Assembly (NCBI RefSeq): GCF_913778135.1 | Contig: NZ_CAJYVU010000046.1 | Location: 3,928 to 67,927 of the forward strand | DNA from: an uncultured Sphingomonas sp. | GTDB lineage: Bacteria; Pseudomonadota; Alphaproteobacteria; Sphingomonadales; Sphingomonadaceae | DNA length: 64,000 nucleotides | Reading direction: 5' to 3' | In this document: positions 1 through 64,000 of the stretch, piece by piece | Position numbering within the stretch: the first letter of the stretch is position 1 | How the letters are laid out: each line of letters starts with the position of its first letter | Made by a program: the position numbers and the translations under genes | The notes under the pieces: model-generated | Databases searched by the model: none | What the model was told of the DNA's origin: nothing | What the model saw: the letters and a program-made list of their open reading frames with translations, nothing else

Positions 1-219
1 ACCTATGCCGACACGTCGTTGTTCCAGCTGATCGAGGGACTGCGCTACGCGTTCCCGCGCCGGATGGCGACGCTCGCGCCCGATTACCCCGCGCTCGCGC
101 GAATCCACGGGCTGGTCGCCGATCTGCCGGGGATCAGGCGCTATCTCGCCAGCGATCGGCGCATCGTGTTCAACGAACAGGGCATCTTCCGCCATTATCC
201 CGAACTCGATGACGAGTGA
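1..219 (+). CDS. Glutathione S-transferase family protein, C-terminal part (5' truncated by window)
   Basis: Frame open from base 1: TYADTSLFQLIEGLRYAFPRRM...FNEQGIFRHYPELD resembles a bacterial GST C-terminal domain. Confidence 0.75.
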   Translation, partial: TYADTSLFQLIEGLRYAFPRRMATLAPDYPALARIHGLVADLPGIRRYLASDRRIVFNEQGIFRHYPELDDE

Positions 220-682
220 CGTGTCCGCAGTAACGCGGCGCGTCCCGCGGCCCGCGGCGCGCATCCTGCTGGTTGACGCGCAGGCCCGCGTGCTGCTGTT
301 CCGCTTCACGCCCGCCGACCGCGCGCCCTTGTGGTGCACGCCCGGCGGTGCGGTCGACCCGGGTGAGAGCTACGAGGCGGCGGCGCGGCGCGAGCTGTGG
401 GAGGAGACCGGGCTCGACCGAGACTGCGGGCCGCAGGTCGCGCGCCGCGTCGTCGATTTCCTCACCTTCGACCGGGTCGAGGTGACTGCGGACGAACGCT
501 GGTTCCGCGTCGATGTCGAGCGCCACGATGTCTCGGGCGCAGCACTGACCGATCAGGAACGCGAACTGATGGCGGAGGCGCGCTGGTTCACGCGCGACGA
601 ACTCGCCGACTGGGCGGAAGTGATCTATCCCGCCGATCTGCTTGCCATGCTGGAGGAAACCGATGTCCACGCCCCCAAATGA
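209..682 (+). CDS. NUDIX hydrolase
   Basis: Nudix box GGAVDPGESYEAAARRELWEETG. Confidence 0.9.
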   Translation: MTSDVSAVTRRVPRPAARILLVDAQARVLLFRFTPADRAPLWCTPGGAVDPGESYEAAARRELWEETGLDRDCGPQVARRVVDFLTFDRVEVTADERWFRVDVERHDVSGAALTDQERELMAEARWFTRDELADWAEVIYPADLLAMLEETDVHAPK

Positions 683-1580
683 CGGCGACGCGCTGATCCT
701 GCAGACGCTCGCACCCGCGACGCACGATCTCGGCGGGTTCAAGGTCTATCGCACGCTGCCGCACAAGGATCGGACGATGGTCGGCCCGTTCCTGTTCTTC
801 GATCAGATGGGACCGGCGCACCTGCCGCCGGGCGACGGCGTCGACGTGCGCCCGCACCCGCATATCGGGCTGTCGACCGTCACCTATCTGTTCGACGGCG
901 CGTTCCAGCACCGCGATTCGCTCGGCAGCGACGTGCGGATCACACCGGGCGCGGTGAACCTGATGACGGCAGGCTCGGGCATCGTCCATTCGGAGCGGTC
1001 GCCGCGGGACGTCCGCCCCGGTGGCCCGGCCCTCGCCGGCATCCAGACCTGGCTCGCACTGCCCGATCACCTGGAGGAGCATGATCCCGCCTTCGAGCAT
1101 GTCGCCGCCGACGCGCTGCCCGAAATTGCCTACGCCGGCGCCCGCGCGCGCGTCATCATGGGGTCGCTCTGGGGCGAGCGCGCGCCGACGACGACCTATG
1201 CCGACACGATCTACGCCGACGTAACGCTCGATGCGGGCGGCAGCGTGCCCGTCGACCATTCGACCGACGAGCGCGCGATCTACCTGGCGCATGGTCAGGC
1301 GACGCTCGACGGCATGACGATCGAGCCGCAGCGATTGTACGTGCTGCGTCCGGGCACCGCGGCGACGCTCAGGTCGGAGACGGGCGGACGCGTGATGCTG
1401 GCGGGCGGCGCGGCCTTTTCTACCCCGCGCCACGTGTGGTGGAATTTCGTGTCCTCCTCGCGCGACCGCATCCGCGAGGCGCGTCGCGCATGGAAGGCGG
1501 GCGAGTTCGCAGACGTGCCCGGTGACGACAAGGAACGGATTCCGCTTCCCGAAGTCCCGAAAACGGTCAGTTATCCGTAA
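663..1580 (+). CDS. Pirin family protein
   Basis: GPFLFFDQMG, VRPHPHIGLSTVTYLF, MTAGSGIVHSE, QTWLALP pirin motifs; start moved to ATG 663. Confidence 0.92.
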   Translation: MSTPPNDGDALILQTLAPATHDLGGFKVYRTLPHKDRTMVGPFLFFDQMGPAHLPPGDGVDVRPHPHIGLSTVTYLFDGAFQHRDSLGSDVRITPGAVNLMTAGSGIVHSERSPRDVRPGGPALAGIQTWLALPDHLEEHDPAFEHVAADALPEIAYAGARARVIMGSLWGERAPTTTYADTIYADVTLDAGGSVPVDHSTDERAIYLAHGQATLDGMTIEPQRLYVLRPGTAATLRSETGGRVMLAGGAAFSTPRHVWWNFVSSSRDRIREARRAWKAGEFADVPGDDKERIPLPEVPKTVSYP

Positions 1581-1679
1581 GGGAAAACGGCGCGCGCCTC
1601 TTGATCCATGTCATCGTAAAGATCACAGCAAGCATAAGGGGCTGATCGTGTGAGCGTGCCTCCTGCGTGTGAGGATGGC

Positions 1680-2618
1680 ATGAAAGCGGAAGACCTGCGC
1701 GGCGGTACCAACCGCCCCGACGTGCCGGCATCGGCCTTCGCGATGCCGCCGGGACTTGCCGTCCGCTACGACCTGCCCGCACCCGACCTGCACGAGCTCG
1801 TCAGCGGTTACGCCAGCTACGGCGACAGCAACCGTGCCGAAATGGTCAACTGGTTTCTGCCCGCGCCGCCGATGATCTGCGTGCTGCTGGATGCCGGCCC
1901 GGTCGGGATTGCGATCCGCAACCATCGTTTCACGCCGGCGCCGGTCAGCGTGTACGGGGCAACCGGCAGCGCATTTCGCGCGACGACGAGCGGCGGTATC
2001 CAGGTCGGCATCGGGCTGACCGCGCTCGGCTGGGTGCGGATGTTCCCGCAACCGGCCTCCGCCTTTCACAACCGCGTCGTCCCGCTCGATCAGGTGCTGC
2101 CCGCCGGCATCGCGGAGCGGCTATTGGGCGCGTTGGAGGCGATACACGACGAGACGCTGATCGCGCCGATGCTTGACGCGCTATTGACCCCGCTGTTCTC
2201 CCGCCGCCACCCGCACGAGGACGCCATCCGCGACTTCACGCGGTTGATGCTGGTCGACGGCGTGATCGAGATTGCGGACACGGCCGATCGACTGGGACTG
2301 ACCGTCGCCACGTTGCGGCGGGTCGCGATGCAGGCGTTCGGCATGCCGCCAAAGCTGCTGCTGCGCCGCGCGCGTTTCCTGCGTTCGCTGGTCAATCTGC
2401 TCCGCTCGGGCGAGCCGATGGGCTATCATCTGATCGACAGCAGCTATTATGACGCGTCGCACTTCCTGCGCGATGCCAATACCTTTCTCGGCACCACGCC
2501 GCGCCGTTTCCTTGCGCAGGGTACGACCTTCCTGACCGCGAGCATGATCGCGCGCGCGGCAGCGATCGGCCCCGCGACCCAGGCCCTGCATGCCCTGCCG
2601 CGTCAGTCCGCCTCGTAG
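1680..2618 (+). CDS. AraC-family transcriptional regulator
   Basis: C-terminal HTH (LRRVAMQAFGMPPKLLLRRARF...YYDASHFLRDANTFLGTTPRRF). Confidence 0.8.
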   Translation: MKAEDLRGGTNRPDVPASAFAMPPGLAVRYDLPAPDLHELVSGYASYGDSNRAEMVNWFLPAPPMICVLLDAGPVGIAIRNHRFTPAPVSVYGATGSAFRATTSGGIQVGIGLTALGWVRMFPQPASAFHNRVVPLDQVLPAGIAERLLGALEAIHDETLIAPMLDALLTPLFSRRHPHEDAIRDFTRLMLVDGVIEIADTADRLGLTVATLRRVAMQAFGMPPKLLLRRARFLRSLVNLLRSGEPMGYHLIDSSYYDASHFLRDANTFLGTTPRRFLAQGTTFLTASMIARAAAIGPATQALHALPRQSAS

Positions 2619-3703
2619 GCGCCGCGACGCATGACATAGTCGCGCGTCTCGTACGGAGGTGACAAACCCTCGACCCAGGCGCCGTGCGCGTGCGTGAGCG
2701 CGACGAGTTCCATCGGCGTCGTCCCCGGCCAGCATTGCACCCGCACCTCGTGCCGGTGAAGGTCGCGGTTCGGCTCCATCATCACCCAGGCGAGCGGCCG
2801 CTCCGCTCTCGCCCGCGTGCCGGCCGCGGCCATCGCGTCGCGGATGCGCGAGCGACCTTCGGGCGGCAGATACTGCCACATGACCGAGTGCATCAGCACG
2901 CGCGTGACCCCCGCCGGCTGCGGCTCGGCCAGCCGTGCCTCGACCCAGTCGGCCGCGTCGCCCTGCACCAGATCGACGCCGTGCGCGCGCACCATCGCGA
3001 TCGCAGTGTCGAGCCGCGCCTGCCGCTCGGCCGCATCGACCCAGACGTAGCCCTGCAACCGCTCCGCCGCCGCCGGTTGCTCGACATCGACCGGCGCGAT
3101 GTCGACGCCGCGTGCGGATACGACCTCTATCGGCACGTCCGGTGGAGGCGCGCCGCGCCATTCGGGACGAATCAGCAGCGGCGACCCGGACGGCCCCGCC
3201 GCAACGCCACCCAGATCGAAGCGCATGCGCCCGATCAGCAGGTTGAGCCCCGCGCTCGACCCGATCTCCAGCACCTCTACGCGTGGCCCGAAGCGCGCAG
3301 CAACGTGGAGCAACCCGGTCATCAACCCCGCCGACCGCGCCGCCTCGTTGGTCTGTGGCGGACCATCCAGCCACGTCACCAAGTCCTGGTCGAGCCGCGT
3401 CACCGCGCCAGCCAGCGCGTGATCGACCTCGACCTCCTTACTGACGACACCTGAAAGTACCCGCGACAGCTCGGCATCCGCGCCGCGCCGGTGCGTCGCA
3501 TGCAGTCCGCCAACCAGCCGCAACACGACCGCGTCCGCGACCGGCTCGCCCACCCAGTCGAGCACGCGTTGCCCGATCTGCGTGTCGCGCGTCAGCACGC
3601 GCCCGAGCGAACGCGACACGCGCGCGGTGATCGGCGCGGCCATCGCATCGCAATATTGCGCCTGCACCTCGAACGCCGCCCGGTTCTCCGCCTCGCTCGC
3701 CAT
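2603..3703 (-). CDS. DUF2332 family protein
   Basis: [37 protein letters not shown] motifs. Confidence 0.8.
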
Positions 3704-3765
3704 CGGCCCTCTCCCTTTCCTCGCCGACATTGCGCCCCTTCCCCCGCGCTCGTAAAGCCCGCGGC

Positions 3766-4458
3766 ATGTCCGCCCAACAGCCGCCAGCCGACCAAACAGA
3801 CGTGACCGTCATCGCGGTACCCAAGGGCCGCATACTCGCCGAGGCGCTGCCGCTGCTCGCGCGCGCCGGGGTTGTGCCGGAGCCTGCTTTTTCCGACGAG
3901 AACAGCCGCGCGCTGCGCTTCGCCACGCAGGACCCGCGCATCGCGCTGATCCGCGTCCGCGCGTTCGATGTCGCCACCTTCGTCGCGCACGGCGCGGCGC
4001 AGCTCGGCATCGTCGGGTCAGACGTGCTCGCCGAGTTCGACTATCCCGAACTCTACGCGCCGGTCGATCTCGGCATCGGACATTGCCGGCTGTCGGTGGC
4101 CGAGCCCGCGTCGCTGGCCGAGCACGACGATCCGCGCGGGTGGAGCCACGTGCGCGTCGCGACCAAATACCCGCACCTGACCGCGCAGCATTTCGCGCGC
4201 CGCGGCGTTCAGGCGGAATGTATCAAGCTGAACGGTGCAATGGAGCTCGCTCCGCTGCTCAGCCTCGCGCCGCGCATCGTCGATCTCGTCTCCTCGGGGC
4301 GGACGCTGAAGGAAAACGGACTGGTCGAGGTCGAGCCGATCATGGACGTGTCCGCACGGCTGGTGGTCAACCGCGCCGCAATGAAGACGCGCGCGCACGT
4401 CTTTCCGCTGGTGGAGGCGTTCCGCCGCGCCGCCGCCGGCACAGAGATCGCGGCATGA
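3766..4458 (+). CDS. hisG: ATP phosphoribosyltransferase (short form)
   Basis: [48 protein letters not shown]; overlaps hisD start (ATGA). Confidence 0.97.
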
Positions 4459-5750
4459 TCCGCCTCGACGCCGCCGATGCGAATTTCACCGCCGCGTTCG
4501 ACGCATTGGTCGATGATCGCCGCGAAACCTCGGTCGATGTCGCGCGTGACGTGTCGACGATCATCCGCGCGGTGCGCGACGAGGGCGACGCGGCGCTCCA
4601 CGCCTTTACACAGAAGCTCGACCGGCACGACCTGAACGAGACCGGCTGGCGGGTCGACGCCGCCGACTGCGCCGCGGCGTTCGACGGACTCGAGCCCGAA
4701 CTGCGCGCCGCGCTCGAACTCGCCGCCGCGCGCATCCGCGCCTATCACGAGCGGCAGCGGCCGGAAGATACCGACTTCACCGATGCGGCGGGCGTGCGGC
4801 TCGGCGCACGCTGGCGCGCGGTCGATGCGGCGGGCATCTACGTCCCCGGCGGACGCGCAGCTTACCCATCGACGCTGCTGATGAACGCGATCCCTGCGCG
4901 CGTCGCCGGGGTCGAGCGGTTGGTGGTCGTGACTCCAACGCCCGGAGGCGAGATCAATCCGCTCGTCCTCGCCGCCGCGCATCTGGTCGGCGCGAACGAG
5001 GTGTGGCGCCTCGGCGGGGCGCAGGCGATCGCGGCACTCGCCTACGGCACCGACCGCATCGCGCGCGTCGATGTGGTGACCGGCCCGGGCAATGCCTGGG
5101 TCGCGGAGGCGAAGCGGCAGGTCTACGGCGTGGTCGGGATCGACATGGTCGCGGGGCCGAGCGAGATCGTCGTGGTTGCTGACGGACAGAACGACCCCGA
5201 CTGGATCGCCGCCGACCTGCTCAGCCAGGCCGAGCACGATGTGACGACACAGTCGATCCTGCTGACCGACGATGCCAACTTCGCCGCGCGCGTCGAGGAA
5301 GCGGTCGAGCGCCAACTCGCCGACCTGCCGACCGCCGCTACCGCGCGTGTCGCGTGGGAAGACAATGGCGCGGTGGTCGTGGTGCCGACGCTCGCCGACG
5401 CGATCCCGCTGGTCGACCGGCTAGCACCCGAGCACGTCGAGTTTGCCTGCGACGACCCGCGCGCGCTGTTCGATCGGCTGCGCCACGCGGGCAGCGCCTT
5501 TCTCGGCCGCCATACGCCCGAGGCGATCGGGGATTATGTCGCAGGGCCGAACCACGTCCTGCCGACCGGACGCCGCGCGCGCTTTGCCAGCGGACTCGGC
5601 GTCACCGACTTCATGAAGCGGACGAGCTTCCTGCAACTCGATGAGACCGCACTCAACGAACTCGGCCCGGCGACGGTCGCGCTGGCCAATGCCGAGGGGC
5701 TGCCCGCGCACGCCAAATCGGTTGCGCTAAGGATCAGGACCAACCGCTAA
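4455..5750 (+). CDS. hisD: Histidinol dehydrogenase
   Basis: [49 protein letters not shown]. Confidence 0.97.
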
Positions 5751-5754
5751 CTAC

Positions 5755-5785
5755 TCGTCGCCCCGAAACCGCTCCGGGGCGACGA
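5755..5785. terminator. 11-bp stem hairpin between convergent hisD and ferritin-like gene
   Basis: TCGTCGCCCCG-N9-CGGGGCGACGA perfect inverted repeat just after the hisD stop; no clear U tract. Confidence 0.55.
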
Positions 5786-5796
5786 AGGTGTTCCTG

Positions 5797-6315
5797 CTAC
5801 CCCGCCGACGCCATCTCGGCTGCGCGATTGGCCTTGCTCGTCGCCATCGCGGTCAGCTTGTCGTCGGTGGCATATTCCTCCGCCAACGTTTCTTTCAGGA
5901 TCGACGCGATCTCGCCGCGCCCCATCTGCTCGGCCCATGCGATCAGCGTGCCGTAGCGCGCGATCTCGTAATGCTCGACCGCCTGCGCCGCGGCGATCAG
6001 CGCGGCGTCGAGCACGGCCTTGTCCGCGATCTCGCCCGCGACCTCATTCGCTTCCTTGATGATGCCGTCGATCGCGGGACAGGTTACGCCCGCCGCCTTC
6101 TCGCCCATCAGACCGAAGATGCGGTCGAGCCGGTCGATCTGCCCGCGCGTCTCGCTCAGATGTTGCTCGAACCCCGCCTTCAACCCCGCGTCGCTCGCCT
6201 TGTCGATCATCTTCGGCAGCGCCTTGGTGATCTGGTTCTCGGCGTAATAGACGTCCTGCAACTGGTGCAGGAACAGGTCATCGAAGGTTTTGATGTCCTT
6301 GCTAAAAAGGCCCAT
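5797..6315 (-). CDS. Ferritin-like DUF892 (YciE/YciF-like) stress protein
   Basis: LQDVYYAENQI, HLSETRGQIDRL, CPAIDGIIKEA, AAQAVEHYEIARYGTL. Confidence 0.9.
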   Translation of the reverse strand: MGLFSKDIKTFDDLFLHQLQDVYYAENQITKALPKMIDKASDAGLKAGFEQHLSETRGQIDRLDRIFGLMGEKAAGVTCPAIDGIIKEANEVAGEIADKAVLDAALIAAAQAVEHYEIARYGTLIAWAEQMGRGEIASILKETLAEEYATDDKLTAMATSKANRAAEMASAG

Positions 6316-6467
6316 GTTCGTCGCCCCCGTGATTGATGAGCCGACAACGGTGCGTGCGGGCAAATCGTTGCGCCGTCACGGCAAATTGCGGCCGAGCCGT
6401 GCCGACGAGAGGACGAGCGCCGCTGAGGGGTGACGAACGGCGCATGCGCGACTACATCGCCGCCCTT

Positions 6468-6950
6468 ATGTCCCGCACCGCTGCCCGATCGCGCGCCCGC
6501 GCCGCCGCCCGCCTCGCCGCCGTCCAGGCGCTCTACCAGCACGAGATGGAAGGGACCAAGATCCCGCAACTGCTGACCGAATTCCACCACCACCGCTTGG
6601 GTGCGACGATCGAGGATGTCGAGTATGCCGACGCCGACATCGCCTTCTTCGACGATCTGGTGTCGGGCACGCACGCGCGGCTGGATGAGGTCGACCGGCT
6701 GATCGCGGCGCGGCTGTCGTCGGGGTGGAGCTTCGATCGCCTCGACAAGCCGATGAAGGCAATCCTGCGCGTCGGCACCTATGAATTGCTCGCGCGCAGC
6801 GACGTGCCGGTCGGCGCGGCGATCAGCGAATATGTCGACGTGGCCGACGCCTTCTACGAACGACGCGAGAAGGGCTTCGTCAACGGCATCCTCGACGCGG
6901 TCGCCAAGGACGTGCGCGGCGCGGGGACCGCCGACGCCGGGCAAGACTGA
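6468..6950 (+). CDS. nusB: Transcription antitermination factor NusB
   Basis: RAAARLAAVQALYQ, AILRVGTYEL, AISEYVDVA, FVNGILDAV. Confidence 0.95.
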   Translation: MSRTAARSRARAAARLAAVQALYQHEMEGTKIPQLLTEFHHHRLGATIEDVEYADADIAFFDDLVSGTHARLDEVDRLIAARLSSGWSFDRLDKPMKAILRVGTYELLARSDVPVGAAISEYVDVADAFYERREKGFVNGILDAVAKDVRGAGTADAGQD

Positions 6951-6952
6951 CG

Positions 6953-7132
6953 ATGGGCGAGGTCGTCAACCTGCGCCGTGCGCGCAAGGCCAAGGCGCGC
7001 ACCGAGGCAGAGACGACCGCCGCCACCAACCGCGCCGCCTTCGGCCGCACGAAAGCGGAGAAGCAGCGCGACGCGGCCGCGCGCGACCGGTTCGACGCCA
7101 CACTCGACGGCGCACGGCGCGAGCAAGACTGA
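6953..7132 (+). CDS. DUF4169 family small protein (59 aa, absent from ORF track)
   Basis: Manual translation MGEVVNLRRARKAKARTEAETTAATNRAAFGRTKAEK... Confidence 0.85.
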   Translation: MGEVVNLRRARKAKARTEAETTAATNRAAFGRTKAEKQRDAAARDRFDATLDGARREQD

Positions 7133-7175
7133 CGCGGGTGAGTGACTTCACAGCGCGAGCCGCTACCGTCGCGCC

Positions 7176-8714
7176 GTGACCTTCTTCGAGAGCCTTCTCG
7201 CACTGATGCTCGCCGCAGTGGCGATGCTGCAGGTCGCGCGCCGACTGTCGCTGCCCTACCCGACCGTGATGGCCGCCGCGGGTGTCGCGGTTGCTGCGAT
7301 CCCGGGTGCGCCGGTCTTGTTGATCGATCCCGCCACCGCGCTCGCGCTGTTCATCGCACCCATCCTGGTCGATGCGGCCTTCGACTTTCCCGTGGGCGCG
7401 GCACGGCGGCTGATGCTGCCGCTGATCGTCTACGCGGGTGTGGCGGTGCTCGCGACCGCGGGGTTCGTCGCCTGGATCGGTTGGTACACGATCGGGTTGC
7501 CGGTCGCCGCCGCGCTGACACTCGGCGCGATCGTCGCGCCGCCCGATGCGGCCGCCGCGACCGCGGTGCTGACCAACCTGCCCGTCGCCAAGCGGGTCGA
7601 GGCGGTGTTGAAGGGCGAGAGCCTGTTCAACGACGCGACCGCGCTGATGCTGTTCAATGCCGCGCTTGCCGCACAGATGAGCGGCACGTTCGATTGGGGC
7701 ACGGGTGCACGCTTCGCACTAGCGGCACCGGGCGGCATCCTGTTCGGCATCGCCTACGGGTTGCTGGTCCGCCGCTTGCAGCCGCACGTCGAGAAGACGG
7801 TCGGCGGCACGCTGCTGCAATTCCTCCACGCCTTCGTCACTTGGATCGTCGCCGAGCATCTGCATCTGTCCGCCGTGCTGGCAGTGGTGGCGAGCGCGAT
7901 GACGATCGCGGCGAAGCCGGGCGGCGGCAGTTCGCCCCGCATGCGCGTCCACTCCTACGCGGTGTGGACCACCGTCGTGTTCCTGCTGAACGTCTTCGCC
8001 TTCCTGCTGATGGGCGAGCAGGCGCGCAACATCCTGTCGGCGATGTCGGGCGCGGAACTGGTCAACGCCGGCTGGCTCGCCCTGTGGGTGGTGCTGGGCG
8101 TGATCGCCACGCGGCTGCTGATCGCGTTCGGTTACCGCGGCGTTGTGATGTGGCGCATCCGCCACGGACGGCAGATGACGCCGATCAGCCCGGCCGAGAC
8201 GTTCCTGCTCGGCTGGTCGGGGATGCGCGGGCTGGTCACGCTCGCCACCGCGTTCGCGCTGCCCGCCGGCTTCCCACAGCGCGATGCGGTGGTACTCGCC
8301 GCCTTCGCGGTCGTGCTCGCGACCGTGGTGATACAAGGCGCGACGCTGAACCCGCTGATCCGCTGGCTGGGGATCGGGCGGGCAAAGGAGGTGCGCGAGG
8401 AGGTCGACCACGCACGGCTTGAACTTGCCCAAGCCGCGCTCTCGCGGCTTGAGGGCGAAGACGGCGAAGCGGCTGAACAATTGCGCCGCGAGTATCAGGA
8501 CATTCGCGACGGCGTGTCGGGCAAGGACCCCGACACGCTCAACCGCCGCCACGGTCTCGCCATCGCCGCCGTCCTCGCGCAGCGCGACCGGCTCGAGGCG
8601 CTGCGCCACGATCAGTCGATCAGCAGCGACACCTACCTGCTGCTGCAGGAAGCGCTCGACTGGCGCCAGCTGACCGTGTCGGGCGACGAGGACCGCCGGA
8701 TCGAGGAGAATTGA
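7176..8714 (+). CDS. CPA1-family Na+/H+ antiporter
   Basis: Multi-TM; LGAIVAPPDAAAA, LKGESLFNDATAL, WSGMRGLVTLATAFALP. Confidence 0.9.
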   Translation: MTFFESLLALMLAAVAMLQVARRLSLPYPTVMAAAGVAVAAIPGAPVLLIDPATALALFIAPILVDAAFDFPVGAARRLMLPLIVYAGVAVLATAGFVAWIGWYTIGLPVAAALTLGAIVAPPDAAAATAVLTNLPVAKRVEAVLKGESLFNDATALMLFNAALAAQMSGTFDWGTGARFALAAPGGILFGIAYGLLVRRLQPHVEKTVGGTLLQFLHAFVTWIVAEHLHLSAVLAVVASAMTIAAKPGGGSSPRMRVHSYAVWTTVVFLLNVFAFLLMGEQARNILSAMSGAELVNAGWLALWVVLGVIATRLLIAFGYRGVVMWRIRHGRQMTPISPAETFLLGWSGMRGLVTLATAFALPAGFPQRDAVVLAAFAVVLATVVIQGATLNPLIRWLGIGRAKEVREEVDHARLELAQAALSRLEGEDGEAAEQLRREYQDIRDGVSGKDPDTLNRRHGLAIAAVLAQRDRLEALRHDQSISSDTYLLLQEALDWRQLTVSGDEDRRIEEN

Positions 8715-9616
8715 GCGTGGACGAACGCGCTTTCCTCGATGCGCTGCGCACGCTGCCCCTGCATCCCGGTGCGGCTGGCCTGACCGACGATACCGCGATG
8801 CTCGCCGGGCTGGTTGTCACCACCGACACGATGGTCGAGGGCGTCCATTTTCTCTCGGCCGATCCGGCGGGCGATGTGGCGTGGCGGCTGGTCGCGACCA
8901 ACCTGTCCGATCTCGCCGCCAAGGGCGCGTTGGTCGAGGGGGTGCTGCTCAACTATCCGTTGTCGGAAGTGGCGTGGGACGCCGCCTTTCTGCGTGGTTT
9001 CCGCGCGGTACTGGCGCAGTATGACGCGCCGCTGCTGGGCGGCGACACCGTGTCGCTGCCGCCGGGCGCACCGCGCGTGCTGACGCTAACCGCGTTCGGG
9101 GCCGATGCCGCCGCGCCACCGCGTTCGGGTGCACGCGCGGGTGATGCATTGTGGGTCACCGGCACGATCGGGGACGCGGGGGCGGGTCTCGCGATCGCGC
9201 AAGCCGGACGGGCGCGCGACTCCGACGAGGCGTGGCTGCTCGCCCGCTATCGCCGACCGACCCCGCGCCTTGCCGAGGGACGAGCGCTTGCCCCCCACGT
9301 CCATGCTATGATGGACGTGTCCGACGGGCTGCTGATCGACGCCGCGCGCATGGCGGAGGCGAGCGGAATGGCGGTGACTGTCGACCTCGCCGCGGTGCCG
9401 CTCTCGATGCCCACGCGCCGATACGGATCGACCCCGCTCGCCGCCGCGACGGCGGGGGACGATTACGAGCTGCTGTTCGCAGCACCGGCCGACTGGACGC
9501 CTCCCGTTCCGGCCGTGCGCGTCGGCGCGTTCGCGCGCGGTCGCGGGCTTGTGCTCGTCGACGATGGCGCGCGCGTGCCACTGCCGGCACTCTTGGGTTA
9601 TCAGCACAACGCTTGA
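8711..9616 (+). CDS. thiL: Thiamine-phosphate kinase
   Basis: DDTA, TTDTMVEGVHF, NLSDLAAKG, GGDT, MDVSDGL, GDDYELLF. Confidence 0.95.
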   Translation: MSVDERAFLDALRTLPLHPGAAGLTDDTAMLAGLVVTTDTMVEGVHFLSADPAGDVAWRLVATNLSDLAAKGALVEGVLLNYPLSEVAWDAAFLRGFRAVLAQYDAPLLGGDTVSLPPGAPRVLTLTAFGADAAAPPRSGARAGDALWVTGTIGDAGAGLAIAQAGRARDSDEAWLLARYRRPTPRLAEGRALAPHVHAMMDVSDGLLIDAARMAEASGMAVTVDLAAVPLSMPTRRYGSTPLAAATAGDDYELLFAAPADWTPPVPAVRVGAFARGRGLVLVDDGARVPLPALLGYQHNA

Positions 9617-9701
9617 CTTTGGAGGCACTTGGGTGCCCCTTCGTGCCCGAGGCGAGCGCGAGCGAACATCGCGCCGCCAAAAATAGGAGGGAAGAACGGG
9701 C

Positions 9702-11873
9702 ATGACGAGCGTCTATGTCGCCATTCTCTGCGGCCTGGTGGCCGTGGCCTATGGCATCCTCACCAGCGGCCAGGTGCTGCGACAACCCGCCGGCAATGAG
9801 CGCATGCAAGACATCGCTGCCGCGATCCAGGAGGGCGCGAAGGCGTATCTCGGCCGGCAGTACACCACCATCGCGATCGTCGGCGTGATCGTCGCGGTGG
9901 TGCTGTTCGCGACGCTCGGCCTGCTGTCCACCACCGGATTCGTGATCGGCGCACTATTGTCGGGGGTCGCGGGCTACGTTGGCATGAACATCTCGGTGCG
10001 CGCCAATGTCCGCACCGCGGAGGCGGCGCGCGGCAGCCTTCAGGGTGGGCTCACCACCGCGTTCCGGTCGGGCGCGGTGACGGGGATGCTGGTCGCGGGG
10101 CTCGGCCTGCTCGCGATCGCGGGGTTCTTCTGGTACCTCGTCGGCCCGGGCGGACGCGCGCCCAACGACCGCGCGATCGTGGAGGCGCTGACCGCGCTCG
10201 CGTTCGGTGCGTCGCTGATTTCGATCTTCGCGCGGCTGGGCGGCGGCATCTTCACCAAGGCAGCCGACGTCGGCGCAGACCTGGTCGGCAAGGTCGAGGC
10301 CGGCATTCCGGAGGACGATCCCCGCAATCCCGCGGTCATCGCCGACAACGTCGGTGACAATGTCGGCGACTGCGCCGGCATGGCGGCCGACCTGTTTGAG
10401 ACCTACGTCGTCACGCTGGGCGTCACGATGATCTCGATCGCGCTCCTCATCCGCGCCGACGCGGCCGAGCTGCTGCGGCTAATGAGCCTGCCGCTGATCG
10501 TAGGCGGCGTGTGCATCGTGACCAGCATCATCGGCACCTACATGGTGCGGCTGGGACGTGGCGGCTCGATCATGGGCGCGCTCTACAAGGGGTTCTGGAC
10601 CTCGGCGCTGCTGTCGATCCCCGCGATCTACGCGGTGACGCGCTGGACATTGGGCGACATGGGCGCGGTGATCGGCGGCGCGGGCTTCCTCGATCCCGCG
10701 GGCGACGACCTGACGACGGGCGCGGAGGGTGCGGTGCAAGCGGGCGGCACGCTCGCCTCGTTCACCGGCAACGACCTGTTCTGGTGCATGCTGATAGGCC
10801 TCGCCGTCACCGGGCTGATCGTGTGGATCACCGAATATTACACTGGCACCAACTACCGCCCGGTGAGATCCATCGCACGCGCGTCGGAGACCGGGCACGG
10901 CACCAACGTGATCCAGGGCCTGGCGATCAGCCTGGAGGCGACCGCGCTGCCGACGATCGTCATCGTCGTCGCGGTCATCGCCGCGTACAAGCTGGCAGGC
11001 ATCATCGGCATCGCATTTGGCGCGACCGCGATGCTGGCGCTCGCGGGCATGGTCGTCGCGCTCGACGCCTACGGGCCGGTCACCGACAATGCCGGCGGCA
11101 TCGCCGAGATGGCGGGGCTGGAGGACGAGGTGCGCGCGCGCACCGATGCGCTCGACGCGGTCGGCAACACGACCAAGGCGGTGACCAAGGGCTATGCGAT
11201 CGGCTCGGCCGGCCTCGCCGCGCTGGTGCTGTTCGGTGCCTATACGACCGACCTCGCAACCTACTTCCCCGATCTGACGGTCGATTTCAGCCTGTCCAAT
11301 CCGTACGTGATCGTCGGCCTGCTGCTCGGCGCGCTGCTCCCGTACCTGTTCGGCGCGTTCGGGATGACCGCGGTGGGCCGCGCGGCAGGCGCAGTGGTCG
11401 AGGAAGTACGTGGTCAGTTCCGCGACAATCCGGGCATCATGCAGGGCACCAGCCGTCCGAACTACGGTCGCACCGTCGACCTCGTCACCCGCGCCGCGAT
11501 CCGCGAGATGATCGTGCCGTCGCTGCTGCCCGTGCTTTCCCCGCTCGCGCTCTACTTCATTGTACGCGCCGTCGACGGGCAGGCCAGCGCCTTCGCCGCG
11601 GTCGGCGCGATGCTCTTGGGCGTCATCGTCTCGGGACTGTTCGTCGCGCTGTCGATGACATCCGGGGGCGGCGCTTGGGACAATGCCAAGAAATATATCG
11701 AGGACGGTAACCACGGCGGCAAGGGATCGGAGGCGCACAAGGCCGCGGTGACGGGCGACACGGTGGGAGACCCGTACAAGGACACCGCCGGCCCCGCGGT
11801 CAACCCGATGATCAAGATCACCAACATCGTTGCCTTGCTGCTGCTCGCCGCGCTGGCGGGTGGTGCGGGCTGA
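9702..11873 (+). CDS. hppA: Membrane H+/Na+-translocating pyrophosphatase
   Basis: [53 protein letters not shown]. Confidence 0.97.
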
Positions 11874-11880
11874 CAGCGCC

Positions 11881-11914
11881 TCGGGCAAGGTGAGCCGCCG
11901 CTCGCCTTGCCCGA
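11881..11914 (+). terminator. Long GC hairpin after hppA
   Basis: TCGGGCAAGGTGAGC-CGCC-GCTCGCCTTGCCCGA, 15-bp stem with one G-U pair. Confidence 0.55.
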
Positions 11915-12055
11915 CGGTGGCAGAGCGCCCATATCATTGGTGTCGACCGGACTCGCCTCGCGCGGGTCCGGTTATTGTTGTACTCCCGGCGCTCCTTCCC
12001 TTTTGGCCGTTCTTCGGCTAAGGGCGCGCTCGTCCAATCCCGAAAGAGACACCGT

Positions 12056-12301
12056 TTGGCGAAAGAAGAACTCCTCGAAATGCGCGGCCAGGTGGTCGAG
12101 CTGCTGCCCAACGCGATGTTCCGCGTCCGGCTCGAGAATGATCACGAAATCCTCGGCCACACCGCGGGCAAGATGCGCAAGAACCGCATCCGCGTGCTCG
12201 TCGGCGACGAGGTGCTGGTCGAACTGACCCCATACGACCTGACCAAGGGTCGGATCACCTACCGCTTCATGCCCGGCCGCGGCGGCCCCGGCCCACAATA
12301 A
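12056..12301 (+). CDS. infA: Translation initiation factor IF-1
   Basis: (TTG)[23 protein letters not shown]...[32 protein letters not shown]. Confidence 0.97.
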
Positions 12302-12333
12302 TCGCGCCGGGCGGCCTTCGCCCGTTTTCGCCG

Positions 12334-12900
12334 ATGCCACTCGTCCTAGCTTCCTCTTCGCCGCGCCGGCGCGACCTGCTCGCGCGCCTCGGTGCCGCGC
12401 CCGACCGGGTCGCCGCGCCCGAGATCGACGAAACGCCGCTCAAGGGCGAGCTGCCCCGCGCCTATGCTTTGCGCCTCGCCGTCGAAAAGGCACGCGCCGT
12501 TGCCCGCGCGGATGGTGAGGTCGTGCTCGCCGGCGACACCACGATCGCGCTCGGCCGACGCATCCTGCCGCCTGCCACGACCGAGGAGGTCCAGCACGAC
12601 CTGCTCTCCGCACTGTCGGGTCGCCGCCACCACGCGCTGTCCGCCGTCTGCGTCATCGACGCGAGCGGCACCGAGCGCACGCGGCTCGCCGACACGATCG
12701 TCGCGTTCAAGCCGCTGACCGCGCGCGAGATCGATGCTTACATCGCGTGCGGCGAGGGGCTCGGCAAAGCGGGCGGCTACGCGATCCAGGGTCGTGCCGA
12801 GGGCTGGGTCCGCTTTCTCTCGGGCAGCCACTCGGGCGTGATCGGCCTGCCCCTGTTCGAGACGCGCGCGCTGCTCGTCACCGCCGGCATCCTTGCCTGA
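12334..12900 (+). CDS. maf: Maf family nucleotide pyrophosphatase
   Basis: LASSSPRRRDLL, IDETP, GDTTI, KAGGYAIQG, GVIGLPL. Confidence 0.93.
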   Translation: MPLVLASSSPRRRDLLARLGAAPDRVAAPEIDETPLKGELPRAYALRLAVEKARAVARADGEVVLAGDTTIALGRRILPPATTEEVQHDLLSALSGRRHHALSAVCVIDASGTERTRLADTIVAFKPLTAREIDAYIACGEGLGKAGGYAIQGRAEGWVRFLSGSHSGVIGLPLFETRALLVTAGILA

Positions 12901-13825
12901 CGCCTGCTGGCTCTACGAGGACGGCATCGGCGAGGCGCGCGCCGCGCTGGTCCACGGCAACCGTATCCTTGCCGCGAGGATCGAACTGCCCGGCCGGCTG
13001 CGCGTCGGCACCGTCGCACCTGCACGGCTGACCGAGTTCCAGCTCGCCACGCTAGATATGGGCGAGCAGGTGATGCTCGACCGCCGCCCAACCGGCGTGA
13101 CGCTCGGTTCCGCGATCACGGTCGAGGTGGTGCGTGAGGCGATCCCCGAACCCGGCCGCGCCAAGCGCGCGCGCGGGCGGGTGAGCGAGCTGCCGATAAC
13201 GACCGGCCCCGATCTGCTCGCCCGCATCACCGCGACCGGGGCGCCGGTCCGGACCTTGCGCGCGCACGAGCCCGACCTGCTCGAACAGGTCGGCTGGTCG
13301 GAGGTGCTCGACGAGGCGCTGTCCGGCGAGATCGCGTTTGCGGGCGGCGCGCTGCGGATGTCGCCGACGCCGGCGATGACGCTGTTCGATGTCGACGGCG
13401 ACGGTCCGCTCGACGTACTCGCCGAGCGCGCAGCGGTGGCGGTGGCGCTCGCGATCCGACGGCACGGCATCGGCGGCTCGATTGGCGTCGACTTTCCCAG
13501 CATTACCGGAAAGGCCACGCGGCAGGCGGTTGCGGCCGCGATCGACGCGCACCTGGCGCCCCCGTTCGAGCGCACCGCGGTCAACGGCTTCGGCTTTCTG
13601 CAGATCGTCCGCCCGCGCCCCCGCGCCTCGCTGCCCGAATTGCTGCGCGACGACCTCGCCGCCGCCGCGACGCGCGCTGCGCTGCGCCAGATCGAGCGCG
13701 TTCCTGCGACCGCGCCCAATCGCCATCGCCTCTCCGCACCCGTCGGCGCCTGCCTCGACGCGCATCCGCACTGGCTCGACGAGCTGGTGCGCCGCACCGG
13801 CCGCACGCCTATATTCGACGCATGA
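12893..13825 (+). CDS. Short RNase E/G-like protein
   Basis: TPAMTLFDVDG, IGGSIGVDF, NGFGFLQIVRPR; infA-maf-rng-yacG synteny. Confidence 0.8.
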   Translation: MPDACWLYEDGIGEARAALVHGNRILAARIELPGRLRVGTVAPARLTEFQLATLDMGEQVMLDRRPTGVTLGSAITVEVVREAIPEPGRAKRARGRVSELPITTGPDLLARITATGAPVRTLRAHEPDLLEQVGWSEVLDEALSGEIAFAGGALRMSPTPAMTLFDVDGDGPLDVLAERAAVAVALAIRRHGIGGSIGVDFPSITGKATRQAVAAAIDAHLAPPFERTAVNGFGFLQIVRPRPRASLPELLRDDLAAAATRAALRQIERVPATAPNRHRLSAPVGACLDAHPHWLDELVRRTGRTPIFDA

Positions 13826-13995
13826 CGACCGCCCGCTGCCCGATATGCACCGCACCTACGCTGCCCGAACACGCGCCCTTCTGCAGCCGCGGGTGCAAGG
13901 ACCGCGACCTGCTACAATGGCTGGGCGAGGGTTATCGCATCCCCGGCCCCGCCGTCGACGAAGAAGCGCTGGACAGCCCCCGCAACCCCGATTAA
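13822..13995 (+). CDS. yacG: DNA gyrase inhibitor YacG (57 aa, absent from ORF track)
   Basis: Manual translation MTTARCPICTAPTLPEHAPFCSRGCKDRDLLQWLGEGYRIPG; zinc finger CPIC...PFCSxxC. Confidence 0.93.
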   Translation: MTTARCPICTAPTLPEHAPFCSRGCKDRDLLQWLGEGYRIPGPAVDEEALDSPRNPD

Positions 13996-14026
13996 GGACG
14001 CCGCTCACCGCTGCTCAGCGGTACAT

Positions 14027-14102
14027 GCCCAGGTAGCTCAGTTGGTAGAGCATGCGACTGAAAATCGCAGTGTCGGCGGTTCGATCCCGTCCCTGGGCAC
14101 CA
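14027..14102 (+). tRNA. tRNA-Phe(GAA)
   Basis: 76 nt, GCCCAGG/CCTGGGC acceptor stem, anticodon arm TGCGA-CTGAAAA-TCGCA (GAA at 14060-14062), GGTTCGATCC T loop, encoded CCA. Confidence 0.98.
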
Positions 14103-14104
14103 TC

Positions 14105-14109
14105 AGATG
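14105..14109 (+). repeat. Left copy of 5-bp target site duplication AGATG
   Basis: Identical to 44646-44650; both copies directly abut the inverted repeats. Confidence 0.88.
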
Positions 14110-14148
14110 TAATCGGACCCGCCAAGACCTAAGCTCTGACCCGCTAAC
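14110..14148 (+). repeat. Left transposon end: terminal IR plus second transposase-site-like motif
   Basis: TAATCGGACCCGCCAAGAC (14110-14128); ACCCGCTAAC at 14139-14148. Confidence 0.85.
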
Positions 14149-14648
14149 GTGTTCGCAGGCACCATTTAGAGGCCTGTAGCTGTGACGTTGAGAAGTCAGC
14201 GGCGCATATTCGACCTAAATTGTTCGAAGAATTCCAGTCATCGCCCTCTTCTTGGCTGAAGCTCAAGAAGCGTCATGCGGATCACCATTTTCGGCCGTTC
14301 AGAGCCAGTTTACCCCTCTCCAACTCCGGCCCTTCGTTCACCTCGGCCGAGCGGCGGATTTGGCGCTTTCGTCGAACCGGCTGAACGGCATCGGCGGTAG
14401 ATCTCCGCCCTTCTGAAACTAATGCCCCTATACGGCGTCAGCCGGTCTCCGACGCATCGCGCCGCTTGACGGATCAAACCGTGATTGTGTCGAAGGGGCA
14501 TGAACGATAGCGCAGCGCGAGCGTGACCGGCAGCGAACTAGCCTACCTTGATACTGGGTTAGGTCGAGCGGGTAGCGGCAGGCGGACTGGGAATCGACTC
14601 TCGCGCGCGGCAGCCGCTATCAAAACGGCTAGTCCTCGAAAGGCAATC

Positions 14649-17177
14649 ATGCCCAAACTTCCTCGCGCCTTCCTATCTCACCACTCGGCTGACAAGAAGA
14701 TTGTCGGCGAAGTCGCAAGGTCGCTCGGCCGCGCCGCAGTGATTTATGACGCCTTCGAATTTGACGCTGGTGATGACTTCAGGGAGGCTATTCTCGCTAG
14801 CCTCTCTCGTTCGGACATCTTCGTCCTTTTCGCTAGTCGTGGCGCACTGACACGCGACTGGGTCAGATTTGAGATTGCCACCGCGAAGGAGGCGATGACG
14901 CGCAAGGCCCTCAGCAGGGTAGTTACCTTTATAATAGATCCAGCCCTCGACCTTGACGATCTACCCAATTGGATGAAGCAGACGCTCATCGTCCGTCAAG
15001 ACAACGCCGGCCTGATCGCGATCGAGATCAGGCGCATGATTGGCCAACGTCTCGCGGAAAGAATACCGTCCTACTTTGTCGGACGACGTGCCGAGATTGA
15101 GGAGGCCCTTGACGTCATTTCGAGTTTTACCGATCCCGACCAGCGTCCGCCTCTGCTAGTATACGGTCTTAAGGGAATTGGTCGGCGGACCCTCGTCCAA
15201 GCGGTAGCAAGGGACAATCTCTCCTATTCGACCACGTTGCCGGTCCCGCTCGGAGCCGGCGATCTGATGCCGGAGACGTTCGTTCGGCTCTCGGACGCCC
15301 TGTCGCCAGGCGGAGTCGCCGACTACGCTGTCCTCTTGGCCGAGCAGCAGGCCAAGGCGCCCGACACTCTCAGGGCTGACGTGCTTGAACTCATGAGCGT
15401 CGCATGCGACGCAGGAACGCTGCCGGTCATCGTCGACAACGGCGCCTTGGCTCAGCAGAACGGCGTGCTCCGACCGGAGTTCGAGGCGCTCTACCATGCG
15501 ATCGCGGCAGATCGCATGATTGACGCGGTCTTTATTGCGAGCCGACGCCTGTACGGGGCCGGGGGAGCGAGCCTGCCCTCGCTGCGCGTTCCTGAACTTG
15601 ACCAGGCATCTACCCAAAACTTACTGCGGGTCGCGGGCCGAGACATGGGGCTGGTCTTCGCAAGATCCGAACTCAGCTCACTGGCGACGTACTCTAGGGG
15701 CTACCCGCCCGCCGTACGCTTCGCGCTGGACGAAGCGCGGACCAGAGGCGTGCCGCAGGTCGTGGCAAATCAACGCGCGTTGGTAAACTTCAGCGCCGAG
15801 CTCTTTCTTCGACAGCTGAAAGAGAACAGCGCAATTACGCCCGCAATGGTCACAATGCTGAGGCTGCTATCGGCCTTCAGCCCTTTGCCACTCGGCGTCT
15901 TAGCGGATTACGGCGGAATTGCTGATGCCGAAGCCAACGCAGCAATGGACCAGCTCATTGATCTCGCCTTCGTGTTACCGGATGGGCTGAACTTCCGCAT
16001 TACCGAGCCGCTTCGCGATGCCGCCTACCGTGCCTTCGACGGCTTAAGGGTGGATTCCTCACGCCTCGCCGACCTGCTGGACGCATATCTGCGAGAAGAG
16101 GCCGGCGACGACGCACGGTTGAGCCTCGGGCAGACGATCTTCCGAGCCAGCCTGCTCGCGGGAACGCCGGCGCTGTCCCCGTTCGCGGTCGGTTTCGCGG
16201 CAGATCTGATCCAAGTGGCCACCCGCAGCTACCACGACCAAGACTACGATCTTGCGATACGCTACGGAGCGGCGGCGTTGGAGGCCCGGCCCGACAACGT
16301 CGACGTGCGCCGCTACGTTGCGCAGGCTTTCATCAGACGAGATAAGTTCGACGATGCGGACGCTCATATCGACGAGCTGATCAGGCAAGGTGAGCTGAAG
16401 GAGGCTTTCTATATTCGAGGCTTCGCGGCCCGCCGCAGAAGGGAGTACGGTGCAGCGGTCGAAGCGTATGAGAAGAGCCTCGCGTATGGCCGCGGGGGCG
16501 TTGCCGTTCATCGCGAACTCGCCAGCAGCTATTTCGAGCTAGGAGATCTCGCCAAAGCCGAGCATCATATCACACAAGCCGAGGAGAAGTCGCCGCACAA
16601 CCGCTACGTCGTTGACCTGCGCTGTACTATAGCGCTGCGCCACGGAGACTTGGAAACCGCAGCCAGAACTTTGGATGTCCTCGAACGAGTAGATCCGAGC
16701 GGCTTCGCCGACCACCGCCGTTCAACTTTCGAGCAGGCGCGTGGCAATCCAGGGGCGGCGCTGCGATACGCCGAAACGGCAAACCGCACCATACCGCATC
16801 CGCCATTCGAAGTCATGGCTAACCTGGCAAACTGTGAAATTGAGGCGGACCGTGCCGAGGCCGCACTCTCGACGCTGACCTTATTGTCTAAGCGCTTCGG
16901 AGGAGCCAACCATGACGCCCAAGTCGGCTTGCGATGCAAATACGAAATTCGGTTCGGCAGCCTCGACGCTGCAGAGGGCCTATGGACGACGCTCCGCGAT
17001 CGTGGCACGCCGGTTCACACAGGTCTCCGCCTATCGATCCTGAACCGCAAGGGAGCAGAAGTCGGACTCGACGCGGCCGACGAGAAAGAGCGGCAAGGCT
17101 TGGCGGAGCGACAGTCGGCCCTGGAGGCGGAGCGCAATCAGCGCATGCTGGGCTCGATCTTCTCGCGCTCAGAATAG
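14649..17177 (+). CDS. TIR-STAND/NB-ARC-like-TPR protein (NLR-like)
   Basis: N-terminal TIR (AFLSHHSADK...DWVRFEI), FVGRRAEI followed by LLVYGLKGIGRRT P-loop-like motif, GYPPAV, C-terminal TPR-like helices. Confidence 0.8.
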   Translation: MPKLPRAFLSHHSADKKIVGEVARSLGRAAVIYDAFEFDAGDDFREAILASLSRSDIFVLFASRGALTRDWVRFEIATAKEAMTRKALSRVVTFIIDPALDLDDLPNWMKQTLIVRQDNAGLIAIEIRRMIGQRLAERIPSYFVGRRAEIEEALDVISSFTDPDQRPPLLVYGLKGIGRRTLVQAVARDNLSYSTTLPVPLGAGDLMPETFVRLSDALSPGGVADYAVLLAEQQAKAPDTLRADVLELMSVACDAGTLPVIVDNGALAQQNGVLRPEFEALYHAIAADRMIDAVFIASRRLYGAGGASLPSLRVPELDQASTQNLLRVAGRDMGLVFARSELSSLATYSRGYPPAVRFALDEARTRGVPQVVANQRALVNFSAELFLRQLKENSAITPAMVTMLRLLSAFSPLPLGVLADYGGIADAEANAAMDQLIDLAFVLPDGLNFRITEPLRDAAYRAFDGLRVDSSRLADLLDAYLREEAGDDARLSLGQTIFRASLLAGTPALSPFAVGFAADLIQVATRSYHDQDYDLAIRYGAAALEARPDNVDVRRYVAQAFIRRDKFDDADAHIDELIRQGELKEAFYIRGFAARRRREYGAAVEAYEKSLAYGRGGVAVHRELASSYFELGDLAKAEHHITQAEEKSPHNRYVVDLRCTIALRHGDLETAARTLDVLERVDPSGFADHRRSTFEQARGNPGAALRYAETANRTIPHPPFEVMANLANCEIEADRAEAALSTLTLLSKRFGGANHDAQVGLRCKYEIRFGSLDAAEGLWTTLRDRGTPVHTGLRLSILNRKGAEVGLDAADEKERQGLAERQSALEAERNQRMLGSIFSRSE

Positions 17178-17357
17178 TTATACCGGCGGGTCAGCCGGCC
17201 TAATGCCGTGGCTCCGCCGCCATTACCGGTTGCGAAAAAGCGGCATGGTCGAGGGCGGGCAGCCCTCGCTTCGACGACCCACACGACGCGCCCTGACCCA
17301 CGAAGTGACATTTTCGCGTCGGGCCTAGCCGCGCACGGTACACAGCGGGCAGACCGC

Positions 17358-17792
17358 TTAGTCGGCCGCTTCATCGATCCACTTCTTCAACATCGCGTGA
17401 TCGACGTAGCTGCGCACGGGGGCCTGAGAATTGACGATGGCTTGAGGCGTCGCACCGACCGGATCAGTCATGCCCGTTTTGTCCTTGAGATGGTTGATGC
17501 GAAGCGCGACAATCCCGTTCCCGCGCGCGATCGACTGCTCGATCTCATAATCGATGTACTTGCGACCCGCTGATTTTGCGCCGATGCACACGACTGTCAC
17601 CGACGTGTTCGCCAAGCCGTTGTCGATGAGCGCTTTAATGGCCTTGTCACCCTTGGTCTTGGCGTCTTCCCACAGTGAGGCGTCGTGGAAGCCCGCCGCC
17701 GCGACGCCGACAATCTCGCCGATGTTGCGGATCTGGTTCACGCGCCAGATGTCGCGATCGTAGTGGAAGCTAAAGAAGACCCGGCGCGCCAC
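17358..17792 (-). CDS. ThsB-like TIR protein (DUF1863/MTH538 type)
   Basis: (GTG)ARRVFFSFHYDRDIWRVNQIRN...TSVTVVCIG...YIDYEIEQS..RGNGIVAL. Confidence 0.88.
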   Translation of the reverse strand: MARRVFFSFHYDRDIWRVNQIRNIGEIVGVAAAGFHDASLWEDAKTKGDKAIKALIDNGLANTSVTVVCIGAKSAGRKYIDYEIEQSIARGNGIVALRINHLKDKTGMTDPVGATPQAIVNSQAPVRSYVDHAMLKKWIDEAAD

Positions 17793-17879
17793 GACTTTAC
17801 TCCAAAGCCAAATCGGACGCATAGCGCGCGTCGATCCCCACGTGCAACGTCCGCAACCGCGAGATCATCGACGTTGCAA

Positions 17880-18365
17880 TCAGGGATGAGCGATCCGCGC
17901 CAGCCTGCATCGAACCCTTTCGACCAGATCTTCCACCGACGACGCCCGCTCGATGCCGTAGCGCTCAGCCGTGATGTCGATGTTACCCTTGCGAAAGTAG
18001 TCGGGCGCGCAGAACACGATCAGCCTTCCTCCGCGGGCGTGTAATCCTAATTCGAGAAGGCTGATAGGACTCTTGGAGCCTGACGCGAAATGCAGCACGA
18101 CAATGTCGGCCACCTCCAGGGCCTCAAGTTCCCACTTGACCTGCTCTCTGAAGTGCGGCTCGTCGGCGACAGGCAGCCAGTCAGCGCTCCAGTCCGCCCG
18201 GCGCGGGTTCACGATCGCCGCGCGCTCGCCGGACAGCAATTCTATGGCCTGCGCCTGCCAATCTTCGGAGTCGCCCATGTCAATGGTGCCGCCTAAGTAA
18301 ACCATCGGCCATCGGTTCGCGTTGGCGAGAGGCTGTGGAGCGGTGATCACGCGGGCGACGGTCAA
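17880..18365 (-). CDS. Nucleoside 2-deoxyribosyltransferase-like protein
   Basis: VYLGGTI, NPRR, QVKWELEALEVAD, SPISLLELG, FRKGNIDI; TTGA overlap with patatin stop. Confidence 0.8.
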   Translation of the reverse strand: MTVARVITAPQPLANANRWPMVYLGGTIDMGDSEDWQAQAIELLSGERAAIVNPRRADWSADWLPVADEPHFREQVKWELEALEVADIVVLHFASGSKSPISLLELGLHARGGRLIVFCAPDYFRKGNIDITAERYGIERASSVEDLVERVRCRLARIAHP

Positions 18366-21100
18366 GCTGGTTCTCCGATCGCTTTCGGTGCAACGATGCC
18401 ATCCCCGGTCACCGACGTGGCCGCGTCAAGAGGCTCAAGCAAGCTCTTTCCCATTGCCGCGAACCAATGTCCGATGTCTACATCCTGGTCTGTCGGGAAC
18501 GCCCCAACGATGCTCTGGAGGAAGAGCTTCTCCCCAACGTGCTGCCCGAGGCTCCGATAGGCCTCAAAGCGGGCCTCGCTAAAGTTCTGATCCGCCGTCG
18601 GATGATGGGGAAAGGCGGGCTCATCGAGCCTAAACCGGCGCAGGAACTCCCCTTCGTTACCGGTGAGGGACAGCTTGAGGTAGAGCATGTAGCCGACCGC
18701 TCCGTCGCGATAGCGGATGCGGCAGAACTGGAAGTGTGAGCGGCTGAGTCCGTCTCCATTACGCCTCAGTTCATCCAGATTGATCTCGATACGCACGCCC
18801 AAGTCGATCGAGGCGAGCCGCTGCAGGTTAGCAATGGCATGAAAGGTCATGTCTTGGTCCTGCTCGCCATCGATCACAACCACGAACTTGCAGCGTCGCC
18901 TCAGCAGCTCGTAGACTCCGAGATTTTCAATATGGCCGCCGTCGGAGAGGTTAAGGAAAGCGGCACGCTCGTCCATCCGACCGGTGAGTTCGCGAAGCAG
19001 GTAACTGAGGCCTGGTAAGCCTTGCGGGCTCGATTTTTCGACCGCGGGATTTCTTAGCCAGTATCCCAGCCTGACGTTCAGCAGCGAAAGCCAAAAGCTG
19101 AACTGCCCCCGATTGTGTAGACCCATGCGGGGCGAGATCGCTGCACCGGAGATCGCCATCGCTGTGGCGATCGTCAGGTCAGGCTCCAGGCACTCCCATT
19201 CCGTCGTCCGGTGATAGCCGCTGATCGGACTGCCACAGTGGTGTGGTGTGAACGAGAAAAAGTCGGTGAGGCGCCCTCGCATCGCTGGTGCGTCGGAACT
19301 CGGCACGTTGAGCGCCGCGTTGAAGATGGGATAGGGGCCGAGACGACCTTCAGCGAGCGAACTGAGCTTGCGGTCGTCGTCGGTGACCACCGCTCCCGGC
19401 TTGGCGTCAGCTACGAGAAACGCTTCCGCCAGCTTGCGCCGATAGTGCCGGTGCAAGCCAGTGACGTTGAGGTTTAAGAAAAAGTGATAGTAGCCTGCGA
19501 TACCAAGCGCGGCGACGGCGAACCAGAGGCCGTATTGCTCATGATCGATAAAAAATGCGGTCGACGCCAGCGTCACGATTGTCACGAACAGCGGGGCGGA
19601 GGAGCGCGCCAACCAGCGCCCGACGATCGGCGCCCTGGTCAGGGTCCGTTCCAGAACGATGCCGACGACCAGCAGGCCGAGCGGAGCGATGCAAACGTAG
19701 AGCAGTTGCAAGGGGTCGTCACCCATCGCGAGAGCCATCCACGCGGCGGATTCCCGCATGCCGATCGCGGCCAGCGCCACGGCCAGAACCACCGCGCACA
19801 TAGCCGTTGCTTGGTCGGCAAACTTCACCCCCTCTCGCCCCTGCCGCCACGCCAACGGCGCTCCGATCATAGCCAAGGAGAGAGCTCCAAGCGAAACGAC
19901 GGCAATCCAGTTGGTAAAGAAGGAAGGTATGAGGATAACGAATAGAGCCGAGAAAAGGCACAGGACCGCAGACAGCGCGAGGAGGTTGTTCAGCAGGCCG
20001 CTCGTCTGCGCGAAGACCGTGGACCATATCTTAGACAAGGGTCCTGACGCTAGATAGCGGCTGTTCTGACGGATGTGACCCGTGGCTGCGGCATCGCGGT
20101 GCGTTTCCCCGAACGGCCTGTCGCCACGCTCTAGTCCGATCGGCCGTGCCGCCTCGATCGCGCCGTCACCGGCCCCGACGTCACCAGCGGGCCCGCTCGT
20201 TCGATCGACATCTGTCGTCTCACCGGCAGCCAGGTAGTTCGTCAGAAATGCCCCGAGATAGCCGCCGCCGCTGACCGTCGAGAGGTAGTCGAACTGCTTG
20301 AGCAGGCCGCGTTTAGCGAACACGGTCAGCACGCCGAGGGCGAAAGTGGCCGACCGAATGCCGCCGCCAGAAAGCGCCAGCCCGGTCGCCCGCTCAGCCG
20401 TTAGCTCAATGCCGTAGCGCAGCCGCCGTCGATTGACCGCCTCCCGCTCAACCGACGCGATTTCGTCAAAGGAGATGCCCTTTACGCCATCGAGATCGTT
20501 CGGATCGCCCTTGTCTAGACCCCAACACAGCGCCACTCCCATCTCCAGATCTACGGCGGCCGCCTCCGCCTGCGGCAGCCGCCCAGGATCCTTCTCGCCC
20601 GCCAGCCTAAGGAGCATGAGATCCAGAGTTCGCAGGGTCTCCTGCAAGGCGGCTAGCTGCAGCCGGAAGTCGTCCGTGTCGTCGAGCGCGGCTAGGCGCC
20701 CCGCGCGATTGCGACGGTGCCAGCGCGAGGTGAATGGGCGAACGTGGTGGTTAAGCACGAACCACGTGACCGTCTCGAAGATTCGCCCCGTCGCGTTCTC
20801 CCGACAGATCACACGCGTCCGTTCGAACAATGCGTGCACGCTCTCAAGCGCAGACACCTCGTCGCCGCTCGAATAGCCGATCTCCTGAGTCGCGACACGC
20901 GACGTCAACTCCAGATGCAGCAGCGAAGCGGCCCTGACATCGGTCTCGCTGGGAGCCCACGCGCGGTGGCCGTGCGCCTCCAGGAACGCGTTCGTTAGGA
21001 CGGGCGTCGCGCCGACGTCCAACGCCCTCAGCTGGTCCTCCCAAGTCGTTTCGCTCACCGACCCCGTCCCATTGCTCGCTACGTCATCCCTGGAAGGCAT
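18362..21100 (-). CDS. Membrane patatin/cPLA2-like phospholipase with unknown N-terminal helical domain
   Basis: GLALSGGGIRSA, YLSTVSGGGY (Ser), LSDGGHIENLG (Asp); central hydrophobic segments; start set at ATG 21100. Confidence 0.85.
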   Translation of the reverse strand: MPSRDDVASNGTGSVSETTWEDQLRALDVGATPVLTNAFLEAHGHRAWAPSETDVRAASLLHLELTSRVATQEIGYSSGDEVSALESVHALFERTRVICRENATGRIFETVTWFVLNHHVRPFTSRWHRRNRAGRLAALDDTDDFRLQLAALQETLRTLDLMLLRLAGEKDPGRLPQAEAAAVDLEMGVALCWGLDKGDPNDLDGVKGISFDEIASVEREAVNRRRLRYGIELTAERATGLALSGGGIRSATFALGVLTVFAKRGLLKQFDYLSTVSGGGYLGAFLTNYLAAGETTDVDRTSGPAGDVGAGDGAIEAARPIGLERGDRPFGETHRDAAATGHIRQNSRYLASGPLSKIWSTVFAQTSGLLNNLLALSAVLCLFSALFVILIPSFFTNWIAVVSLGALSLAMIGAPLAWRQGREGVKFADQATAMCAVVLAVALAAIGMRESAAWMALAMGDDPLQLLYVCIAPLGLLVVGIVLERTLTRAPIVGRWLARSSAPLFVTIVTLASTAFFIDHEQYGLWFAVAALGIAGYYHFFLNLNVTGLHRHYRRKLAEAFLVADAKPGAVVTDDDRKLSSLAEGRLGPYPIFNAALNVPSSDAPAMRGRLTDFFSFTPHHCGSPISGYHRTTEWECLEPDLTIATAMAISGAAISPRMGLHNRGQFSFWLSLLNVRLGYWLRNPAVEKSSPQGLPGLSYLLRELTGRMDERAAFLNLSDGGHIENLGVYELLRRRCKFVVVIDGEQDQDMTFHAIANLQRLASIDLGVRIEINLDELRRNGDGLSRSHFQFCRIRYRDGAVGYMLYLKLSLTGNEGEFLRRFRLDEPAFPHHPTADQNFSEARFEAYRSLGQHVGEKLFLQSIVGAFPTDQDVDIGHWFAAMGKSLLEPLDAATSVTGDGIVAPKAIGEPA

Positions 21101-21196
21101 CGGCCCACCAGGCGCCTGCACGTTAGACACCGCGGCGCTCGCGTCAAAGAACGACCTGTCGCGGAGAAGGGTTGAGTTTGGTCGCGCAAGGTGGGA

Positions 21197-21211
21197 GAAC
21201 GTTGATGGAAC
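21197..21211. promoter_or_regulatory. Alphaproteobacterial LexA (SOS) box
   Basis: GAAC-GTTGATG-GAAC; reverse strand reads TTTGTTC-N7-GTTCT; lies in the divergent intergenic region. Confidence 0.75.
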
Positions 21212-21269
21212 AAATTCCCGTGTCTGAACGCCGGTGCAGCTCGGGTGGAAAAGCGAGGATGACTTTCCG

Positions 21270-21764
21270 ATGGCAAAGCGTCGCCACGTCTTTATCAGCC
21301 ACCACCATGCCGACGACGCCCACGTCAGCGGCCTGACCGACATGCTCAAGCGCAACGGTCATGAGATCCGCAACAGCTCGATCCGCGCCAAGCCGGCCAA
21401 CCAGCGTCGCCTGGATGAGGGCCGCGTGAGCGACAATGCCATCAAACGACTGCTGCGGATGAAGATGAATTGGGCGTCCACGGTCGTAGTGCTGATCGGC
21501 AAGCAGACTCACGCGCGACCGTGGGTCGATTGGGAGATCAGGAAGGCGCACGAGCTGGGGAAGCGGATCGTCGGTGTCTACGAGCGCGGCGGGCGCGAGA
21601 ACGACATTCCGGATGCGTTCAAGAAGTACGGTGACGCCCTCGTCGGCTGGAACTCCGACAATGTGATCGGTGCGATAGACGGCACGTGCTCCCCCTTCGA
21701 ACGACCAGATGGCGGATCGCGCGCCACCTCTGGTGACGGCGCGCGGAGCAGCTGCGCCGCCTAA
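21270..21764 (+). CDS. ThsB-like TIR protein (DUF1863 type)
   Basis: RHVFISHHHADD, STVVVLIG, RPWVDWEIRKA, IVGV. Confidence 0.88.
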   Translation: MAKRRHVFISHHHADDAHVSGLTDMLKRNGHEIRNSSIRAKPANQRRLDEGRVSDNAIKRLLRMKMNWASTVVVLIGKQTHARPWVDWEIRKAHELGKRIVGVYERGGRENDIPDAFKKYGDALVGWNSDNVIGAIDGTCSPFERPDGGSRATSGDGARSSCAA

Positions 21765-22414
21765 TGCCGCACGTCCACGTCTACGCTGTCAGCTACGACC
21801 TAGGCTTCGCGCCGAACCCGTTCGGCGGCGTGTGCAGTCTGGCCTGCTGCAAGCCGGAGATCAGGAGGACCGCGCAACTCGACGACTGGGTCGTCGGATT
21901 GACCAGCACCAAGCTCCCACCAGCGCTGCGGCTCGTGTTCGCAATGAGGGTCTCTAGGATCAGCGACTTCGACGAATACTGGAGTTCGGCGGAGTTCGCC
22001 GGTCGAAAGGCGGCCCGCAACGGTTCGCAGAAGGCGCAGGTGGGCGACAACATTTACCATCGCGACAGACCCGAAACCGACTGGATCCAGGAAGATTCAG
22101 TGCACAGCCTTCCCGGCGGCCTGCAATGCGATCTTAATCGAGATCACGACACGCGCGTGAACCGGATCCTGCTGTCCGACCACTTCCTCTACCTCGGTGA
22201 TCAAGCGCGCGCCGTCCCGAATGAGATACTCGTCGAGCTAAAGTATTGGAAGAATCCGCGTGATCGCCGCAAATTCACGATGGAAGAGGCGGCGGACCTA
22301 ATTGGGTGGATCGAAGGGCTGAAGGCCGCCGCGGCAGCATCCGTCGTCGGCGATCCCATCGACTTCGACAAAACCGGCAAGACGTTCTCCTACGTCGGGC
22401 AGAAGATGATTTGA
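21764..22414 (+). CDS. Nucleotide modification associated domain 2 (Nmad2)-like protein
   Basis: YDLGFAPNPFGGVCSLACCKP.IR, LVFAMRV, GDNIYH, LLSDHFLY; TAATG overlap with TIR stop. Confidence 0.75.
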   Translation: MPHVHVYAVSYDLGFAPNPFGGVCSLACCKPEIRRTAQLDDWVVGLTSTKLPPALRLVFAMRVSRISDFDEYWSSAEFAGRKAARNGSQKAQVGDNIYHRDRPETDWIQEDSVHSLPGGLQCDLNRDHDTRVNRILLSDHFLYLGDQARAVPNEILVELKYWKNPRDRRKFTMEEAADLIGWIEGLKAAAAASVVGDPIDFDKTGKTFSYVGQKMI

Positions 22415-22504
22415 CGGCGATGGTTCACCCCGCAGCGGCCCGGCCGTTCGGTCGATTCCGGATGTCACGCGGCGATTCAATAGCATCAAACATTGTGGGC
22501 TGAC

Positions 22505-24103
22505 GTGACCTCATACCGCAACATCAGCGTGGCGACGGTGAATATCGTTGGGGAGCTGCTGAGCACGGGATCAACGATCTCGGTCCGCGGCTTGCAAACC
22601 CGCGAGGTCCTCGCCCGCCATACGCGACTGGAGCGTCCGCTGGAGCGCTACCTCTTCGTGCCGGAACGCAACGACGACGTCTTCGCGCAGGTCGCAGAAA
22701 CCATGTGGGTGCTCGCCGGCCGGGATGACGTCGCCTGGCTGGAGCGATACCTCCCAAGGGCGCGCGAGTTCTCGGATAATGGCGAGACCTGGCGCGCAGC
22801 ATACGGGCCGCGCCTGCGTAACTGGAACGGACGCGACCAGATTGCCGAGACGGTGCGGCTGCTGACCGAAGACCCGACCAGCCGCCGCGCGGTGATGTCG
22901 CTCTTCGATCCCGACCGCGACTTCATCGAGTCGAAGGACGTTCCGTGCACCAATTGGCTGGGATGGATCATCCGCGATAAGCGGCTCGAAATGAGCGTCA
23001 CGCTGCGCAGCAACGACGTGATATGGGGCTTCTCCGGCGTCAACTCGTTCGAGTGGAGCATCCTGCAGGAGATGCTCGCGTTCTGGCTCGGCGTGGAGGT
23101 CGGCCCCGCGAACTACTTCGCCATGTCGCTGCACCTGTACGACCGGCACGTCGATCGCGCGGGCAGGATTGTGCAGGCGGCGCGACGGCCGTCGCCGTAT
23201 GACTTCAGAATCAAACGGCATCCGTTCGCAACCCCTTGGGTGGATTTTGACGCCAAGCTCGCGCGCTGGTTTGCTCTGGAGCAGGCCGTCTCCACGAATC
23301 CTGGACAGCCGATCGGCAGCTTCGGCTCCGTGGGAGACCCGCTGCTCGATGCCGCACTCACGCTCGTCCACCTGAGGTGGGCCTCGGAGGTCTGGGACGA
23401 CCGGCGACTGGTCCGGGAACTCGGCCAATTACCGGCCGCCGATCACGTCGTGGCCGCCTACCGTCACCTCGGCCGGCGCCGGCCCGATGTCCTTGAGTGC
23501 ATCCCGCAAGAGGAGGTAGCGGCATTCTTCTCCGCGGCCGGAACGGCGGCAGAAATTTCCGACGAGGACGTGAGGGGCGCCATTAAGCGTCTGCACGCGG
23601 AGAAGAACAGAGCCTATGCCGGGGCATGGAAGCGGCGGGGCGAGCTGGTCAGCATTCAACCCAACATCGCCCGCAAGGTCGATCGGCTGGAGACGTTGGT
23701 CGCCACCAGAACGCTCATGGCGGGCGAGACGGCGCTCGACACCGCGATAGACCTCCTTATCTACGCGGAGAAATACCGGCTTTTCTTGGCCGAGGGGATG
23801 ACGCCGGGCACATTGATCCCAACGGACGCTCTGGAGCCGTTAAGCGACCACGACGCCAACCTTGATCTGCTCATCGACCGCTTGGGTCTGACGCCGAGCG
23901 GGCGCGAGGTTGAAATCATCGTACGGGAAATCGTCGAGGCATTCGATCATAGCTGGCGGAGAGCGGAGAGCGGCGCCTTGCCCGAGGACCGTTTCGAGAC
24001 CGCTACCCTCGTGTCCACACTTGCCGGCGAACTTGTGGCACTGCTGGCTGGGCGCGACAGAGAGGCGGTCGCCCGGTTCCTTCGACACGAAGCTCGGAAA
24101 TGA
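22505..24103 (+). CDS. Thymidylate-synthase-superfamily enzyme (dUMP hydroxymethylase-like) fused to DUF1599/Nmad1-like domain
   Basis: DPTSRRAV, DVPCTN (catalytic Cys), LRSNDVIWGFSGVN, SLHLY; C-terminal EKNRAYAGAW...NIARKVDRL...DTAIDLLIYA; start 22493 or 22505. Confidence 0.8.
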   Translation: MTSYRNISVATVNIVGELLSTGSTISVRGLQTREVLARHTRLERPLERYLFVPERNDDVFAQVAETMWVLAGRDDVAWLERYLPRAREFSDNGETWRAAYGPRLRNWNGRDQIAETVRLLTEDPTSRRAVMSLFDPDRDFIESKDVPCTNWLGWIIRDKRLEMSVTLRSNDVIWGFSGVNSFEWSILQEMLAFWLGVEVGPANYFAMSLHLYDRHVDRAGRIVQAARRPSPYDFRIKRHPFATPWVDFDAKLARWFALEQAVSTNPGQPIGSFGSVGDPLLDAALTLVHLRWASEVWDDRRLVRELGQLPAADHVVAAYRHLGRRRPDVLECIPQEEVAAFFSAAGTAAEISDEDVRGAIKRLHAEKNRAYAGAWKRRGELVSIQPNIARKVDRLETLVATRTLMAGETALDTAIDLLIYAEKYRLFLAEGMTPGTLIPTDALEPLSDHDANLDLLIDRLGLTPSGREVEIIVREIVEAFDHSWRRAESGALPEDRFETATLVSTLAGELVALLAGRDREAVARFLRHEARK

Positions 24104-25050
24104 CGCCCAACATCACGACCGACCTCCGGATCCGCCTCGTGCAGACCCTCGCTAAGCGCAATCCGGGCGCCCGCGTTGCGATAGTCGGCTGGTCGACGGC
24201 GGCCATCGAACTCGCTGCCGATCCGATCTTCGCGGAGGGGGCCGCGACGCTCATCGGGCGATATGCAGCGCAAACGGGCGGCTCCATCCTGCCCCTCTCT
24301 GAACTTGCGTCCGCGATCCCAGACGTCGTCGTCGTCGCGGAGGACGACGGCAAAGAGCCCCTCCTCAAGGCGGTAGCGAGGCTGGTTCCCGCGACCACAA
24401 CCATCGTTATCGCCGGCTTCGGTCACTTCGCCTTTCGTGACGAGCTGTTCGACCGCGTCCGGCGCGACGCTCTCATCCCCTCTTTCGCAAACGGGTATCC
24501 CAATTGCCTTGTGCACATTTACCAGTGTCTGAGGAACGCCCGCGCGCGAGGCCTGACCGGCGTTGTGGCGGAGTTCGGCATGTTCAAGGGCGGCACCACC
24601 ATGCTCATGTCCCGCTTCATCGAGGAACTCGGCGCCGACTGGAAGGTGATTGGCTTCGATACGTTCGATGGCTTTCCGTCGAAGCGCAGCCCACTGGACA
24701 TGTACGCTCATCCTGACTGCGTATTTCTCGACGTGGGCACCCTGCGCGCCATGTTCGCAGGCCGCGACGTCGAGATCGTCGAGGGAGACGTAGTGGAGAC
24801 ATGCGCGCGTCTCAATGACGAGCGGCTCGTGCTCTCTTTTGTGGACACGGACAATTACACGTCGGCCAATGCGATCCTGGCAGTCATAGCGGATCGCACT
24901 CAGGTGGGTGGCGCCATCGTGTTTGATCATTGGACAGGCGTCGATCGGTACCTCGACACCATTGGCGAGCGGATAGCGGCGATGACTCTGGCCGCGGATC
25001 GACGCTACTTCAACCTGCACGGCACCGGTGTATTTCTGAGGCAGGAATGA
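24100..25050 (+). CDS. TylF/MycF-family O-methyltransferase with N-terminal Rossmann-like domain
   Basis: VAEFGMFKGG, GFDTFDGFP, VEGDVVET, FVDTDNY, GGAIVFDHW. Confidence 0.82.
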   Translation: MTPNITTDLRIRLVQTLAKRNPGARVAIVGWSTAAIELAADPIFAEGAATLIGRYAAQTGGSILPLSELASAIPDVVVVAEDDGKEPLLKAVARLVPATTTIVIAGFGHFAFRDELFDRVRRDALIPSFANGYPNCLVHIYQCLRNARARGLTGVVAEFGMFKGGTTMLMSRFIEELGADWKVIGFDTFDGFPSKRSPLDMYAHPDCVFLDVGTLRAMFAGRDVEIVEGDVVETCARLNDERLVLSFVDTDNYTSANAILAVIADRTQVGGAIVFDHWTGVDRYLDTIGERIAAMTLAADRRYFNLHGTGVFLRQE

Positions 25051-26159
25051 GCGCAACCGGCAGCCATTTCGTGCGGCGCGTACCGCCGATGCCACGCGCC
25101 GGCGTCTACGACCTGTACTGGCAGTTCGCATCAAAGCGCCAAGCGGCGTTCGAGGCCCGGCTTGCGGGCAGCTGCTGGCCTTGGTCGCCCGACCCGATTC
25201 TGCAGACCTTCAAGTTCTGCAATGTTTATCGTGCAGCCGACCGCGTGTCACAATACCTCATTCGGCACGTGGCCTACGACAACCATCCGGAAACGACGCC
25301 TAGAGACCGCGTTTTCCAGATCACGGCCTTCCGCACGTTCAGCAAGATCGCGACGTGGGAGGGGGTAGTCGATGAGCTGGGCGGTCCACCGATGCTAGAG
25401 CACCTCCGCTCCGGCGCATTTGAGACGGCGCTTGACCAGGTCAGGGCGCGCAACGGCGGTCTCTATACAGGTGCCTTCATCCTATGCGCCAACAAGGCCT
25501 TCGGCTTCCAGGAAAAGCACCGAAATCACATTGCGTTGTTCAAGCACATGTTCCTAGAGAGCATGTGCGCTGAACGGGTCCTACAGTTGCCTTCCCTACG
25601 CGGCGTTGTGGAGCTGCTGCAGAGCTTCCCGCTGCTCGGGCCCTTTATGGCGTACCAGACCGCCATCGACATCAACTACTCTGAACTGACGGCATTTAGC
25701 GAGAACGACCACACCCAGGCCGGCCCTGGCGCGCTCCGCGGCTTAAAGAAGGCCTTTATCCACCTGGGTGACCATTCGCCGTCCGACGCAATTCTGTGGA
25801 TGGTCGACAACCAGGAAGCTGAATTCGCACGCTTGGACCTACCGTTCCAAGGGTTGTTCGGTCGGCCTCTGCACGCGATCGACTGCCAAGGTCTGTTCTG
25901 CGAACTCGACAAGTACTGCCGCGAGGCCGTGCCGGACCTGACCAGCGCGAGGAGCAGGATTAAGGCGCGGTATCGCGGGTCAAACGATGCTATCGATCTG
26001 TTCTTTCCGCCCAAGTGGAAATTGTTCACCACGGCCGGCATACCTGCGGCGCACATCAAAGTGCTCGGCAATCGATCGGTTATGCGGCCGAGGATAGCCA
26101 GAAGCCATAGCCGCGACGGCCGGGGAATGCGCGACCTCTTCGATACCGCGCGAGACTGA
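25047..26159 (+). CDS. 5-hmdU DNA kinase-like helical domain protein (aGPT-Pplase1 family)
   Basis: PWSPDPILQTFKFCNVYRAADRVSQYL, FRTFSKIATW, AYQTAID, GPGALRGL, FCELDKY. Confidence 0.8.
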   Translation: MSATGSHFVRRVPPMPRAGVYDLYWQFASKRQAAFEARLAGSCWPWSPDPILQTFKFCNVYRAADRVSQYLIRHVAYDNHPETTPRDRVFQITAFRTFSKIATWEGVVDELGGPPMLEHLRSGAFETALDQVRARNGGLYTGAFILCANKAFGFQEKHRNHIALFKHMFLESMCAERVLQLPSLRGVVELLQSFPLLGPFMAYQTAIDINYSELTAFSENDHTQAGPGALRGLKKAFIHLGDHSPSDAILWMVDNQEAEFARLDLPFQGLFGRPLHAIDCQGLFCELDKYCREAVPDLTSARSRIKARYRGSNDAIDLFFPPKWKLFTTAGIPAAHIKVLGNRSVMRPRIARSHSRDGRGMRDLFDTARD

Positions 26160-26408
26160 GCCGGATGCGGGTGCTCGCCAAATGAACGAATGAGTGTTTG
26201 CAGCGGGCGCCACGTTAAAGCGGACACGCCGATTTCCACCAATCCAAGCAGTTAACGTTTCGTCAAATAACTACCAAAATGATCGCATCGTTGCACATTT
26301 GATTGGTTAGAAGGACAACACCGTCATTCTGATGAGCTATTCATTTTCACACCAGCCCGTTTGCTTAATGGCAGACCCATTATCTGCCTCAGATACTTTC
26401 TTAAAATG

Positions 26409-26663
26409 CTAGGTGGACGGCGTTAAACCACATCGATTTAAAGCTGCAAGCTCCTTCTTGGTCATACGTCTGCCAACTATCCTACTGCTGGTAAACTGCC
26501 CAACCCTGCGCTCTGCCATGATTTCTGCCACAACCTCTCTCGCCGTTTTTCTGTTCACGACATGGATCGTCTTTTTGCGGCCGGGATCTGCCAAGATCCG
26601 CTTGAGCTTCTCACTCAGACGCACCTCCACCTGGACCGGGTAGATTTTCGCTGCGGGAAGCAC
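26409..26663 (-). CDS. Small basic hypothetical protein
   Basis: Last ORF of a co-oriented run; no recognised motif; start uncertain. Confidence 0.4.
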   Translation of the reverse strand: MLPAAKIYPVQVEVRLSEKLKRILADPGRKKTIHVVNRKTAREVVAEIMAERRVGQFTSSRIVGRRMTKKELAALNRCGLTPST

Positions 26664-26692
26664 GCGAGCAGATGCTTAATAGATGCCTGCTG

Positions 26693-27367
26693 TTATTCAC
26701 CAGCGGCATCCCGACGAGCCGCTTCAAACTCAAGAAGGGAGACTTCGATTAGAGAAATCTGTTCAAGTGGGTAGTAACGTTCAGCACCCTCAACACAGGA
26801 GATTTCAACGAAGTTGATCTTGTCATCGTCTTCGAGTTCGAGGAGCGCAATGAGGTTAGTTCGATTGGCTTCGTAACTGATCGAGGTACCGTTCCGAAAA
26901 TGGATCGTCGTGTGACGTAGATACTTAACGAGCTCCTCCTGTCGGTCTGTGAATCCTGCAGTATCGATTATTGACGCAACTTCGGCGCGTGCACTCAGCG
27001 TGTTAGATACTTCAAACTCCGGATCACCTTCTGCCCACAATGACATGAGCCTGTAAGTTTCTATGGGTAGGCCAGCATAGTCGTTAAAGGGTCCATCGCA
27101 TGGGTGGTCGCCTTTAGGCCAATAATCTCCATCATCGAGCAGCGAGATCATCGGCATCTGAAGCAGGTCGACAATAAGCAGCCGGTTATTCAGAGTTTCG
27201 ATGATGGAGATGCCACCAATCGAGGAGCGCAGCCGCCTGCGTACCTGCAGCTCCGTTTCTTCTGAGATCGGAAACCAAGCGGAACGTTGCCGCCTAGGAC
27301 CGCGTAAGCCGAGATGGCCAGAGAAGCCCGCCCCGAGACCTTCACGAGTTGTCCTTCCTACTTTCAT
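26693..27367 (-). CDS. Hypothetical protein
   Basis: 224 aa ORF with ATGA overlap to the upstream ORF. Confidence 0.6.
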   Translation of the reverse strand: MKVGRTTREGLGAGFSGHLGLRGPRRQRSAWFPISEETELQVRRRLRSSIGGISIIETLNNRLLIVDLLQMPMISLLDDGDYWPKGDHPCDGPFNDYAGLPIETYRLMSLWAEGDPEFEVSNTLSARAEVASIIDTAGFTDRQEELVKYLRHTTIHFRNGTSISYEANRTNLIALLELEDDDKINFVEISCVEGAERYYPLEQISLIEVSLLEFEAARRDAAGE

Positions 27368-27930
27368 AGGACCTCGCAGATGAAGAGCGCACCAGGCAAA
27401 GCACGCTTCAGAGTCTCGGCATAGCGAACTGCATCAAACCGGTATGAAAACCCATCGGACGTCGCAGCAGATACGGCAGTCGCATCGCCAGCTGCGATCA
27501 GCTTCTTCTCCGTAGAAAACACCATAAAGGCAGCCTCACCGCGCTCCGCGATGCTCATTTCCCGCTCGAACCATCGTTTGCGCGCTGGCTCCGTCATGGC
27601 TGCGAACGATTGCTTGAACGCAGCCATCTTCTCCCCAGCCCCTTCTACACGCCAGCTGGTCAAGTCGCATGACAAGTGCCCGAGCGCCGCGTAGACAAAC
27701 CTTCCCAAAGCAGGAGTCACAATTCCTACGGGAATCCTCGCCTGAACAGCGTCTGCGAGAGCCATAAGACCGATACCCGCAGCCACATCAGTTTGAAGCG
27801 AGCTATTTGGTACGGCGCAACGATACGCGTGATGAAGGTTTTCGCCACGCACTCTCGACAAATCAACCAAAGTCCTTAATTGCCCGTGCGGGATATTATA
27901 TTGGCTAATTTTAGCCTTTAAAGATTCCAT
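27364..27930 (-). CDS. Hypothetical protein
   Basis: GGAG RBS before ATG 27930; coupled to the next ORF. Confidence 0.6.
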   Translation of the reverse strand: MESLKAKISQYNIPHGQLRTLVDLSRVRGENLHHAYRCAVPNSSLQTDVAAGIGLMALADAVQARIPVGIVTPALGRFVYAALGHLSCDLTSWRVEGAGEKMAAFKQSFAAMTEPARKRWFEREMSIAERGEAAFMVFSTEKKLIAAGDATAVSAATSDGFSYRFDAVRYAETLKRALPGALFICEVL

Positions 27931-27970
27931 CCATACACTCCTTCCAAAACACCTTTGCACCTGGTGCGGT

Positions 27971-28174
27971 TTACTCCGCCAACACGGCGATCAGCTGACA
28001 CCTCGGCGCACTCACAAGCGCCTCCGAAGCGATAAGAGACCCGCCAATCTCCAGATCCTTCACGCGCAGACAGCGCGAGCGAGCCATTTCCAACGAAAGC
28101 TCATCCAAGCTTCGCGCGGCAGCCTCCGCCACAATCGGCTGAGAAGACCCAATCAACGATATTGATACCCTCAA
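27971..28174 (-). CDS. Small hypothetical protein
   Basis: 67 aa, GGAG 7 nt upstream of the GTG start; first gene divergent from tnsA. Confidence 0.5.
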   Translation of the reverse strand: MRVSISLIGSSQPIVAEAAARSLDELSLEMARSRCLRVKDLEIGGSLIASEALVSAPRCQLIAVLAE

Positions 28175-28330
28175 GCTTCACTCCTTAACTTCCTAGCACA
28201 ATCACTCTAGCAGCAGAGCGTCTTTGAAATAGATAACGCATCCCGGCCTTGTCAACGCGTTACTTGTGTTTAGTTTGCGCAGGTGACCCTGTTAAGGTTA
28301 ACGGAGCAAGTGTTATTATGGATTGTCTAC

Positions 28331-28388
28331 GTGTTAGTCTGACTTAACACTACCTCCGCTTTTTTGTACTTGAGTGTTAGTGTCTGAC
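28331..28388. promoter_or_regulatory. Palindrome and direct repeat upstream of tnsA
   Basis: GTGTTA-GTCTGACT-TAACAC (28331-28350); GTGTTAG(TG)TCTGAC repeated at 28331 and 28374. Confidence 0.45.
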
Positions 28389-28404
28389 GCACGAGAATCG
28401 ACGT

Positions 28405-29244
28405 ATGCAGACAGCTCCCACCATCGACCTACGCCGAGCAGGCGGTGCGTTCACAAAATCCGATTCGCCGGTCTTTGATGCGACTTCCAAACAATCGCTC
28501 CAGTCGGCGACTGCAGCAGCTCGTGATTTTAGTGGGCTGGCTGTTGAGCGGATTGTGATCGTCCGCGCACCCGACCGGGACCAGTTGCGGGGCCAGATTA
28601 CCGGTACGAAGACGGTTCGTACGCTGAGCTATCCCTCACGGAAAACGCAGCGCGCGCGCTTTGCTGAAGGAGCCGCCGAGTTCGAGCGGATCGAGGCTGA
28701 AGAGGTTGAAGTCGCGGTTGTCGACGGCGTTGCGCAGCCGATGCGCATCGAAGCGCTAGTTCATACCCCCGCGGGTCCGAATTGGCTTTCCCATATTCCC
28801 GATTTCGCGACGCTTTACGCGAATGGAGAGCGTGCACTTGTCGACGCCAAGCGCGTGTGGAGTGATTTTCGGAAGCCGCTCGGTTACAAACAGACATTCC
28901 TTGGGCAGCTCGCCGCCGACATGATGGGGTACCGCTACGAGCGAATTATCCTCGGGAGCGCTGGTAGCGACGTGCGCCGTCGCAACATCAATGAGGTGCA
29001 GGCAGCACGCTTCGTGCACGTTCCCGATCACCTCGCGGCACGGGCCGCACTAATCCTCAAAGCCGGCGGCATTTCACTTGGCCACTTGAGTGACCTTCTT
29101 CACCCCGCAAACGGCCGCGCGATGGTTTTCGCGCTCATGGTTCGCCGCTTGGTAGAGATCGATCTGGATCGCCCCTTAGGGGTCAACAGTGAATGTCGTG
29201 CAGTGCCCGCCCTGCCCTCCGCAATGCCAAGCATCCGTCACTAG
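28405..29244 (+). CDS. tnsA: TnsA-like PD-(D/E)XK endonuclease
   Basis: SRK...AQP.RI...HIPDF...ALVDAK; first gene of the tns operon. Confidence 0.75.
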   Translation: MQTAPTIDLRRAGGAFTKSDSPVFDATSKQSLQSATAAARDFSGLAVERIVIVRAPDRDQLRGQITGTKTVRTLSYPSRKTQRARFAEGAAEFERIEAEEVEVAVVDGVAQPMRIEALVHTPAGPNWLSHIPDFATLYANGERALVDAKRVWSDFRKPLGYKQTFLGQLAADMMGYRYERIILGSAGSDVRRRNINEVQAARFVHVPDHLAARAALILKAGGISLGHLSDLLHPANGRAMVFALMVRRLVEIDLDRPLGVNSECRAVPALPSAMPSIRH

Positions 29245-29322
29245 GACGCGGTTCGCCACCACAAAGGACGAACAGCAAGTCCGGTTTCTCGCTTTGATAT
29301 TACAGACATCGGGACATCTTGA

Positions 29323-31542
29323 ATGAGTAAGAACTCCATCAATGGCGCCATTGGAGCCACGTTCATCACAGGTGCTGGTGAAAAGCTTCTTGTTGAGCGC
29401 GAGCTCGGCGACGGACATCTTTACGTCATAACGGTACCCGGTGGCGCTCTCTACCGGACACAGGACCAAACGACTGGCGATCTTCTGCTGCCGGACACCA
29501 ACTGGCTTGAACGTGGCCTGTCAGACGGATCTTTGCGGCTTTATAACGCGAATAATAGCGGCATCGCACCCGAGCGCAAGCTCGCTAAGGTCTTCGACCG
29601 TGACGCCATCCTCACGCTTGATCCGTACGCTGAGGCGCGCCTAGCTGTCATCTCAACGCTCATCGAACGCGGCATCTCCTCGGCTGGTCCGCGACTTGAA
29701 GCCGAGATCAGGAGGGCTTGGACCGATGATCTTGAAAAGAAGCATGGCCCGTGTCCTGAGGTCGGAACCGTTCGGACTTGGTTTGGCCGGTGCCGCGGCG
29801 ACTCCTGCGATCTTGCTGATATGCTCAGCATGTCAGGACGCGTCCCGCGCGCGAACCGTCTTGCTCCGGCCGTCGAGACAATCATCGAAGCTGCTCGCAA
29901 CCGCTTCTGGAGAAGTCGCGGATGGAAGATCATCGACGTTCAGGCCGAGGTTAGCTCGGAGATTTGCAACGCGAATCGGCAACGTCTTCTCGTCGGCGAG
30001 CCCCCGCTCAGGATTCCTGGGAAGGAGACAATTCGCCGCCGGGTGAACGAGCTGCTCTGCCGAGATACTTACGCCGACAAGTACGGCGAGCCAGCTGCGC
30101 GCCGCAAGTTCGACGGTTCGGGTAAAGGTATCTCCGCCTCTCGCATTCTTCAGGTCGCACTGATGGATGACACGGTCGTCGACCTCGTCACAGTCCTGGA
30201 CATGGATCGCGGCCTGATCGCGGGCCGTCCCTACCTGAATGTTCTGATGGATGTGCACTCACGGTGCATTCTCGCCGTCACCGTCAGCTTCCAACCACCT
30301 ACGGTCGACAAAGCAGCGGAGTGCATACGTATCGCGCTGAACTGCGTTCGTGAAGGAAATCGACCCAAGGTCAACCTGCGCCCGGAATGGCTCCAGCAGC
30401 ACCCCGGTCTTGCAACAATAAATGGCAAGCCCGCCAAGGTCATCACTGACAACGGGTTCAACTACGTAGCGCCGGCCTTCACAGAAATGATGCTCGACCT
30501 CGGTATCATTCACGAGCTCGCGCCGGTGAAAGCGCCGCGTCACAAGGCGATGATCGAACGCTTCTTTCGCTCCTTCAACACCTTCCTGATCGACAAGCTT
30601 CCGGGCGCAACCCTCGATCCCAGCATTCTACGCAAGCTTGGTATCGATCCCACAAGTGAAGCAATCGTATCGATGTCCGAGTTAACGGAGCTGATCGAGC
30701 GCTTCGTCTACATCTATCATATCACCCACCATAGCGGAATCGATACCGCTCCGTTGCAAAAGTGGAGCGCCAGCATGGCTGTTCATGGACGAGACATGAT
30801 CTTGGACAACCGACAGATCGATATTGTTACCGGCATCACGGTACACAACAAGAGGATTACTGCCGGAGGTGGTGTACGAATGTTCGGCATGATCTGGAAA
30901 GGCGCCGGGCTTGACCGCGTTATCGAGGCACTTGCCGCGAAAGAGCCACACCGCAAACGTCTGGACGCCACCGCAGCCGTCACAACCAAGATCAAGTACA
31001 ACCCTGAGAATCTTCTTCACGTACTCGTCTACGTTGGCAACGACTGGATTGAGCTAGAGAATACTCAGCCAGACTACGCCGCTAACCTGTCACTGTGGCA
31101 TCATCGCCAAATCCGCGCTTGGTCCAAGAGCCAGTCTCTAGCGTTTGCGAGCGATGCCGATCGGCTGGCTGCCCGCCACTCGCTCAATCTGGCGATCCGT
31201 GATGCGTTTCCCGAGATGCCCGCGCGCGAACGCCGCGCCGCAGCACGCCTGCTTGGGTCGCGTAGCAAGGCCGAACCCGCCCACGCAGTTGATTTTGCCG
31301 ATGCGCCGCCGCGCCACGACGGAATGGCTTCCATCATCCATCACGACGTACCGGCGAACACCCGTAGAGATGCTCACCGAGCGATGAGCCGCCCGATCAA
31401 GAGTGATGACGTTTCCGTGCATTTTGACGAGGATGAAAGCGGCAACGCGGATAACGAAGCTCCGCTTCTCAAACCCAGCATCCCGCTCGTTGAGCTTTCG
31501 GACTTCGACGCGGATGATCTTGACGATGAGGAGTATCGTTGA
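29323..31542 (+). CDS. tnsB: TnsB-like DDE (Mu-type) transposase
   Basis: LMDDT (D), MDVHSRCIL, ITDNG (D), PRHKAMIERFF (E). Confidence 0.9.
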   Translation: MSKNSINGAIGATFITGAGEKLLVERELGDGHLYVITVPGGALYRTQDQTTGDLLLPDTNWLERGLSDGSLRLYNANNSGIAPERKLAKVFDRDAILTLDPYAEARLAVISTLIERGISSAGPRLEAEIRRAWTDDLEKKHGPCPEVGTVRTWFGRCRGDSCDLADMLSMSGRVPRANRLAPAVETIIEAARNRFWRSRGWKIIDVQAEVSSEICNANRQRLLVGEPPLRIPGKETIRRRVNELLCRDTYADKYGEPAARRKFDGSGKGISASRILQVALMDDTVVDLVTVLDMDRGLIAGRPYLNVLMDVHSRCILAVTVSFQPPTVDKAAECIRIALNCVREGNRPKVNLRPEWLQQHPGLATINGKPAKVITDNGFNYVAPAFTEMMLDLGIIHELAPVKAPRHKAMIERFFRSFNTFLIDKLPGATLDPSILRKLGIDPTSEAIVSMSELTELIERFVYIYHITHHSGIDTAPLQKWSASMAVHGRDMILDNRQIDIVTGITVHNKRITAGGGVRMFGMIWKGAGLDRVIEALAAKEPHRKRLDATAAVTTKIKYNPENLLHVLVYVGNDWIELENTQPDYAANLSLWHHRQIRAWSKSQSLAFASDADRLAARHSLNLAIRDAFPEMPARERRAAARLLGSRSKAEPAHAVDFADAPPRHDGMASIIHHDVPANTRRDAHRAMSRPIKSDDVSVHFDEDESGNADNEAPLLKPSIPLVELSDFDADDLDDEEYR

Positions 31543-32525
31543 TGTCGAACAGGCTCAGAACCGTGGTTTTCAGCCCCTCCGAGCTGCTTCCACAGACGGG
31601 CAGCCCTCAACCGGATGTAAAACCCCGAAAGTTGGTCGCTCTCGCTTCGCGCGATCAGATAATACGGTCGATCTATATTCAAAATCCGAACCACACGCCC
31701 GTCTTTAAATCCCTTGACCTGGTTCTTAGCCTCGGTGTCAAAGGTGTTTTTCAGACTGGTGTTCGGAACGCCGCACCAAGTTTCGCAGGGAAGAGCGCGT
31801 CTGCGGATGAGTTCGCGCGGATCGTAGAACGGCGCGAGACTTACCCCAAGGAGACCAGCCCAGTTGTCCGGGTGGAGCTCGAGCAGGCATGCACGTCAAG
31901 GCGCTTCTGGTCGACAATCCTCGGAAAGTATGGCGACGGCTTCACGGCTTCGAAGGACGAGGAAGGATTGCGTCGCAGCACCTACGATGCCTTTGAGCGT
32001 CACGGGACGAAGCTGCTGATCATCGACGAGGTGCAACACGCCGGATACCGATCCAAGGGTTCCTCCGCACCGACCGACGTTATCAAGCGCTTCATCTCCG
32101 ATGCACAGGTTGGCGTCGGGCTGTTCGGCAACGAGCAAACGCTCGAGCTTCTCCAATCCAATAATCAACTGAGCCACCGGTTGCAGGAACCATGCGACAT
32201 CAAGCCGCTCGACATCACTGAGCCATCCGCCTTGCCGAGATTTGGAAAGTTCCTTGCCGACTACGACGATGCCCTGATTGCAAACAAGCTCTTCACGACC
32301 AGCCTGCCTCTTCGCGATGCACGGGTTGCGGGTTGCCTGATGACTATCGCTAGTGGCTTTCTCGGCAGAGTTGTCACGCTGCTGCAGATTGCAGGGCGGC
32401 GAGCTTTCCTGCGCGGCGCGACTTCGATCGAGTTGCACGACCTTTCGCATGCCTCTACGTCGTGGGCGGTCCAGCAACGGCTAACGCCGCACGACCCTTT
32501 TCGGTTCGGCATTGCAGGTGGCTAA
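31539..32525 (+). CDS. tnsC: TnsC/TniB-like AAA+ ATPase
   Basis: Walker A APSFAGKS, Walker B LLIIDEVQH, QLSHR; ATGA overlap with tnsB. Confidence 0.88.
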   Translation: MMSNRLRTVVFSPSELLPQTGSPQPDVKPRKLVALASRDQIIRSIYIQNPNHTPVFKSLDLVLSLGVKGVFQTGVRNAAPSFAGKSASADEFARIVERRETYPKETSPVVRVELEQACTSRRFWSTILGKYGDGFTASKDEEGLRRSTYDAFERHGTKLLIIDEVQHAGYRSKGSSAPTDVIKRFISDAQVGVGLFGNEQTLELLQSNNQLSHRLQEPCDIKPLDITEPSALPRFGKFLADYDDALIANKLFTTSLPLRDARVAGCLMTIASGFLGRVVTLLQIAGRRAFLRGATSIELHDLSHASTSWAVQQRLTPHDPFRFGIAGG

Positions 32526-34479
32526 GGCCATAGTGGATGGTAAGGTGAACGCTGGCGACTCGCCCGAGACTGGTACTCGGTGCGATTCTCAAGGCGATAA
32601 CTGTCACTGCGCCAAGTGCAGCGGATCATCGCCAGACAGGTCTACGCCCCGCGTTCTGACGAGTGTCAGCCCGATGCCAGGCGAGAGCCTGATCGGGCTT
32701 ATTGCTCGCACATCAAGAGCGAACTGGCTTTCAAATCTCCGTCCGATCCTGGCAGCCGCAAAGGTTGAACGACACGCCTACTACAACCTTGCGGCGCGAG
32801 AAAAACTCGACGCGGCTCAGCTTGCGTTTACATGTCGCCTTCCTCTGCAGTCGATCGAGGAGCGGCGCTATCTTTCTGACAAAAATGCACTGGAAGTGTA
32901 TGGTGTCGGCTTTCACGGCGCGACAATACCCGCGTACGATCTCCAACTTCGCGCATGCAGAGTGACACCCTCATGGCTTCGAATGGGCTATCATTCCGCA
33001 TTTGGTCATCACGCGCTTGCTACTCACTGCCCAGTGTCCGATGAACTTTTCATCGACTCATGTCCGCGCTGCGGCTTAAAACTTAACTGGACACGATCTG
33101 CTATCCACACCTGTCATCGGTGTCAGCTTGATATTACAGAGCATCGGGGCGAAGTCGTTTCACGGGAACTGGCTAACGCAACGCGGCTGATGCTTGACCT
33201 TATTCATCCAAATGCAGATAGACATAAGGTTGCCCTTCAAACTCTCCCGCCGCTTTTGCGGAACCTAAATCGCGGAGTAGTTTTTGAGATTGGCTGGCGG
33301 ATGGGGTGCATCTTGACCGGCACCCGGTCTTATAATCGCATGAATGCTAAACGACTTGCAGTACCAACTCGCCTCAAGATCCTCAGCGCTGGATCAAAGG
33401 CTATTGCAACTTGGCCATGTAGCCTACGCGACATGCTTCAAGATTTTAGCCGGGAGGCGAAGAGCCAAACCAAAGTGTCCGCAGGTTCGTTTCGCCGCTT
33501 ACTGCCCCTCGCAAAGGCTTGGCCTGATCTAACGGCAGCTTTCTATACTGCGGCGCCCGCGTTGAAAGGGGGACCTCGTGGCTTTGTAAAAGCGAGCTTA
33601 TCGAATGGCGTCAACGCGACTGAGCTCGAGAGCACCCTCGGCATCAGTCAGAGGCTGGTGCAGCGGCTTCGAAATAAAGAACTGACTCCCGCTATCTCAA
33701 CGGGCAGCATTAGATCTCATCAAATCTTCGAAGGCGCCAAGCTTGAGCAATTACGATCACTTCTTGACGACAGCATCTCGGTCGGTGCTATTTCCGAACG
33801 TATGGGCATTAGCAGACATGGCGTCGAGCAGCTGGCCTGCCTCGGCAGGATCCAAGTATTCGACAGCGGCCCGGTAAGCCACGCACACGTTCGGCGCCAA
33901 GCGTGTAAATCTGACTTCGATCAGCTCGTCGCTCAACTCTCGGCGGCTTCTAGCGTCTTGAATGATGTGGATTGCGTACCGATCCAGTACGCAATGCGTG
34001 CAATCGGTGGACGTGAAAAACCGTGGGGACCAGTTATCGTGGCGCTGCTGAATGGCGACATAGCGTTCACGCTCACCGATGGTAAAGGCCGCCTACTTGA
34101 GAGAGTCTACATACCTCTCGATTATTTTGACGATATTTGTAACAGCTGGTTTGATCGCACGAAATACCCGTCGTTTTCTTTTGAAGAACAGATCAACTGG
34201 CGAGATACTGAAGAGCTCTTAAATATTTTTCCAAAAGCAAAACCTATCGCGTTGAGTCAAGGTGTGATACCATTGCCGGTTGCGGGAGCTAATGAGCGAG
34301 TTTCTATTCTAGATCTAGCTCAAAGGAACATTTCAGAAAGCGAGATCCTAGCGCGGTGGAATCGATCAAATCGACGGCTTCCCTCTCCTTTAAAAGGAAG
34401 AAACCGGATTCCGAAACTTAGCGCCCTCGGATGGGATCGAGAGGTAGTGGAATTGGCGATGGCGAAGCTCGGTACCTGA
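32518..34479 (+). CDS. tniQ: TniQ/TnsD-like target selector (long form)
   Basis: PMPGESLIGLIAR, zinc-finger cluster HCP...CPRCG...CHRC, long C-terminal extension. Confidence 0.85.
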   Translation: MAKAIVDGKVNAGDSPETGTRCDSQGDNCHCAKCSGSSPDRSTPRVLTSVSPMPGESLIGLIARTSRANWLSNLRPILAAAKVERHAYYNLAAREKLDAAQLAFTCRLPLQSIEERRYLSDKNALEVYGVGFHGATIPAYDLQLRACRVTPSWLRMGYHSAFGHHALATHCPVSDELFIDSCPRCGLKLNWTRSAIHTCHRCQLDITEHRGEVVSRELANATRLMLDLIHPNADRHKVALQTLPPLLRNLNRGVVFEIGWRMGCILTGTRSYNRMNAKRLAVPTRLKILSAGSKAIATWPCSLRDMLQDFSREAKSQTKVSAGSFRRLLPLAKAWPDLTAAFYTAAPALKGGPRGFVKASLSNGVNATELESTLGISQRLVQRLRNKELTPAISTGSIRSHQIFEGAKLEQLRSLLDDSISVGAISERMGISRHGVEQLACLGRIQVFDSGPVSHAHVRRQACKSDFDQLVAQLSAASSVLNDVDCVPIQYAMRAIGGREKPWGPVIVALLNGDIAFTLTDGKGRLLERVYIPLDYFDDICNSWFDRTKYPSFSFEEQINWRDTEELLNIFPKAKPIALSQGVIPLPVAGANERVSILDLAQRNISESEILARWNRSNRRLPSPLKGRNRIPKLSALGWDREVVELAMAKLGT

Positions 34480-34604
34480 GACCCGATCGGAAACAGACCA
34501 TGTAATAGACCGCTATGATTGCTGTTTCGCCTCCCTCATCTCCGCCGTCACCCTACCACCGACCTCCTGGCTGCAGGTGCTTAACCTGACCGATCTTGCC
34601 CTTT

Positions 34605-34619
34605 GTTCACTTTGTGTTC
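34605..34619 (+). promoter_or_regulatory. Alphaproteobacterial LexA (SOS) box
   Basis: TTTGTTC-ACTTTGT-GTTCT about 50 bp upstream of ATG 34672. Confidence 0.8.
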
Positions 34620-34671
34620 TACGCGGAGGCTCTGTTGATTCGCGGTGAAGCGACAGCGATGGAGCTTTCGA

Positions 34672-34875
34672 ATGGAGCACGATCTCCAACTGCGTGCAGC
34701 TGCACGCGCGATCTACGACGCCTGCTACCCGTCCGAGGACTGGGCACCGATCGGCTTCGATGAGGCTGAGCGATACGCAACCGTGCACTACAGGCAGGCG
34801 GTTGGTGCAGCCCAGCAAGCTCGCGTGGTCTTGGCCAGCCGCGGTGAACAGCTGACTCCGCCAACCCTCGTCTGA
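34672..34875 (+). CDS. Small hypothetical protein
   Basis: GGAG RBS; MEHDLQLRAAARAIYDACYP... Confidence 0.6.
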   Translation: MEHDLQLRAAARAIYDACYPSEDWAPIGFDEAERYATVHYRQAVGAAQQARVVLASRGEQLTPPTLV

Positions 34876-34884
34876 TCAGTCGGT

Positions 34885-35403
34885 GTGGTTGGCGATCCCA
34901 AGAACCTGTCGGACCTGCACCGGATAGAAGCGCAGGTGAAGGTCACCTGCACCAGTTGCAGGGCAACCGAGGTTTGGGAGCTGGATGCGCTGATCACCGA
35001 AGTGCGGAAGAACGGCGGCAACACGGATTGGCACACCGCGCGCTATGCAGTGAAATGCCCGCGCCGCTGCGCGTCACCGATCATCAAGCTGCTTCCGATA
35101 CCGTTTGGCCGTGAGCGCGCGCGAAAGCAGGCTCACCGACACGCTCTGATCAACCTGTCATTGCAGATACTGCGAGAGGCGGCGGCGCGATCGGCAACCG
35201 AGGCTGTGGGGACGATTGAGGTAAGGCTAGCCCTGCACGTGCTGCGCCCGTTCGTTCGCGATCAGCATCTGCTGAACGCCTTCTGGCGCTCTGCCATTGT
35301 TCAGCCGCGCCACCCTTGGACGAGCTGTCAGCTACCCTATCGTCATGTCGCACAGCGCCTCATGGATGCCGGTCATTCGGTGGATGAAGCCAACCAGCCG
35401 TGA
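34885..35403 (+). CDS. Hypothetical protein with possible zinc site
   Basis: CTSC...CPRRC cysteine pairs; 9 bp after the previous gene. Confidence 0.65.
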   Translation: MVGDPKNLSDLHRIEAQVKVTCTSCRATEVWELDALITEVRKNGGNTDWHTARYAVKCPRRCASPIIKLLPIPFGRERARKQAHRHALINLSLQILREAAARSATEAVGTIEVRLALHVLRPFVRDQHLLNAFWRSAIVQPRHPWTSCQLPYRHVAQRLMDAGHSVDEANQP

Positions 35404-35439
35404 GTCGACCTGTCCGCGGCGGCATGGCACCATCAACGC

Positions 35440-36099
35440 ATGTGCAACCGCTACCGCATGACTGCCAAACAGGCCGAGCTTGCCTCACGCTACGGTGTGG
35501 AGGCGCCCTACCCCGAAGATGCCGACTTCCCACCGTCTGAGCTGTTTCCCGACCGCCTCGCGTGGGTGGCACGTCGAGGCGAGGACGGCCGCGTGCTGGA
35601 CACCATGAAGTGGGGCTTCCCACGCAAAGTGCCGGGCAAGAAGATCGACAAGGCGACCGGAAAGCCCCTGCTGCTCGACACCAAGGTGACGAACGTGCGC
35701 AACTACACGTCGCCCTTCTGGAAGTCGGCGCTAGCGAATCCCGAACGGCGCTGCCTCGTCCCGTTCACGGCATTCAGCGAGTATGGACCGGGCCCGGCTG
35801 GTAAGCGGCCACTCTACTGGTTCGATGTGCCCAGCCGCCCGATCGTCAGCTTCGCGGGCGTGTGGCGTCCCGTCGATGAAGGAGCGGTATTCGCCTTCCT
35901 GACCACCGAGCCGAACCCGCTTGTCGCACCGATCCACCCAAAAGCCATGCCGGTGTTGCTCGACGAGCAGGACGAGGAACGGTGGCTCACCTGTTCGTTC
36001 GACGAAGCGGTCGCCCTTGCCCGCCCCTTCCCCTCCCAGCTGATGTCCGTGCGACTGGCGCCTAACGCCAGCCCGACGGCGGAGCCGGAGCTGTTCTAG
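35440..36099 (+). CDS. SOS response-associated peptidase (SRAP/YedK/HMCES-like)
   Basis: MCNRY with catalytic Cys2, KWGF, TNVRN, CLVPFTAFSEY, FAGVW, IHPKAMPVLL. Confidence 0.92.
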   Translation: MCNRYRMTAKQAELASRYGVEAPYPEDADFPPSELFPDRLAWVARRGEDGRVLDTMKWGFPRKVPGKKIDKATGKPLLLDTKVTNVRNYTSPFWKSALANPERRCLVPFTAFSEYGPGPAGKRPLYWFDVPSRPIVSFAGVWRPVDEGAVFAFLTTEPNPLVAPIHPKAMPVLLDEQDEERWLTCSFDEAVALARPFPSQLMSVRLAPNASPTAEPELF

Positions 36100-36117
36100 G
36101 TTGCTGAGCGCTCCCGA

Positions 36118-36312
36118 TCACTGAACTGTATCAGATCCCGTATACGACACACCCAAGTCACGACGCCGAAGTCGCTCCAAGGCGGAGTCGAGGTAGGGAG
36201 CAGCGTTCGTCTCACCGACGCTGTCAAGCAGATCGAGGGCTTGCGACATGTGTGCGATAGCCTCGTCAATAATCGCCTTCTTTGTCACACCGCCTTCGAC
36301 CCAACGCAGCAA
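36118..36312 (-). CDS. Small hypothetical protein
   Basis: 64 aa helical ORF, no motif. Confidence 0.35.
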   Translation of the reverse strand: MLRWVEGGVTKKAIIDEAIAHMSQALDLLDSVGETNAAPYLDSALERLRRRDLGVSYTGSDTVQ

Positions 36313-36424
36313 CCCACCGGAGTGCTAAGGCTTACAACTTAGTCTAAGTTAAGTGACTGCACGCTGACTCTCACGCATTGATGATCCAGTTTGGCACAAT
36401 TCGGATCATTAATTGAGGTGAGTT

Positions 36425-36943
36425 GTGCCGCAGCTGCCTTTCGGTCTGACGGAGAAGGAAGCCGAGGTTCTGCGCCTTGTGGATCGAACCCGCACGACGG
36501 GTGAGATCGCATCCATCGTCGGCCGTTCCACATCGACCGTCGATCACCAGATCAAGAGCGCGCGACGGCGTCTGGGAAGCCTAAACCGCTACCATGCCGC
36601 TGATCGGTTCCGTCAGGCCGAACATAGCCAACGTGCGTCTAGACCCACGGCGTCGATACCACCGGAAGCCCAAAGACTGGATGTCGATGGAGCTGCGAGT
36701 GATCGTGTCGAGCCAAGCGAACCTCTAGCCAGCGTGCGCGAGGAAAGAGCTGAATACGATGCGCCCATCCCGGCATACTCGATGGAGAATGTCGATGATC
36801 CCACCGGATTGAACACCAGCCCGCTCGTCACGATCCTGCTGATAGTGGCTATCGCCGCTGCCATGATGATCGTCGTCCTAGCCATACCCGCACTGGTCAG
36901 CAGCGCCGACCAGCTAACCCAGCTTATCCACTCTCGAACGTAG
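36425..36943 (+). CDS. LuxR-type HTH regulator with C-terminal TM helix
   Basis: LTEKEAEVLRL...EIASIVGRSTSTVDHQIKSARRRLG; hydrophobic C-terminus. Confidence 0.75.
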   Translation: MPQLPFGLTEKEAEVLRLVDRTRTTGEIASIVGRSTSTVDHQIKSARRRLGSLNRYHAADRFRQAEHSQRASRPTASIPPEAQRLDVDGAASDRVEPSEPLASVREERAEYDAPIPAYSMENVDDPTGLNTSPLVTILLIVAIAAAMMIVVLAIPALVSSADQLTQLIHSRT

Positions 36944-36978
36944 ACCTGGATCTCCACCGATCCGGGTGGAGGACACAC

Positions 36979-37325
36979 ATGCCCGTTGATCTTCGCTCTG
37001 CCGTTGCCGCGCGAAAAGTCGTCGGCGACCAAGTCGCACACAGCCTGATCCGCTGGAACAGAGCGCACACCAAACCGCGCTTCAAGCGTCCATGTTCATG
37101 AGCCTCGTCCTTGAGGCGCATGCCCAAGCAGCGATCCCGGAAGAGGATGGCATGGCGATCGTCTCGATCTTGTCCGAAGCATCCCACCATGCGGCGCAGA
37201 GCCGAGCGCGCATCGGCCAGGCACATGCCGCGATGCGCCGACTGGCTGACAAGCACGGGATCGTCTTTGCGGGTCCGCCGAACTGCCCCGAGCCCGACTT
37301 CGCCCGCACATTCACCGGAGCATAG
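36979..37325 (+). pseudogene. Helical hypothetical gene interrupted by a probable 1-bp frameshift near 37050
   Basis: GGAGG RBS and ATG 36979 in one frame; coding continues in the 37092-37325 frame; adding one C at ATCCGCTG joins them into about 115 aa. Confidence 0.55.
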
Positions 37326-37350
37326 GAAAGGTTGACCGGACTGCCCCCCT

Positions 37351-37806
37351 GTGGTCCGGTCAGACATGCCGGTATGGACGATCCTCTATTCCGTTGCCTT
37401 CTGGCCCTGCCTGTTCGCGGTGGGCGCCGCCTGCTTGCTCTGGGGCACTCGCTCGCAGCAGTGCGTGGCGCTGACCCTTGTGGTCGGCTTGACGCTAGGG
37501 CAGCTCAGTCTCTCGACGATCGACTATCATGGCCTGGAACGCAGGCTTGCGATGATCGACGTGATCATACTGTGTCTTCTAGTCGCGTGCGCGATGTGGA
37601 AGCCGCGCCTTCCTTTGATCTTCGTGGCCGCCTTCCAGCTCTTGGCTGTCATGGGACACCTGGCGAGGATCATCGATCCTCGGATGGATCGACTGACCTA
37701 CGCGGTCCTCACCGGCGCTACGGCTTACTGCCTTCTAGCTTCGCTGATTACCGATTTGACGCTAACTACCCTGCGCCACCGATCGCAAGCGCGCCGCCAT
37801 GCTTGA
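37351..37806 (+). CDS. Integral membrane hypothetical protein
   Basis: 4-5 hydrophobic segments. Confidence 0.65.
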   Translation: MVRSDMPVWTILYSVAFWPCLFAVGAACLLWGTRSQQCVALTLVVGLTLGQLSLSTIDYHGLERRLAMIDVIILCLLVACAMWKPRLPLIFVAAFQLLAVMGHLARIIDPRMDRLTYAVLTGATAYCLLASLITDLTLTTLRHRSQARRHA

Positions 37807-38029
37807 GACTAGCCCGGCGCTATACCGGGACGCATCTCAGAGCGGCCGAGGGTCTGATCGATGATCTTCGCTGGAACCGCACCACACCGTCGATTGAAAT
37901 TGCAGAATTCGTCGGTCACGCGTTCGGCCTCTGGTCTTTCCCAGATCAAGATGATGTCGACTTCGCTCTGCCTACCTACGACAAGAGCATCTACGAAGGC
38001 TGGGTCGCACATTTCAGCAGGCCGCAACC

Positions 38030-38365
38030 ATGAGGCTTGCGCATGCTCATCAGGTGCAATCCGAGCGAACCGCCCTTGGCAAGTCGGCGGACGTGATCCG
38101 CGACGTCATGAGCAGATGGGAGCGGCTCGACGAAGATCGCCCGGCTCACCGGTGGAGGGCACGACGCGAGATCGCGCTTACGATCGAGAGTCTGATCGCC
38201 GTGCTCGACCGGCTCACACCCGACTGCGACCTGGAGGATGAGCCCCAAGAAGCAGATGGCGACGAGGGTGATAACGCATGGCCGGAGTTGAGCGCCAGCC
38301 CATCAGACGAACGCGTGCAAGCGGTATCCCTCGAGTCCACACGGTGCCGCTCTACTGTTCCTTAA
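38030..38365 (+). CDS. Hypothetical protein
   Basis: IESLIAVLDRLTPDCDLED acidic motif; no function recognised. Confidence 0.45.
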   Translation: MRLAHAHQVQSERTALGKSADVIRDVMSRWERLDEDRPAHRWRARREIALTIESLIAVLDRLTPDCDLEDEPQEADGDEGDNAWPELSASPSDERVQAVSLESTRCRSTVP

Positions 38366-38402
38366 TGCCGGCATGGCATGGCTCTCTTCACGGGAGAGCA
38401 AG

Positions 38403-38771
38403 ATGTACAGCATCAAGATCGACAAGGCGAATAGCCTCGTGAACGTTGCACTGACCGGCATGATGGGACTGCCTGAAGTTGCAGCATACATAGCCGAATT
38501 GAAGCGGCAATTCGTTGCGCAGCGCCTTCACGATTACGCGATGGTGATCGATGTGACGGACATGCCTATCCAATCGCAGGATACGATCACCGCGATGGGC
38601 GAGCACATGGCGTCAATGCCGAAGGCGCGCGCGCTCGCCGTGGTCACGGGCAGATCGCTGGCGCGCATGCAGGTCCGGCGCCTGTTCAAACAACCATACT
38701 GCCGAGTAACGTCAACGGTGGCCGAGGGCGTAAGCTGGGTTCTGCGCGGCGTCGAACCAACCACGCAATGA
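38403..38771 (+). CDS. SpoIIAA/STAS-like hypothetical protein
   Basis: GGAG RBS; YAMVIDVTDMPIQSQD; alpha/beta pattern. Confidence 0.55.
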   Translation: MYSIKIDKANSLVNVALTGMMGLPEVAAYIAELKRQFVAQRLHDYAMVIDVTDMPIQSQDTITAMGEHMASMPKARALAVVTGRSLARMQVRRLFKQPYCRVTSTVAEGVSWVLRGVEPTTQ

Positions 38772-39150
38772 CAATCTTTCTACGATCACAACTCCGCGTC
38801 AGCCTTGGCGCCACATCCACCAGCAGAGCGCCAGCAGCATGACGCAGGTGACAGCCGCGGTGATGAGTATTCCGCGAAATGCCTCAACTCCTTCGTCCGA
38901 TGGTCCCAAGCTCATGGCTTGTGGTTAACGCCGCCTCGAGCGCTCTCAACCGGCCTTCCTTACAGATGTGAGAAATAGCGGTTGCTTGCGGCAGCGAGTG
39001 GGTCATTCTCTATCTGCGCAGGTCCGCCCCTCGGTCGTAGCGCAGCCGGTCGCCTCCCCGCGCTTCCAGCGTGCCCTACGGAAGCGGCCGGCACTCGACA
39101 GACCCATCGATGCATGAAACAGTGACTTTTCCGATCTGATGGAGGCTTGA

Positions 39151-39426
39151 ATGCGCAGTGCTCTAGTCGCCGTAGCTCTCTTAATCGTCGCCGCGGTGCC
39201 GGTGACGGCGCAAGTCCAGCGTAAGGCACCAGACCCACTCGCTCCACCACCGCTCGCAGCATTCAAGCTCTACAAAATGCAAATGCTGAAATTGCGCGAC
39301 GAGGCGCGCGCTCTACAGCAGGCGGACGGCGGAAAGCTGACGCCCGAGCACGACGCGGACATTCAGTGGCGCATCGATCGGACGACGGCTCTCTACCATC
39401 GTCGCCTCGATGGTCAGACGTTCTGA
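39151..39426 (+). CDS. Small secreted hypothetical protein
   Basis: Signal-peptide-like N-terminus, GGAGG RBS. Confidence 0.55.
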   Translation: MRSALVAVALLIVAAVPVTAQVQRKAPDPLAPPPLAAFKLYKMQMLKLRDEARALQQADGGKLTPEHDADIQWRIDRTTALYHRRLDGQTF

Positions 39427-39529
39427 TGTCGCATGCCGCCAACCAATTGACGCCCCCGCCTAATCCAAGCGGTAACAGTCGCGTGGGGTGAGCGTCACAT
39501 ACGCCCCGTCGTCAACTATCTTTGCAGAG

Positions 39530-39910
39530 TCATAAGCAGCCGCCCATTCCGTAGCGACGCCAGTATGTGTCCCACCGTGTAGCAGCACCGGCGGCAAGCA
39601 TGGCGCATGACAACGAGCGACCATCCGGCAGCGTGCACTTGGCAACCACTCGCTTGTAGGAGCGGTCGACAGGCTGGCAGATCAGGCGCTTGTGGAGCGT
39701 GAGGCGCTGAGCAACCTGCTGGCTGGCAGCGGCCGCACGATCGTCACAGACGTAATTTGCGCGACCTGTGCGACATGGCTGCGCGCTTTCGTAGTCAGGC
39801 GCCTGGATACCCGCGACCCGTACCTTTATGCCATTGCGACACCAAAGCGGTCCGTCGCCGTCGTGAACTTTTACAACGTCACAGACGAAGGCTGGCGGTA
39901 GATCAATCAT
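39530..39910 (-). CDS. Thermonuclease (SNase) family protein
   Basis: VVKVHDGDG, VRVAGIQAPD, DRSYKRVVAKC, MLAAGAA. Confidence 0.8.
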   Translation of the reverse strand: MIDLPPAFVCDVVKVHDGDGPLWCRNGIKVRVAGIQAPDYESAQPCRTGRANYVCDDRAAAASQQVAQRLTLHKRLICQPVDRSYKRVVAKCTLPDGRSLSCAMLAAGAATRWDTYWRRYGMGGCL

Positions 39911-39964
39911 GCGTGGCACCTTGCACACAGCGACTCGGATTGTCGCTGAATGATGGAGAGAGAC

Positions 39965-40156
39965 ATGAAGCTTCTGCTTGCCGCGCTCACCGCATCCGCT
40001 CTGCTCACCGCTCCTGCACAGGCTGCTGCTTGCCGCGATGCGAAGGGCAAGTTCATCAAGTGCGCCGAGAAGACACCCGCGAAGGCGACCCGCTGCAAAG
40101 ACAGTAAGGGCAAGTTCGCTAAGTGCGGCACGCCAGGAGCAACGCCGGTCAAGTGA
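39965..40156 (+). CDS. Small secreted Cys-containing protein with duplicated motif
   Basis: Signal peptide, then CRDAKGKFIKC / CKDSKGKFAKC. Confidence 0.65.
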   Translation: MKLLLAALTASALLTAPAQAAACRDAKGKFIKCAEKTPAKATRCKDSKGKFAKCGTPGATPVK

Positions 40157-40245
40157 TCGAACCCGCCAGCCGCACATCGCAGGAACGATGGGGTGCGGCT
40201 GGCTGTTTTCGACCAAGAGCGCGCGAGGCGCCGGGAGATATGTGT

Positions 40246-40593
40246 ATGCGTAACAGATTGATGGGCATCTTTGCTGCCCTGGCAATGGTGTTGACAGGGT
40301 TTGGCGCGAGCGTCGCCCCGACCGACGCTTCGGCCCAGTCATACCGCTACGACAGGGGCTACTCCCGCAATCGTGGCTACAACCGCGGACGCTACTACGC
40401 GCCCCGTCGTGGGTTCCGCGGCTATCGTGGATACAGGGGTTATCGCGGATACCGTGGCGGCTATCGAAACCGCGGGTACCGTGGCTACCGTGGATACCGC
40501 GCTTATCGTGGGTATCGCGGCTATCGTGGGTATCGGAACTACCGCGGCTACCGTGGACCGCGTGGCTACTACGCCCGTCGCTACCGTTACTGA
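40246..40593 (+). CDS. Secreted low-complexity RGY-repeat protein
   Basis: Signal peptide, then many RGY tripeptides. Confidence 0.65.
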   Translation: MRNRLMGIFAALAMVLTGFGASVAPTDASAQSYRYDRGYSRNRGYNRGRYYAPRRGFRGYRGYRGYRGYRGGYRNRGYRGYRGYRAYRGYRGYRGYRNYRGYRGPRGYYARRYRY

Positions 40594-40738
40594 CATCCGG
40601 TCAGGGGTGTGATTTAGATCATACCCTTCACCTGCACCGGTAAGCCAAGTGTAAATACGCGCGCTCGACTCCTTCAATGCGTAAGGTAACTTCCAGCCTA
40701 CAGAGGCGTCATTTGCGCGCCAGGACGGGAGGCGCGCG

Positions 40739-41248
40739 ATGCGGCCGTTATACATGCTTGGTCTGCTACTCGTAGCGATCGTAAGTGCTGGTCCTGCATC
40801 GGCTGCGGTAACGACAGCCAATGTTAATTGCCGCTCAGCGCCCGAAGTATCGGGACGGCTGGTGTCCCGCATTCCCACCGGAACGTCGGTCACAATCATG
40901 TCTCGCCTCAGCAAGTGGTCGCTGGTCGATCGCATAAAGGCGGGCTGTTGGGTGCTTAGCCGCTATCTAGAAGATGACGCCGCAACCTCATCGAACTTCC
41001 GCATGCCAACCTACAGCGCGATTCGCGCTCGTTCGTCGTCACGAGCAATCCGCAGCCGTCCACGCTCGTATGCCTTTGGTTATTCAACGCCTCGGAAGTA
41101 TCGCCGGTCTTCCACATCTCGGCGTTCGCAAGGCTCCTTCTCCTATGGCGGCGGCTCCTGCCCTTGCTCGGGTGGGAACGTCTGCATAGGCCCGCGGGGC
41201 GGTCGTTACTGCATCACGAGCGGTGGAAATAAGCGATACGGCGTGTAG
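40739..41248 (+). CDS. Secreted SH3b-domain protein with Cys-rich C-terminal motif
   Basis: TTANVNCRSAP...GCWVLSRYL; CPCSGGNVCIGPRGGRYC. Confidence 0.7.
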   Translation: MRPLYMLGLLLVAIVSAGPASAAVTTANVNCRSAPEVSGRLVSRIPTGTSVTIMSRLSKWSLVDRIKAGCWVLSRYLEDDAATSSNFRMPTYSAIRARSSSRAIRSRPRSYAFGYSTPRKYRRSSTSRRSQGSFSYGGGSCPCSGGNVCIGPRGGRYCITSGGNKRYGV

Positions 41249-41305
41249 GTCCACGCCTTATCACGCCACATGCCCGGAACCAGTCTCGGCTGGATACGCT
41301 GATCG

Positions 41306-41704
41306 GTGATGTATCGCGTCATCTACGTTAGCCGATCCCTGATCGGTGGGCAGCAGGGCACCCTGACGAGCATTGTGCAGGCAGCCGCGGCCCGGAACAG
41401 GAGCGCGACCATCACCGGCATGTTGTGGTCGGATGATCATAATTTCGTTCAGGCGTTGGAAGGCGAGGAAGCGGCAGTGATGATCACCATGCAGCGCATC
41501 ATGGCGGATCACCGACACACAGACGTGGAGATGGTCGAGACACGGCCAATCCAAGCTCCCCGGTTCGGCGCATGGTCGATGATCGAGGCCGGGGAGAGCG
41601 CGCTTGGCGACGAGTGCGGGCTTTTCCTCGTCGGTCTTGCCGGAATGACAGGTACGCCCGCACGGCGGCGCATGCGCGAAGTCATAATGCGGTCACTGCA
41701 CTGA
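41306..41704 (+). CDS. Stand-alone BLUF blue-light sensor
   Basis: YRVIYVSRS, RN..ITGML, FVQALEG, RIMADHRH, RFGAWSM. Confidence 0.88.
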   Translation: MMYRVIYVSRSLIGGQQGTLTSIVQAAAARNRSATITGMLWSDDHNFVQALEGEEAAVMITMQRIMADHRHTDVEMVETRPIQAPRFGAWSMIEAGESALGDECGLFLVGLAGMTGTPARRRMREVIMRSLH

Positions 41705-41770
41705 GCCACATGGCAACTGAGTTATGACGCGCTTGTTTCAGCAGCAGCGTTTTTGACTGGACGCGATCAC

Positions 41771-42382
41771 TTAAGTTGCCTGACTTAATTGAGCGCTGTC
41801 GCTCAGCGTGTGGAAGTCCTCGATCGTCCTGTCATAATAATTGAGTTTAGGTGCTGCGAACACTGCCATATACAAAAGGCCGTTTACCAACGCTGCCCGC
41901 CCTTCGCCCCGCCGCGGCAAAGCATCGTTATCGATGTAGTCGAACGTGAAACGAATGCCTTCGCGACCAAGGAATTTGTCTGGCTTCGCTCCCGTCACGT
42001 TGAAGGTCGCGATGTCCTTGCCTGCCCGATAAGTGCCTTCAACCAATTCAGGTACTTCAACCAGTAAGGTTTCTTTAGTAAACTTAGGAAGAGGTTTACG
42101 CTTCTTACTCACCTCGCGGACTAGGGGTTTGCCCGGTTCGATACCGGCATAGAAGGTCACATCATTCAGCTCTTCACCATCCAGCGTCCAAGTTTCGGTG
42201 TTTTTACCGACCGCGACGCTCAGCTTGTTCCAGTCTCGTGCCGGTGTCACAGTCAGCGCGGAGTCAGCGATCTTCGCGGGCTGAGCCTTAGGCCGATAGC
42301 TGTTTGCGATAGCGCCGGCTGACGTGAACAAGATCGCTGTTGCAAGTGCGATCGGCAGGATGTGGATTTGGTTAGCACGCAT
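41771..42382 (-). CDS. Secreted/periplasmic hypothetical protein
   Basis: Signal peptide; 1-bp overlap with the M48 gene. Confidence 0.65.
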   Translation of the reverse strand: MRANQIHILPIALATAILFTSAGAIANSYRPKAQPAKIADSALTVTPARDWNKLSVAVGKNTETWTLDGEELNDVTFYAGIEPGKPLVREVSKKRKPLPKFTKETLLVEVPELVEGTYRAGKDIATFNVTGAKPDKFLGREGIRFTFDYIDNDALPRRGEGRAALVNGLLYMAVFAAPKLNYYDRTIEDFHTLSDSAQLSQAT

Positions 42383-43590
42383 TACTTGGCGTCCTTTTGA
42401 GCTAGCATGCTGATCATTGTGGCATCGGGGGCGTCTGGCCTAAGCGAAAGATAGCGCTGCAATGCTGCCTTCCCTTCGACTTGCCGCCCGGTCTTGAACA
42501 GCGATAGGCCTAGACCGCGTTGTGCTTCAGGAAGCGATGGATCAAGCGCCACAGCTTTGCCGTAGTAATCCGCAGCATTCATCAAATCACGCTGGTTGCC
42601 TCGACCACGATACAGATCGCCTCGCGCCCGCCAAAGGGGGGCTGTCCATCCTGTCTCGGCCAGCCGAGTTATGATGAAGTCGCTCCCTCCGAAGTCATTC
42701 AGCTTGATCTGGTCATCGAGGAACGTTGGCAGCCACGGAGCCAATGCCGCGGTGTATCGATCTGCTCCGTCGTCGCGGGTATCCCCATCGGGTGCTGCGA
42801 GGGCAAACAGGTAATCTGCCCGCTCACCATCGGCAGGATGGGACGCGAAGAACGCTACTCGATCAAAGTCAGGTTTGCGCAGCCCGCGTTCGCTTGCGGA
42901 TGCTTCACGCTCCAAGATGAGATTGCGCCACACGCGCGAAGCGGCACCAGGCCGCAGGGTGCTGCCGTTTAGGTAACCGAGACCAATCAGATCAGCCTCG
43001 CGCTCCTGATCGCGTCCGAAACGAGCCAAGCCACCCAACACCGACAGCTGCAGATTGTCGAAGCTGCCGTATGCACTCTGCGTGCCTGCCATAGACGTGA
43101 GCACCGCCGCCCAACTCATCAGGTCCGTGCCCTTCCGAGCAGCCTTATACTGCTGGAGCGTGTGTCGCTTTTCGAAGTGGCCAAACTCGTGACCAAGGAC
43201 GGCGCCTAGTTCAGCTTCACTGCGCACGCGCAGCAGCAAGCCGCTAAACACCTCCATCGTGCCGTTCGGCGTCATGCTCGCGTTAAATACAGGAAAGCGG
43301 ACGAGATAGACGCGCACCGATGCGCAGCGATCGGTGCCAACAGCGTTGCACAGCGCTTGGCGGACGTAAGCGTTGAGCTTCTCGTCGCGGATCAGCAGCG
43401 GAGAGTTGGCGAGCTTTCGTTCGTTTTCGTCCGCTTCACGCCAAAGGCCAATCTCGTCGACGCCCTGAGGTTGGTAAGCGCCAGCGTATGGAGCAGGCGG
43501 TGGAGCAGGCTGGACCTTTGGCTTTGTGGCGGCGCCAGCTGATCCAGCCAGGGTCAGTGCGGCGTAGAGCGCCAGTGCACGAAACTTCAC
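42382..43590 (-). CDS. M48 family metalloprotease with C-terminal TPR
   Basis: FNASMTPNG, ELGAVLGHEFGH (HExxH), QEREAD, SHP. Confidence 0.88.
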   Translation of the reverse strand: MKFRALALYAALTLAGSAGAATKPKVQPAPPPAPYAGAYQPQGVDEIGLWREADENERKLANSPLLIRDEKLNAYVRQALCNAVGTDRCASVRVYLVRFPVFNASMTPNGTMEVFSGLLLRVRSEAELGAVLGHEFGHFEKRHTLQQYKAARKGTDLMSWAAVLTSMAGTQSAYGSFDNLQLSVLGGLARFGRDQEREADLIGLGYLNGSTLRPGAASRVWRNLILEREASASERGLRKPDFDRVAFFASHPADGERADYLFALAAPDGDTRDDGADRYTAALAPWLPTFLDDQIKLNDFGGSDFIITRLAETGWTAPLWRARGDLYRGRGNQRDLMNAADYYGKAVALDPSLPEAQRGLGLSLFKTGRQVEGKAALQRYLSLRPDAPDATMISMLAQKDAK

Positions 43591-44351
43591 TTTCCTGCCT
43601 CGGTCGGGGCACTAGTGGGTGCAGCGACAATCGAACTGCCCGGGAATTCCTCAAGGAGCTGCGCCACGCGCTTATCGGCGCCTTCCGCCGTGCGCACATC
43701 TCCGCCCATCGCCCCGTCCGCGTTCAGCCAGAGCACGTCACCTGTTTTCAAGTCGATCAATCCGGCGTAGCCAGCATGTTCACCTGACTTTACCCCGATG
43801 CCGGGACCTAAAAGCGCAACAACTTGAAGCAGCTTGCGACCAGTCGAGCCGTAAGCATCCTTGTTGTAGATAAAGAGAGCGTAGTCAGCACCTTTGGCAC
43901 CCGGAAGCGCGGATACGCCAGAGCCGAGAGACCAATCGAATATATTCGCTTTGTTGTCGCGCTTCTTGGTTGGCAGCCTATTGCCCACGAAGAACTGATA
44001 GTTGATAACGGATCGGGACACAGCGGCAAAGAGTGCCGCATATTCTTCAGCCAAGCGCGCGTCGTCGCCATAAGCCTCTGGCGCGACGATCACCCTATTT
44101 CCAAGTTTCGTCTGAAGTTTAGCTAACGCGCCGTCGATGTTTTTGCGCGATTGCTCCGTCCAATCTCCATTTGGCTCGAACATGCCGCCTGTTGACTGCG
44201 CTCCCACCTTCACAGTTGGGCGCATGACCAGGATGGTCTTGCCGCTCGCAGCTTTGAGATCGAAACCGTTCTTCACGGCGGTTCGCTCCTGCGCGTTGGC
44301 AGGCATGATCACCATCGCAACGGCTGCCGCGGCCCCTGCAAGTAATTTCAT
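43587..44351 (-). CDS. Secreted hypothetical protein
   Basis: Signal peptide; first gene of a three-gene coupled operon. Confidence 0.65.
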   Translation of the reverse strand: MKLLAGAAAAVAMVIMPANAQERTAVKNGFDLKAASGKTILVMRPTVKVGAQSTGGMFEPNGDWTEQSRKNIDGALAKLQTKLGNRVIVAPEAYGDDARLAEEYAALFAAVSRSVINYQFFVGNRLPTKKRDNKANIFDWSLGSGVSALPGAKGADYALFIYNKDAYGSTGRKLLQVVALLGPGIGVKSGEHAGYAGLIDLKTGDVLWLNADGAMGGDVRTAEGADKRVAQLLEEFPGSSIVAAPTSAPTEAGK

Positions 44352-44529
44352 GCGAATAATCCCCCCCGAGATGGCGTCGGCTCCCCAGCCAACAGCTATA
44401 ATCTGCACAAGACCGACAATCTAACAAGATGCAGAAAGCCTAGGTGTAAATCTCGGCTTGAACTTTTCCCGAGACCGGCACGGTGCTCGTTCGACGGGTA
44501 CGCGTCCCGCAAGCAAGCCGTCTGAGCAT

Positions 44530-44645
44530 GTTAGTGGGTTTCAAGCCGCAGGCGCGATGCGTTAGTGGGTTCTACCCTATGGGTTTTTTGGAAACGCAGT
44601 GTCTTCACGAGACAGAATGTTAAACCGTCTTAGTGGGTCCGATTA
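44530..44645 (+). repeat. Right transposon end: three transposase-site-like motifs plus terminal IR
   Basis: GTTAGTGGGT at 44530 and 44561, CTTAGTGGGT at 44629; terminal GTCTTAGTGGGTCCGATTA (44627-44645). Confidence 0.85.
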
Positions 44646-44650
44646 AGATG
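44646..44650 (+). repeat. Right copy of target site duplication AGATG
   Basis: Identical to 14105-14109. Confidence 0.88.
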
Positions 44651-44699
44651 CACCGACCAATCTCCGTCGTGTTGTGCCAGCATAGGCGCCCGAACCTCG

Positions 44700-45848
44700 T
44701 CACGCACGCAGCAGGCCCGTCAGCGGCCGTTGCGCCGTCGCCTGCGCGAACAGGCCGCGCCTGACCCGTTCGGGATCGAGCGCCAGGCTCTCCGCGACGG
44801 CACCGGCAATGACCGCGTCGAGCGCGCTGGTCGGCCGCAGGTCGCGCGCTTCGTAGAGGCGGCCGGCGGCCAGGCCCGGCCAGTCGGCGATGACGCGTCC
44901 ACCCATCACGTTGCCACCAACCAGCATCGCGACCGAACCGGTGCCGTGATCGGTACCGCCGGTGCCGTTGAGCGCCGCGGTCCGGCCGAACTCGGTCGCG
45001 ACGAGCACCGTCGTCATGCCCCACGCCGCGCCCAGTCCGTCGCGCAGCGCCGCGACCAGCGCGTCCAAGTTGCGCAACTGCCCCGCGAGCCGTCCCTGTT
45101 GCGCGTTGTGCGTGTCCCAGCCGAGCGTTTCCAGCATCGCGATCCTGGGTCCGTTCGGTTTGGTGAGGAAGCTGGCGGTCAGCCGGCCGAGGCTGGCGGG
45201 ATCCTGCTTGGCGTCGAGATCGCCCGCCAGCCCGTTGGTCTCCAGCGCCGCCGCCCACGGTGCATGCAGCTGCGGGTCGGCATCGTATAGCGCGGTGACG
45301 CGCGTCATCAGGTCGTCCGCGGCATGCGGCAGCGCGGATGGCGCGTAGGAGGCAACCTGCACCGCGCCGCGCAGCGCGGTCGGCACCGTTGGCGCGATCG
45401 CGATCGCCTCTTCCGCCGATCGCGGCATTATCGCGACGAGCCGGTTCATCCAGCCGTCGCGCACCGCATAGGGCTGCGTGCCCCCGGTCTCGAGCACGTT
45501 CTGCCCGTCGAAATGCGAGCGATCGCGGTACGGCGAGGCGACCGCGTGGACGAACAGCGCCTGCCCCCGCGCATACATCGCGGCAATCTCGCTGAGCGCC
45601 GGGTGGAGCATGAACATGCCGTCGAGCTTCACGCCCGCCCCGCCATCACCGATCAACGCTTCACGCAAGGCTGCGAACGCCGGGTCGCCGACGGGGCGCA
45701 GGATGTCGAGCCCGTCGGCCGCGCCGCGCTGGATGATGAACACGAAGCGGCGTTCGGTCGGCACGGTGGCGAGCGCGAGGCCGGGCGCGACGAACAGCGC
45801 ACCGGCGCCGAGCGCGGCGGTGGACAGGAACTGGCGGCGAGCGATCAT
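44700..45848 (-). CDS. DUF1501 family protein (Tat-like signal)
   Basis: RRQFL, RGAADGL, RDRSHFDGQ, GWDTH, TEFGRT, GTDHG. Confidence 0.88.
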   Translation of the reverse strand: MIARRQFLSTAALGAGALFVAPGLALATVPTERRFVFIIQRGAADGLDILRPVGDPAFAALREALIGDGGAGVKLDGMFMLHPALSEIAAMYARGQALFVHAVASPYRDRSHFDGQNVLETGGTQPYAVRDGWMNRLVAIMPRSAEEAIAIAPTVPTALRGAVQVASYAPSALPHAADDLMTRVTALYDADPQLHAPWAAALETNGLAGDLDAKQDPASLGRLTASFLTKPNGPRIAMLETLGWDTHNAQQGRLAGQLRNLDALVAALRDGLGAAWGMTTVLVATEFGRTAALNGTGGTDHGTGSVAMLVGGNVMGGRVIADWPGLAAGRLYEARDLRPTSALDAVIAGAVAESLALDPERVRRGLFAQATAQRPLTGLLRA

Positions 45849-45852
45849 GCGA

Positions 45853-47283
45853 TCATCTCCTCAGGAAATCGGGCGACACCAGCATCAGCGCGATGGCGCC
45901 GGCCGGGCTTTCGGAGCGGGCGATCTGATCGGCCGTGCTCGCCGCCAGCGAGGCCGGCATGATCCGGGGCGCGACGACCCGCGCGTCGAGCGTCTGGCCG
46001 AGCGGCGCGGCGAGGCGCTGCGCGATCTCGACGCGGCGCAGCAGCGCGTCGGACGCGGCCCAGCTGGCGGCGGCATTGTCCCATCCCGCCGGCGTGCCGG
46101 GCCTCCACACCCGCTGGCCGAGCTGCGTCTGGAGCCCCGCGATCTGCATCGCACCGACGTCACGCCGCCCGGTGCCGCGCAGCGCGGAGATCGTCCACTC
46201 CCACGGCGTCTTGAACTTGGTCGGCGTCGGCACCCACGCCTCGGGCGAGGCGATCAGCGCGCGGTAGAGCGTCGGCAGGTCGCCGCCGTTGGCGGTGAAG
46301 CTTTTCGCCAGCCGCGCGACCAGCGCGGGCGGCGGATCGTCGCCGGCGAAATGACGTGCCAGCTTGGTCGCGATGTGCGTCGCGGTGGCGGGCGAGCGTG
46401 CGAAGTCCGCCAGGACCGCGCGCGCCTGCCCCTCGCCGCCTTCATCGTAGCGCTTGCCCAGGATCGTCCTGCTGCCGGGTTCGTGCTGGTTCGCGCGGAA
46501 CGCGAAACGGTTGGGATCGCCGCCTGCACCGCCCCACATGCCGCCCACCGACCAGCCGGTCAGCGCGCGCGCGAATTCGGTCACGTCGGCCTGCGTGTAG
46601 CCAGAGCGGACACCGAGCGTGTGCAATTCCATGATCTCACGCCCGAGATTCTCGTTCAGGCCACGCTTGCGCAGCGGATTGCGAGCGGCGTTGCGCAGCG
46701 CCGCGGGGCTGCCCGGACCGATCGACTGCGCCTGATTGAGGTAGATGAGCATCGCAGGATGCTGCTCGACCGCCAGCAGCATGTCGGAGAAGCGGCCGAG
46801 CACGTGCGGGCGGATCGCGTCGCGCTCGAACGCGGCGGCGAAGGCGGTGACGGGCGCGTTGTCGGCCGAGACGCAGAAATGGTTGGACCAGAAATGCACC
46901 ATCCGCTCGACGAACGGTGCCTCGGTCGCGAGTGCGGCATCGGCGCGTGCGCGAACGCCCTCGTTGTAGAGCGCCTGCACATCCTGCCGATAATCCTGCC
47001 GCGCCGCCTTCAGCGTGGCCTTCGCGTCGTCGGGCTGCGCCGTGCCGGGCGACGACGCGGCACGAGCCATCCTGGCCGTCTGCTGCTGCGCGCGATACCT
47101 GGCAACCAGTTCGCCCGCATCGGCAAGCGCGGCGAAGCGGGCCGGACGCGGATCGAAGCGGTCGAACTGCTGTGAAACCCACCGCGCCGGATCGCTCGGC
47201 GGCGCATCGTCCGGTCGCGCGCCCAGGCCGAAGCGGTTGAGCGCGATCGCGGCCGGGGACAGCTTGGCAGCCAAAACAGGCAT
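45853..47283 (-). CDS. DUF1800 family protein
   Basis: ERMVHFWSNHF, HPAMLIYLN, NENLGREIMELHTLGV, YTQADV. Confidence 0.9.
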   Translation of the reverse strand: MPVLAAKLSPAAIALNRFGLGARPDDAPPSDPARWVSQQFDRFDPRPARFAALADAGELVARYRAQQQTARMARAASSPGTAQPDDAKATLKAARQDYRQDVQALYNEGVRARADAALATEAPFVERMVHFWSNHFCVSADNAPVTAFAAAFERDAIRPHVLGRFSDMLLAVEQHPAMLIYLNQAQSIGPGSPAALRNAARNPLRKRGLNENLGREIMELHTLGVRSGYTQADVTEFARALTGWSVGGMWGGAGGDPNRFAFRANQHEPGSRTILGKRYDEGGEGQARAVLADFARSPATATHIATKLARHFAGDDPPPALVARLAKSFTANGGDLPTLYRALIASPEAWVPTPTKFKTPWEWTISALRGTGRRDVGAMQIAGLQTQLGQRVWRPGTPAGWDNAAASWAASDALLRRVEIAQRLAAPLGQTLDARVVAPRIMPASLAASTADQIARSESPAGAIALMLVSPDFLRR

Positions 47284-47378
47284 GATCTTGGCTCCGCTGA
47301 TTCTGTTGAAATGCAGGTGGCCGTCGATCAGCCGCCCGACTTCCTTGAACGGACGTATGCCGGTTTTCCGTCGCGCGC

Positions 47379-47825
47379 TTAATCGTTCGGCGCGCCCCGT
47401 CTCGTCGACCGCCGGGTCATCGCCTCGGCCAGTCTGGCACGGTCCGCCGCGGGCAGTTCAGCCGCGAAGGTCACCGCGCGCCGCTCGACCGCGGCGCGCA
47501 CCGCCGTGTCGGCCGCGCGTGCGGCGTCCAGCGCGGCGACGACTGCAGTCTGATCGACCGGATCTTGCCTGAGTAAATCGGCGGCGCGTGCCTTTGCCGC
47601 GCGCGACGCGTCGATCGTCGCGCGCATCGACTGCCGCGTCTGTCGCAGGGCGCGTCGGAACTGGCGTCGCTCGTCGGGCGGCAGCTCGGCACCCGCGATG
47701 CGCAGCGACCCCGCGTTCACCATCCGCTTGCCCGTGCGCAGCGACGCGTAGCCCGCGACCAGCGCGCCCGCGAGGAACAGGTTGAGCAGGACCGAGACGA
47801 TCAGCGCCAATCGGATACGGTTCAT
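47379..47825 (-). CDS. Periplasmic heavy-metal-sensor (ZraP/CpxP-like) protein
   Basis: LIVSVLLNLFLAG TM, then helical bundle. Confidence 0.7.
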   Translation of the reverse strand: MNRIRLALIVSVLLNLFLAGALVAGYASLRTGKRMVNAGSLRIAGAELPPDERRQFRRALRQTRQSMRATIDASRAAKARAADLLRQDPVDQTAVVAALDAARAADTAVRAAVERRAVTFAAELPAADRARLAEAMTRRSTRRGAPND

Positions 47826-47828
47826 CTT

Positions 47829-48233
47829 CTAGCCCTCCATCCCGGCCACGTCGCCGAACGAGGTGCTGCCCGCCGCCATGTCGACCGGCGGCGCGATCGC
47901 AATCGCGACCGCGGCCGTGCCTGCGACCGCGCCGGCGAGCGTCGCGGCCAGTCCGAAGCCCGACCACCACCAGTGCTGCCGAACCCGCGCGGTGCGGGTG
48001 CCGACCGCGGCCTGATCCGCGACACGCGCTGCGAGCCCGGCTGCCGGCGCCGGTACCGTCCAAGAGTCGAGCCGCGCGTCGAGCGACATCGCGTCCGCCA
48101 GGATGACGCGCCCTTCTGGGGTCGAAGCCACGCGCGCCGCCGCCGCGCGGTACGTGATGGGCCAGCGCGCCACCACGCCGCCATAAGCGTCCGCCAAGTC
48201 ACGGAAACGATCGAGATCGAGCGGATCAGTCAT
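47829..48233 (-). CDS. Putative anti-sigma factor
   Basis: RFRDLADAYGG...WP, single TM, directly after the ECF sigma. Confidence 0.65.
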   Translation of the reverse strand: MTDPLDLDRFRDLADAYGGVVARWPITYRAAAARVASTPEGRVILADAMSLDARLDSWTVPAPAAGLAARVADQAAVGTRTARVRQHWWWSGFGLAATLAGAVAGTAAVAIAIAPPVDMAAGSTSFGDVAGMEG

Positions 48234-48786
48234 CTTGCCTGCTTTCCTGCGACGGCATCAGCCGCGTGCGCAACGTACGTCTTCCCCGCGCCAGCAATGA
48301 TTCGAGCGCCTCGATGCTGACGCCCAGCGCCTCTGCGGCCTCCGCGCCGGAGAGATCCTGATAGTGAACCAGCAGGATCGCCTCGCGCTGCCGCTCGGGC
48401 AGTTGCGCGATTGCGGCCGCGACCTGCGCTCCTCGCTCCGCCACCAACAGCGCGGCCTCCGCGTCGGGCGCGGGGTCCGCGAGATCGGGCACCGCGTCGC
48501 TCGTCACCTCGCGGCGGCGGCGCAGCCGGTCGCGGCACAGGTTGAGCACGACGGTGTGCAACCACGTGTCGACGCGCGCGCGATCCGGCTGCCACGTGCC
48601 CGCGACTCGCCACACCCGCGCAAACGCCTCCTGCGCCACGTCCTCCGCCGCCGCGCGGTCGCGCAGCATCCGCGTGGCGAGCGCCAAAATACGCGGCAGC
48701 TTGGCCGACACGAGCAGCCGCGTCGCGGCCGCATCGCCGCGCCCTATCCGCGCGATCAGGTCCGCGTCGGGATCGCTCCCGCTCAA
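48226..48786 (-). CDS. ECF sigma-70 factor
   Basis: AEDVAQEAF, WLHTVVLNLCRD, LPERQREA, ESLLARGRR. Confidence 0.9.
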   Translation of the reverse strand: MSGSDPDADLIARIGRGDAAATRLLVSAKLPRILALATRMLRDRAAAEDVAQEAFARVWRVAGTWQPDRARVDTWLHTVVLNLCRDRLRRRREVTSDAVPDLADPAPDAEAALLVAERGAQVAAAIAQLPERQREAILLVHYQDLSGAEAAEALGVSIEALESLLARGRRTLRTRLMPSQESRQDD

Positions 48787-48822
48787 GCCTGCCCGATGCC
48801 CACGCCGCCGCGCGTCGTCACG

Positions 48823-49254
48823 TCAGGCCTCCGGCGCGGCTCGCCTCGCGGACGGGCGCGCCGCGGATCGCTCCGTCGGTGTCAGCACGCCGTCGTGGTC
48901 GGTATCCAACCGTGCGAACCGACGCGCCAGCAGCGACGCGATTTCCTGCCGGTCGACCACGCCGTCACCGTTGCGGTCGAGCCTGGCGAAGCGGCGAGCG
49001 GGATCACCCTTTCCCCTGGTCGCGGCGGCGAGATATTCCGCCCGGCTGACCTTGCCGTCACCATCGGTATCGGCGGCGAGCACCCGCCGCTCACGCCGGC
49101 TGGTGAAATCCTGCAGCGTCAGTCCGCTTCTCGGCCGCGCGGCAGCGCCGTTGTCATGCACCGCGGGCGGCATCGCCTGCCCGCACGCCATCGCCGGCAG
49201 CAGCAGGGCGAACGCGGCCGATGCCGCACCATATCGCGTCTTCATGTTCGTCAC
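48823..49254 (-). CDS. Secreted EF-hand protein
   Basis: DTDGDGKVS, DRNGDGVVD, DTDHDGVLT. Confidence 0.85.
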   Translation of the reverse strand: MTNMKTRYGAASAAFALLLPAMACGQAMPPAVHDNGAAARPRSGLTLQDFTSRRERRVLAADTDGDGKVSRAEYLAAATRGKGDPARRFARLDRNGDGVVDRQEIASLLARRFARLDTDHDGVLTPTERSAARPSARRAAPEA

Positions 49255-49329
49255 GCTGCTCTTGTCCCCGTATACCTGTGCCGCGTTTACGCGTCGCCGG
49301 GCGGCGCGGACGCCGCCCGTGCGGATCGC

Positions 49330-49584
49330 TCAACGATAGCGCCAGCCGCCGTGCCAGCGATAGCGGTGGCCCCAGAACCGGTTGCCGTACCAGTAACCGC
49401 GCCCGGGATAGTAACGGTGCACGATATAGGCGCGCGGGGCATAACGCGGGCCGCGGTTGGACACGCAGCGGCCGTAATAGCCGCGGTGGAAACCGGGGCC
49501 GCAACCCTGACGTGCCTCGGCCGGCGCACTCGCCATCACCATGCCGCCCAGCGCCGCTGCCGCCAAAAGAAGGGTCTTCATCAT
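49330..49584 (-). CDS. GCG_CRPN prefix-to-repeats small secreted protein
   Basis: AEARQGCGPGFHRGYYGRCVSN, then an R/Y/W/G-rich tail. Confidence 0.75.
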   Translation of the reverse strand: MMKTLLLAAAALGGMVMASAPAEARQGCGPGFHRGYYGRCVSNRGPRYAPRAYIVHRYYPGRGYWYGNRFWGHRYRWHGGWRYR

Positions 49585-49708
49585 CGATACTCCTTCGCGC
49601 TTCGTCACGTCACAGCGACGACCAGACGTTGAACGGAGTTTGCCCGCCAATCCGTCGGTGAGCTTTCGAAAAAAATCGACAACGACTGCACGATTACACG
49701 CCGCGACC

Positions 49709-50991
<1,283 letters not shown>

Positions 50992-50995
<4 letters not shown>

Positions 50996-52797
50996 ATCGC
51001 CCTCCTGAGCGTCAGCACGAACCCGACGCCCGACAGATGCGGCGCGTCATCGACCGCGAGCTCGCCGCCGAATTCACGCGCGATGTCGCGTGCGATTGCC
51101 AGGCCCAGCCCCAAGCCGTCGGCACGACCGGTCACGAAGGGCGTGAACAGTGTTTCGCGCACCTCTGGCGCGATCCCCGTACCATTGTCCGATACGCTGA
51201 CCGTTATCGTATTGGCGGACGCGGCCACGCCGAGGTGTATCGCCTGCCGCACGACGCCGGCGGTTGCGTCGAGCGCGTTCTGCGTAAGGTTGACCAGCAC
51301 CTGTTCCAGCCGGATCCGATCGCCGAGGACGCGTGCGTCGCGCACGTCCGCGGGCACGTCGAGCGTCAACGCACCGCGCACCCGCTCTCCCATCAACAGC
51401 AGCAGCCCGTCGATCACCTCACCGACCGTCGTATTCCCCGACGCGCTGGGCCGTCGACGTGAGAAGGCGCGCAACTCGCCGGTGATCGCGCCGATACGGT
51501 CGGTCAGCGCGACGATGTGGCCCAGGTTCTCGCGCGCGCGCTCGGGTGCGGCGCGGTCGAGCAGGATCGTGCCGTTTTCGGCGAAGGTGCGGATCGCGGC
51601 GACGGGCTGGTTGATCTCGTGCGCGACGCCCGCGGTAATCTGCCCGAGTGAGCCGAGTCGGCTGGCGAGTGCCAGTTCCTCGCGCGCGGTGCGGTAGCGC
51701 TGGTCGGCGGCGAGCCGCTCAGCCGATTCGACGCTCAACCGCGCATTCGCGTCGCGAAGCTCGGCGGTACGCGCGGCGACCTCACGCTCGAGACCGGCGC
51801 GCGCCTCGCGCTGCAATCGCCGCCGCTCCGCCGAGCGCCACGTTGCGCCCCCGAACACCGCAACGACGAACAGCAGCGCCAACGCCCACAAGGTCACCTG
51901 CTGCCGCGCGGCGGTCAGCGCCGGCGCGAGCGGGGCGAAGTGCAACACCTCGCCGCCCGCGAGCGGTGACGCGGTTCGCGCAACGCGGTAGCCGACCGGC
52001 TCGCCCGGCGCGTTCGCATCCTTGCCTGCGATGGTGAGCGGAACGGGCTTCGGCACGGATCGTCCGAATTGCAGCGTGCGGCGCGCGCGTGCGGCCGTCG
52101 CGCGGTCGATTCCATCGAGGGCGTGAAAGCGCCAGTCGGGGCGGCTGGTCACCAGCACGATGCCGCGCCGATCGGTCGCGACGCTGATGCCCGACGTTCG
52201 CGCCCATTGCGCCTCCACCCGGTCGAACTCGACCTTCACCACGACGACACCGAGCGTGCGGCGGTCCCTCGTCACCCGACGCGACAGGTAGAGCCCCGGT
52301 CGCCCGCTGACGGTGCCGAGTGCGAACAATTCGGCCGCGCCGTCACGCATCGCGTCGATGAAATACGGGCGAAAGCTGTAATCCTGCCCGACGAAGCTGG
52401 TCGGCAGGCGCCAGTTGCTCGCCGCCACGGTGCGCCCGCTTCGATCGATCGCGTAGATGACGGCGGCGTTGGTCCGCGCCGCGAGCAATTCAAGCGTCTG
52501 GTCGAGTCGTTGTTGCGCTCCATCGCCGGCCAGCGCCGCGGCAACGTCGGGATATTCGACCAGCACCAGTGGCAGTAGCCGGAACTTCTCCAGCTCGCTC
52601 GCCAGCAATCCGGCGTGATTGGCGGCAATCGTCGCTGCGGCCTCGTCCGTGGCGGCGCGCGCACGAACCTCGGTCCAGCGCCACGCGCTCCAGCCGAGCA
52701 CCGCGCATGCGACGCCCGCGAACACGACGAACAGGATCGAGCGCCGCCAATGTGCGGTTTTCCACACACTTTCCTGTCCCGCGGCTCCGTCCGACAT
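50992..52797 (-). CDS. dctB: DctB-like sensor histidine kinase
   Basis: FVGQDYSFRPYF, GVAHEINQP, NLTQNA, DNGTG, GLGLGL. Confidence 0.88.
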
Positions 52798-52951
52798 GCC
52801 TAGCTGATCACCCCCACATCTCGCCTAGACGCATTTTCTGCCGTCTTCGCAGTCACTTGGTCTTCGTTCCGCTCCAACGTGGTGCGTGCTTCATCCGCCT
52901 CTACACTGTACGCAACGTTCCGCCACGAGAACGCGGAAAAAGGTGAGGATC

Positions 52952-54301
52952 ATGAACGGCCCGTCTGTCAGCCAGAACGCACATCCGAGCGACGCCCAGG
53001 CGCCGGCGCGGCGGCCGTTCTACACGCACCTCTACGCGCAGGTGCTATTCGCGATCCTGCTCGGCGCGCTGGTCGGTCATTTCGCCCCTCAGACTGGTGA
53101 GGCGCTGAAGCCGCTGGGCGATGCCTTCATCAAGCTGGTAAAGATGGTGATCGCGCCCGTCATCTTCCTGACATTGGTCAGCGGCATCGCGGGCATGAAG
53201 GAATTGCGCGCAGTCGGGCGCGTCGCCGGCAAGGCATTCGGCTATTTCCTGTTCTTCTCCACGCTGGCGCTGATCGTCGGACTGATCGTCGCCAATGTGG
53301 TGCGGCCAGGCGCGGGGATGAACATCGACCCCGCCGGGCTCGATAGCGGCGCGATCGCGGGCTACGCGCATCAGGCGCACGAGACGACGCTGACGGGCTT
53401 CCTGCTCGGCATCATCCCCGACACGCTCGTCTCCGCGCTGATCCAGGGCAACATCCTGCAAGTGCTGCTGGTCGCGATCCTGACCGGCATTACGATCAGC
53501 CTGGTCGGCGAGCCCGCGCAGCCCGTGCTCGACTTGATCGAGCGGCTGGGCACGATCGTGTTCCGCCTGACCGGCATCCTGATGCGCGCGGCGCCGATCG
53601 GCGCGTTCGGTGCGATCGCATTCACCGTCGGCAAGTACGGCGCGGGCAGCCTGGTCAATCTGGGTGGTCTGGTCGCGACCTTCTACGCCACCTCCTTGCT
53701 GTTCGTGCTGGTGGTGCTCGGCACCGTCGCGCGCGTGCATGGCTTCTCGATCCTGAAGCTGATCGCGTACCTTAAGGCGGAGCTGCTGCTGGTGCTCGGC
53801 ACCTCGTCGTCGGAAGCAGCGCTGCCCAATCTCATCGCCAAGCTGGAGGCAGCGGGGTGCGACCGCGGCGTCGTCGGGCTGGTCGTACCGACGGGTTACT
53901 CGTTCAACCTCGACGGCACCAACATCTACATGACGCTTGCCGCCTTGTTCATCGCGCAGGCGTGCAACGTCGACCTGACACTGGGGCAGCAGTTGCTGCT
54001 ACTGGGCGTCGCGATGCTGTCGTCGAAGGGGGCGGCGGGCGTCACCGGCGCTGGGTTCATCACGCTCGCCGCCACCTTGTCGATCGTGCCGTCGGTGCCC
54101 GTCGCCGGCATGGCGCTGATCCTCGGCGTCGACCGCTTCATGTCCGAGTGCCGCAGCTTGACCAACTTCATCGGCAACGGCGTCGCCGCGATCGTCGTCG
54201 CGCGCTGGGAAGGCAAGCTCGATCTCGAGCGGCTGCGCGCCACGCTTAACAACGAGGAGCCCGTTCAGAAGGCTCCCGCCACCACGATACAGGGAGAGTG
54301 A
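52952..54301 (+). CDS. dctA: C4-dicarboxylate:H+ symporter
   Basis: [44 protein letters not shown]. Confidence 0.95.
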
Positions 54302-57300
54302 TTGTGAACCGTTTTCAACACCTGCTCGCGGGCACCAGCATGCTCGCGGCGCTCGCCGTCGCCAGTGGCGCCGCTGCGCAGACCACGCCGCCGGCACCGC
54401 CGCAGGAAGCCGTACCCGGCCTCGCCGAGGCGACGCCGCAGGCCGACCAGAGCCCCGACATCGCCACGCAGGCCGCCGAGCCGGTCGCGGACATCGTCGT
54501 CGTCGGCACCCAGATCAAGGGCGCGAGCGCGACCGCCGCGCTGCCCGTCACGGTGATCGACCAGGCGCAGATCGATGCAACCGGCGCGCTGTCGGGCGAC
54601 GAGCTGTTCCGCTCGATCCCGCAGGTCGGCGACGTGACCTTTAACGAGGCGCAGGGCGCGCAGACGTCGAACTCGGCGCGCGGCGACGTCAATTCGATCA
54701 ACCTGCGCAATCTTGGCGTCGGCAACACATTGGTGCTGTTGAACGGCCGTCGCCTCGTCCAGCATCCGACCAGCCAGGCCGGCGACGGCAACGTGCCGGT
54801 GCTAGGCTACAACTCCAATTCGCTGCCGGTCGCGGGCATCCAGCGGCTGGAGGTGCTGCGCGACGGTGCCGCCGCGATCTACGGCGCCGACGCGGTGGCG
54901 GGCGTGGTCAACACCGTCACCAAGGACAAGTTCGACGGCGGCAGCCTGGACTATCGCTTCGGCTTTGCGGAGGGCACGCACCGCAAGGAATTGCAGGTGA
55001 CCGGCACCTACGGCAAGAATTTCGACGAAGGCCGCGGCAACGTGTCGGTGTTCCTCGACTATACCCGCCGCACCGCGCAGCTGCCGCAGGATCAGGATTA
55101 CACCGCCAGCGACAATCTGCTGCCGCTATTCGCGAACGATCCCGCCTTCGCCGGAAACCTCGCCGCCGACGGACGCGCGACGCAGTCGCCGTGGGCGAAC
55201 CTCGCGGTAGTCGGCGGACCCGGCACGATCCGTCGCGGGACGACCGCGCTCACCTCGGCGGCGGGGGCGTTTCACACGCAATCGGCAGCAAACCCGGGAT
55301 GCGCGTACATCCTGAACGGCAACACCTGCTACGGCACCGGCACGCGCGCGACCGCGTCGACGCTCCGCTCCGAACGGTTCGACACGCGCCCGGGCACCAC
55401 CGTGACGCCGTCGTTCAACCGCTACAATTCGTTCCTGTCGGCGCACTATGACGTATCGGACGCGCTGACCTTCTACACTGAGCTCGGTTACTATCAGGCC
55501 GACACGGTGCGCATCCAGCCGCCGACGATCAACCTGAACGCGATCGTCATCCCCGCGTCCAATTACTGGAACCCGTTCGGTCCGGTGCGCTTCGCCGATG
55601 GAACGCTCAACCCCAATCGCGTTCCGGGCCTCACCAACGTACCCGCCGCGGGTCTGCCGGTACGGCTCAGCACCTACCGCTTCGTCGATGCCGGGCAGCA
55701 GCGCGTCGACGTGACCAACTGGCAGTCGCGCTTCCTGGGCGGCGCGCGCGGCAAGATCGGCAGCTTCGACTTCGACAGCGCATTGCTCTATTCGGAAGCC
55801 AAGTCGACCGATCGCTCCAACGCGATCAACATGACGCTGTTGCAGCAGAACCTCGCGCTCTCGACGCCTGACGCGTACAATCCCTTCTCGGGCGGCTGCT
55901 CGGCGACGCCCTCGGTCGGCGACTGCTCGCCCTCCAGCCAGGCATCGATCGACAGCTTCTCGTTCGATCTCGTCCGCCGCAGCAAGACGACGCTGGCGCT
56001 GGGCGATTTCAAGCTGTCGAACGCCAGCCTGTTCGCGCTGCCCGGCGGCAACGTCGGCGTGGCGCTGGGCGTCGAGGCGCGGCGCGAGACGCAGGCCGAT
56101 ATCCGCGACGACAATCTGAACGGCACGGTCACCTTCCGCGACGCGGTGACCGGCGAGGTCAACCTGTCGAACGTCGCCGCGGTCAGCCCCACGCCAAGCG
56201 TCTATGGCCGGCGCACCGTCTTCTCCGCCTTCGGCGAGCTCGCGATCCCGATCGCCTCGCCCGAGATGGGCGTGCCGCTGATGTACCGCTTCGACGTCCA
56301 GCTCGCCGGGCGGTACGAGCATTACAGCGACTTCGGCTCGGTCGCGAAGCCCAAGATCGCCGCCGCCTGGGACCTGGTCGAAGGGTTTCGCCTGCGCGCC
56401 TCCGCGTCGAAGGGGTTCCGTGCGCCCAACCTCGAACAGGTCAACACGACGCGCTATTCGCGGCTCGGCTCCAACACCGACTTCATCCGCTGCGAGGCGG
56501 ACCTGCGTTCGGGTCGGATCGCGACGTTCAACGCCTGCGGCCGCGCCAACAGCTACCAGATCGCGGTTTCGGGCAATCAGGACCTGAAGCCGGAGGACAG
56601 CACCAACTGGACCGTCGGCACCGTGCTGCAACCCGCGTTCATCCCGCGCAAATACGGGCGCCTGACGCTCACCGCCGATTTCTGGTCGATCAAGCAGGTC
56701 GGCATCGTCGGGCAGTTCGGCGCGCAGAACGCGCTGGTGCTCGACTATCTGCTGCGCCAGCAGGGGTCGTCCAATCCCAACGTCATCCGCGCCGCGCCGA
56801 CCGCCGACGACACGCCGCTGTTCGCCGGCACCGGCATCGCGCCCGCGGGCACGATCACGCAGATCAACGACCAGTTCGTCAACCTGCTGCCGCAGACCGT
56901 ACAGGGCCTTGATCTCGCTTTGCTCTACAATGTGCGCACCGACGTGGGTAAGTTCGACCTCGCGATCAACGGCGCGCGGCTGACCAAGTTCAGCCGCGAC
57001 ACCCCGCCCGCGGTGCAGGCCTTGTTCGACGCGCGTGCGGCGGGACAGATCAACGCCGCCACCCCGCTGACCGACGCCAGCGACCTGTTGCAGGACCGCG
57101 GTCGCCCGAAATGGCGCGTGACCGGCTCGCTCACCTGGTCGCTCGACCAATGGCAGGTCGGCGCGTTCGCCAATTACATCGGCCCGGTCAACGACACCAA
57201 CTTCCTCGACACCGACGGCAACCCCTACGTCGTCGACGGCACCACCACGTTCAACCTGTACGGCCAGTACCGCGTGAAGGGCGGGTTCATGGATGACACG

Positions 57301-57426
57301 CGATTGCGCATCGGCGTGCGCAACCTGTTCGACAAGCAGCCGCCGGTCACCGCCGACGGCTATCTCGGCTCGCTCTACGTGCCGTATGCACGTTACTGGT
57401 ATTTGACCGTTGGAAAGCGCTTCTGA
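54298..57426 (+). CDS. TonB-dependent receptor
   Basis: IVVVGT TonB box, [33 protein letters not shown]-terminal F. Confidence 0.93.
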
Positions 57427-58322
57427 TGCTACGCCTGCTCGCCACCCTCTCGCTCCTCGCCGCCACGCCTGCCTTCGCGCAGCAGGCGGCGCCAGCGCCA
57501 ACCCCGATCACACGGACGAGTGCGCCGCTCCGCGTGCTGTTCATCGGCAACAGCTTCACGCAGGGCGCGCATTCGGCGGTGCGCAACTGGCATGCGGGAA
57601 CGGTCACCGACCTCAACCGCGCCGGCTATGGCGGGGTGCCCGCGCTGTTCAAGGCATTCGCCGACCAGGCCGGGCTCAACTACGAGGTCAGCCTGGAGAC
57701 GCAGGGCGGCAAGACGCTCGGCTTCCATTATGACGAGCGGCGGCAACTGTTCGACCGGTCGTGGGACGTGGTGGTGTTGCAGGAACTGTCGACGCTCAGC
57801 CGCGCGCGTCCGGGCGATGCGACCGACTACGTCCGCGATGTCGGTCGGCTGACGCGGCTGCTCACCGCACGCAACCCGCGCGTGCGCGTTGAGCTCATGT
57901 CGACGTGGAGCCGCGCCGACCTCGCCTATCGTGGTCAGGGCCGCTGGGCGGGCAAGCCGATCGCGACGATGGCGCTCGACCTGCGCGCCGCCGCCGATCA
58001 GGCGCGCGCCGCCACGCCGGGCGTGTCGGGCGTGCTGCCGGTCGGGCAGGCGTGGAACCGCGCCTTCGCGCGCGGCGTCGCCGACCCCAACCCCTATGAC
58101 GGGGTCACCTTCGGACAGGCCGATTTGTGGACCTACGACCAATATCACGCCAGCGTCGCGGGCTATTACCTCGAAGCGCTGATCGTGTTCGGGCAGCTGA
58201 CCGGCATCGACCCGCGCACGCTAGGCCGGGGCGAGCGCTCAGCGGACGAGCTCGGCCTGTCGCAGGACATGGCGGCGGCGTTGCAGGAAATCGCGTCGGA
58301 CGAGCTGCGCGGCGCGCGCTGA
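57426..58322 (+). CDS. Secreted SGNH/GDSL-like hydrolase
   Basis: VLFIGNSFT, VVVLQE, DQYHAS. Confidence 0.7.
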   Translation: MLRLLATLSLLAATPAFAQQAAPAPTPITRTSAPLRVLFIGNSFTQGAHSAVRNWHAGTVTDLNRAGYGGVPALFKAFADQAGLNYEVSLETQGGKTLGFHYDERRQLFDRSWDVVVLQELSTLSRARPGDATDYVRDVGRLTRLLTARNPRVRVELMSTWSRADLAYRGQGRWAGKPIATMALDLRAAADQARAATPGVSGVLPVGQAWNRAFARGVADPNPYDGVTFGQADLWTYDQYHASVAGYYLEALIVFGQLTGIDPRTLGRGERSADELGLSQDMAAALQEIASDELRGAR

Positions 58323-58326
58323 CCGC

Positions 58327-59964
58327 TCACGCATCCGGCAGCGCGTACCCGGCCATGCGCTGCCGCAGCAGCTTCTTGTCGATCTTGCCCGTCGCGCCGA
58401 GCGGGATCTCGTCCACCACGACCACGTCGTCGGGCATCCACCAGCGCGCGATCTTGCCATCCAGGAAGGCGAGCAACTCCGCCTTGCCGCAGGTCGCGCC
58501 TGCGTGGCGCTGGATCAGCAGGATCGGGCGCTCGTCCCATTTCGGGTGCGCGACGCCGATCACCGCGGCAAGCGCGACCTCCGGGTGGCCGACCGCGACA
58601 TTCTCGATCTCGATCGAGCTGATCCACTCGCCGCCCGACTTGACGATGTCCTTGGCGCGATCGGTGATCTGCATGTAGCCCGCCGCGTCGATCGTCGACA
58701 CGTCGCCGGTGTCGAAGAATCCTTCCGCGTCGAGCACGTCGCCGCCCTCCCCGCCGAAATAACCGCTGGTGATCGTCGGCCCCTTGATCATCAACCGACC
58801 GGCGTTGCGGCCATCGTGCGGCAGGCGGTTGCCCGCGTCGTCAGCCAGCTTGAACTCCAGCCCGCACACCAGCCGGCCCTGCATCCCCTTGCGCCGCACC
58901 TGCTCGTCGTACGGCTGCGCCAGCACCTCCGGGCTGGGTGTCGACAAGGTCGCGAGCGGCGAGGTCTCGGTCATGCCCCAGCCCTGCACCACCTCGACGC
59001 CATAATCGTCCTGGAACGCGCGGATCAAAGCCTCGGGCGGAGCGGAGCCGCCGATCACCACGCGCTTCAACGTCGAGAAGCGCGCGCCGCTGGAACGCAG
59101 ATACTGGAGCAATCCCTGCCACACGGTCGGCACCGCGGCGGAAAAGGTCACGCCCTCGTCCTCGATCAGCCGGTAGATCGACTCGCCGTCCATCCGCGCG
59201 CCCGGCAGCACCAGCTTCGCGCCGACCGCCGGCGCGGAATAGACCACGCCCCAGGCATTGGCATGGTACATCGGCACCACCAGCAGCACCGTGTCGCGCG
59301 TCGTCAGCGCGAGCGCATCGGCCTGCAGCGTCATCATCGTGTGCAGGTAGTTGGATCGGTGCGAGTAGAGCACCCCCTTCGGGTTGCCCGTCGTTCCCGA
59401 CGTATAGCACAGCCCGCACGCCAGCCGCTCGTCGAAGCCGCCCCAGACATAGTCGGCCGGCTCGTCCGCGATCCAGTCATCGAACGCAACCGCCGAAAAA
59501 TCGGTCGCGGGCAGGTCGGCCGCGGCGCACAGGAACACCACCCGCTCGATCGACGGCGCGGCGGCGAGCAGCGGACCGATCAGGGCTGCGCAGGCCGGAT
59601 CGGCGAGCAGGATGCGGTCGCCTGCGTGGGCGGCAATATAGGCGATCTGTTCGGGAAACAGCCGCGGGTTGAGCGTGTGGAGCACCGCGCCCATGTTGGT
59701 CGCGCCGTACCAGGCGGCGAGATGGCGCGCGCTGTTCCATCCCATCGTCGCGACCCGGTCGCCCTGCCCGATCCCAACGCGGGCGAGTGCGTTCGACACG
59801 CGCTTCGCCGCCCGGTGCAGCCAGGCATAGTCGAGCCGGGTGACGCTGCCGTCCGCCTCGCGCGCCACGATCTCGCGCGCGCCGTGCCAGGTGTTCGCGT
59901 GATCAAGGAAGCCGTCGACCGTCAGCGACACGTCCTGCATCAATCCGAACAGCGGCTGCGACAT
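58327..59964 (-). CDS. Acyl-CoA ligase (long-chain fatty acid/DmdB-like)
   Basis: YTSGTTGNPKG, QGWGMTE, FDTGD, DRAKDIVKSGGEWISS, TGKIDKK. Confidence 0.92.
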   Translation of the reverse strand: MSQPLFGLMQDVSLTVDGFLDHANTWHGAREIVAREADGSVTRLDYAWLHRAAKRVSNALARVGIGQGDRVATMGWNSARHLAAWYGATNMGAVLHTLNPRLFPEQIAYIAAHAGDRILLADPACAALIGPLLAAAPSIERVVFLCAAADLPATDFSAVAFDDWIADEPADYVWGGFDERLACGLCYTSGTTGNPKGVLYSHRSNYLHTMMTLQADALALTTRDTVLLVVPMYHANAWGVVYSAPAVGAKLVLPGARMDGESIYRLIEDEGVTFSAAVPTVWQGLLQYLRSSGARFSTLKRVVIGGSAPPEALIRAFQDDYGVEVVQGWGMTETSPLATLSTPSPEVLAQPYDEQVRRKGMQGRLVCGLEFKLADDAGNRLPHDGRNAGRLMIKGPTITSGYFGGEGGDVLDAEGFFDTGDVSTIDAAGYMQITDRAKDIVKSGGEWISSIEIENVAVGHPEVALAAVIGVAHPKWDERPILLIQRHAGATCGKAELLAFLDGKIARWWMPDDVVVVDEIPLGATGKIDKKLLRQRMAGYALPDA

Positions 59965-60090
59965 GGCGTCAACTCTCCTATCCACACCGGCTGTCTCGCC
60001 GGTCCCGTGCCTTGTGGCCGTTGCAGCCCCGACTTGTCGTGTTTCGTTTGGTGTCGCCAGCCCGCTTACGTGACTTTTGTTGGTGTGGCG

Positions 60091-60777
60091 TCAGTTGATC
60101 CAGCGCCAGATGCCCGCCGCCCAGCCCGCGAGCGGGATGTGCGCCCAGGTCGCCGCCAGCCACAGCACGATGCCACCACCGAGCGCGTGACCGCCAAGCT
60201 TGCCGATCCGCGCGCGCCCCGCCGCGATCCGGGCGAACGGCAGGTAGCTCGTCCGCCGCTCCCACTCGGGCCAGAAATCGGGCTGGAGCCGTGCCTTCTT
60301 GCGGTCCTGCAAATGGGCGCCGACCAGCGCCAGCACCATGATCGCGCCGGCCAGCACGACGTTGGAGGGGTCGGGATAAACGAGGATGTGCGACGCTCCC
60401 CACAGCGCAAAGGCCCACATCATCGGGTGGCGCGTGATCGCGTAGACACCGCTGGCGTCAGGAACCGGCTTGGTCCTACCCGTGGGATCAGGCAGCGCCG
60501 GGTTGCGGACCAGCGAACCCATGAACAACACGCTCGCCACCAGCATGACGGCGCTAGCGATCGCCCACAACCCGTCGCCGACCGGCCACAGCGGCGTCGC
60601 CGCCGGCGCGGCGCGGTACGCGACGACGAGCCAGCCGAGCGTCACCACCGCGACCAGGCTGTAGAGGCCGAGGAACCCGCCCTCGCCGATCCGCCGCACC
60701 AGCGGCGCACGCAGCGGATGCGACAGGAGGAAGTGCGTTCCCACGAACGCGACCGCGGCGACCAGCACTTCCTCCAT
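60091..60777 (-). CDS. NnrU family protein
   Basis: THFLLS, ITRHPMMWAFALW, multi-TM. Confidence 0.85.
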   Translation of the reverse strand: MEEVLVAAVAFVGTHFLLSHPLRAPLVRRIGEGGFLGLYSLVAVVTLGWLVVAYRAAPAATPLWPVGDGLWAIASAVMLVASVLFMGSLVRNPALPDPTGRTKPVPDASGVYAITRHPMMWAFALWGASHILVYPDPSNVVLAGAIMVLALVGAHLQDRKKARLQPDFWPEWERRTSYLPFARIAAGRARIGKLGGHALGGGIVLWLAATWAHIPLAGWAAGIWRWIN

Positions 60778-60808
60778 CCCGGCTTCTCCTCCCGATTTCC
60801 GCTCGTCG

Positions 60809-62620
60809 TTACTGAACCCCGTGCATCCAGCGCTTGATGAAGGGCGACAGCGCCAGCAGCACCGCACCGATGATGGCGGCGGTCAGCCCGATGGTCCAGA
60901 ACACCTGATTGTAGGTGTCGAGGCTGACCTTCAGGTTGGTCACCTGCCCGCCGACCGTTTCGACCGAGGCGACCTGCGCCACGATGCCCGCGACATATTG
61001 CGCGACCGAGATCGACAGGAACCATACGCCCATCATCAATCCGACGATGCGCGCGATCGACAGCTTGGTGATCATGCTCAACCCCACCGGCGAGATGCAC
61101 AGTTCGGCGACCGAGTGGATCAGGTACAGCCCGGCGAGCCACCAGATCGCGACCTTGAAGTCTTGGCCGGCGAACTGTCCGCCCCAGACGAGGAACAGGA
61201 AGCCCAGGCCGACGCCGATCAGCGCGAGGCCGAACTTGACGGGGATCGTCGGCTCGATCCCGCGTGCGGCCAGCTTGGTCCACAGGATCGACATGACCGG
61301 CGCGAGTGCCACGATGAAGAACGCGTTGAAGAACTGCGTCTGCGGCGCGGTGATCGCGAAGCTTCCTGCGATCGTCAGGTCGGTGTTGCGGTCGGCGAAC
61401 AGCGTCAGGCTCGACCCCGCCTGCTCGAACAGGGTCCAGAATACGACATTGAACACGATCAGGATCATCGCCGCCAGCATCATCTGGAACTCGGCCTTGC
61501 TGCCCTTCGCGTACGACCAGATCAGGATGCCCGGCACGCTGACCAGGAAGGTGCCGAACAGCAGCTTACCCATCAGCGACAGGGAGGCGATATAGCCGAG
61601 AATGCCCGAGCCGGGTTCGGGCGCGGTCGAGTTCATCAGATTGACGAACAGGAAGTAGAACACCGGCACCGCCAGGATCGCGCCGGCGAAGATCGCGAGC
61701 GTGCGGTCGGGCCCCGCGCGCACCGGCGCTTCGCCGATACCGTTCAGCTTCCCGCCGTTGAACTGGATCAGCGCCCAGGAGATCAGCATGCCTGCGGCCG
61801 CAAGGCCGAAGCCCGCCCACCAGCCGACCTTGTCGGCGAGCAGCGGGCAGAGCAGCTGCGAGCCGAGCGAGCCGAGATTGATCCCCATGTAGAAGATCGT
61901 GAACCCCGCGTCGCGGCGACGGTCGCCGCCGGCGTAGAGCTCGCCCACCATTGTCGAGATGTTGGGCTTGAAGAAGCCGTTACCGACCGAGATCAGGCTG
62001 AGCGCGATGAGCAGCACCGCGGTCAGCAGCGCGCTACGCTCACCGCCCGTCTCGAACCCGCCCTTGGCGACGGTCTGCGCGACCGACTTGTCTGGGTTGA
62101 GCAGCGAGACCGAACCGTCCTCGTTGCCCTTGATCTCCAGCCGCCCCTGCGGGGTGACGAGGTAGCGCACCTCGGCCGTGGCACTCGTCGGCGCATCGCG
62201 GAAACCGTCGACCTGAACTTCGTAGCGCTGCCCGTCGATCGTCGCGTACGGCCGGGCCGTCTCGCCGCCGAAGCAGAGCGTGAAATAACCGATCGCCATC
62301 ATGATAGCGCCGAACTTCACCGACCGCTTGGAGCCGAGATACTGGTCGGCCAAATAGCCGCCTACCAGCGGGGTCAAATACACCAGCGCGGTGAACCCGC
62401 CGTACAGGCCCGTCGCCTCGCGGTCGCCGAACACGAAATGCTTGGTGAGATACAGCGTCAGGAGCGCGCGCATCCCGTAGTAACCGAACCGCTCCCACAT
62501 CTCGGTGGTGAACAGCCGTGCGAGCTGGCGCGGATGGCCGAACCAGGTTTCCTCCGCCGCCGGATTGGTGTGGGTGATATCGGGCTCGCCGCGATTGTCG
62601 GCCGTCGGGGTGTCCACCAT
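60809..62620 (-). CDS. POT family peptide:H+ symporter
   Basis: FTTEMWERFGYYGMRA, GNGFFKPNISTMVG, AGFTIFYMGINLGS, ELCISPVGLS. Confidence 0.93.
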   Translation of the reverse strand: MVDTPTADNRGEPDITHTNPAAEETWFGHPRQLARLFTTEMWERFGYYGMRALLTLYLTKHFVFGDREATGLYGGFTALVYLTPLVGGYLADQYLGSKRSVKFGAIMMAIGYFTLCFGGETARPYATIDGQRYEVQVDGFRDAPTSATAEVRYLVTPQGRLEIKGNEDGSVSLLNPDKSVAQTVAKGGFETGGERSALLTAVLLIALSLISVGNGFFKPNISTMVGELYAGGDRRRDAGFTIFYMGINLGSLGSQLLCPLLADKVGWWAGFGLAAAGMLISWALIQFNGGKLNGIGEAPVRAGPDRTLAIFAGAILAVPVFYFLFVNLMNSTAPEPGSGILGYIASLSLMGKLLFGTFLVSVPGILIWSYAKGSKAEFQMMLAAMILIVFNVVFWTLFEQAGSSLTLFADRNTDLTIAGSFAITAPQTQFFNAFFIVALAPVMSILWTKLAARGIEPTIPVKFGLALIGVGLGFLFLVWGGQFAGQDFKVAIWWLAGLYLIHSVAELCISPVGLSMITKLSIARIVGLMMGVWFLSISVAQYVAGIVAQVASVETVGGQVTNLKVSLDTYNQVFWTIGLTAAIIGAVLLALSPFIKRWMHGVQ

Positions 62621-62749
62621 TGTTCGAAATACGCTCCCTGAACTTACGTTCACGCTTACACTGATGCGGCGCGCGCGATGGTTGCACAGGAGACTAGCGG
62701 CTGAGATCGCGCTGTAAATACGCGTTAACACTTCCTAGATGCCGCACCC

Positions 62750-63328
62750 ATGTTCAACGATCGCTCCTCACTCCTCGCGCATCTCGCCACCCGCCGCTCG
62801 GGCAAGCCGCGCGATTTGGTCGCGCCCGGCCCCGATCACGCCGAACTGGTGCAGATGATCACGCTCGCCGCGCGCACCCCCGATCACGGAAAGCTCGCGC
62901 CGTGGCGGTTCGTGATCGTGCGCGACGACCAGCGCGTGCGGCTCGCCGAATTGCTGGTGGAGGCCTACCGCGCCGAGAAGCCGGAGGCACGGCAGGCGGA
63001 GCTGGACAACATGGTCCAGTTTGCGACCCAGGCACCAGCGCTGGTGGTCGCGCTCTCCTCCCCCAAGACCGACAACAAGATTCCGTTGTGGGAACAGGAG
63101 CTGTCGGCGGGCGCGGCGTGCATGAACCTGCTCCATGCAGCGCACGCGCATGGGTTCGCGGCGGGCTGGCTGACCGGCTGGCCGGCCTTCTCCGACCGCG
63201 TCCGAGATGCGTTCGGGAAAGCGACAGAGCGGATCACCGGATTCATCTTCATCGGCACGCCGGGCCGCGCGCTCGACGAACGGCCGCGTCCCGCGATTGA
63301 ACAGGTTTGGAGCGACTGGCAGGGTTGA
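62750..63328 (+). CDS. Nitroreductase family protein (YdjA-like)
   Basis: TRRS, RTPDHGKLAPWRF, GWLTGW, GFIFIGT. Confidence 0.9.
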   Translation: MFNDRSSLLAHLATRRSGKPRDLVAPGPDHAELVQMITLAARTPDHGKLAPWRFVIVRDDQRVRLAELLVEAYRAEKPEARQAELDNMVQFATQAPALVVALSSPKTDNKIPLWEQELSAGAACMNLLHAAHAHGFAAGWLTGWPAFSDRVRDAFGKATERITGFIFIGTPGRALDERPRPAIEQVWSDWQG

Positions 63329-63376
63329 AGCGTGGGCGAGGCTCGACTCCGTTCCCATTTGCTGTATTAACGCAGC

Positions 63377-63733
63377 ATGGCAGCACTGAGCAACGAGGAC
63401 AGCCCGGTTTACATCCGGCTGCGCGCAACCATCGCCGCGGGGATCCTGCGCGGTGACTTCGTGGCGGGCGATCAGCTCCCCTCGGTGCGTGCGCTCGCGG
63501 CCGAACACGGTGCCAACCCGTTGACGGTCGCGAAGGCGTATCAGAGCTTCCAGGACGACGGCTATGTCGAGGTGCGCCGCGGTGTCGGCATGTTCGTGCT
63601 CGCGGGCGCGGCGGAGCGGCTGCGCCAGGCCGAACGCGACAATTTCGTCGCCAATCAATGGCCCCGCATCCGCGGCTATATCGACCTGCTCGGGCTCGAT
63701 GCCGCCGATCTGCTCGAACGCAGCAACGCCTAA
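63377..63733 (+). CDS. GntR (YtrA-like) transcriptional regulator
   Basis: QLPSVRALA, NPLTVAKAY, RRGVGMFV. Confidence 0.9.
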   Translation: MAALSNEDSPVYIRLRATIAAGILRGDFVAGDQLPSVRALAAEHGANPLTVAKAYQSFQDDGYVEVRRGVGMFVLAGAAERLRQAERDNFVANQWPRIRGYIDLLGLDAADLLERSNA

Positions 63734-63784
63734 TTCCCGCGAGTACCCGCGCAACCGGGTAAAGGCTCAGCCGTTGTCGCGGGC

Positions 63785-64000
63785 ATGAGCCTGATCGCTT
63801 CCGTCCTGCTCGCCAGCGCCGCCGCCGCGCCCTCTGCCACCCCTGCCGCCGCCCGCGCCGTCGTCCAGCGTTACTACGCGGCGATCGACCGCCGCGACTA
63901 TCGCAGCGCCTATCGGTCGTGGTCGCGCGGCGGGCAGGCCAGCGGGCAGAGCTATCAGCAATTCGTCCGTGGCTTCGCCAACACGCGCCATACCAGTGTC
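63785..64000 (+). CDS. Secreted hypothetical protein, 3' truncated
   Basis: Manual translation MSLIASVLLASAAAAPSATPAAARAVVQRYYAAIDRRDY...; open to window end. Confidence 0.6.
   Translation, partial: MSLIASVLLASAAAAPSATPAAARAVVQRYYAAIDRRDYRSAYRSWSRGGQASGQSYQQFVRGFANTRHTSV

Follow-up and report, generated by a model that had tools for sequence, protein, structure and literature searches.

A Tn7-like transposon beside the sole tRNA-Phe gene of an uncultured Sphingomonas and a family of related elements at the same site

The window, as we call the analysed stretch of 64,000 nucleotides from an uncultured Sphingomonas, contains at positions 14110–44645 what is very probably one single Tn7-like cut-and-paste transposon that was guided to the DNA of the tRNA-Phe gene by its TniQ protein, the role of TniQ being deduced from the comparisons given below. 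Such a transposon would explain how a 30-kb anti-phage island arrived without an integrase, and it would add tRNA-Phe and the Sphingomonadaceae to the sites and hosts of protein-guided Tn7-like transposons. The homing principle as such is already known. New are the sphingomonad lineage, tRNA-Phe as a target, the very short spacing between the tRNA gene and the element, and the cargo located between the right end and tnsA. We regard the element as a fairly ordinary new lineage of tRNA-homing Tn7-like transposons, and it does not overturn the current understanding of these systems.

Element boundaries and insertion site

The only tRNA gene that ARAGORN detects in the window is a tRNA-Phe(GAA), which is also the sole tRNA-Phe gene of the assembly (99% complete). 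The original prediction had described this tRNA as intact and had placed the start of a target-site duplication at the third base after its CCA. Both statements are borne out by the following features:

14027–14102, plus strand: tRNA-Phe(GAA) gene (ARAGORN; Rfam RF00005, 69.9 bits), intact, with encoded CCA (14100–14102); attachment site
14105–14109: left copy of the 5-bp target-site duplication AGATG, evident from the sequence itself, 2 nt (TC) after the CCA
14110–14175, plus strand: right (att-proximal) end, with a 19-bp terminal repeat and packed subterminal repeats about 22 bp apart
44520–44645, minus strand: left (att-distal) end, with the terminal repeat at 44627–44645 and three spaced subterminal repeats
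44646–44650: right copy of the 5-bp target-site duplication AGATG, followed by native DNA downstream of tRNA-Phe

The element comprises 30,536 bp, is flanked on both sides by an exact copy of AGATG and begins 7 nt beyond the CCA. Reading away from the tRNA gene, the order is CCA, TC, AGATG and the terminal repeat TAATCGGACCCGCCAAGAC (14110–14128); at the far side the terminal repeat GTCTTAGTGGGTCCGATTA (44627–44645, plus strand) is followed by the second AGATG. When one end is compared with the reverse complement of the other, 17 of the 19 bp of this terminal inverted repeat match. The termini read TAATCGG...CCGATTA and differ from the 5'-TGT...ACA-3' that is usual, if not universal, in Tn7-like elements. 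By the usual convention the right end is the one upstream of the tns genes (PMC11406308); in the window element this end carries the packed repeats and faces tRNA-Phe. Its subterminal repeats are GACCCGCCAA at 14116, GACCCGCTAA at 14138 and a weaker CACCATTTAG at 14160. At the left end the repeats are found in the opposite orientation at 44630–44639, 44562–44571 and 44531–44540. With left-end sites about 7, 75 and 106 bp from the terminus and right-end sites about 22 bp apart, the two arrays are asymmetric.

The G+C content changes exactly at both junctions, from about 0.70 outside to 0.52–0.65 inside the element, which is present as a single copy in the genome. For comparison with a related chromosome we used the closest genome of the same genus (G427), whose flanks are 90–96% identical to those of the window. 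In G427 the homologous counterpart of the DNA starting at position 44651 is found after tRNA-Phe, beyond the 47-nt repeat of another island (see below). The right flank in the window is therefore the native continuation of the chromosome after tRNA-Phe, and the insertion comprises all that lies between the copies of AGATG.

Transposition genes

Four co-directional ORFs, overlapping or closely spaced, form the group tnsA-tnsB-tnsC-tniQ at 28405–34479:

28405–29244, plus strand: tnsA, PD-(D/E)xK endonuclease subunit, 279 aa (fold match, motif, match to NF033179 below cut-off)
29323–31542, plus strand: tnsB, DDE (rve) transposase, 739 aa (Pfam rve; phmmer against the PDB)
31539–32525, plus strand: tnsC/tniB, AAA+ regulator, 328 aa (Pfam TniB PF05621)
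32512–34479, plus strand: TnsD-like tniQ, 655 aa, proposed target selector (fold and profile searches, alignment)

TnsC/TniB matches PF05621 with an E-value of 8e-17 (61.8 bits against a cut-off of 22.4) and shows a weak match to VchTnsC. In a phmmer search the best PDB match of TnsB is the TnsB of Tn6677 (E 3e-29), followed by those of PseCAST, ShCAST and Tn7. The match of TnsA to the NCBIfam TnsA-like model NF033179 (E 1e-7) falls below the cut-off of that model. Its catalytic residues D133, D147 and K149 are invariant in an alignment of about 8–9 homologues, and the best four Foldseek matches of its AlphaFold model (moderate pLDDT of 66) are to Tn7 TnsA (1t0f, 1f1z, 9bw1; probability 0.99–1.0), with the TnsAB chain of the TnsABCD transpososome among these four. 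TnsA and TnsB are encoded by separate ORFs and hence not fused. The window element thus contains the core of a Tn7-like transposon: TnsB, TnsA, TnsC/TniB and a selector of the TniQ/TnsD family, together with a 5-bp duplication and asymmetric arrays at the ends. It departs from the usual layout, in which the tns operon is located directly inside the right end, as tnsA starts 14.3 kb from that end.

The proposed TnsD-like selector

The original prediction had pointed to a TniQ of about 650 aa with a long C-terminal extension. The 655-aa ORF fits this description, with a TniQ/TnsD fold and profile and about 200 additional residues; its start codon may be the TTG at 32512 or one further downstream. 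Against the Pfam TniQ model PF06527 the protein reaches only an E-value of 0.6, and for its 18 homologues among 5.8 billion clustered proteins no precomputed Pfam domains are listed. Aligning these 18 homologues we found a conserved CxCxxC stretch near the N terminus, a helical region and two features characteristic of TniQ, an N-terminal PGESL motif and a CxxC...CxxC zinc ribbon that is invariant. A profile built from this alignment matches the type I-F3 TniQ 7u5d with an E-value of 3e-5. The AlphaFold model has a pLDDT of 82.7, and TniQ and TnsD structures account for all of its first 20 Foldseek matches in the PDB, which extend over about 400 residues with modest TM-scores of 0.25–0.41, as expected for a multi-domain model. 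The C-terminal extension of about 200 aa is modelled as small HTH-like domains and gives short local matches to MerR/Xis-like helix-turn-helix structures. The assignment of the 655-aa protein to the TniQ/TnsD family is beyond the reach of family libraries alone. A survey based on the TniQ model of Pfam would miss the selector and would count such elements among those without one.

Related elements at tRNA-Phe

Close relatives of the TniQ protein, which are rare, were collected by an alignment-based scan with one genome per species, which yielded five genomes, and further relatives were found on metagenome and Logan contigs; a scan of genome contigs with the single protein recovered no relatives. 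The five genomes are those of an Allosphingosinicella MAG, Tsuneonella suprasediminis, a lichen Sphingomonas MAG, Sphingomonas sp. AX6 and Sphingomonas sp. LC-1, and in these the tRNA-Phe gene was located by a search with the tRNA of the window. TniQ is the least conserved of the four core proteins (37–55% identity to the relatives where scorable), TnsC being 62–81% identical. All seven relatives with a reachable att-proximal end are located, like the window element, at tRNA-Phe, 7–18 nt past the CCA and in one orientation. The distances from the CCA to the terminus and the duplications are:

Window: 7 nt, duplication AGATG
Allosphingosinicella MAG (G401): 8 nt, duplication CCCCT
Tsuneonella suprasediminis (G402): 8 nt, duplication CCTCC
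Lichen Sphingomonas MAG (G403): 8 nt, duplication TCCCA
Sphingomonas sp. LC-1 (G405): 8 nt
Metagenome contig Ga0163111_10000282: 9 nt
Logan contig ERR9725033_10: 11 nt, duplication TTCTG
Sphingomonas sp. AX6 (G404): 18 nt, duplication GTGAT

A spacing of 8 nt is found in four of the eight elements, and five relatives have matching 5-bp duplications of their own. In LC-1 the two junctions, located on different contigs, have just CTG (3 bp) in common instead of 5 bp. The family right end, TAATC[GA][GC]ACC... with the same three packed repeats, follows tRNA-Phe in all five genomes; the terminus of one relative reads TGATCGG instead of TAATCGG. As the same end sequence adjoins tRNA-Phe in seven other genomes or contigs, a chance association is excluded. 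Wherever tRNA and tns genes are on one contig (G401, G402, G404, ERR9725033_10 and the window), the operon is co-directional with the tRNA and lies 18–62 kb downstream of it. On the Logan contig, walking upstream leads through BREX cargo and then to YacG, tRNA-Phe and the right end. The left ends are located downstream of tniQ in each case, and their architecture, including the conserved CCTATGGGT and CACGAG blocks, is found in seven relatives.

We also searched metagenome contigs for the right end irrespective of its flanks. The single match was Ga0163111_10000282, an element known from its right end alone, and here again a tRNA-Phe gene is located 9 nt before the terminus. This right end is near-identical to that of Tsuneonella, while the tRNA-Phe sequence of the host and the junction differ. 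These differences speak for two separate recent insertions, and such near-identical ends in two hosts suggest that the family is still mobile.

Comparing the ORFs of the window island with the seven other elements by tblastn, we found that tnsA, tnsB, tnsC and tniQ are the sole genes common to all, and that all cargo differs. The family is small and well delimited and provides natural replicates, with different cargo at one address in several genera. When six genomic sites were aligned, conservation was confined to the tRNA gene; in some genera the flanks upstream of it bear no relation to one another, and the few bases between CCA and element vary.

The original prediction had proposed to examine whether close TniQ homologues sit beside tRNA-Phe at a fixed distance. 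Their position beside this gene was confirmed in seven of seven cases; a strictly fixed distance was not, the spacing ranging from 7 to 18 nt. Homologous elements at unrelated loci, which would have spoken against tRNA-Phe targeting, were not found among the relatives with reachable ends. The contig of a further relative, Sphingomonas sp. UYEF23, starts inside the island; its left flank TCCTGACAG resembles the LC-1 DNA downstream of tRNA-Phe, which is suggestive only. In a more distant genome (G055, TniQ 30% identical) a tRNA-Phe gene is found 18.7 kb upstream, the left end being off the contig.

Probable recognition of the tRNA gene by TniQ

A divergent cousin of TniQ, 25% identical and found in genome G089, belongs to an element inserted 16 nt after a tRNA-Arg(ACG) gene, with the duplication TCTGC and the termini TGTTGGGAC. 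These termini are of the usual TGT type, unlike the TAATC of the window element. The target thus changes together with the selector. Around the other members of a set of 14 distant TniQ homologues (22–30% identity) an automated search for an inverted repeat with a 5-bp duplication returned GC-rich noise, G089 being the exception. Some of the distant homologues have tRNA genes within 20 kb that are candidate sites (Arg-TCT, Leu, Thr, Gln, Gly, Pro and Met).

Recognition of tRNA-Phe DNA by TniQ, as proposed in the original prediction, is the best explanation for these data because only the core genes are shared between the elements, because conservation at the sites is restricted to the tRNA gene, because the target of the G089 element has changed, and because the role of TniQ/TnsD is established: a TniQ-family protein is the selector in every Tn7-like system tested (PMC10293859, PMC9881144). 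By analogy with TnsABC+D of Tn7 and with the tRNA-homing elements of cyanobacteria, TniQ would bind the double-stranded DNA of the tRNA-Phe gene via its predicted C-terminal DNA-binding part and would recruit TnsC in one polarity. TnsC in turn would activate TnsA and TnsB bound to the asymmetric ends, and the element would be inserted at a distance of a few bases from the CCA, its right end towards the tRNA, giving rise to the 5-bp duplication and leaving the sole tRNA-Phe gene intact. The binding of TniQ to this DNA is, like its function as the reader and the part of the gene that is read, what we infer from the comparisons. Since the joint lies only 2–4 nt plus the duplication past the CCA, it is probably the interior of the gene (the D/anticodon/T-arm region) that is read and not the 3' tip. 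In the TnsD-attTn7 complex of Tn7 the footprint of the selector starts about two helical turns from the joint (PMC2918618); by analogy, a joint 7–8 nt beyond the CCA would point to the interior of the tRNA gene.

Could the element home to tRNA-Phe with a reader other than TniQ? The tRNA would then be found by a preference of TnsB or TnsC, by a host factor or through the DNA structure at a highly transcribed tRNA gene, and TniQ would be a mere adaptor. The variation of the spacing between 7 and 18 nt would agree with such a mechanism. It is nevertheless unlikely, given that TniQ is among just four family-wide genes, that its modelled C terminus has an additional HTH-like region of the sort found in TnsD proteins that read DNA, that a divergent TniQ goes with a different tRNA, and that selection by a TniQ-family protein is the rule in the tested systems.

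Several observations were counted against the reading of TniQ as the selector at tRNA-Phe. The spacing is not strictly fixed (7, 8, 8, 8, 8, 9, 11 and 18 nt); in TnsD pathways that have been characterised, a given element inserts with a precision of about 1 bp. The Pfam TniQ E-value, the modest TM-scores, the 3 bp at the LC-1 junctions and the TAATC termini were counted in the same way.

A more far-reaching interpretation would see in the family a distinct lineage. Its very divergent TnsD would read the interior of the tRNA gene on the side of the anticodon arm, the element would be inserted beyond the CCA by no more than 2–4 bp and the duplication, the cargo would be loaded on the right-end side, and the target would have switched between tRNA-Phe and tRNA-Arg through changes in a modular C-terminal HTH array. 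We put this forward tentatively and consider it rather doubtful in its entirety; if true, the family would represent a compact system for tRNA homing that works with protein alone and can be retargeted. With its short spacing and its tRNA-Arg cousin, the family is a simple setting in which to study how TnsD-type proteins measure distance and change specificity.

Cargo and layout of the element

Cargo genes, assigned by Pfam scans, are found in two blocks on either side of the transposition genes:

14523–28174: cargo block 1, between the right end and tnsA
14523–17177: TIR-STAND-TPR
17358–17822, minus strand: ThsB-type TIR
17880–18365, minus strand: nucleoside deoxyribosyltransferase-like
18362–21355, minus strand: patatin-like
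21764–22414: Nmad2
22493–24103: thymidylate-synthase-like
24100–25050: TylF-type methyltransferase
24930–26159: 5-hmdU DNA kinase-like, followed by further ORFs to 28174
34513–44408: cargo block 2, beyond tniQ, including further ORFs
35440–36099: SRAP
36425–36943: LuxR-type HTH
41306–41704: BLUF
42382–43590, minus strand: M48 peptidase-TPR

The cargo of the window element is rich in anti-phage genes. Across the family it varies and includes TIR/Thoeris-like and DS-4-like systems, BREX and an Ssp-like cluster. In the relatives most or all of the cargo is located on the right-end side, as is also the case for the tRNA-Arg cousin: the distance filled by cargo between the right end and tnsA is 14 kb in the window and 10–57 kb in the relatives, and in Tsuneonella the left end follows about 270 bp after tniQ.

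The position of the cargo before tnsA could be an artefact of stacking, in which a later tns-less insertion (14110–28030) would have joined an older tnsABCQ element starting at about 28.03 kb. Tn7-like elements are known to stack at a single att site (PMC8649781), and a word resembling the right end, TAAGAGACCCGCCAAT, is present at 28027–28047, about 360 bp before tnsA, with a second related word, GACCCAATCAA, about 110 bp beyond it. We consider two stacked elements quite improbable all the same. Neither a left-end sequence nor a copy of AGATG adjoins position 28027, and 10-mers of this kind occur at chance level (11 found with one mismatch in the window, 11 expected). An end-like motif upstream of tnsA is present in none of the relatives, and the bulk of the cargo lies between right end and tnsA in every one of them, including the tRNA-Arg cousin, with the left end as near as about 270 bp after tniQ. 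Furthermore, the outer ends are flanked by a perfect matching duplication. The candidate internal right end at 28027–28047 was rejected on these grounds, that is for want of a partner end or duplication, for its chance-level word frequency and because nothing comparable is seen upstream of tnsA in the relatives.

GTGTTAG-type repeats are located at 28300–28400 upstream of tnsA. They were considered as left-end sites and rejected, having no adjoining partner end or duplication and nothing comparable in the relatives. The repeats may be an operator.

Integrase, resolvase and CRISPR-Cas genes

The original prediction had stated that the 3' end of the tRNA is not duplicated at the far end of the insertion, and that neither a recombinase nor a cas gene is present. 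Both observations hold for the window. The last 25 nt of tRNA-Phe have no second copy in it when up to 3 mismatches are allowed. Pfam scans of the island ORFs yielded neither recombinases of the tyrosine or serine type nor any integrase, resolvase or cas genes, and the eight matches to PF00589 (Phage_integrase) in the genome are all outside the contig of the window. A tandem-repeat search revealed no CRISPR-like array in the element, and Rfam no RNA family besides the tRNA.

An island of the classical type, integrated at a tRNA gene and now devoid of its tyrosine integrase, would also account for the location, as tRNA-Phe is a common integrase site. Such an island, 12 kb long, is in fact present at the tRNA-Phe gene of G427; its tyrosine integrase gene adjoins the tRNA, and the 3' half of the tRNA recurs as a direct repeat of 47 nt. 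For the window this origin is effectively refuted by the junction sequences: the insertion is downstream of the tRNA and not inside it, the tRNA 3' end is not repeated in the window, no integrase is found on the contig, and inverted repeats, subterminal arrays, a 5-bp duplication and a full tnsABCQ set are present. Targeting by a cryptic guide RNA, for which one could cite the type V-K and some type I CASTs that reach tRNA genes in this way (PMC11406308), has a negligible probability in an element with no cas gene, CRISPR-like repeat or Rfam RNA besides the tRNA, with nothing conserved among the relatives beyond tnsABCQ, and with a TniQ of the large TnsD type and not of the small CAST type.

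Comparison with known systems

TnsD-dependent homing to tRNA genes has been shown experimentally for PmcCAST/Tn7744 (I-B2) and for McCAST/Tn7575 and CyCAST/Tn7745 (I-D), with tRNA-Leu and tRNA-Val as targets, and has been inferred for many Cas-free cyanobacterial relatives (PMC9881144, PMC10293859). Reviews note more generally that Tn7-like elements have adopted tRNA genes as attachment sites on repeated occasions (PMC11406308, PMC8649781). The original prediction was thus right that tRNA homing by TniQ/TnsD is known in other Tn7-like groups (PMC9881144, PMC10293859, PMC11406308). Its further remark that no sphingomonad case with these ends is known agrees with our literature search on Tn7-like elements with tRNA-Phe or from sphingomonads, which returned no relevant paper and no sphingomonad tRNA-Phe group.

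The window element probably works like a TnsABC+D element and has the defining features of the Tn7-like group, and it is placed outside the cyanobacterial clade with fused TnsAB. With the cyanobacterial PmcCAST, McCAST and CyCAST it shares a large TniQ with a C-terminal DNA-binding part (predicted here) and an oriented insertion after an intact tRNA gene, which presumably depends on TnsABC as in those elements. In contrast to these elements, in which TnsA and TnsB are fused, the two proteins are separate here. The cyanobacterial elements insert 29 +/- 1 or 30–33 bp after the tRNA, whereas in the family described here the distance is 7–18 nt and mostly 8. The window family differs furthermore in its Sphingomonadaceae host, in its tRNA-Phe target, in having no second TniQ and no CRISPR-Cas, and in a selector that the Pfam TniQ model does not recognise.

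With cas genes, a CRISPR array and a guide RNA all missing, the element does not belong to the CRISPR-associated transposons. It does resemble Tn6677 and the type I-F3 CASTs at the protein level: TnsB is closest to Tn6677 TnsB, and the best PDB matches of TnsC and TniQ are also to I-F3 proteins. Unlike these it has no Cascade or guide RNA, and its TniQ exceeds theirs by about 250 residues and is presumably itself the DNA reader. Tn5053/Tn402 (TniABQR) are characterised by the absence of TnsA and by a TniR resolvase with a res site; here TnsA is present and no resolvase was found among the island ORFs. Tyrosine-integrase islands at tRNA-Phe use the same chromosomal address, the G427 island being located at the orthologous gene. 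Their recombination takes place within the tRNA gene and gives rise to a direct repeat of its 3' half; the window element has neither this repeat nor an integrase, and it has transposon ends.

The comparison with prototypic Tn7 shows the following differences. The attachment site of Tn7 is downstream of glmS and here it is next to a tRNA gene, with no TnsE or second pathway; the termini are TGT in Tn7 and TAATC here; and the operon abuts the right end in Tn7, while here the cargo comes in between. Both have separate TnsA, TnsB and TnsC proteins with a TnsD-like selector and generate a 5-bp duplication. In both, the repeats are packed at the right end and spaced at the left end, and the right end faces the recognised gene. 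Transcription of the tns operon likewise leads away from the attachment site, which is in both cases a safe site just past an essential gene.

Use of the tRNA-Phe site and of other tRNA genes

In the closest same-genus genome (G427) the orthologous tRNA-Phe carries a 12-kb tyrosine-integrase island (extracted locus L082, G427:C4:591200-604300). Its PF00589 integrase lies immediately 3' of the tRNA gene, and its far end is marked by a 47-nt direct repeat of the tRNA-Phe 3' half. Together with the transposon of the window this means that in sister species the same address is used by two unrelated kinds of mobile element.

Among the relatives, the right ends of metagenome contig Ga0163111_10000282 (locus L106, 8833-8960) and of Tsuneonella suprasediminis (locus L063) are near-identical across more than 80 nt, while the adjoining tRNA-Phe sequences and the junction bases differ. 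This suggests that two hosts each received the same element recently, in independent insertions.

A distantly related TniQ (25% identity) is encoded by an element of genome G089 (G089:C1, about 78.9-96.9 kb; L034 4597-4700 and L090 about 925 in the extracted loci). This element has the termini TGTTGGGAC and the duplication TCTGC, and its insertion point is 16 nt past tRNA-Arg(ACG). The left end follows tniQ at a distance of 925 bp, and the right end is 15.3 kb upstream of the gene.

For Sphingomonas sp. AX6 (L065, G404:C1 about 1760386-1760404) the spacing between CCA and element is 18 nt instead of 8 nt. The 10 additional nucleotides, GATAATGTGAT, are similar to a short end-like fragment and are perhaps a scar left by an earlier insertion; alternatively, the AX6 selector may use a different spacing.

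Cargo genes

A dense block of anti-phage cargo occupies 14523-26159 of the window and comprises:

TIR-STAND-TPR
ThsB-type TIR, accompanied by a deoxyribosyltransferase-like and a patatin-like gene
operon of Nmad2, thymidylate-synthase-like, TylF methyltransferase and 5-hmdU-kinase-like genes

Two related elements have wholly different defence cargo on the right-end side. On Logan contig ERR9725033_10 (loci L089/L087) it is a BREX-type cluster of BrxC/PglY, a methylase, an SNF2 helicase and PglZ. In Sphingomonas sp. UYEF23 (loci L088/L086) cysteine desulfurase, DUF4007, a large ATPase and PAPS-reductase are clustered in a way that resembles SspABCD phosphorothioation; a 1786-aa FtsK-domain protein adjoins the cluster.

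Start of tniQ and further sequence features

The region 5' of the database-called tniQ start in the window (32512-32673) contains the coding sequence of a CxCxxC motif, DNCHCAKCSGSSPDRSTPRVL. Most homologues share this motif, which may be an additional N-terminal metal-binding motif. The start codon of tniQ is uncertain, and the structure model of the window protein excludes this stretch.

At 28300-28400 of the window, words of the type GTGTTA(G/T) occur repeatedly, and the leader of tnsA contains an inverted TTAACAC. They may constitute an operator or promoter; upstream of tnsA in the relatives these words are not conserved.

An imperfect repeat at 40407-40574 of the window has a period of 9 bp, with units of 9, 18 and 27 bp and approximately 10 copies. 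It falls within overlapping ORFs on both strands and probably encodes a repetitive peptide.

Follow-up and report, generated by a model that had tools for sequence, protein, structure and literature searches.

The window, by which we mean the whole 64-kb stretch of DNA that was analysed, contains an intact tRNA-Phe gene followed by a 30.5-kb element (positions 14110-44645, flanks excluded) in which four tns genes lie between two arms of cargo. The G+C content is 69% on either side of this element and 59% between its ends, and the shift coincides with the ends. The features are listed below with coordinates, strand where assigned, and the source of each assignment in parentheses.

14027-14102, +, tRNA-Phe(GAA), the attachment-site gene (ARAGORN)
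14105-14109, no strand, left copy of the target-site duplication (TSD), AGATG, the same as 44646-44650 (direct reading)
14110-14150, +, att-proximal transposon end, terminal TAATCG plus two packed 14-bp TnsB-type sites (repeat scan)
14523-27960, no strand, cargo arm 1, defence-type genes (Pfam; PADLOC for TIR-NLR and ThsB), itemised in the lines down to 27960
14523-17177, TIR-NLR (PADLOC)
17358-17822, -, ThsB-like TIR (Pfam/PADLOC)
17880-18365, -, NDT-like (Pfam)
18362-21355, -, patatin-like (Pfam)
21234-21764, ThsB TIR (Pfam/PADLOC)
21764-22414, Nmad2 (Pfam)
22493-24103, thymidylate-synthase-like (Pfam)
24100-25050, TylF-type methyltransferase (Pfam)
24930-26159, 5-hmdU DNA kinase-like (Pfam)
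26693-27960, -, two ORFs without an assigned family
28405-29244, +, tnsA-like endonuclease gene, 279 aa (NCBIfam, motif, Foldseek)
29323-31542, +, tnsB DDE transposase gene, 739 aa (PDB match, Pfam rve, DDE alignment)
31539-32525, +, tnsC, TniB-family AAA+ ATPase, 328 aa (Pfam TniB, E=8e-17, above the cut-off)
32512-34479, +, TniQ/TnsD-like target selector gene, 655 aa (AF2 and Foldseek)
34885-44408, no strand, cargo arm 2 (Pfam), which also holds several ORFs without a Pfam family match
35440-36099, SRAP peptidase (Pfam)
36425-36943, LuxR-type regulator (Pfam)
41306-41704, BLUF (Pfam)
42382-43590, -, M48 peptidase-TPR (Pfam)
44528-44645, -, att-distal transposon end, three spaced TnsB-type sites plus terminal ...CGATTA (repeat scan)
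44646-44650, no strand, right copy of the TSD, AGATG (direct reading)

By homology, tnsB encodes a TnsB of the Tn7 family whose catalytic triad is intact. Its best PDB match is the TnsB of Tn6677 (9y7b, E=3e-29), with PseCAST and ShCAST TnsB also matched, and the DDE motifs MDDTVVD, TDNG and IER align within a region that Pfam recognises as rve. The protein encoded by tnsC is assigned by its profile match to the TniB-family AAA+ ATPases, and it also matches VchTnsC (7rzy) at E=0.004. A restriction-endonuclease-fold TnsA appears to be encoded beside tnsB, an assignment we make with moderate confidence. The NCBIfam TnsA_like match (E=1e-7) falls below the cut-off, and the motif PD133...D147-A-K149 is invariant among 25 homologues. 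The best four Foldseek matches of its AF2 model (mean pLDDT 70) are all to Tn7 TnsA (1t0f, 1f1z, 9bw1) with a probability of ~1.0, at E values of only ~1e-3 and TM scores of at most 0.28. The fourth protein, which is not significant against Pfam TniQ (E=0.6), is a TnsD-like target selector with a TniQ domain as judged from its predicted structure: the AF2 model (pLDDT 82) has a TniQ fold followed by a long, HTH-rich C-terminal extension, and its best 21 Foldseek matches are all TniQ/TnsD (top E=3e-6). The residues of its CxxC...CxxC motif (C184, C187, C201 and C204) are invariant. The Pfam scan of the element ORFs of at least 100 aa turned up neither an integrase family nor a cas family. The tns operon sits 14 kb from the att-proximal end, and the idea that its genes form a smaller, nested element was rejected because the repeat scan revealed no TnsB-type site upstream of tnsA (27960-28405).

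The left end, TAATCGGACCC..., occupies positions 14110-14128 and has an inverted copy at 44627-44645. In a scan of the window, the terminal 19-mers TAATCGGACCCGCCAAGAC (14110-14128, +) and TAATCGGACCCACTAAGAC (44627-44645, -) were the sole two matches, compared to 0.02 expected by chance. The two share 17 of their 19 bases, including all of the first 11. The pentanucleotide AGATG (14105-14109 and 44646-44650) abuts both ends without a gap, and the termini therefore read 5ˊ-TAATC...GATTA-3ˊ, that is, TAA...TTA rather than the typical TGT...ACA. The TnsB-type repeats within the ends are asymmetric. Those at the att-proximal end (14115-14128 and 14137-14150) are 22 bp apart, and the second of them (+31) is kept in G293 and in metagenome junctions. 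The att-distal sites lie at 44528-44541, 44559-44572 and 44627-44640, a layout also seen at the distal ends of G293, L067 and L070. Placement of the packed end beside the att site is the arrangement given in the literature (PMC11406308). The original prediction of a complete Tn7-like element, with these matching ends and with AGATG as a flanking direct repeat, is thus confirmed by direct reading, the 19-mer scan, the four intact core genes and the G+C shift. We conclude that the element is very probably an intact, single-copy, cut-and-paste transposon of the Tn7-like type, and that it represents a hitherto undescribed family of Sphingomonads whose members home to the site just downstream of tRNA-Phe.

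Relatives inserted after the same tRNA-Phe were identified in genomes G293, G434, G014 and G601 and at metagenome junctions. In the five fully resolved elements and in six metagenome junctions, the insertion lies 2-13 nt past the tRNA gene with the packed end proximal; the attachment site is conserved, and insertion there is orientation-specific. Three of these relatives have TAATC...GATTA tips like those in the window: the Allosphingosinicella element G434 (TnsB 74% identical to that of the window; TSD CCCCT), G293 (58%; TSD GTGAT) and G014 (37%; ~98 kb; TSD ATGAT). The element in G601 (45%) is bounded instead by TGATC...GATCA, with both ends verified and a TSD of ATAGC. Each of the five elements therefore has its own 5-bp TSD, and for any one element a 5-bp match would arise by chance with a probability of 1 in 1024. 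Because relatives with the same tips are flanked by differing, perfect 5-bp duplications, TA...TA is supported as the true terminus of the window element. The predicted TA terminus consequently stands on four independent insertions with four different perfect TSDs.

The prediction had also treated this terminus as a property of the TnsB lineage, and proposed mapping the ends and TSDs of TnsB homologues as a check. The mapping recovers TA in G434, G293 and G014, but the trait is not lineage-wide, since TG relatives are interleaved on the TnsB tree and G601 provides one with a TSD. TG is also present in L067, L070 and G255, where it is seen at one end only, and the metagenome tRNA-Phe junctions comprise two with TA and four with TG, again at one end each. 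Overall, about half of the sampled family members have TAATC and about half TGATC. TA occupies three well-supported places in the TnsB tree, each with a TG sister; by this tree it arose at least three times in the family. Judging from the compared tips, the second terminal base varies naturally between A and G. No column in an alignment of 10 TnsB sequences cleanly separates TA from TG, with residues 371 and 445 as weak leads. A link to a GATC methylase was rejected, given that a D12-class methyltransferase is present in three of four TA hosts and one of two TG hosts, without correlation.

Other candidate ends contributed little. In G373, TGTGAAGC... after tRNA-Phe resembles a canonical end by chance, there being no inverted partner within 70 kb. 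The partner end of G255 was not found on a contig that stops 1.4 kb past tnsB, where the best four candidates are coding sequence. A pattern census of 401 genomes returned mostly noise in G+C-rich coding DNA, with true tRNA-Phe junctions only in G000 and G601.

The TA tips could be the product of inactivating decay in immobile fossils, with only the TG relatives still active. The 3ˊ CA is strongly conserved among transposases of the retroviral-integrase type, there is one copy of the element per genome, and the mobility of TA elements rests on comparative evidence, namely independent insertions with different TSDs. However, each of the four TA elements that are fully resolved carries TA at both ends, none of the four tns genes is disrupted, and the TSDs are perfect. 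Moreover, TA sisters reside at independent insertions in different genera: the window element and G434 differ in TSD and offset, and G293 and L065 (the latter seen at one end only) differ in their distal flanks. Because such TA-bearing sisters occupy independent insertions, insertion would postdate the origin of TA, and these pairs are evidence, drawn from sequence comparison, that TA-ended elements are mobile. McCAST, with TAC/GTA ends, transposes as well (PMC9881144). Decay in fossils is accordingly a very improbable account of the tips.

We consider it almost certainly wrong to place the left end at the canonical TGT at 14108 (TGTAATCGG...), with a degenerate right end or an asymmetric element. 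This choice would give TGTAATCG, with an 8-bp terminal spacer before the first TnsB site as in Tn7, and the AGA that precedes TGT and follows ...ATTA could look like a 3-bp repeat. Yet the right end would be CTTAATCG, which lacks CA, and no 5-bp TSD would remain, as had been noted in the prediction and is borne out both by direct reading and by the relatives. TAATC is preceded by AT in G293 and G014 and by CT in G434, and perfect TSDs nevertheless abut it on both sides of these elements. Because relatives have AT or CT at this position, the TG in the window belongs to the TSD, and the TGT is a coincidence.

The same tRNA gene also hosts a different kind of insertion. The window element leaves tRNA-Phe(GAA) intact, with the TSD starting 3 nt after CCA and the element 7 nt downstream of the gene end. 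When the joined flanks were queried against sixty relatives, only the nearest species, G022, was found to keep both flanks, and there a 12-kb tyrosine-integrase island is inserted in tRNA-Phe with a ~50 bp duplication of the tRNA 3ˊ end. G022 was rejected as a clean empty site because of this island and because its junction is shorter by 5 nt and has other bases at the critical positions. The predicted unoccupied junction (...GGGCACCATC, one AGATG, CACCGACC...) had no matches in an exact scan of metagenome contigs, and no true empty site was found among these contigs or the sixty relatives. tRNA-Phe is a classic integrase target, and with the G022 island as an example one might view the window element as a genomic island at a tRNA gene that depends on a site-specific recombinase for its movement and carries the Tn7-like genes as passengers, but this is scarcely credible: both the integrase (among the ORFs scanned) and the tRNA 3ˊ repeat (at the far junction, 44600-44700) that mark the G022 island are absent, whereas inverted repeats with TnsB-type sites and a genome-specific 5-bp TSD are signatures of transposition and not of recombination between att sites.

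For the Tn7-like transposon, a mechanism can be proposed in which we infer from homology with Tn7 what each protein does biochemically and exactly how cleavage proceeds. The 655-aa TniQ/TnsD-like protein would recognise the tRNA-Phe gene and recruit the TniB-type AAA+ TnsC, which in turn would activate a heteromeric TnsA+TnsB transposase. TnsB presumably binds the 14-bp repeats, two packed in the att-proximal end and three spaced in the distal end. It would cleave after the 3ˊ-terminal A and join the ends to the target with a 5-bp stagger, while TnsA would cut the 5ˊ strands and repair would give rise to the 5-bp duplication. On comparison of the tips, the 3ˊ-terminal A is retained in the TA form and only the penultimate C became T.

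Both tips have changed repeatedly from TGATC to TAATC, at least three times in a small family, and these changes might reflect selection on the ends rather than neutral drift, although we consider this rather unlikely. One possibility is that selection favoured loss of the GATC site present at each TG-form tip, which would parallel the control of end use by methylation or restriction, as exerted by Dam on IS10 and IS50. Another possibility is co-adaptation of TnsB, for which residue 371, five positions before the catalytic D376, and residue 445 are candidates. If the tips are indeed under selection, the pairs G293/L070 and window/L067 would form a natural system for asking why TG/CA is so conserved.

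TG...CA, given in the prediction as the rule for Tn7-family ends, is typical but not universal, and TGT...ACA termini have ceased to be regarded as a defining feature in the literature. According to Hsieh and Peters (NAR 2023; PMC9881144), Tn7-like elements do not always end in TGT/ACA: ~20% of the TnsAB elements in cyanobacteria are without it, and McCAST, bounded by 5ˊ-TAC/GTA-3ˊ, is functional in experiments. [quoted passage not shown] Because TAC/GTA ends have been tested experimentally and TGA/TCA ends published, a TA end is not unprecedented and should come as no great surprise to a specialist. What is undescribed is a tRNA-Phe-specific Tn7-like family in Sphingomonads whose second terminal base varies.

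The window element resembles Tn7 in its separate TnsA and TnsB, AAA+ TnsC and large TniQ-domain DNA-binding target selector, in its 5-bp TSD, and in its asymmetric ends with multiple TnsB sites and the packed end beside the att site. As with attTn7 downstream of glmS, insertion is oriented and just 3ˊ of a conserved gene that is left intact. It differs from Tn7 in its termini (TAA/TTA versus TGT/ACA), in using tRNA-Phe as the att site, in lacking TnsE or a second selector, and in the cargo that separates the att-proximal end from the tns operon (14 kb in the window and ~92 kb in G014). In addition, its TnsA and TniQ-like protein have diverged so far that Pfam does not recognise them. With the type I-D system McCAST it shares ends that begin and finish with TA and homing to a tRNA gene via a TnsD-like protein. 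However, McCAST is cyanobacterial, its TnsA and TnsB are fused (TnsAB), and it carries a type I-D CRISPR-Cas module together with a second, small TniQ, whereas the Sphingomonad element has separate TnsA and TnsB, a TAATC terminus and no cas among the ORFs scanned. The TG members of the family, with TGATC...GATCA, have ends of the TGA/TCA type found in type I-F3 CASTs, and Tn6677 provides the closest solved homologue of the window TnsB. The window element departs from those CASTs in having A at position 2, no CRISPR-Cas module among the ORFs scanned, and apparently protein-only targeting to a tRNA gene.

End finders that require TGT/ACA would miss about half of this family, and Pfam overlooks its TnsA and TniQ-like protein. 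Its members, large defence islands of 30-98 kb at tRNA-Phe, might be taken for islands of the integrase type. The closely related natural TA/TG pairs, which have TnsB-site sequences and an att site in common, represent a convenient comparative system.

The element at 14110-44645 is supported as a complete transposon of the Tn7-like kind, one whose tips read TA...TA and which homes to tRNA-Phe. Its completeness and its TA tips agree with the original prediction, given that the core transposition genes lie inside its boundaries and that four TA insertions carry 5-bp target-site duplications (TSDs). The terminal 19-mers, located at 14110-14128 on the forward strand and 44627-44645 on the reverse strand, are identical at 17 of 19 positions, including all of the first 11, and they are the sole matches in the window, where 0.02 would be expected by chance. 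The sequence AGATG directly adjoins both ends (14105-14109 and 44646-44650). These inverted ends and flanking direct repeats had been proposed previously, and both were recovered by direct reading and a scan of the window. G+C content is 59% between the ends and 69% in both flanks, with the shift falling at the ends. The tRNA-Phe(GAA) gene ends at 14102, and the TSD begins 3 nt past its CCA. In addition, both ends contain a 14-bp repeat with the consensus rrACCCrCTAAsr: a pair of copies 22 bp apart on the tRNA side, and three spaced copies at the distal end. This layout is the asymmetric arrangement of the Tn7 type and, as in published Tn7-like elements, the packed end is next to the att site (PMC11406308).

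Four core genes are located mid-element, where they are co-oriented and either overlap or almost abut.

Ends and core genes of the window element
14110-14150, att-proximal end, beside tRNA-Phe
28405-29244, tnsA-like gene, 279 aa; NCBIfam TnsA_like E=1e-7, under its cut-off
29323-31542, tnsB, 739 aa; match to Tn6677 TnsB (E=3e-29), DDE motifs align
31539-32525, tnsC, encoding a TniB-family AAA+ protein
32512-34479, TniQ/TnsD-like gene, 655 aa; top 21 PDB matches of its AF2 model (pLDDT 82) all TniQ/TnsD
44528-44645, att-distal end

The TnsA-like protein has a PD133...D147-A-K149 motif that is invariant in 25 homologues. The best four PDB matches of its AF2 model (mean pLDDT 70) are all Tn7 TnsA, with E values of only ~1e-3 and TM scores of at most 0.28. 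The TniQ/TnsD-like protein falls below Pfam detection (TniQ E=0.6) and carries an invariant CxxC...CxxC motif; its C-terminus is long, helical and rich in HTH motifs. In the public annotation (P0001, 601 aa), the start of this protein lies 54 codons downstream of the start of the 655-aa ORF (32512-32673). Because homologues are 619-675 aa in length, the 655-aa form, whose ORF overlaps the tnsC stop, is favoured. At two relatives' loci, the tniQ-like region is unusual: in L069 (9477-11500) two ORFs of 171 and 499 aa stand in place of one gene, which may reflect either a frameshift or a genuine division, and in L065 a 79-aa rve_3 fragment (12025-12264) follows it. Directly upstream of tnsA, region 28250-28400 contains several GTGTTAG or GTTAAC-like repeats (e.g. 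cgtgttagtctgacttaacac and gagtgttagtgtctgacg), which may form an operator controlling the tns operon. No end site of the TnsB type was found in this region.

Comparison with relatives provides the strongest evidence that TA...TA are the real termini. Four TA elements were fully resolved.

Fully resolved TA elements (TnsB; length; gap after the tRNA CCA; TSD; ends)
Window element; 100%; 30.5 kb; 2 nt; AGATG; TAATCGG...CCGATTA
G434 (Allosphingosinicella MAG); 74%; 68.7 kb; 3 nt; CCCCT; TAATCGG...CCGATTA
G293 (genome of a relative); 58%; 33.5 kb; 13 nt; GTGAT; TAATCGG...CCGATTA
G014 (genome of a relative); 37%; about 98 kb; 11 nt; ATGAT; TAATCGCGCAC... / TAATCCCGCAC...

These independent insertions have four distinct and perfect 5-bp TSDs, each of which directly abuts TAATC. 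The 3'-terminal A is kept in TA elements, with the penultimate C to T being the sole change. TA elements are unlikely to be fossil copies with decayed tips, since sisters that share TA are found at independent insertions: the window element and G434 differ in TSD and offset, and G293 and L065 differ in distal flank. Insertion therefore postdates the rise of TA, which counts against TA as an inactivating decay mutation. The TGT at 14108 as an alternative left end, already doubted in the original prediction, is refuted by the relatives' junctions: the two bases preceding TA in G434, G293 and G014 are CT, AT and AT, and their perfect TSDs abut TAATC, which makes the TG ahead of the window element's TA simply the last two bases of its own TSD. 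An integrase island is rejected because the element's scanned ORFs of at least 100 aa include no integrase (or cas family), the far end lacks a tRNA repeat, and inverted repeats flanked by a 5-bp TSD that varies between genomes form the boundaries. The searched relatives yielded no empty allele from the same species, and the expected junction (...GGGCACCATC-AGATG-CACCGACC...) was unmatched in an exact metagenome scan.

The TA tip is not shared by the whole TnsB lineage. When the ends and TSDs of TnsB homologues were mapped, TA with 5-bp TSDs was found in G434, G293 and G014, whereas G601 (TnsB 45%) has TG/CA. Thus, the earlier proposal of a TnsB lineage with a TA terminus holds in that TA is real in four elements, but the lineage also includes TG members, as seen in G601 and in the TnsB tree. 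The G601 junctions read tRNA-Phe-TA-ATAGC followed by TGATCGCGCACA... and ...TGTGGGCGATCA followed by ATAGC, with tnsB and the distal end on one contig. The G601 element, verified as a TG/CA sibling, has a TSD of 5 bp and shares its att site with the window element. Other relatives were observed at one end alone: the distal end is TGATCGGACCC in both L067 (Sphingomonas sp. UYEF23) and L070 (a JGI metagenome contig), and the end seen is TGATCGCGCAC in the genome G255, TAATCGGACCC in L065, and probably TGACC in L069. Among the candidates examined at G255, no second end was found. When metagenomes were scanned for junctions at tRNA-Phe, two further TA ends (L108, L114) and four further TG ends (L107, L109, L113, L117) emerged, all at junctions that carry a diagnostic second site; five further matches look like chance. 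In total, TA is seen about 7 times and TG 8-9 times.

In a maximum-likelihood TnsB tree, TA occurs in three well-supported places, each beside a TG sister: the window element and G434 next to L067, G293 and L065 with sister L070, and G014 with sister G255. The tip must therefore have changed state three times or more, and each change affected both ends. No TnsB alignment column cleanly follows the TA/TG state. Residues 371 and 445 are the sole catalytic-domain columns with non-overlapping residues across 10 sequences (A/A/A/A/V in TA versus S/Q/T/S/G in TG, and S/S/S/S/I versus T/A/A/A/K, respectively), and the first lies five positions ahead of the catalytic D376. As determinants of the terminal bases, these residues would be a weak lead. 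The TG form (TGATC; G601, L067, L070, L113, L117 and L107) places GATC at each tip, and TAATC removes it. Loss of this terminal GATC showed no correlation with a host Dam-class methylase, as a D12-class methyltransferase is found in 3/4 TA and 1/2 TG hosts.

Published systems show that TG...CA, the earlier premise for ends of the Tn7 family, is not universal (PMC9881144, PMC11406308). The type I-D CRISPR-associated transposon McCAST has TAC/GTA ends, and its behaviour alters only modestly when these are replaced by TGT/ACA; TGA/TCA ends occur in some I-F3 CASTs, and TGT/ACA is missing from about 20% of cyanobacterial TnsAB elements (PMC9881144). A 2024 review repeats the existence of non-TGT ends and states that the reason for TGT/ACA conservation is not understood (PMC11406308). 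Functional non-TGT ends therefore provide experimental precedent for TA termini among Tn7-like transposons. Recognition of tRNA att sites by TnsD-like proteins is likewise known (PMC9881144). Searches of the full-text literature for Tn7-like elements with tRNA-Phe or with Sphingomonas returned nothing relevant, and the sphingomonad tRNA-Phe-homing family appears to be undescribed. Among 5.8 billion proteins, the TnsA-like and TniQ-like proteins correspond to only 34 and 18 clusters, respectively, whose named members are from Sphingomonas, Allosphingosinicella or Tsuneonella, are nearly all labelled hypothetical, and carry no Pfam domain. The novelty is modest, in that the family is new and unannotated while Tn7-like elements with TA tips are already known. 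Natural variation between TA and TG tips, at the second base from the end, could make the family useful for comparisons.

The spacing from the tRNA CCA to the TSD, compared across the junctions of the window (14103-14109), L034, L036, L057, L077 and L107-L117, is 2-4 nt in most elements and 9-13 nt in G014, G293 and L109. The difference is roughly one helical turn and could arise from different TnsD-like orthologues or later indels. In the closest related species (G022), tRNA-Phe carries a different island of ~12 kb (444-12550 of L014, G022:C4:591200-604400), which illustrates the features of an integrase island at this tRNA: it encodes a tyrosine integrase (L014:533-1660; Pfam Phage_integrase E=9e-27), and ~50 bp from the 3' end of the tRNA recur as a direct repeat. 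One tRNA gene thus serves two mechanistically different mobile elements.

In Tn7, tnsA abuts the att-proximal right end, whereas the tns operon of the tRNA-Phe family is far from that end and is transcribed toward the distal end. Most cargo lies between the att-proximal end and tnsA (14 kb in the window, ~18 kb in G293, ~58 kb in G434 and ~92 kb in G014); in the G014 element (G014:C1:1553093-1651044), the distal end is only ~0.7 kb beyond the tniQ-like gene. In the window, the distal arm carries SRAP, LuxR-type, BLUF and M48-TPR genes, and the proximal arm carries TIR-NLR, two ThsB-type TIR, patatin-like and NDT-like genes plus a phage-type thymidine-modification cassette. The gene order at 21234-26159 is ThsB-type TIR, Nmad2, thymidylate-synthase-like, TylF-type methyltransferase and 5-hmdU DNA kinase-like, and this phage-style cassette for thymidine hypermodification forms part of the transposon's cargo. 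ThsA was not observed. The second ThsB-like gene (17358-17822, reverse strand) is grouped with the NDT-like and patatin-like genes.

Follow-up and report, generated by a model that had tools for sequence, protein, structure and literature searches.

The exact direct repeat GTTC-N7-GTTC at 21197-21211 (GAAC-N7-GAAC on the opposite strand) is likely to function as a LexA site, which would make the module that carries it a probable member of the LexA regulon of its host. We give roughly even weight to the narrower reading that this operator acts mainly on the plus-strand arm of the module, the operon ThsB2-Nmad2-TS-TylF-HMUDK, and at least one of the two arms is probably inducible by DNA damage. 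The window, that is, the whole stretch of 64,000 nucleotides that was analysed, corresponds to C46:3928-67927 of a 3.33-Mb draft genome of Sphingomonas with 67% GC.

The box and the module around it

The original prediction described a perfect GAAC-N7-GAAC between two divergent operons, patatin-NDT-TIR and TIR-Nmad2, and both the repeat and the flanking genes (as identified with Pfam) are as claimed. The features of the locus are as follows.

17329..26243, no strand assigned: 8.9-kb module, also present in Sphingomonas sp. ID0503; the box lies in the intergenic region of the module
17358..21058, minus strand: patatin-NDT-ThsB arm (Pfam and PADLOC), with the patatin start placed by conservation
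17358-17822, minus strand: ThsB-type TIR of the minus arm (Pfam ThsB_TIR, PADLOC ThsB)
17880-18365, minus strand: Nuc_deoxyri_tr2, nucleoside 2-deoxyribosyltransferase-like (NDT; Pfam)
18362-21058, minus strand: patatin with a GTG start (Pfam)
21196..21214, minus strand: candidate LexA operator, reading TTTGTTCCATCAACGTTCT, with the core GTTC-N7-GTTC at 21197-21211
21270..21764, plus strand: ThsB2, a ThsB-type TIR and the first gene of the plus arm (Pfam ThsB_TIR 5.5e-21; PADLOC ThsB 7e-55)
21764..22414, plus strand: Nmad2 (Pfam Nmad2 2.4e-63), its start overlapping the ThsB2 stop (TAATG)
22493-24103, plus strand: TS-like (thymidylate-synthase-like; Pfam)
24100-25050, plus strand: TylF methyltransferase (Pfam)
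25047-26159, plus strand: HMUDK, 5-hmdU DNA kinase-like (Pfam)

On the plus strand the half-sites occupy 21197-21200 and 21208-21211 and enclose the spacer GTTGATG. The box lies in the 211-nt intergenic region (21059-21269) between the divergent patatin and ThsB2 starts, 58 nt from the latter and 138 nt from the former. The distance to ThsB2 is near the 14-52 nt found for the bona fide boxes of the genome. The GTTC repeat is oriented away from ThsB2, and most bona fide sites in the genome face their gene; the imuA site is likewise oriented away from its gene. A search for repeats and hairpins in the intergenic region found nothing meaningful, which leaves the box as the only candidate operator in the 211 nt, and an Rfam search of 20800-21500 returned one sub-threshold snoRNA match that we attribute to chance.

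These distances depend on the gene starts. ThsB2 begins at ATG 21270, behind the Shine-Dalgarno sequence GAGGA, and its start, MAKRRHVFISHHH, is kept in all homologues. For patatin we infer a start at GTG 21058. Two other starts were considered and rejected: relatives do not keep ATG 21100, whose frame is broken by an indel upstream of GTG 21058, and TTG 21355, which gives the longest open reading frame, is not conserved and also lies beyond that indel. Within the plus arm, the TS-like/TylF and TylF/HMUDK junctions are overlaps of 4 nt each, and the gene order TS-TylF-HMUDK recurs in four other loci (L034, L035, L036, and L064).

The stretch 17329-26243 is the only part of the window common to Sphingomonas sp. 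ID0503 (G095:C1:1022563-1031477; L031-L033), with 88.7% nucleotide identity, and the flanks of the shared block are unrelated in the two genomes. The module has 62% GC, compared with 68-69% in the chromosome flanks, and sits in a low-GC island in which rve and TniB genes were confirmed. Because it is the only shared stretch and its flanks differ, we regard it as a mobile module with its own control region, and in these two genomes it evidently behaves as a discrete transferable unit. No regulator gene is encoded within it, as judged with Pfam. Scans of viral contigs with patatin and ThsB2 recovered no relatives and gave no sign of a phage-borne module. The neighbouring TIR-STAND-TPR gene (14523-17177; 884 aa; PADLOC TIR-NLR) lies outside the module.

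Use of the motif by the host

Published work gives GTTCN7GTTC as the box of alphaproteobacteria, Caulobacter among them (PMC9578287, PMC3091678, PMC12700426), and the proposal that it serves as the alphaproteobacterial LexA site holds in this host, in which lexA, dinB, imuA, and radical-SAM genes carry the motif. The lexA gene (C37:16613-16029) is preceded by GTTC-N7-GTTC-N7-GTTC, that is, three GTTC units spaced 11 nt apart, and exact boxes are found 21-25 nt before the starts of dinB, imuA, and a radical-SAM/SplB-like repair gene; the upstream region of recA ends at a contig end in the draft genome. From these sites we conclude that the host evidently encodes an autoregulated LexA that uses GTTC-N7-GTTC and that the motif is clearly in use genome-wide.

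The bare pattern occurs three times in the window where 2.0 matches are expected, and at least three occur in 34 of 100 shuffles, which is not significant; the third match, at 31547, falls in coding sequence. In shuffles of the 211-nt intergenic region, an exact box on either strand arises in 0.5% (P ~0.005). The box at 21197-21211 is beyond chance at the level of the site, though not at the level of the window. The genome has 89 exact matches in total. Outside CDS cores the N7 spacing is found 41 times, compared with about 20 for the in-phase spacings N1, N4, N10, and N13, an approximately 2-fold enrichment, and about half of the exact matches there are expected by chance. The window count and this chance fraction both favor the alternative that the box is neutral or vestigial, a chance match or a remnant kept through recent shared ancestry. 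Against that alternative, the flanks of the box match the extended form of the real boxes of the genome. Of 17 positions compared between TTTGTTCCATCAACGTTCT and the lexA operator TGTTCCATAAAGGTTCT, 15 agree. The flank and spacer score of the box, a leave-one-out log-odds of non-CDS versus CDS matches, is +8.5 bits, ranking ninth of the 89 matches; the lexA site scores 7.0 and the dinB site 3.9, and the matches within CDS score at most 5.7, all below the box.

A second exact box lies in the same transposon-borne island as the module.

34605..34619, plus strand: second exact box, TTTGTTCACTTTGTGTTCT, before a small ORF (34645-34875), a 172-aa ORF, and an SRAP gene (35440-36099)

That the two boxes have an extended form in common, as originally noted, is borne out by comparison of TTTGTTCCATCAACGTTCT with TTTGTTCACTTTGTGTTCT. 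A paralogue of the small ORF that is 80% identical (C56:43622-43893) has an exact GTTC-N7-GTTC just upstream, and so does a distant paralogue of the 172-aa ORF that is 30% identical (C144:7624-8211). The small-ORF/172-aa/SRAP genes look like a recurring family of LexA-boxed cassettes.

Two further sites were seen elsewhere in the genome. Two exact GTTC-N7-GTTC matches (C113:20703-20740) lie 71 and 94 nt upstream of rpsB, which encodes ribosomal protein S2; this is not an expected SOS target, and the matches may be due to chance. An exact LexA box overlaps the start of a 229-aa protein with HTH and S24-peptidase domains (C107:3714-4400), which resembles LexA or phage repressors and is distinct from the canonical lexA on C37.

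Conservation of the divergent junction

Conservation of the box in homologous loci was named as a check by the original prediction, and it holds in five of the six distinct loci that share the divergent layout. One of the five comes from a metagenome-assembled genome (MAG) that is assigned to Mesorhizobium sp. through the NCBI names of identical proteins. L034, L035, and L048, whose patatins are approximately 89-90% identical to that of the window, carry an exact box, and so do L036 and L062, which are the same sequence from the Mesorhizobium MAG with a patatin that is 66% identical. Substitutions are confined to the spacer, which reads CATCAAC, CGTCAAC, or CACGAAT. At about 90% identity, the five copies of the Sphingomonas type say little alone, and the evidence for deep conservation comes from one independent comparison, that of the window clade with the Mesorhizobium MAG. 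In that comparison the intergenic DNA is 58% identical, yet the MAG has an exact box with unchanged orientation, again exactly 58 nt from the ThsB start. All eight core bases and six flanking bases are kept, and the spacer has changed at three of six positions. The longest conserved block between the two is TTTGTTCC...GTTCTC; other short conserved intergenic blocks are TGCGCGA, CTCAA, and TCTTTGA. The window host and Mesorhizobium belong to orders with the same LexA motif.

The exception is Sphingomonas sp. ID0503, in which the second half-site is GTGC. GTTC-N7-GTGC is not enriched in the window genome (27 vs 31). In ID0503, Nmad2 (G095:C1:1026386-1027033; L001) is interrupted near residue 104 by an in-frame TAG, and a frameshift splits the TS-like gene (G095:C1:1024689-1026294), in each case with an assembly error possible; the other plus-arm genes (ThsB2, TylF, and HMUDK) and the entire patatin arm are intact. 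Given the TAG in Nmad2 and the frameshift in the TS-like gene, the box appears to be broken where the plus arm decays.

We also considered whether the box travels simply with the ThsB-Nmad2 arm, and this was rejected: the exact box is present in none of five such arms in other contexts (L041 of S. aurantiaca, L042, L051 from a genome of the same genus, L063 of M. amorphae, and L064 of Mesorhizobium sp.). A patatin arm that has a different upstream neighbour and lacks the ThsB arm (L047) also has no box. To judge from these loci, the box is a property of the particular divergent junction and not of either arm generally. As the orthologous arms outside this junction lack an exact box, LexA control would not be general to the ThsB-Nmad2 operon. 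The variant GAAC-N7-GTAC precedes the ThsB start by 44 nt in L051 and by 73 nt in L064; it is not enriched in the window genome and was not counted as support. Distant patatin homologues of about 45% identity from other families of Sphingomonadales (L004-L030) have no upstream box; the comparison covered patatin and the DNA before it, and the result is uninformative.

The neutral reading introduced above would fit the core mutation in a close relative, ID0503, as well as the lack of a box at orthologous arms elsewhere. Against it, the Mesorhizobium copy retains core, flanks, position, and orientation despite the divergence of the surrounding DNA, and the sole mutated copy coincides with pseudogenes. 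We consider a neutral or vestigial box unlikely; were the site non-functional, it would be just a well-placed motif match.

Three other observations concern the regions upstream of ThsB-Nmad2 arms. In S. aurantiaca, TTGTTCCATCTTGCAC lies about 240 nt upstream of the arm (L041 12640-12660); it equals the first half-site and the spacer start of the window box without the second GTTC and may be a remnant or a coincidence. Two more distant loci, with patatins that are 56% identical, carry imperfect palindromes before the arm, CCGAACC-GTAGCACCG-GGGTTCG in L037 (9435-9465) and CCAGACC-GTAGCACTCC-GGTTCTGG in L039 (7915-7950). The changes in the palindrome arms look compensatory, and the element could represent another operator or a stem in RNA.

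Proposed direction of control and comparison with known systems

Two promoter-like elements can be proposed in the intergenic region.

21120..21147, minus strand: predicted patatin-arm promoter-like element, -35 TTGACG (21147-21142), N16, -10 TAACGT (21125-21120)
21202..21229, plus strand: speculative ThsB2 promoter, in which TTGATG (21202-21207), within the box spacer, would be the -35 hexamer and CTGAAC (21224-21229) a weak -10

A strict scan for sigma-70 promoters and terminators gave no match in the intergenic region of the window, the patatin element included. The hexamers of the patatin element are kept while its spacer has diverged (L036 TTGATC-N16-TACCGT, L047 TTGATC-N16-TACTCT). The candidates for a ThsB2 promoter near the box are weak or lineage-specific. 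The Sphingomonas copies have TTGATG or TTGACG in the box spacer and CTGAAC, CTGAAT, or CAGTAT 16-17 nt later (TTGACG-N17-CAGTAT in L048); the Mesorhizobium copy (L036) instead has TTGGAC-N18-TAGAAT from 8 nt past the box. With either candidate, LexA would sit on or against the ThsB2 -35 region, and this geometry favors control of the ThsB-Nmad2 arm.

It was originally proposed that both arms are SOS-inducible, which would be the case if a real LexA operator controlled both of them and one dimer shut off both. Single SOS boxes that serve the divergent uvrA-ssb promoters have been described in E. coli and S. meliloti, and the LexA of R. sphaeroides acts on recA from a position upstream of its -35 region. 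The box is also the sole candidate operator in a control region that the two arms share, and its distance to the -35-like hexamer of patatin is conserved (49 nt, compared with 48 nt in the Mesorhizobium comparison). The patatin element, though, which is the only conserved promoter-like element seen for that arm, starts 49 nt beyond the box, which would place LexA near -80 and outside the footprint of RNA polymerase, and we see no other patatin promoter that overlaps the box. Because of this position, and because L047 retains the patatin arm and its promoter-like element without a box, LexA is unlikely to repress the patatin arm directly, and the claim for both arms is not supported. We regard joint control as improbable.

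Finally, the conserved block could be the site of another host factor or a core promoter that merely resembles a LexA box, as the conservation of TGCGCGA, CTCAA, and TCTTTGA in the same region, the -35-like TTGATG/TTGACG within the box spacer of the Sphingomonas copies, and the different palindrome at distant ThsB-Nmad2 arms (CCGAACC...GGTTCG) might suggest; we consider this very unlikely given that the conserved bases are exactly the two GTTC units and their T and CT flanks, that the spacer with the putative -35 varies, that the module has no regulator gene, and that both hosts use the same LexA motif.

We therefore return to a LexA operator that acts mainly on the plus arm, that is, to a 15-nt direct repeat serving as a host LexA operator inside a horizontally mobile 8.9-kb module. 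In an undamaged cell, a LexA dimer bound 58 nt before the start of ThsB2 would cover or abut the -35 region and keep the operon off. After DNA damage, phage replication, or prophage induction, RecA filaments would form on single-stranded DNA and stimulate self-cleavage of LexA, and ThsB2-Nmad2-TS-TylF-HMUDK would be derepressed. The patatin-NDT-ThsB arm would have its own promoter about 50 nt past the box and would probably escape direct repression. In this scheme LexA binding, the direction of control, and the promoter positions are all predicted from sequence. If LexA does gate the operon, mitomycin C or depletion of LexA should turn it on, which would provide a handle on the set of a ThsB-type TIR, Nmad2, and dUMP-hydroxymethylase-like, TylF, and 5-hmdU-kinase-like proteins.

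More tentatively, and with somewhat less than even confidence, we hypothesize that a mobile TIR/patatin/thymidine-hypermodification module without a regulator of its own plugs into the SOS response of its host through the LexA box, such that activation of RecA would switch on TIR signalling together with base modification, and that this works across orders (Sphingomonadales and Hyphomicrobiales). Because the LexA motif is common across the Alphaproteobacteria, the switch would survive transfer between orders.

In itself the site would be a typical SOS box of the Alphaproteobacteria with an unusual location. The boxes of Caulobacter crescentus, Rhizobium, and Rhodobacter have the same exact core and T-rich extended flanks (PMC9578287, PMC12700426); they are likewise intergenic and tens of nucleotides before a start codon, and the lexA of the present host is autoregulated with the motif. 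The candidate box differs from classic ones in its targets, which would be a ThsB-type TIR and a thymidine-hypermodification-like cassette rather than genes for repair, mutagenesis, or cell division. Mobile genes with their own LexA box, as here, are also known from SRAP/ImuA-type cassettes and from toxin-antitoxin genes such as higBA in Caulobacter (PMC13384398); the module differs from these in its content of TIR, patatin, and nucleotide-modification genes.

A second comparison is with defence systems that respond to DNA damage. CapH/CapP is a DNA-damage-responsive regulator of defence systems that comes with its own regulator gene. For WYL/BrxR-type and DriD-like regulators, two reports describe the same logic, in which a signal of damage or single-stranded DNA raises the expression of anti-phage genes (PMC9122601, PMC12392091). 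All of these systems, WYL/BrxR, DriD-like, and CapH/CapP, bring a dedicated regulator, whereas the module would borrow LexA from its host by means of a 15-nt site. If this is correct, a defence-like and DNA-modification module would be under a borrowed global damage repressor, not one of the WYL or CapH type, for which the literature searched gave no precedent: none of the papers found there ties systems of the Thoeris, CBASS, or TIR type to a LexA box.

Both small TIR proteins match the PADLOC ThsB models strongly, a feature in common with Thoeris. Thoeris needs ThsA (SIR2/SLOG or Macro), and none was found by Pfam and PADLOC among the nine genes scanned (14523-26159); patatin and the NDT-like gene occupy the neighbouring positions. 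Since ThsA is absent, the module is not Thoeris, and we know of no LexA control of Thoeris.

The gene content of related loci varies. In a relative of about 90% identity, a 302-aa protein without a Pfam match replaces Nmad2 in an otherwise unchanged operon (L034 4388-5296). Elsewhere, patatin and ThsB-Nmad2 genes recur together with further TIR_2 genes, LD_cluster2 (SLOG-like) genes, and a Gp49/HTH_37 (HigBA-like) pair (L036/L062, L040, L041, L042, and L063), and these loci look like a family of TIR-rich alphaproteobacterial islands with shuffled gene orders and variable wiring.

What the first reader, a model, noticed from the sequence alone, without database searches (positions are those of the whole stretch)
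22505..24103. TS-like enzyme with dUMP-type Asn fused to a DUF1599/Nmad1 domain
The catalytic Cys (VPC) and RSND are kept. The specificity position appears to be Asn (WGFSGVN, one-residue insertion), as in dUMP-using enzymes, rather than the Asp of T4 dCMP hydroxymethylase. RSND and the divergent N-terminus resemble phage hydroxymethylases more than ThyA. The helical C-terminal domain could be a (d)NTP pyrophosphatase that reshapes the nucleotide pool (inference).
Basis: partly seen in the sequence, partly recalled or inferred. Interest (0 to 1): 0.65.

Follow-up and report, generated by a model that had tools for sequence, protein, structure and literature searches.

The report
Defence-island dUMP hydroxymethylase fused to Nmad1-like domain
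This gene is not the cell's thymidylate synthase but a phage-type enzyme predicted to make 5-hydroxymethyl-dUMP, fused to a helical domain of unknown function, and it is the nucleotide-making part of a mobile five-gene cassette related to DS-4, an anti-phage system shown to work in E. coli whose mechanism is still unknown.

Summary
The ORF at 22505-24103 (532 aa) is a thymidylate-synthase-superfamily enzyme. It keeps the catalytic Cys148, the RSND motif and Asn180 at the base-specificity position.

It is not ThyA. The genome has a full ThyA on another contig. This protein groups with phage dUMP hydroxymethylases, and its best solved relative is MilA, a CMP hydroxymethylase. It carries the hydroxymethylase Asp three residues before the Cys, plus the Arg/Ser/Asn trio that indicates a deoxyribose sugar and a uracil base.

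The C-terminal 190 aa is a confident helical domain on the edge of DUF1599/Nmad1: the window's copy misses the Pfam model, but 20 of 50 stand-alone homologues hit it (E<=1).

The gene sits in a conserved cassette: ThsB-TIR, Nmad2, TS~Nmad1, TylF-like, HMUDK_hel. This is a distant variant of E. coli DS-4 (DefensePredictor, 2026). In 80 genomes the Nmad1-like domain always follows either a TS-like or a MazG-MazG_C enzyme, in the slot that holds a dNMP kinase in DS-4.

An earlier follow-up in this scan noted the DS-4 kinship on the same DNA. I rate this a new variant of a known kind; its mechanism is unknown.

The parts
21197..21211 (.). LexA-type direct-repeat box, GAACGTTGATGGAAC (GAAC-N7-GAAC), about 60 nt upstream of the TIR gene's ATG
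   Evidence: Read directly. It is one of only 3 such motifs in the 64 kb window. A GTTC-N7-GTTC box lies in the same intergenic region of three Afipia-type loci, and none is present in the gammaproteobacterial Vreelandella locus.
21234..21764 (+). ThsB-type TIR protein, first gene of the cassette (likely ATG at 21270)
   Evidence: Pfam ThsB_TIR E 6.6e-21. PADLOC ThsB1 model PDLC00418 E 9e-55 over its full length.
21764..22414 (+). Nmad2 protein, translationally coupled to the TIR gene
   Evidence: Pfam Nmad2 E 2.4e-63. The same gene is present in E. coli DS-4 (WP_047174762.1).
22505..23209 (+). TS-fold catalytic core of the target protein (residues 1-235), predicted dUMP 5-hydroxymethylase
   Evidence: Pfam PF00303 E 4e-22. 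PHROGs 3676 and 5131 E ~1e-64. MilA E 1e-29 against ThyA 7e-15. Residues E65, Y100, R127, R128, D145, C148, R168, S169, D171, N180, H210 and Y212 mapped.
23210..23524 (+). Helical extension of the hydroxymethylase (residues ~236-340), MilA-like, where ThyA has its active-site-closing C-terminal tail
   Evidence: Foldseek aligns 346 columns to MilA 5jnh (TMt 0.84) but only about 225 columns to ThyA structures. Helices 245-347 in the model. The MilA paper describes a five-helix C-terminal region (PMC5175136).
23525..24103 (+). Nmad1-like (DUF1599-related) helical domain, residues ~341-532
   Evidence: 393 representative proteins match at E<=1e-3, most of the best 150 stand-alone at about 190 aa. 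PF07659 is hit by 20 of 50 homologues at E<=1. Model pLDDT 93. No PDB fold match.
24100..25050 (+). TylF-type methyltransferase-like protein; its start overlaps the target's stop
   Evidence: Pfam TylF E 7.6e-11 and Methyltransf_24 E 6e-8. Present in 53 of 80 related cassettes.
25047..26159 (+). Stand-alone HMUDK_hel protein (formerly aGPT-Pplase clade 1), with no P-loop kinase domain
   Evidence: Pfam PF18723 E 5.3e-91. 23% identical to DS-4C, E 2e-17. No PF18748 kinase anywhere in the genome. Present in 74 of 80 related cassettes.

Best explanation
The ORF encodes a two-part protein.

N-terminal part (residues 1-340). This is a thymidylate-synthase-fold pyrimidine hydroxymethylase. From its sequence I predict that Cys148 attacks C6 of dUMP, the one-carbon unit of 5,10-methylene-THF is transferred to C5, and the exocyclic methylene intermediate is quenched by water rather than by hydride. 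The products would be 5-hydroxymethyl-dUMP and THF, not dTMP and DHF.

C-terminal part (residues 341-532). This is a divergent Nmad1/DUF1599-like helical domain of unknown chemistry. By position, it handles the nucleotide made by whichever enzyme stands upstream of it.

Context. The protein is the input enzyme of a horizontally mobile five-gene cassette (ThsB-TIR, Nmad2, TS~Nmad1, TylF-like, HMUDK_hel). The cassette is a distant variant of E. coli DS-4, an experimentally validated anti-phage system.

Inferred steps, none shown here. The cassette may be switched on by DNA damage through the LexA-type box. hmdUMP would then be made at the expense of dTTP precursors and passed on, most likely into replicating DNA. 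There the DNA-base-directed HMUDK_hel protein, with the TylF-like enzyme where present, would recognise or further modify hmdU, while TIR and Nmad2 sense or execute. Phage replication would be poisoned or the infected cell arrested.
For: Enzyme identity:
- PF00303 match.
- All NCBIfam ThyA equivalogs score far below their cut-offs, e.g. 62.6 bits against 327.
- A complete ThyA lies elsewhere in the genome.
- In the tree the two ThyAs are separated with 99% support. The window protein sits in a bacterial clade next to a clade that holds the two actinophage TS~Nmad1 fusions among other fusion proteins.
- The nearest phage proteins come from phages that replace or hypermodify T through hmdU: SPO1-like, ViI-like and M6-like phages, and Montesquieu with its aGPT-Pplase genes.
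- The best solved relative by sequence and by fold is MilA, a CMP hydroxymethylase, including its helical extension.

Signatures:
- Asp145 lies three residues before Cys148, as in T4 dCH D145. ThyA has Leu143 there (PMC6400193).
- R127, S169 and N180 correspond to MilA K133', A176 and D186. Those positions set ribose versus deoxyribose and cytosine versus uracil (PMC5175136).
- These residues are kept in 46-48 of 49 cassette copies.

Context:
- The same five genes occur in the same order in Afipia-type and Vreelandella loci with different flanks.
- DS-4 consists of TS, DNMK, HMUDK_hel, TIR and Nmad2 and protects E. coli (PMC13092281).
- TS is 33% identical to DS-4A (E 7e-36) and HMUDK_hel is 23% identical to DS-4C (E 2e-17).
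- In 80 genomes the Nmad1-like domain is always fused to, or directly after, a TS-like enzyme (50) or a MazG-MazG_C enzyme (30). HMUDK_hel is present in 74.
- The gene lies in a low-GC island among TIR-NLR, ThsB and patatin genes.
- It was not found in 36 same-genus or 24 same-order genomes searched.
Against: - No biochemical datum exists for any bacterial member of this family. The choice between hydroxymethylation and methylation is inferred from signatures and relatives.
- Similarity to DS-4 is distant, and two components differ: the Nmad1-like domain plus TylF-like here, a dNMP kinase in DS-4. Defence activity of this variant is therefore extrapolated.
- The genome has no DNMK and no 5-hmdU DNA kinase P-loop domain, so the route from hmdUMP to DNA and any later chemistry are unexplained.
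- Sister cassettes replace the TS-like enzyme with MazG-MazG_C. hmdU therefore cannot be essential to the conserved Nmad1/HMUDK_hel core in general.
- The relative arrangement of the two halves of the protein is uncertain (pTM 0.66).
Confidence: 0.65

Rival explanations
1. One reading: it is an all-alpha (d)NTP pyrophosphatase of the MazG or dimeric-dUTPase type. It would supply dUMP from dUTP, or remove dTTP, so that the hydroxymethylated nucleotide dominates the pool.
For: - Phages that replace T with hmdU are known to need such activities (my own knowledge of SPO1 and phi-e biology).
- The invariant residues are acidic and basic (E380, E408, D412, D416; K367, K376, R378, R390, K391, R394), as expected for a site that binds metal and phosphate.
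- BFVD gives weak matches to phage dUTPase and NTP-PPase-like models: TM 0.34-0.44, E 0.3-0.9.
Against: - No PDB fold match at E<0.1, despite many MazG and dUTPase structures.
- The profile search of PDB sequences finds none.
- hhalign probability is 0.4% against the MazG domain of sister cassettes.
- In 30 of 80 cassettes the domain sits beside, or is fused to, a genuine MazG. That would make a second pyrophosphatase largely redundant.
Confidence: 0.15
2. The cassette is a captured phage pathway that modifies the bacterium's own DNA. hmdU-derived marks would serve as self-labelling or protection, or the cassette is a remnant of a prophage. It would not be an infection-triggered defence.
For: - Every characterised relative of the TS-like and HMUDK_hel proteins works in phage DNA hypermodification (PMC5889632, PMC8989533).
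- Phage Montesquieu carries the same HMUDK_hel plus TS~Nmad1 gene pair.
Against: - No phage structural or replication genes lie around it.
- No P-loop 5-hmdU DNA kinase is found in the genome, and no clade-2 transferase showed up among the cassette or island proteins scanned.
- Its neighbours are defence genes.
- The homologous DS-4 reduces phage plating.
- A LexA-type box suggests the cassette is repressed in normal growth.
Confidence: 0.12
3. The cassette makes a free pyrimidine antimetabolite, following the logic of bacimethrin or mildiomycin. A TS-like hydroxymethylase would be followed by an N-glycosidase with a TIR/NDT-type fold and then an O-methyltransferase, giving a small-molecule toxin rather than modified DNA.
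For: - The best solved relative is MilA, from a nucleoside-antibiotic pathway.
- The cassette holds a TylF-type O-methyltransferase-like gene and a TIR-fold gene.
- BcmA, BcmB and BcmC have the same three activities (my own knowledge; BcmA is named in PMC5175136).
Against: - The sugar and base determinants are the deoxy-uracil set R127, S169, N180. MilA and BcmA have the ribo-cytosine set K, A, D.
- The TIR protein matches a ThsB model over its full length at 9e-55.
- HMUDK_hel belongs to a DNA-directed family.
- TylF-like is missing from 27 of 80 cassettes, and TIR from 44 of 80.
Confidence: 0.08
4. It is simply a second, divergent thymidylate synthase that makes dTMP, for example a back-up or a drug- or phage-resistant isoenzyme.
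For: - NCBI and JGI annotate the family as 'thymidylate synthase'.
- All dUMP-binding and catalytic residues are present.
Against: - ThyA equivalog scores are 5- to 20-fold below their cut-offs.
- It has Asp instead of Leu three residues before the Cys, none of ThyA's Trp residues at the W80/W83 site, and no ThyA C-terminal tail.
- It is separated from ThyA in the tree.
- Its nearest relatives are hydroxymethylases.
- The genome already has a ThyA.
Confidence: 0.04

Closest known systems
E. coli DS-4 ('NTTI'; WP_087900468.1 TS, WP_087900469.1 dNMP kinase, WP_087900470.1 HMUDK_hel, WP_072044445.1 TIR, WP_047174762.1 Nmad2), DefensePredictor, Science 2026 (PMC13092281)
   Same: Four of the five gene families are shared: a TS-like enzyme with the same loop insertion and Asn, HMUDK_hel, TIR and Nmad2. 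Both lie on accessory DNA. DS-4 is validated as anti-phage, with unknown mechanism.
   Different: - Identity is only 33% (TS core) and 23% (HMUDK_hel).
- DS-4A is 361 aa and has no Nmad1-like domain.
- DS-4 carries a T4 gp1-like dNMP kinase (Pfam DNMK, 30.2 bits) where this cassette has the Nmad1-like domain plus a TylF-like gene.
- Gene order differs.
Phage dUMP hydroxymethylases (SPO1 gp29 type; the ViI-like and M6-like enzymes)
   Same: Same TS fold, the Asp-x-x-Cys signature, RS(N/Q)D, the G-x-x-x-x-N loop with one extra residue, and an Asn specificity residue. Identity is 30-38% over the core.
   Different: The phage enzymes are 348-383 aa and lack an Nmad1-like domain. They serve bulk replacement or hypermodification of the phage's own DNA, and sit next to dNMP kinase, dUTPase or 5-HMUDK and transferase genes.
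Actinophage TS~Nmad1 fusions (Glutamicibacter phage Montesquieu MONT_51; Brevibacterium phage LuckyBarnes gp41)
   Same: The same two-domain architecture (516-517 aa). They are 35-38% identical through the conserved core of the Nmad1-like domain, to residue ~430. In Montesquieu the neighbouring gene is an HMUDK_hel (aGPT-Pplase clade 1) protein.
   Different: They are phage genes set among replication genes, with clade-2 transferase or glycosyltransferase partners. They have no TIR, Nmad2 or TylF-like neighbours.
MilA, CMP 5-hydroxymethylase of mildiomycin biosynthesis (PDB 5JNH, 5B6D)
   Same: The best solved match by sequence (E 1e-29) and by fold (TMt 0.84 over 346 columns), including the multi-helix extension after the TS core.
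   Different: MilA has Lys133', Ala176 and Asp186 (ribose, cytosine). This protein has Arg127, Ser169 and Asn180 (deoxyribose, uracil). MilA lacks the one-residue loop insertion and the Nmad1-like domain.
DUF1599 / Nmad1 (Pfam PF07659)
   Same: An all-helical domain with the K-x3-Y-x3-W ... R-K-x-D-R core. PF07659 is the only Pfam family that recurs among homologues of the C-terminal domain. Phage proteins named Nmad1 appear among the weak fold matches.
   Different: The window's own domain does not match the 61-position model at any reported threshold. Canonical DUF1599 was not found in 301 genomes of the same phylum. The domain here is about 190 aa, three times the length of the Pfam core.

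Membership tests
Thymidylate synthase superfamily (Pfam PF00303) | Profile match above the gathering score | tested here: met
   79.1 bits against a cut-off of 24.3, residues 21-235.
Thymidylate synthase superfamily (Pfam PF00303) | Catalytic Cys nucleophile, the general acid/base Glu and Tyr, the phosphate-binding Arg residues, and the His/Tyr sugar contacts | tested here: met
   C148, E65, Y100, R127, R128, R168, H210 and Y212 align with E. coli C146, E58, Y94, R126, R127, R166, H207 and Y209. They are kept in at least 42 of 49 cassette copies: R128 in 42 (Gln in 6), the other seven in 47-48.
ThyA (dTMP-forming thymidylate synthase, EC 2.1.1.45) | Scores above the NCBIfam equivalog cut-offs | tested here: not met
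   Best scores are 79 against 174.55 (TIGR03283) and 62.6 against 327 (NF002497).
ThyA (dTMP-forming thymidylate synthase, EC 2.1.1.45) | Solvent-excluding Leu143/Trp83 pair and a C-terminal tail that closes over the folate for hydride transfer | tested here: not met
   Asp145 stands in place of Leu143. The IW(D/T)EW site reads PRAREF. A helical extension replaces the tail (criteria from PMC6400193, and PMC5175136).
ThyA (dTMP-forming thymidylate synthase, EC 2.1.1.45) | Groups with housekeeping ThyA in a tree | tested here: not met
   The genome's own ThyA and M. tuberculosis ThyA form a separate branch with 99% SH-aLRT support.
Pyrimidine 5-hydroxymethylases (T4 gp42, SPO1 gp29, MilA) | Asp three residues before the catalytic Cys (T4 dCH Asp145), proposed to keep the active site hydrated | tested here: met
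   D145-V-P-C148. The same Asp is present in T4 gp42, MilA, the SPO1-like, M6-like and ViI-like enzymes and DS-4A, and is absent from both ThyAs.
Pyrimidine 5-hydroxymethylases (T4 gp42, SPO1 gp29, MilA) | Closer to known hydroxymethylases than to TS in sequence and fold | tested here: met
   MilA E 1e-29 against ThyA 7e-15. Foldseek MilA E 2.8e-18 and TMt 0.84 against ThyA E 1e-12. T4 gp42 itself is more distant (E 1e-8).
Pyrimidine 5-hydroxymethylases (T4 gp42, SPO1 gp29, MilA) | The product is the 5-hydroxymethyl nucleotide plus THF | not testable with these tools
   Needs an enzyme assay.
dUMP-specific subgroup (dUH) | Asn at the base-specificity position and the Arg/Ser pair at the sugar pocket (MilA D186, K133', A176 equivalents) | tested here: met
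   N180, R127 and S169. The rule is taken from PMC5175136.
DUF1599 / Nmad1 (PF07659) | Own sequence matches the family model | tested here: not met
   No hit at E<=10 for the isolated domain. No hit in the genome search.
DUF1599 / Nmad1 (PF07659) | Linked to the family through intermediate sequences | tested here: inconclusive
   20 of 50 stand-alone homologues hit PF07659 at E<=1, but only 3 at E<=1e-3; the best is 6.4e-7. One neighbour is listed with 'DUF1599 (weak)'. Fold matches to named Nmad1 proteins are weak, E 0.07 and 0.55.
All-alpha NTP pyrophosphatases (MazG, dimeric dUTPase) | Fold or profile similarity to MazG or dUTPase | tested here: not met
   Foldseek against the PDB: best E 0.1, to unrelated helical proteins. 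hmmsearch of PDB sequences: none. hhalign against the cassette MazG domain: probability 0.4%. Only sub-threshold BFVD matches.
DS-4 anti-phage system (DefensePredictor) | TS-like, HMUDK_hel, TIR and Nmad2 genes in one cassette | tested here: met
DS-4 anti-phage system (DefensePredictor) | T4 gp1-like dNMP kinase gene (DS-4B) | tested here: not met
   No PF21448 match in the genome. None lies near any of the 80 related cassettes, though that test used a single-sequence model of low sensitivity.
DS-4 anti-phage system (DefensePredictor) | Protects a host against phage | not testable with these tools
   Shown only for the E. coli system (PMC13092281).

The most novel reading that the evidence does not exclude
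The Nmad1-like domain would be a new, non-P-loop enzyme that processes the phosphate end of the nucleotide made by its upstream partner. It might, for example, phosphorylate or pyrophosphorylate hmdUMP, or hand it to the DNA-directed HMUDK_hel protein. In that role it would replace the T4 gp1-like dNMP kinase of E. coli DS-4.

The whole family (TS or MazG-MazG_C, then Nmad1, then HMUDK_hel, with or without TylF, TIR and Nmad2) would then be a widespread, damage-inducible immune strategy. The bacterium would turn the phages' own thymidine-hypermodification chemistry against replicating phage DNA.
Probability: 0.2. Interest if true: 0.8.

Novelty: new variant of a known kind. Interest (0 to 1): 0.5.

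Why it matters
DS-4 is one of the few validated defence systems built around a nucleotide-modifying enzyme, and its mechanism is unknown.

This window holds a distinct and much more widespread-looking subtype. The TS~Nmad1 protein has more than 1100 relatives. Related cassettes occur in Alpha- and Gammaproteobacteria, Actinomycetota, Acidobacteriota, Verrucomicrobiota and Firmicutes.

The comparison made here narrows the problem in three ways:
- The invariant core is an input nucleotide enzyme, a Nmad1-like domain and HMUDK_hel.
- The input enzyme can be swapped between a dUMP hydroxymethylase and MazG-MazG_C.
- The Nmad1-like domain occupies the slot held by a dNMP kinase in DS-4.

Each of these points is directly testable. 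It would also give the Nmad1/DUF1599 superfamily, which has been without a function since it was named, a defined biochemical setting. Finally, it would correct the routine database label 'thymidylate synthase' for this family.

Tried and rejected
- Direct Pfam scan of the isolated C-terminal and middle regions at E<=10 returned nothing relevant.
- Searching 301 genomes of the same phylum for canonical DUF1599, to build a reference alignment for profile-profile comparison, found none. That hhalign test could not be run.
- Foldseek of the isolated domain against the PDB found no meaningful match. A PDB sequence search with the domain profile found only chance hits.
- hhalign of the domain profile against the MazG and MazG_C domains of sister cassettes gave probabilities of 0.4% and 0.16%. 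My first attempt was confounded by fusion proteins in the template alignment.
- I asked whether phages with TS~Nmad1 fusions lack any dNMP or dTMP kinase. The search found nothing even in LIMEstone1, which has both annotated, so the positive control failed and the test is void.
- I had supposed that the Nmad1-like domain is always paired with TylF-like. The 80-locus survey rejected this: TylF-like is absent from 27.
- I had supposed that DS-4B is the split kinase half of a 5-hmdU DNA kinase. It matches the T4 gp1-type DNMK family instead.
- The 2013 paper by Iyer et al. that named the Nmad domains is not held in the library.
- Two paper searches for a published mechanism found nothing specific.
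- P0112 was not on record for a neighbourhood look-up.
Full report
THE OBSERVATION

The window has one long open frame at 22493-24103 on the + strand. That equals the product called in public data (P0001, 100% identity) and agrees with the N-termini of the homologues. The stop overlaps the ATG of the next gene.

Pfam Thymidylat_synt matches residues 21-235 at E 4e-22. The one-residue insertion before the Asn appears as a gap in the phmmer alignments to MilA and to M. tuberculosis ThyA.

NOT THE HOUSEKEEPING ENZYME

The same genome (99% complete) has a full-length ThyA on another contig. It scores 346.9 bits over all 266 model positions, against 81 bits for this gene. Every NCBIfam ThyA equivalog scores far below its cut-off.

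I built a maximum-likelihood tree of 41 TS-fold cores. The genome's own ThyA and M. tuberculosis ThyA split from everything else with 99% support. The window protein lies in a clade of 520-550 aa bacterial proteins. The next clade holds the two actinophage fusion proteins. A poorly resolved group holds the ViI-like, M6-like and SPO1-like phage enzymes, E. coli DS-4A and MilA. T4 gp42 sits on a long branch. Four rows with unrelated N-termini were in that tree, and I left them out of the later alignments.

WHY A dUMP HYDROXYMETHYLASE

1. In the phage collection the best matches come from phages that use hmdU:
- Glutamicibacter phage Montesquieu, annotated 'thymidylate synthase/pyrimidine hydroxymethylase', next to aGPT-Pplase genes.
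- Brevibacterium phage LuckyBarnes, followed by two glycosyltransferases.
- M6-like Bordetella phages.
- SPO1-like Bacillus phages.
- ViI-like Dickeya phages.

2. The best solved relative is MilA, a CMP 5-hydroxymethylase.
- By sequence: E 1e-29, against 7e-15 for ThyA.
- By fold: TMt 0.84 over 346 columns, so the match includes the helical region after the core. ThyA structures align over only about 225 columns (model pLDDT 87).
- The MilA paper describes exactly such a five-helix C-terminal region. In ThyA a 27-residue tail closes over the folate (PMC5175136).

3. The T4 dCMP-hydroxymethylase ternary-complex paper points to two E. coli TS residues, Leu143 and Trp83, which keep water out. In dCH they are Asp145 and Val85 (PMC6400193).
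- The window protein has Asp145, three residues before Cys148.
- So does every hydroxymethylase in my alignment. Both ThyAs have Leu.
- The ThyA IW(D/T)EW site reads PRAREF here.

4. The MilA paper shows that three positions set the substrate. Lys133'/Ala176 against Arg/Ser decides ribose or deoxyribose, and Asp186 against Asn decides cytosine or uracil. Here they are Arg127, Ser169 and Asn180, the deoxy-uracil set.

5. Across 49 TS-like ORFs from related cassettes in other genomes these residues are kept in 46-48 copies. That argues for an active enzyme rather than a decayed one.

The product itself has not been measured. This part is inference from signatures.

THE C-TERMINAL DOMAIN

Residues ~341-532 form a separate helical domain with many invariant charged and aromatic residues. 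Modelled alone it reaches pLDDT 93 and pTM 0.90.

A search of 1.8 billion representative proteins found 393 relatives at E<=1e-3. Of the best 150:
- 81 are stand-alone proteins of 260 aa or less.
- 45 are TS-like fusions of at least 450 aa.
- 12 are shorter proteins that still match the TS-like part.
- 12 have other architectures. These include MazG-MazG_C fusions and one radical-SAM/SPASM fusion.

Is it DUF1599/Nmad1?
- The window's copy does not match PF07659 at any reported threshold.
- Among 50 stand-alone homologues, PF07659 is the only recurring family: 20 at E<=1, 3 at E<=1e-3, best 6.4e-7.
- Phage proteins named Nmad1 appear among the weak fold matches.
- I therefore call it Nmad1-like: a divergent relative, not a demonstrated member.

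Is it a pyrophosphatase?
- Foldseek finds nothing in the PDB below E 0.1.
- The domain profile finds no PDB sequence.
- hhalign against the MazG domain encoded in sister cassettes gives a probability of 0.4%.
- The domain is often fused to, or adjacent to, a true MazG.
- Only sub-threshold BFVD matches to dUTPase-like models point that way.

THE CONTEXT THAT EXPLAINS THE GENE

The ORF is the third of five tightly packed + strand genes:
- ThsB-type TIR (21234-21764)
- Nmad2 (21764-22414)
- TS~Nmad1-like, the target
- TylF-like (24100-25050)
- HMUDK_hel, formerly aGPT-Pplase clade 1 (25047-26159)

They lie in a 30 kb low-GC island together with a TIR-NLR, a ThsB/NDT/patatin operon and Tn7-like transposition genes. 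The same five genes, in the same order, occur in Afipia-type and Vreelandella genomes with different flanks. The domain was not found in 36 other species of the genus or in 24 of the order. The cassette is mobile accessory DNA.

The literature search turned up DefensePredictor (Science 2026, PMC13092281). Its validated system DS-4 ('NTTI') is an E. coli operon of a 361-aa TS, an 'adenylate kinase', a 'putative DNA base hypermodification protein' (HMUDK_hel), a TIR protein and an Nmad2 protein.
- The TS cores are 33% identical (E 7e-36), and the HMUDK_hel proteins 23% (E 2e-17).
- DS-4B matches the T4 gp1-type DNMK family.
- The window's genome has no DNMK and no P-loop 5-hmdU DNA kinase.
- None of the four non-TIR proteins is in PADLOC 2.0.

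An earlier follow-up in this scan, on the adjacent stretch, also named DS-4. I had reached it independently from the paper.

SURVEY OF 80 GENOMES

Using the domain alignment I fetched 80 loci from species-representative genomes. I annotated them with HMMs built from the cassette proteins.
- The Nmad1-like domain is always fused to, or immediately downstream of, one of two enzymes: a TS-like enzyme in 50 loci (49 fused) or MazG-MazG_C in 30 loci (9 fused). It is never found without one.
- HMUDK_hel is present in 74 loci, and some of the remaining loci are short or end close to the match.
- TylF-like is present in 53.
- Nmad2 is present in 35 and TIR in 36, almost all of them in the TS-type cassettes.
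- A common actinobacterial form is TS~Nmad1, HMUDK_hel, and divergent Nmad2 and TIR. That is the DS-4 gene set with the dNMP kinase replaced by the Nmad1-like domain.

The conserved core is therefore an input nucleotide enzyme, a Nmad1-like domain and HMUDK_hel. The TS-like domain is one of two interchangeable inputs.

HOW IT MOST LIKELY WORKS

Supported by sequence and fold evidence: the protein is a catalytically intact TS-fold enzyme of the hydroxymethylase type, with deoxy-uracil determinants. It sits inside a mobile cassette homologous to a validated defence system.

Inferred:
- It converts dUMP and CH2-THF into hmdUMP and THF.
- The fused domain acts on that nucleotide's phosphate end or passes it on. 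This rests on its position, on its invariant acidic and basic residues, and on its equivalence to the DNMK slot.
- hmdU then reaches DNA, where the DNA-base-directed HMUDK_hel protein, with TylF-like where present, recognises or modifies it. TIR and Nmad2 would sense or execute.
- A GAAC-N7-GAAC box lies about 60 nt before the TIR gene. A matching GTTC-N7-GTTC box occurs in the Afipia-type loci, and none in the gammaproteobacterial locus. This suggests SOS control, so the chemistry would run only in damaged or infected cells.

What does not fit:
- The MazG-type sister cassettes have no hydroxymethylase, so hmdU cannot be the universal substrate of the core.
- No kinase is evident that would take hmdUMP to the triphosphate.

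VERDICT

The hydroxymethylase reading is well supported, the Nmad1 label is only partly supported, and the pyrophosphatase idea is unsupported.

The gene is ordinary within a large, mis-annotated family. That family belongs to a defence system type whose mechanism is open, and this subtype differs from the one validated example in two components. I rate it a new variant of a known kind, with interest 0.5.

Noticed in passing
window 21197-21211: A GAAC-N7-GAAC direct repeat (alphaproteobacterial LexA-box type) lies between the divergent patatin and TIR operons. It is one of 3 such motifs in the 64 kb window. A GTTC-N7-GTTC box sits at the same place in three Afipia-type loci, and none in the Vreelandella locus.
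   Followed up: partly
window ~14000-44000: A block with GC 0.53-0.64 sits against flanks at 0.66-0.71 (most 2-kb bins at or above 0.68). It holds a TIR-STAND-TPR protein (14523-17177), a ThsB-TIR / Nuc_deoxyri_tr2 / patatin operon on the - strand (17358-21355), the cassette described here, and Tn7-like genes (rve-type transposase 29323-31542, TniB 31539-32525, and a 655-aa ORF 32512-34479 with no Pfam match).
   Followed up: partly
window 26693-27960 (- strand) and 28405-29244: Three ORFs of 224, 198 and 279 aa lie between the cassette and the transposition genes. None has a Pfam match at E<=0.001.
   Followed up: no
L029 (Sphingomonas sp. ID0503) and L028 (Devosia MAG): L029 is the closest genomic relative of the cassette (87% identity in the domain). 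It and a Devosia copy show the Nmad2, TS, Nmad1 or TylF genes split across frames. This means either decaying copies or long-read assembly errors.
   Followed up: no
P0198 (578 aa, metagenomic): A radical-SAM/SPASM enzyme is fused to the same Nmad1-like domain. It is a third kind of catalytic partner, besides TS-like and MazG-MazG_C.
   Followed up: no
L080 (Paractinoplanes polyasparticus): Two MazG-type cassettes lie side by side: HMUDK_hel with MazG~Nmad1, followed by MazG, TylF and HMUDK_hel. This suggests tandem duplication or stacking of subtypes.
   Followed up: no
L014 (metagenome contig, SRR28211907): A MazG-type cassette sits next to a Shedu-like SduA_C gene and an HTH / Peptidase_M78 pair. 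A 4'-phosphopantetheinyl-transferase-like gene (ACPS) lies directly upstream of the stand-alone Nmad1-like gene.
   Followed up: no
L008 (Brevibacterium phage LuckyBarnes) 5998-9162: The phage TS~Nmad1 fusion has the uracil-type Asn, yet it is followed by two genes annotated as beta-glucosyl-HMC glucosyltransferases. The phage may glycosylate hmU rather than hmC.
   Followed up: no
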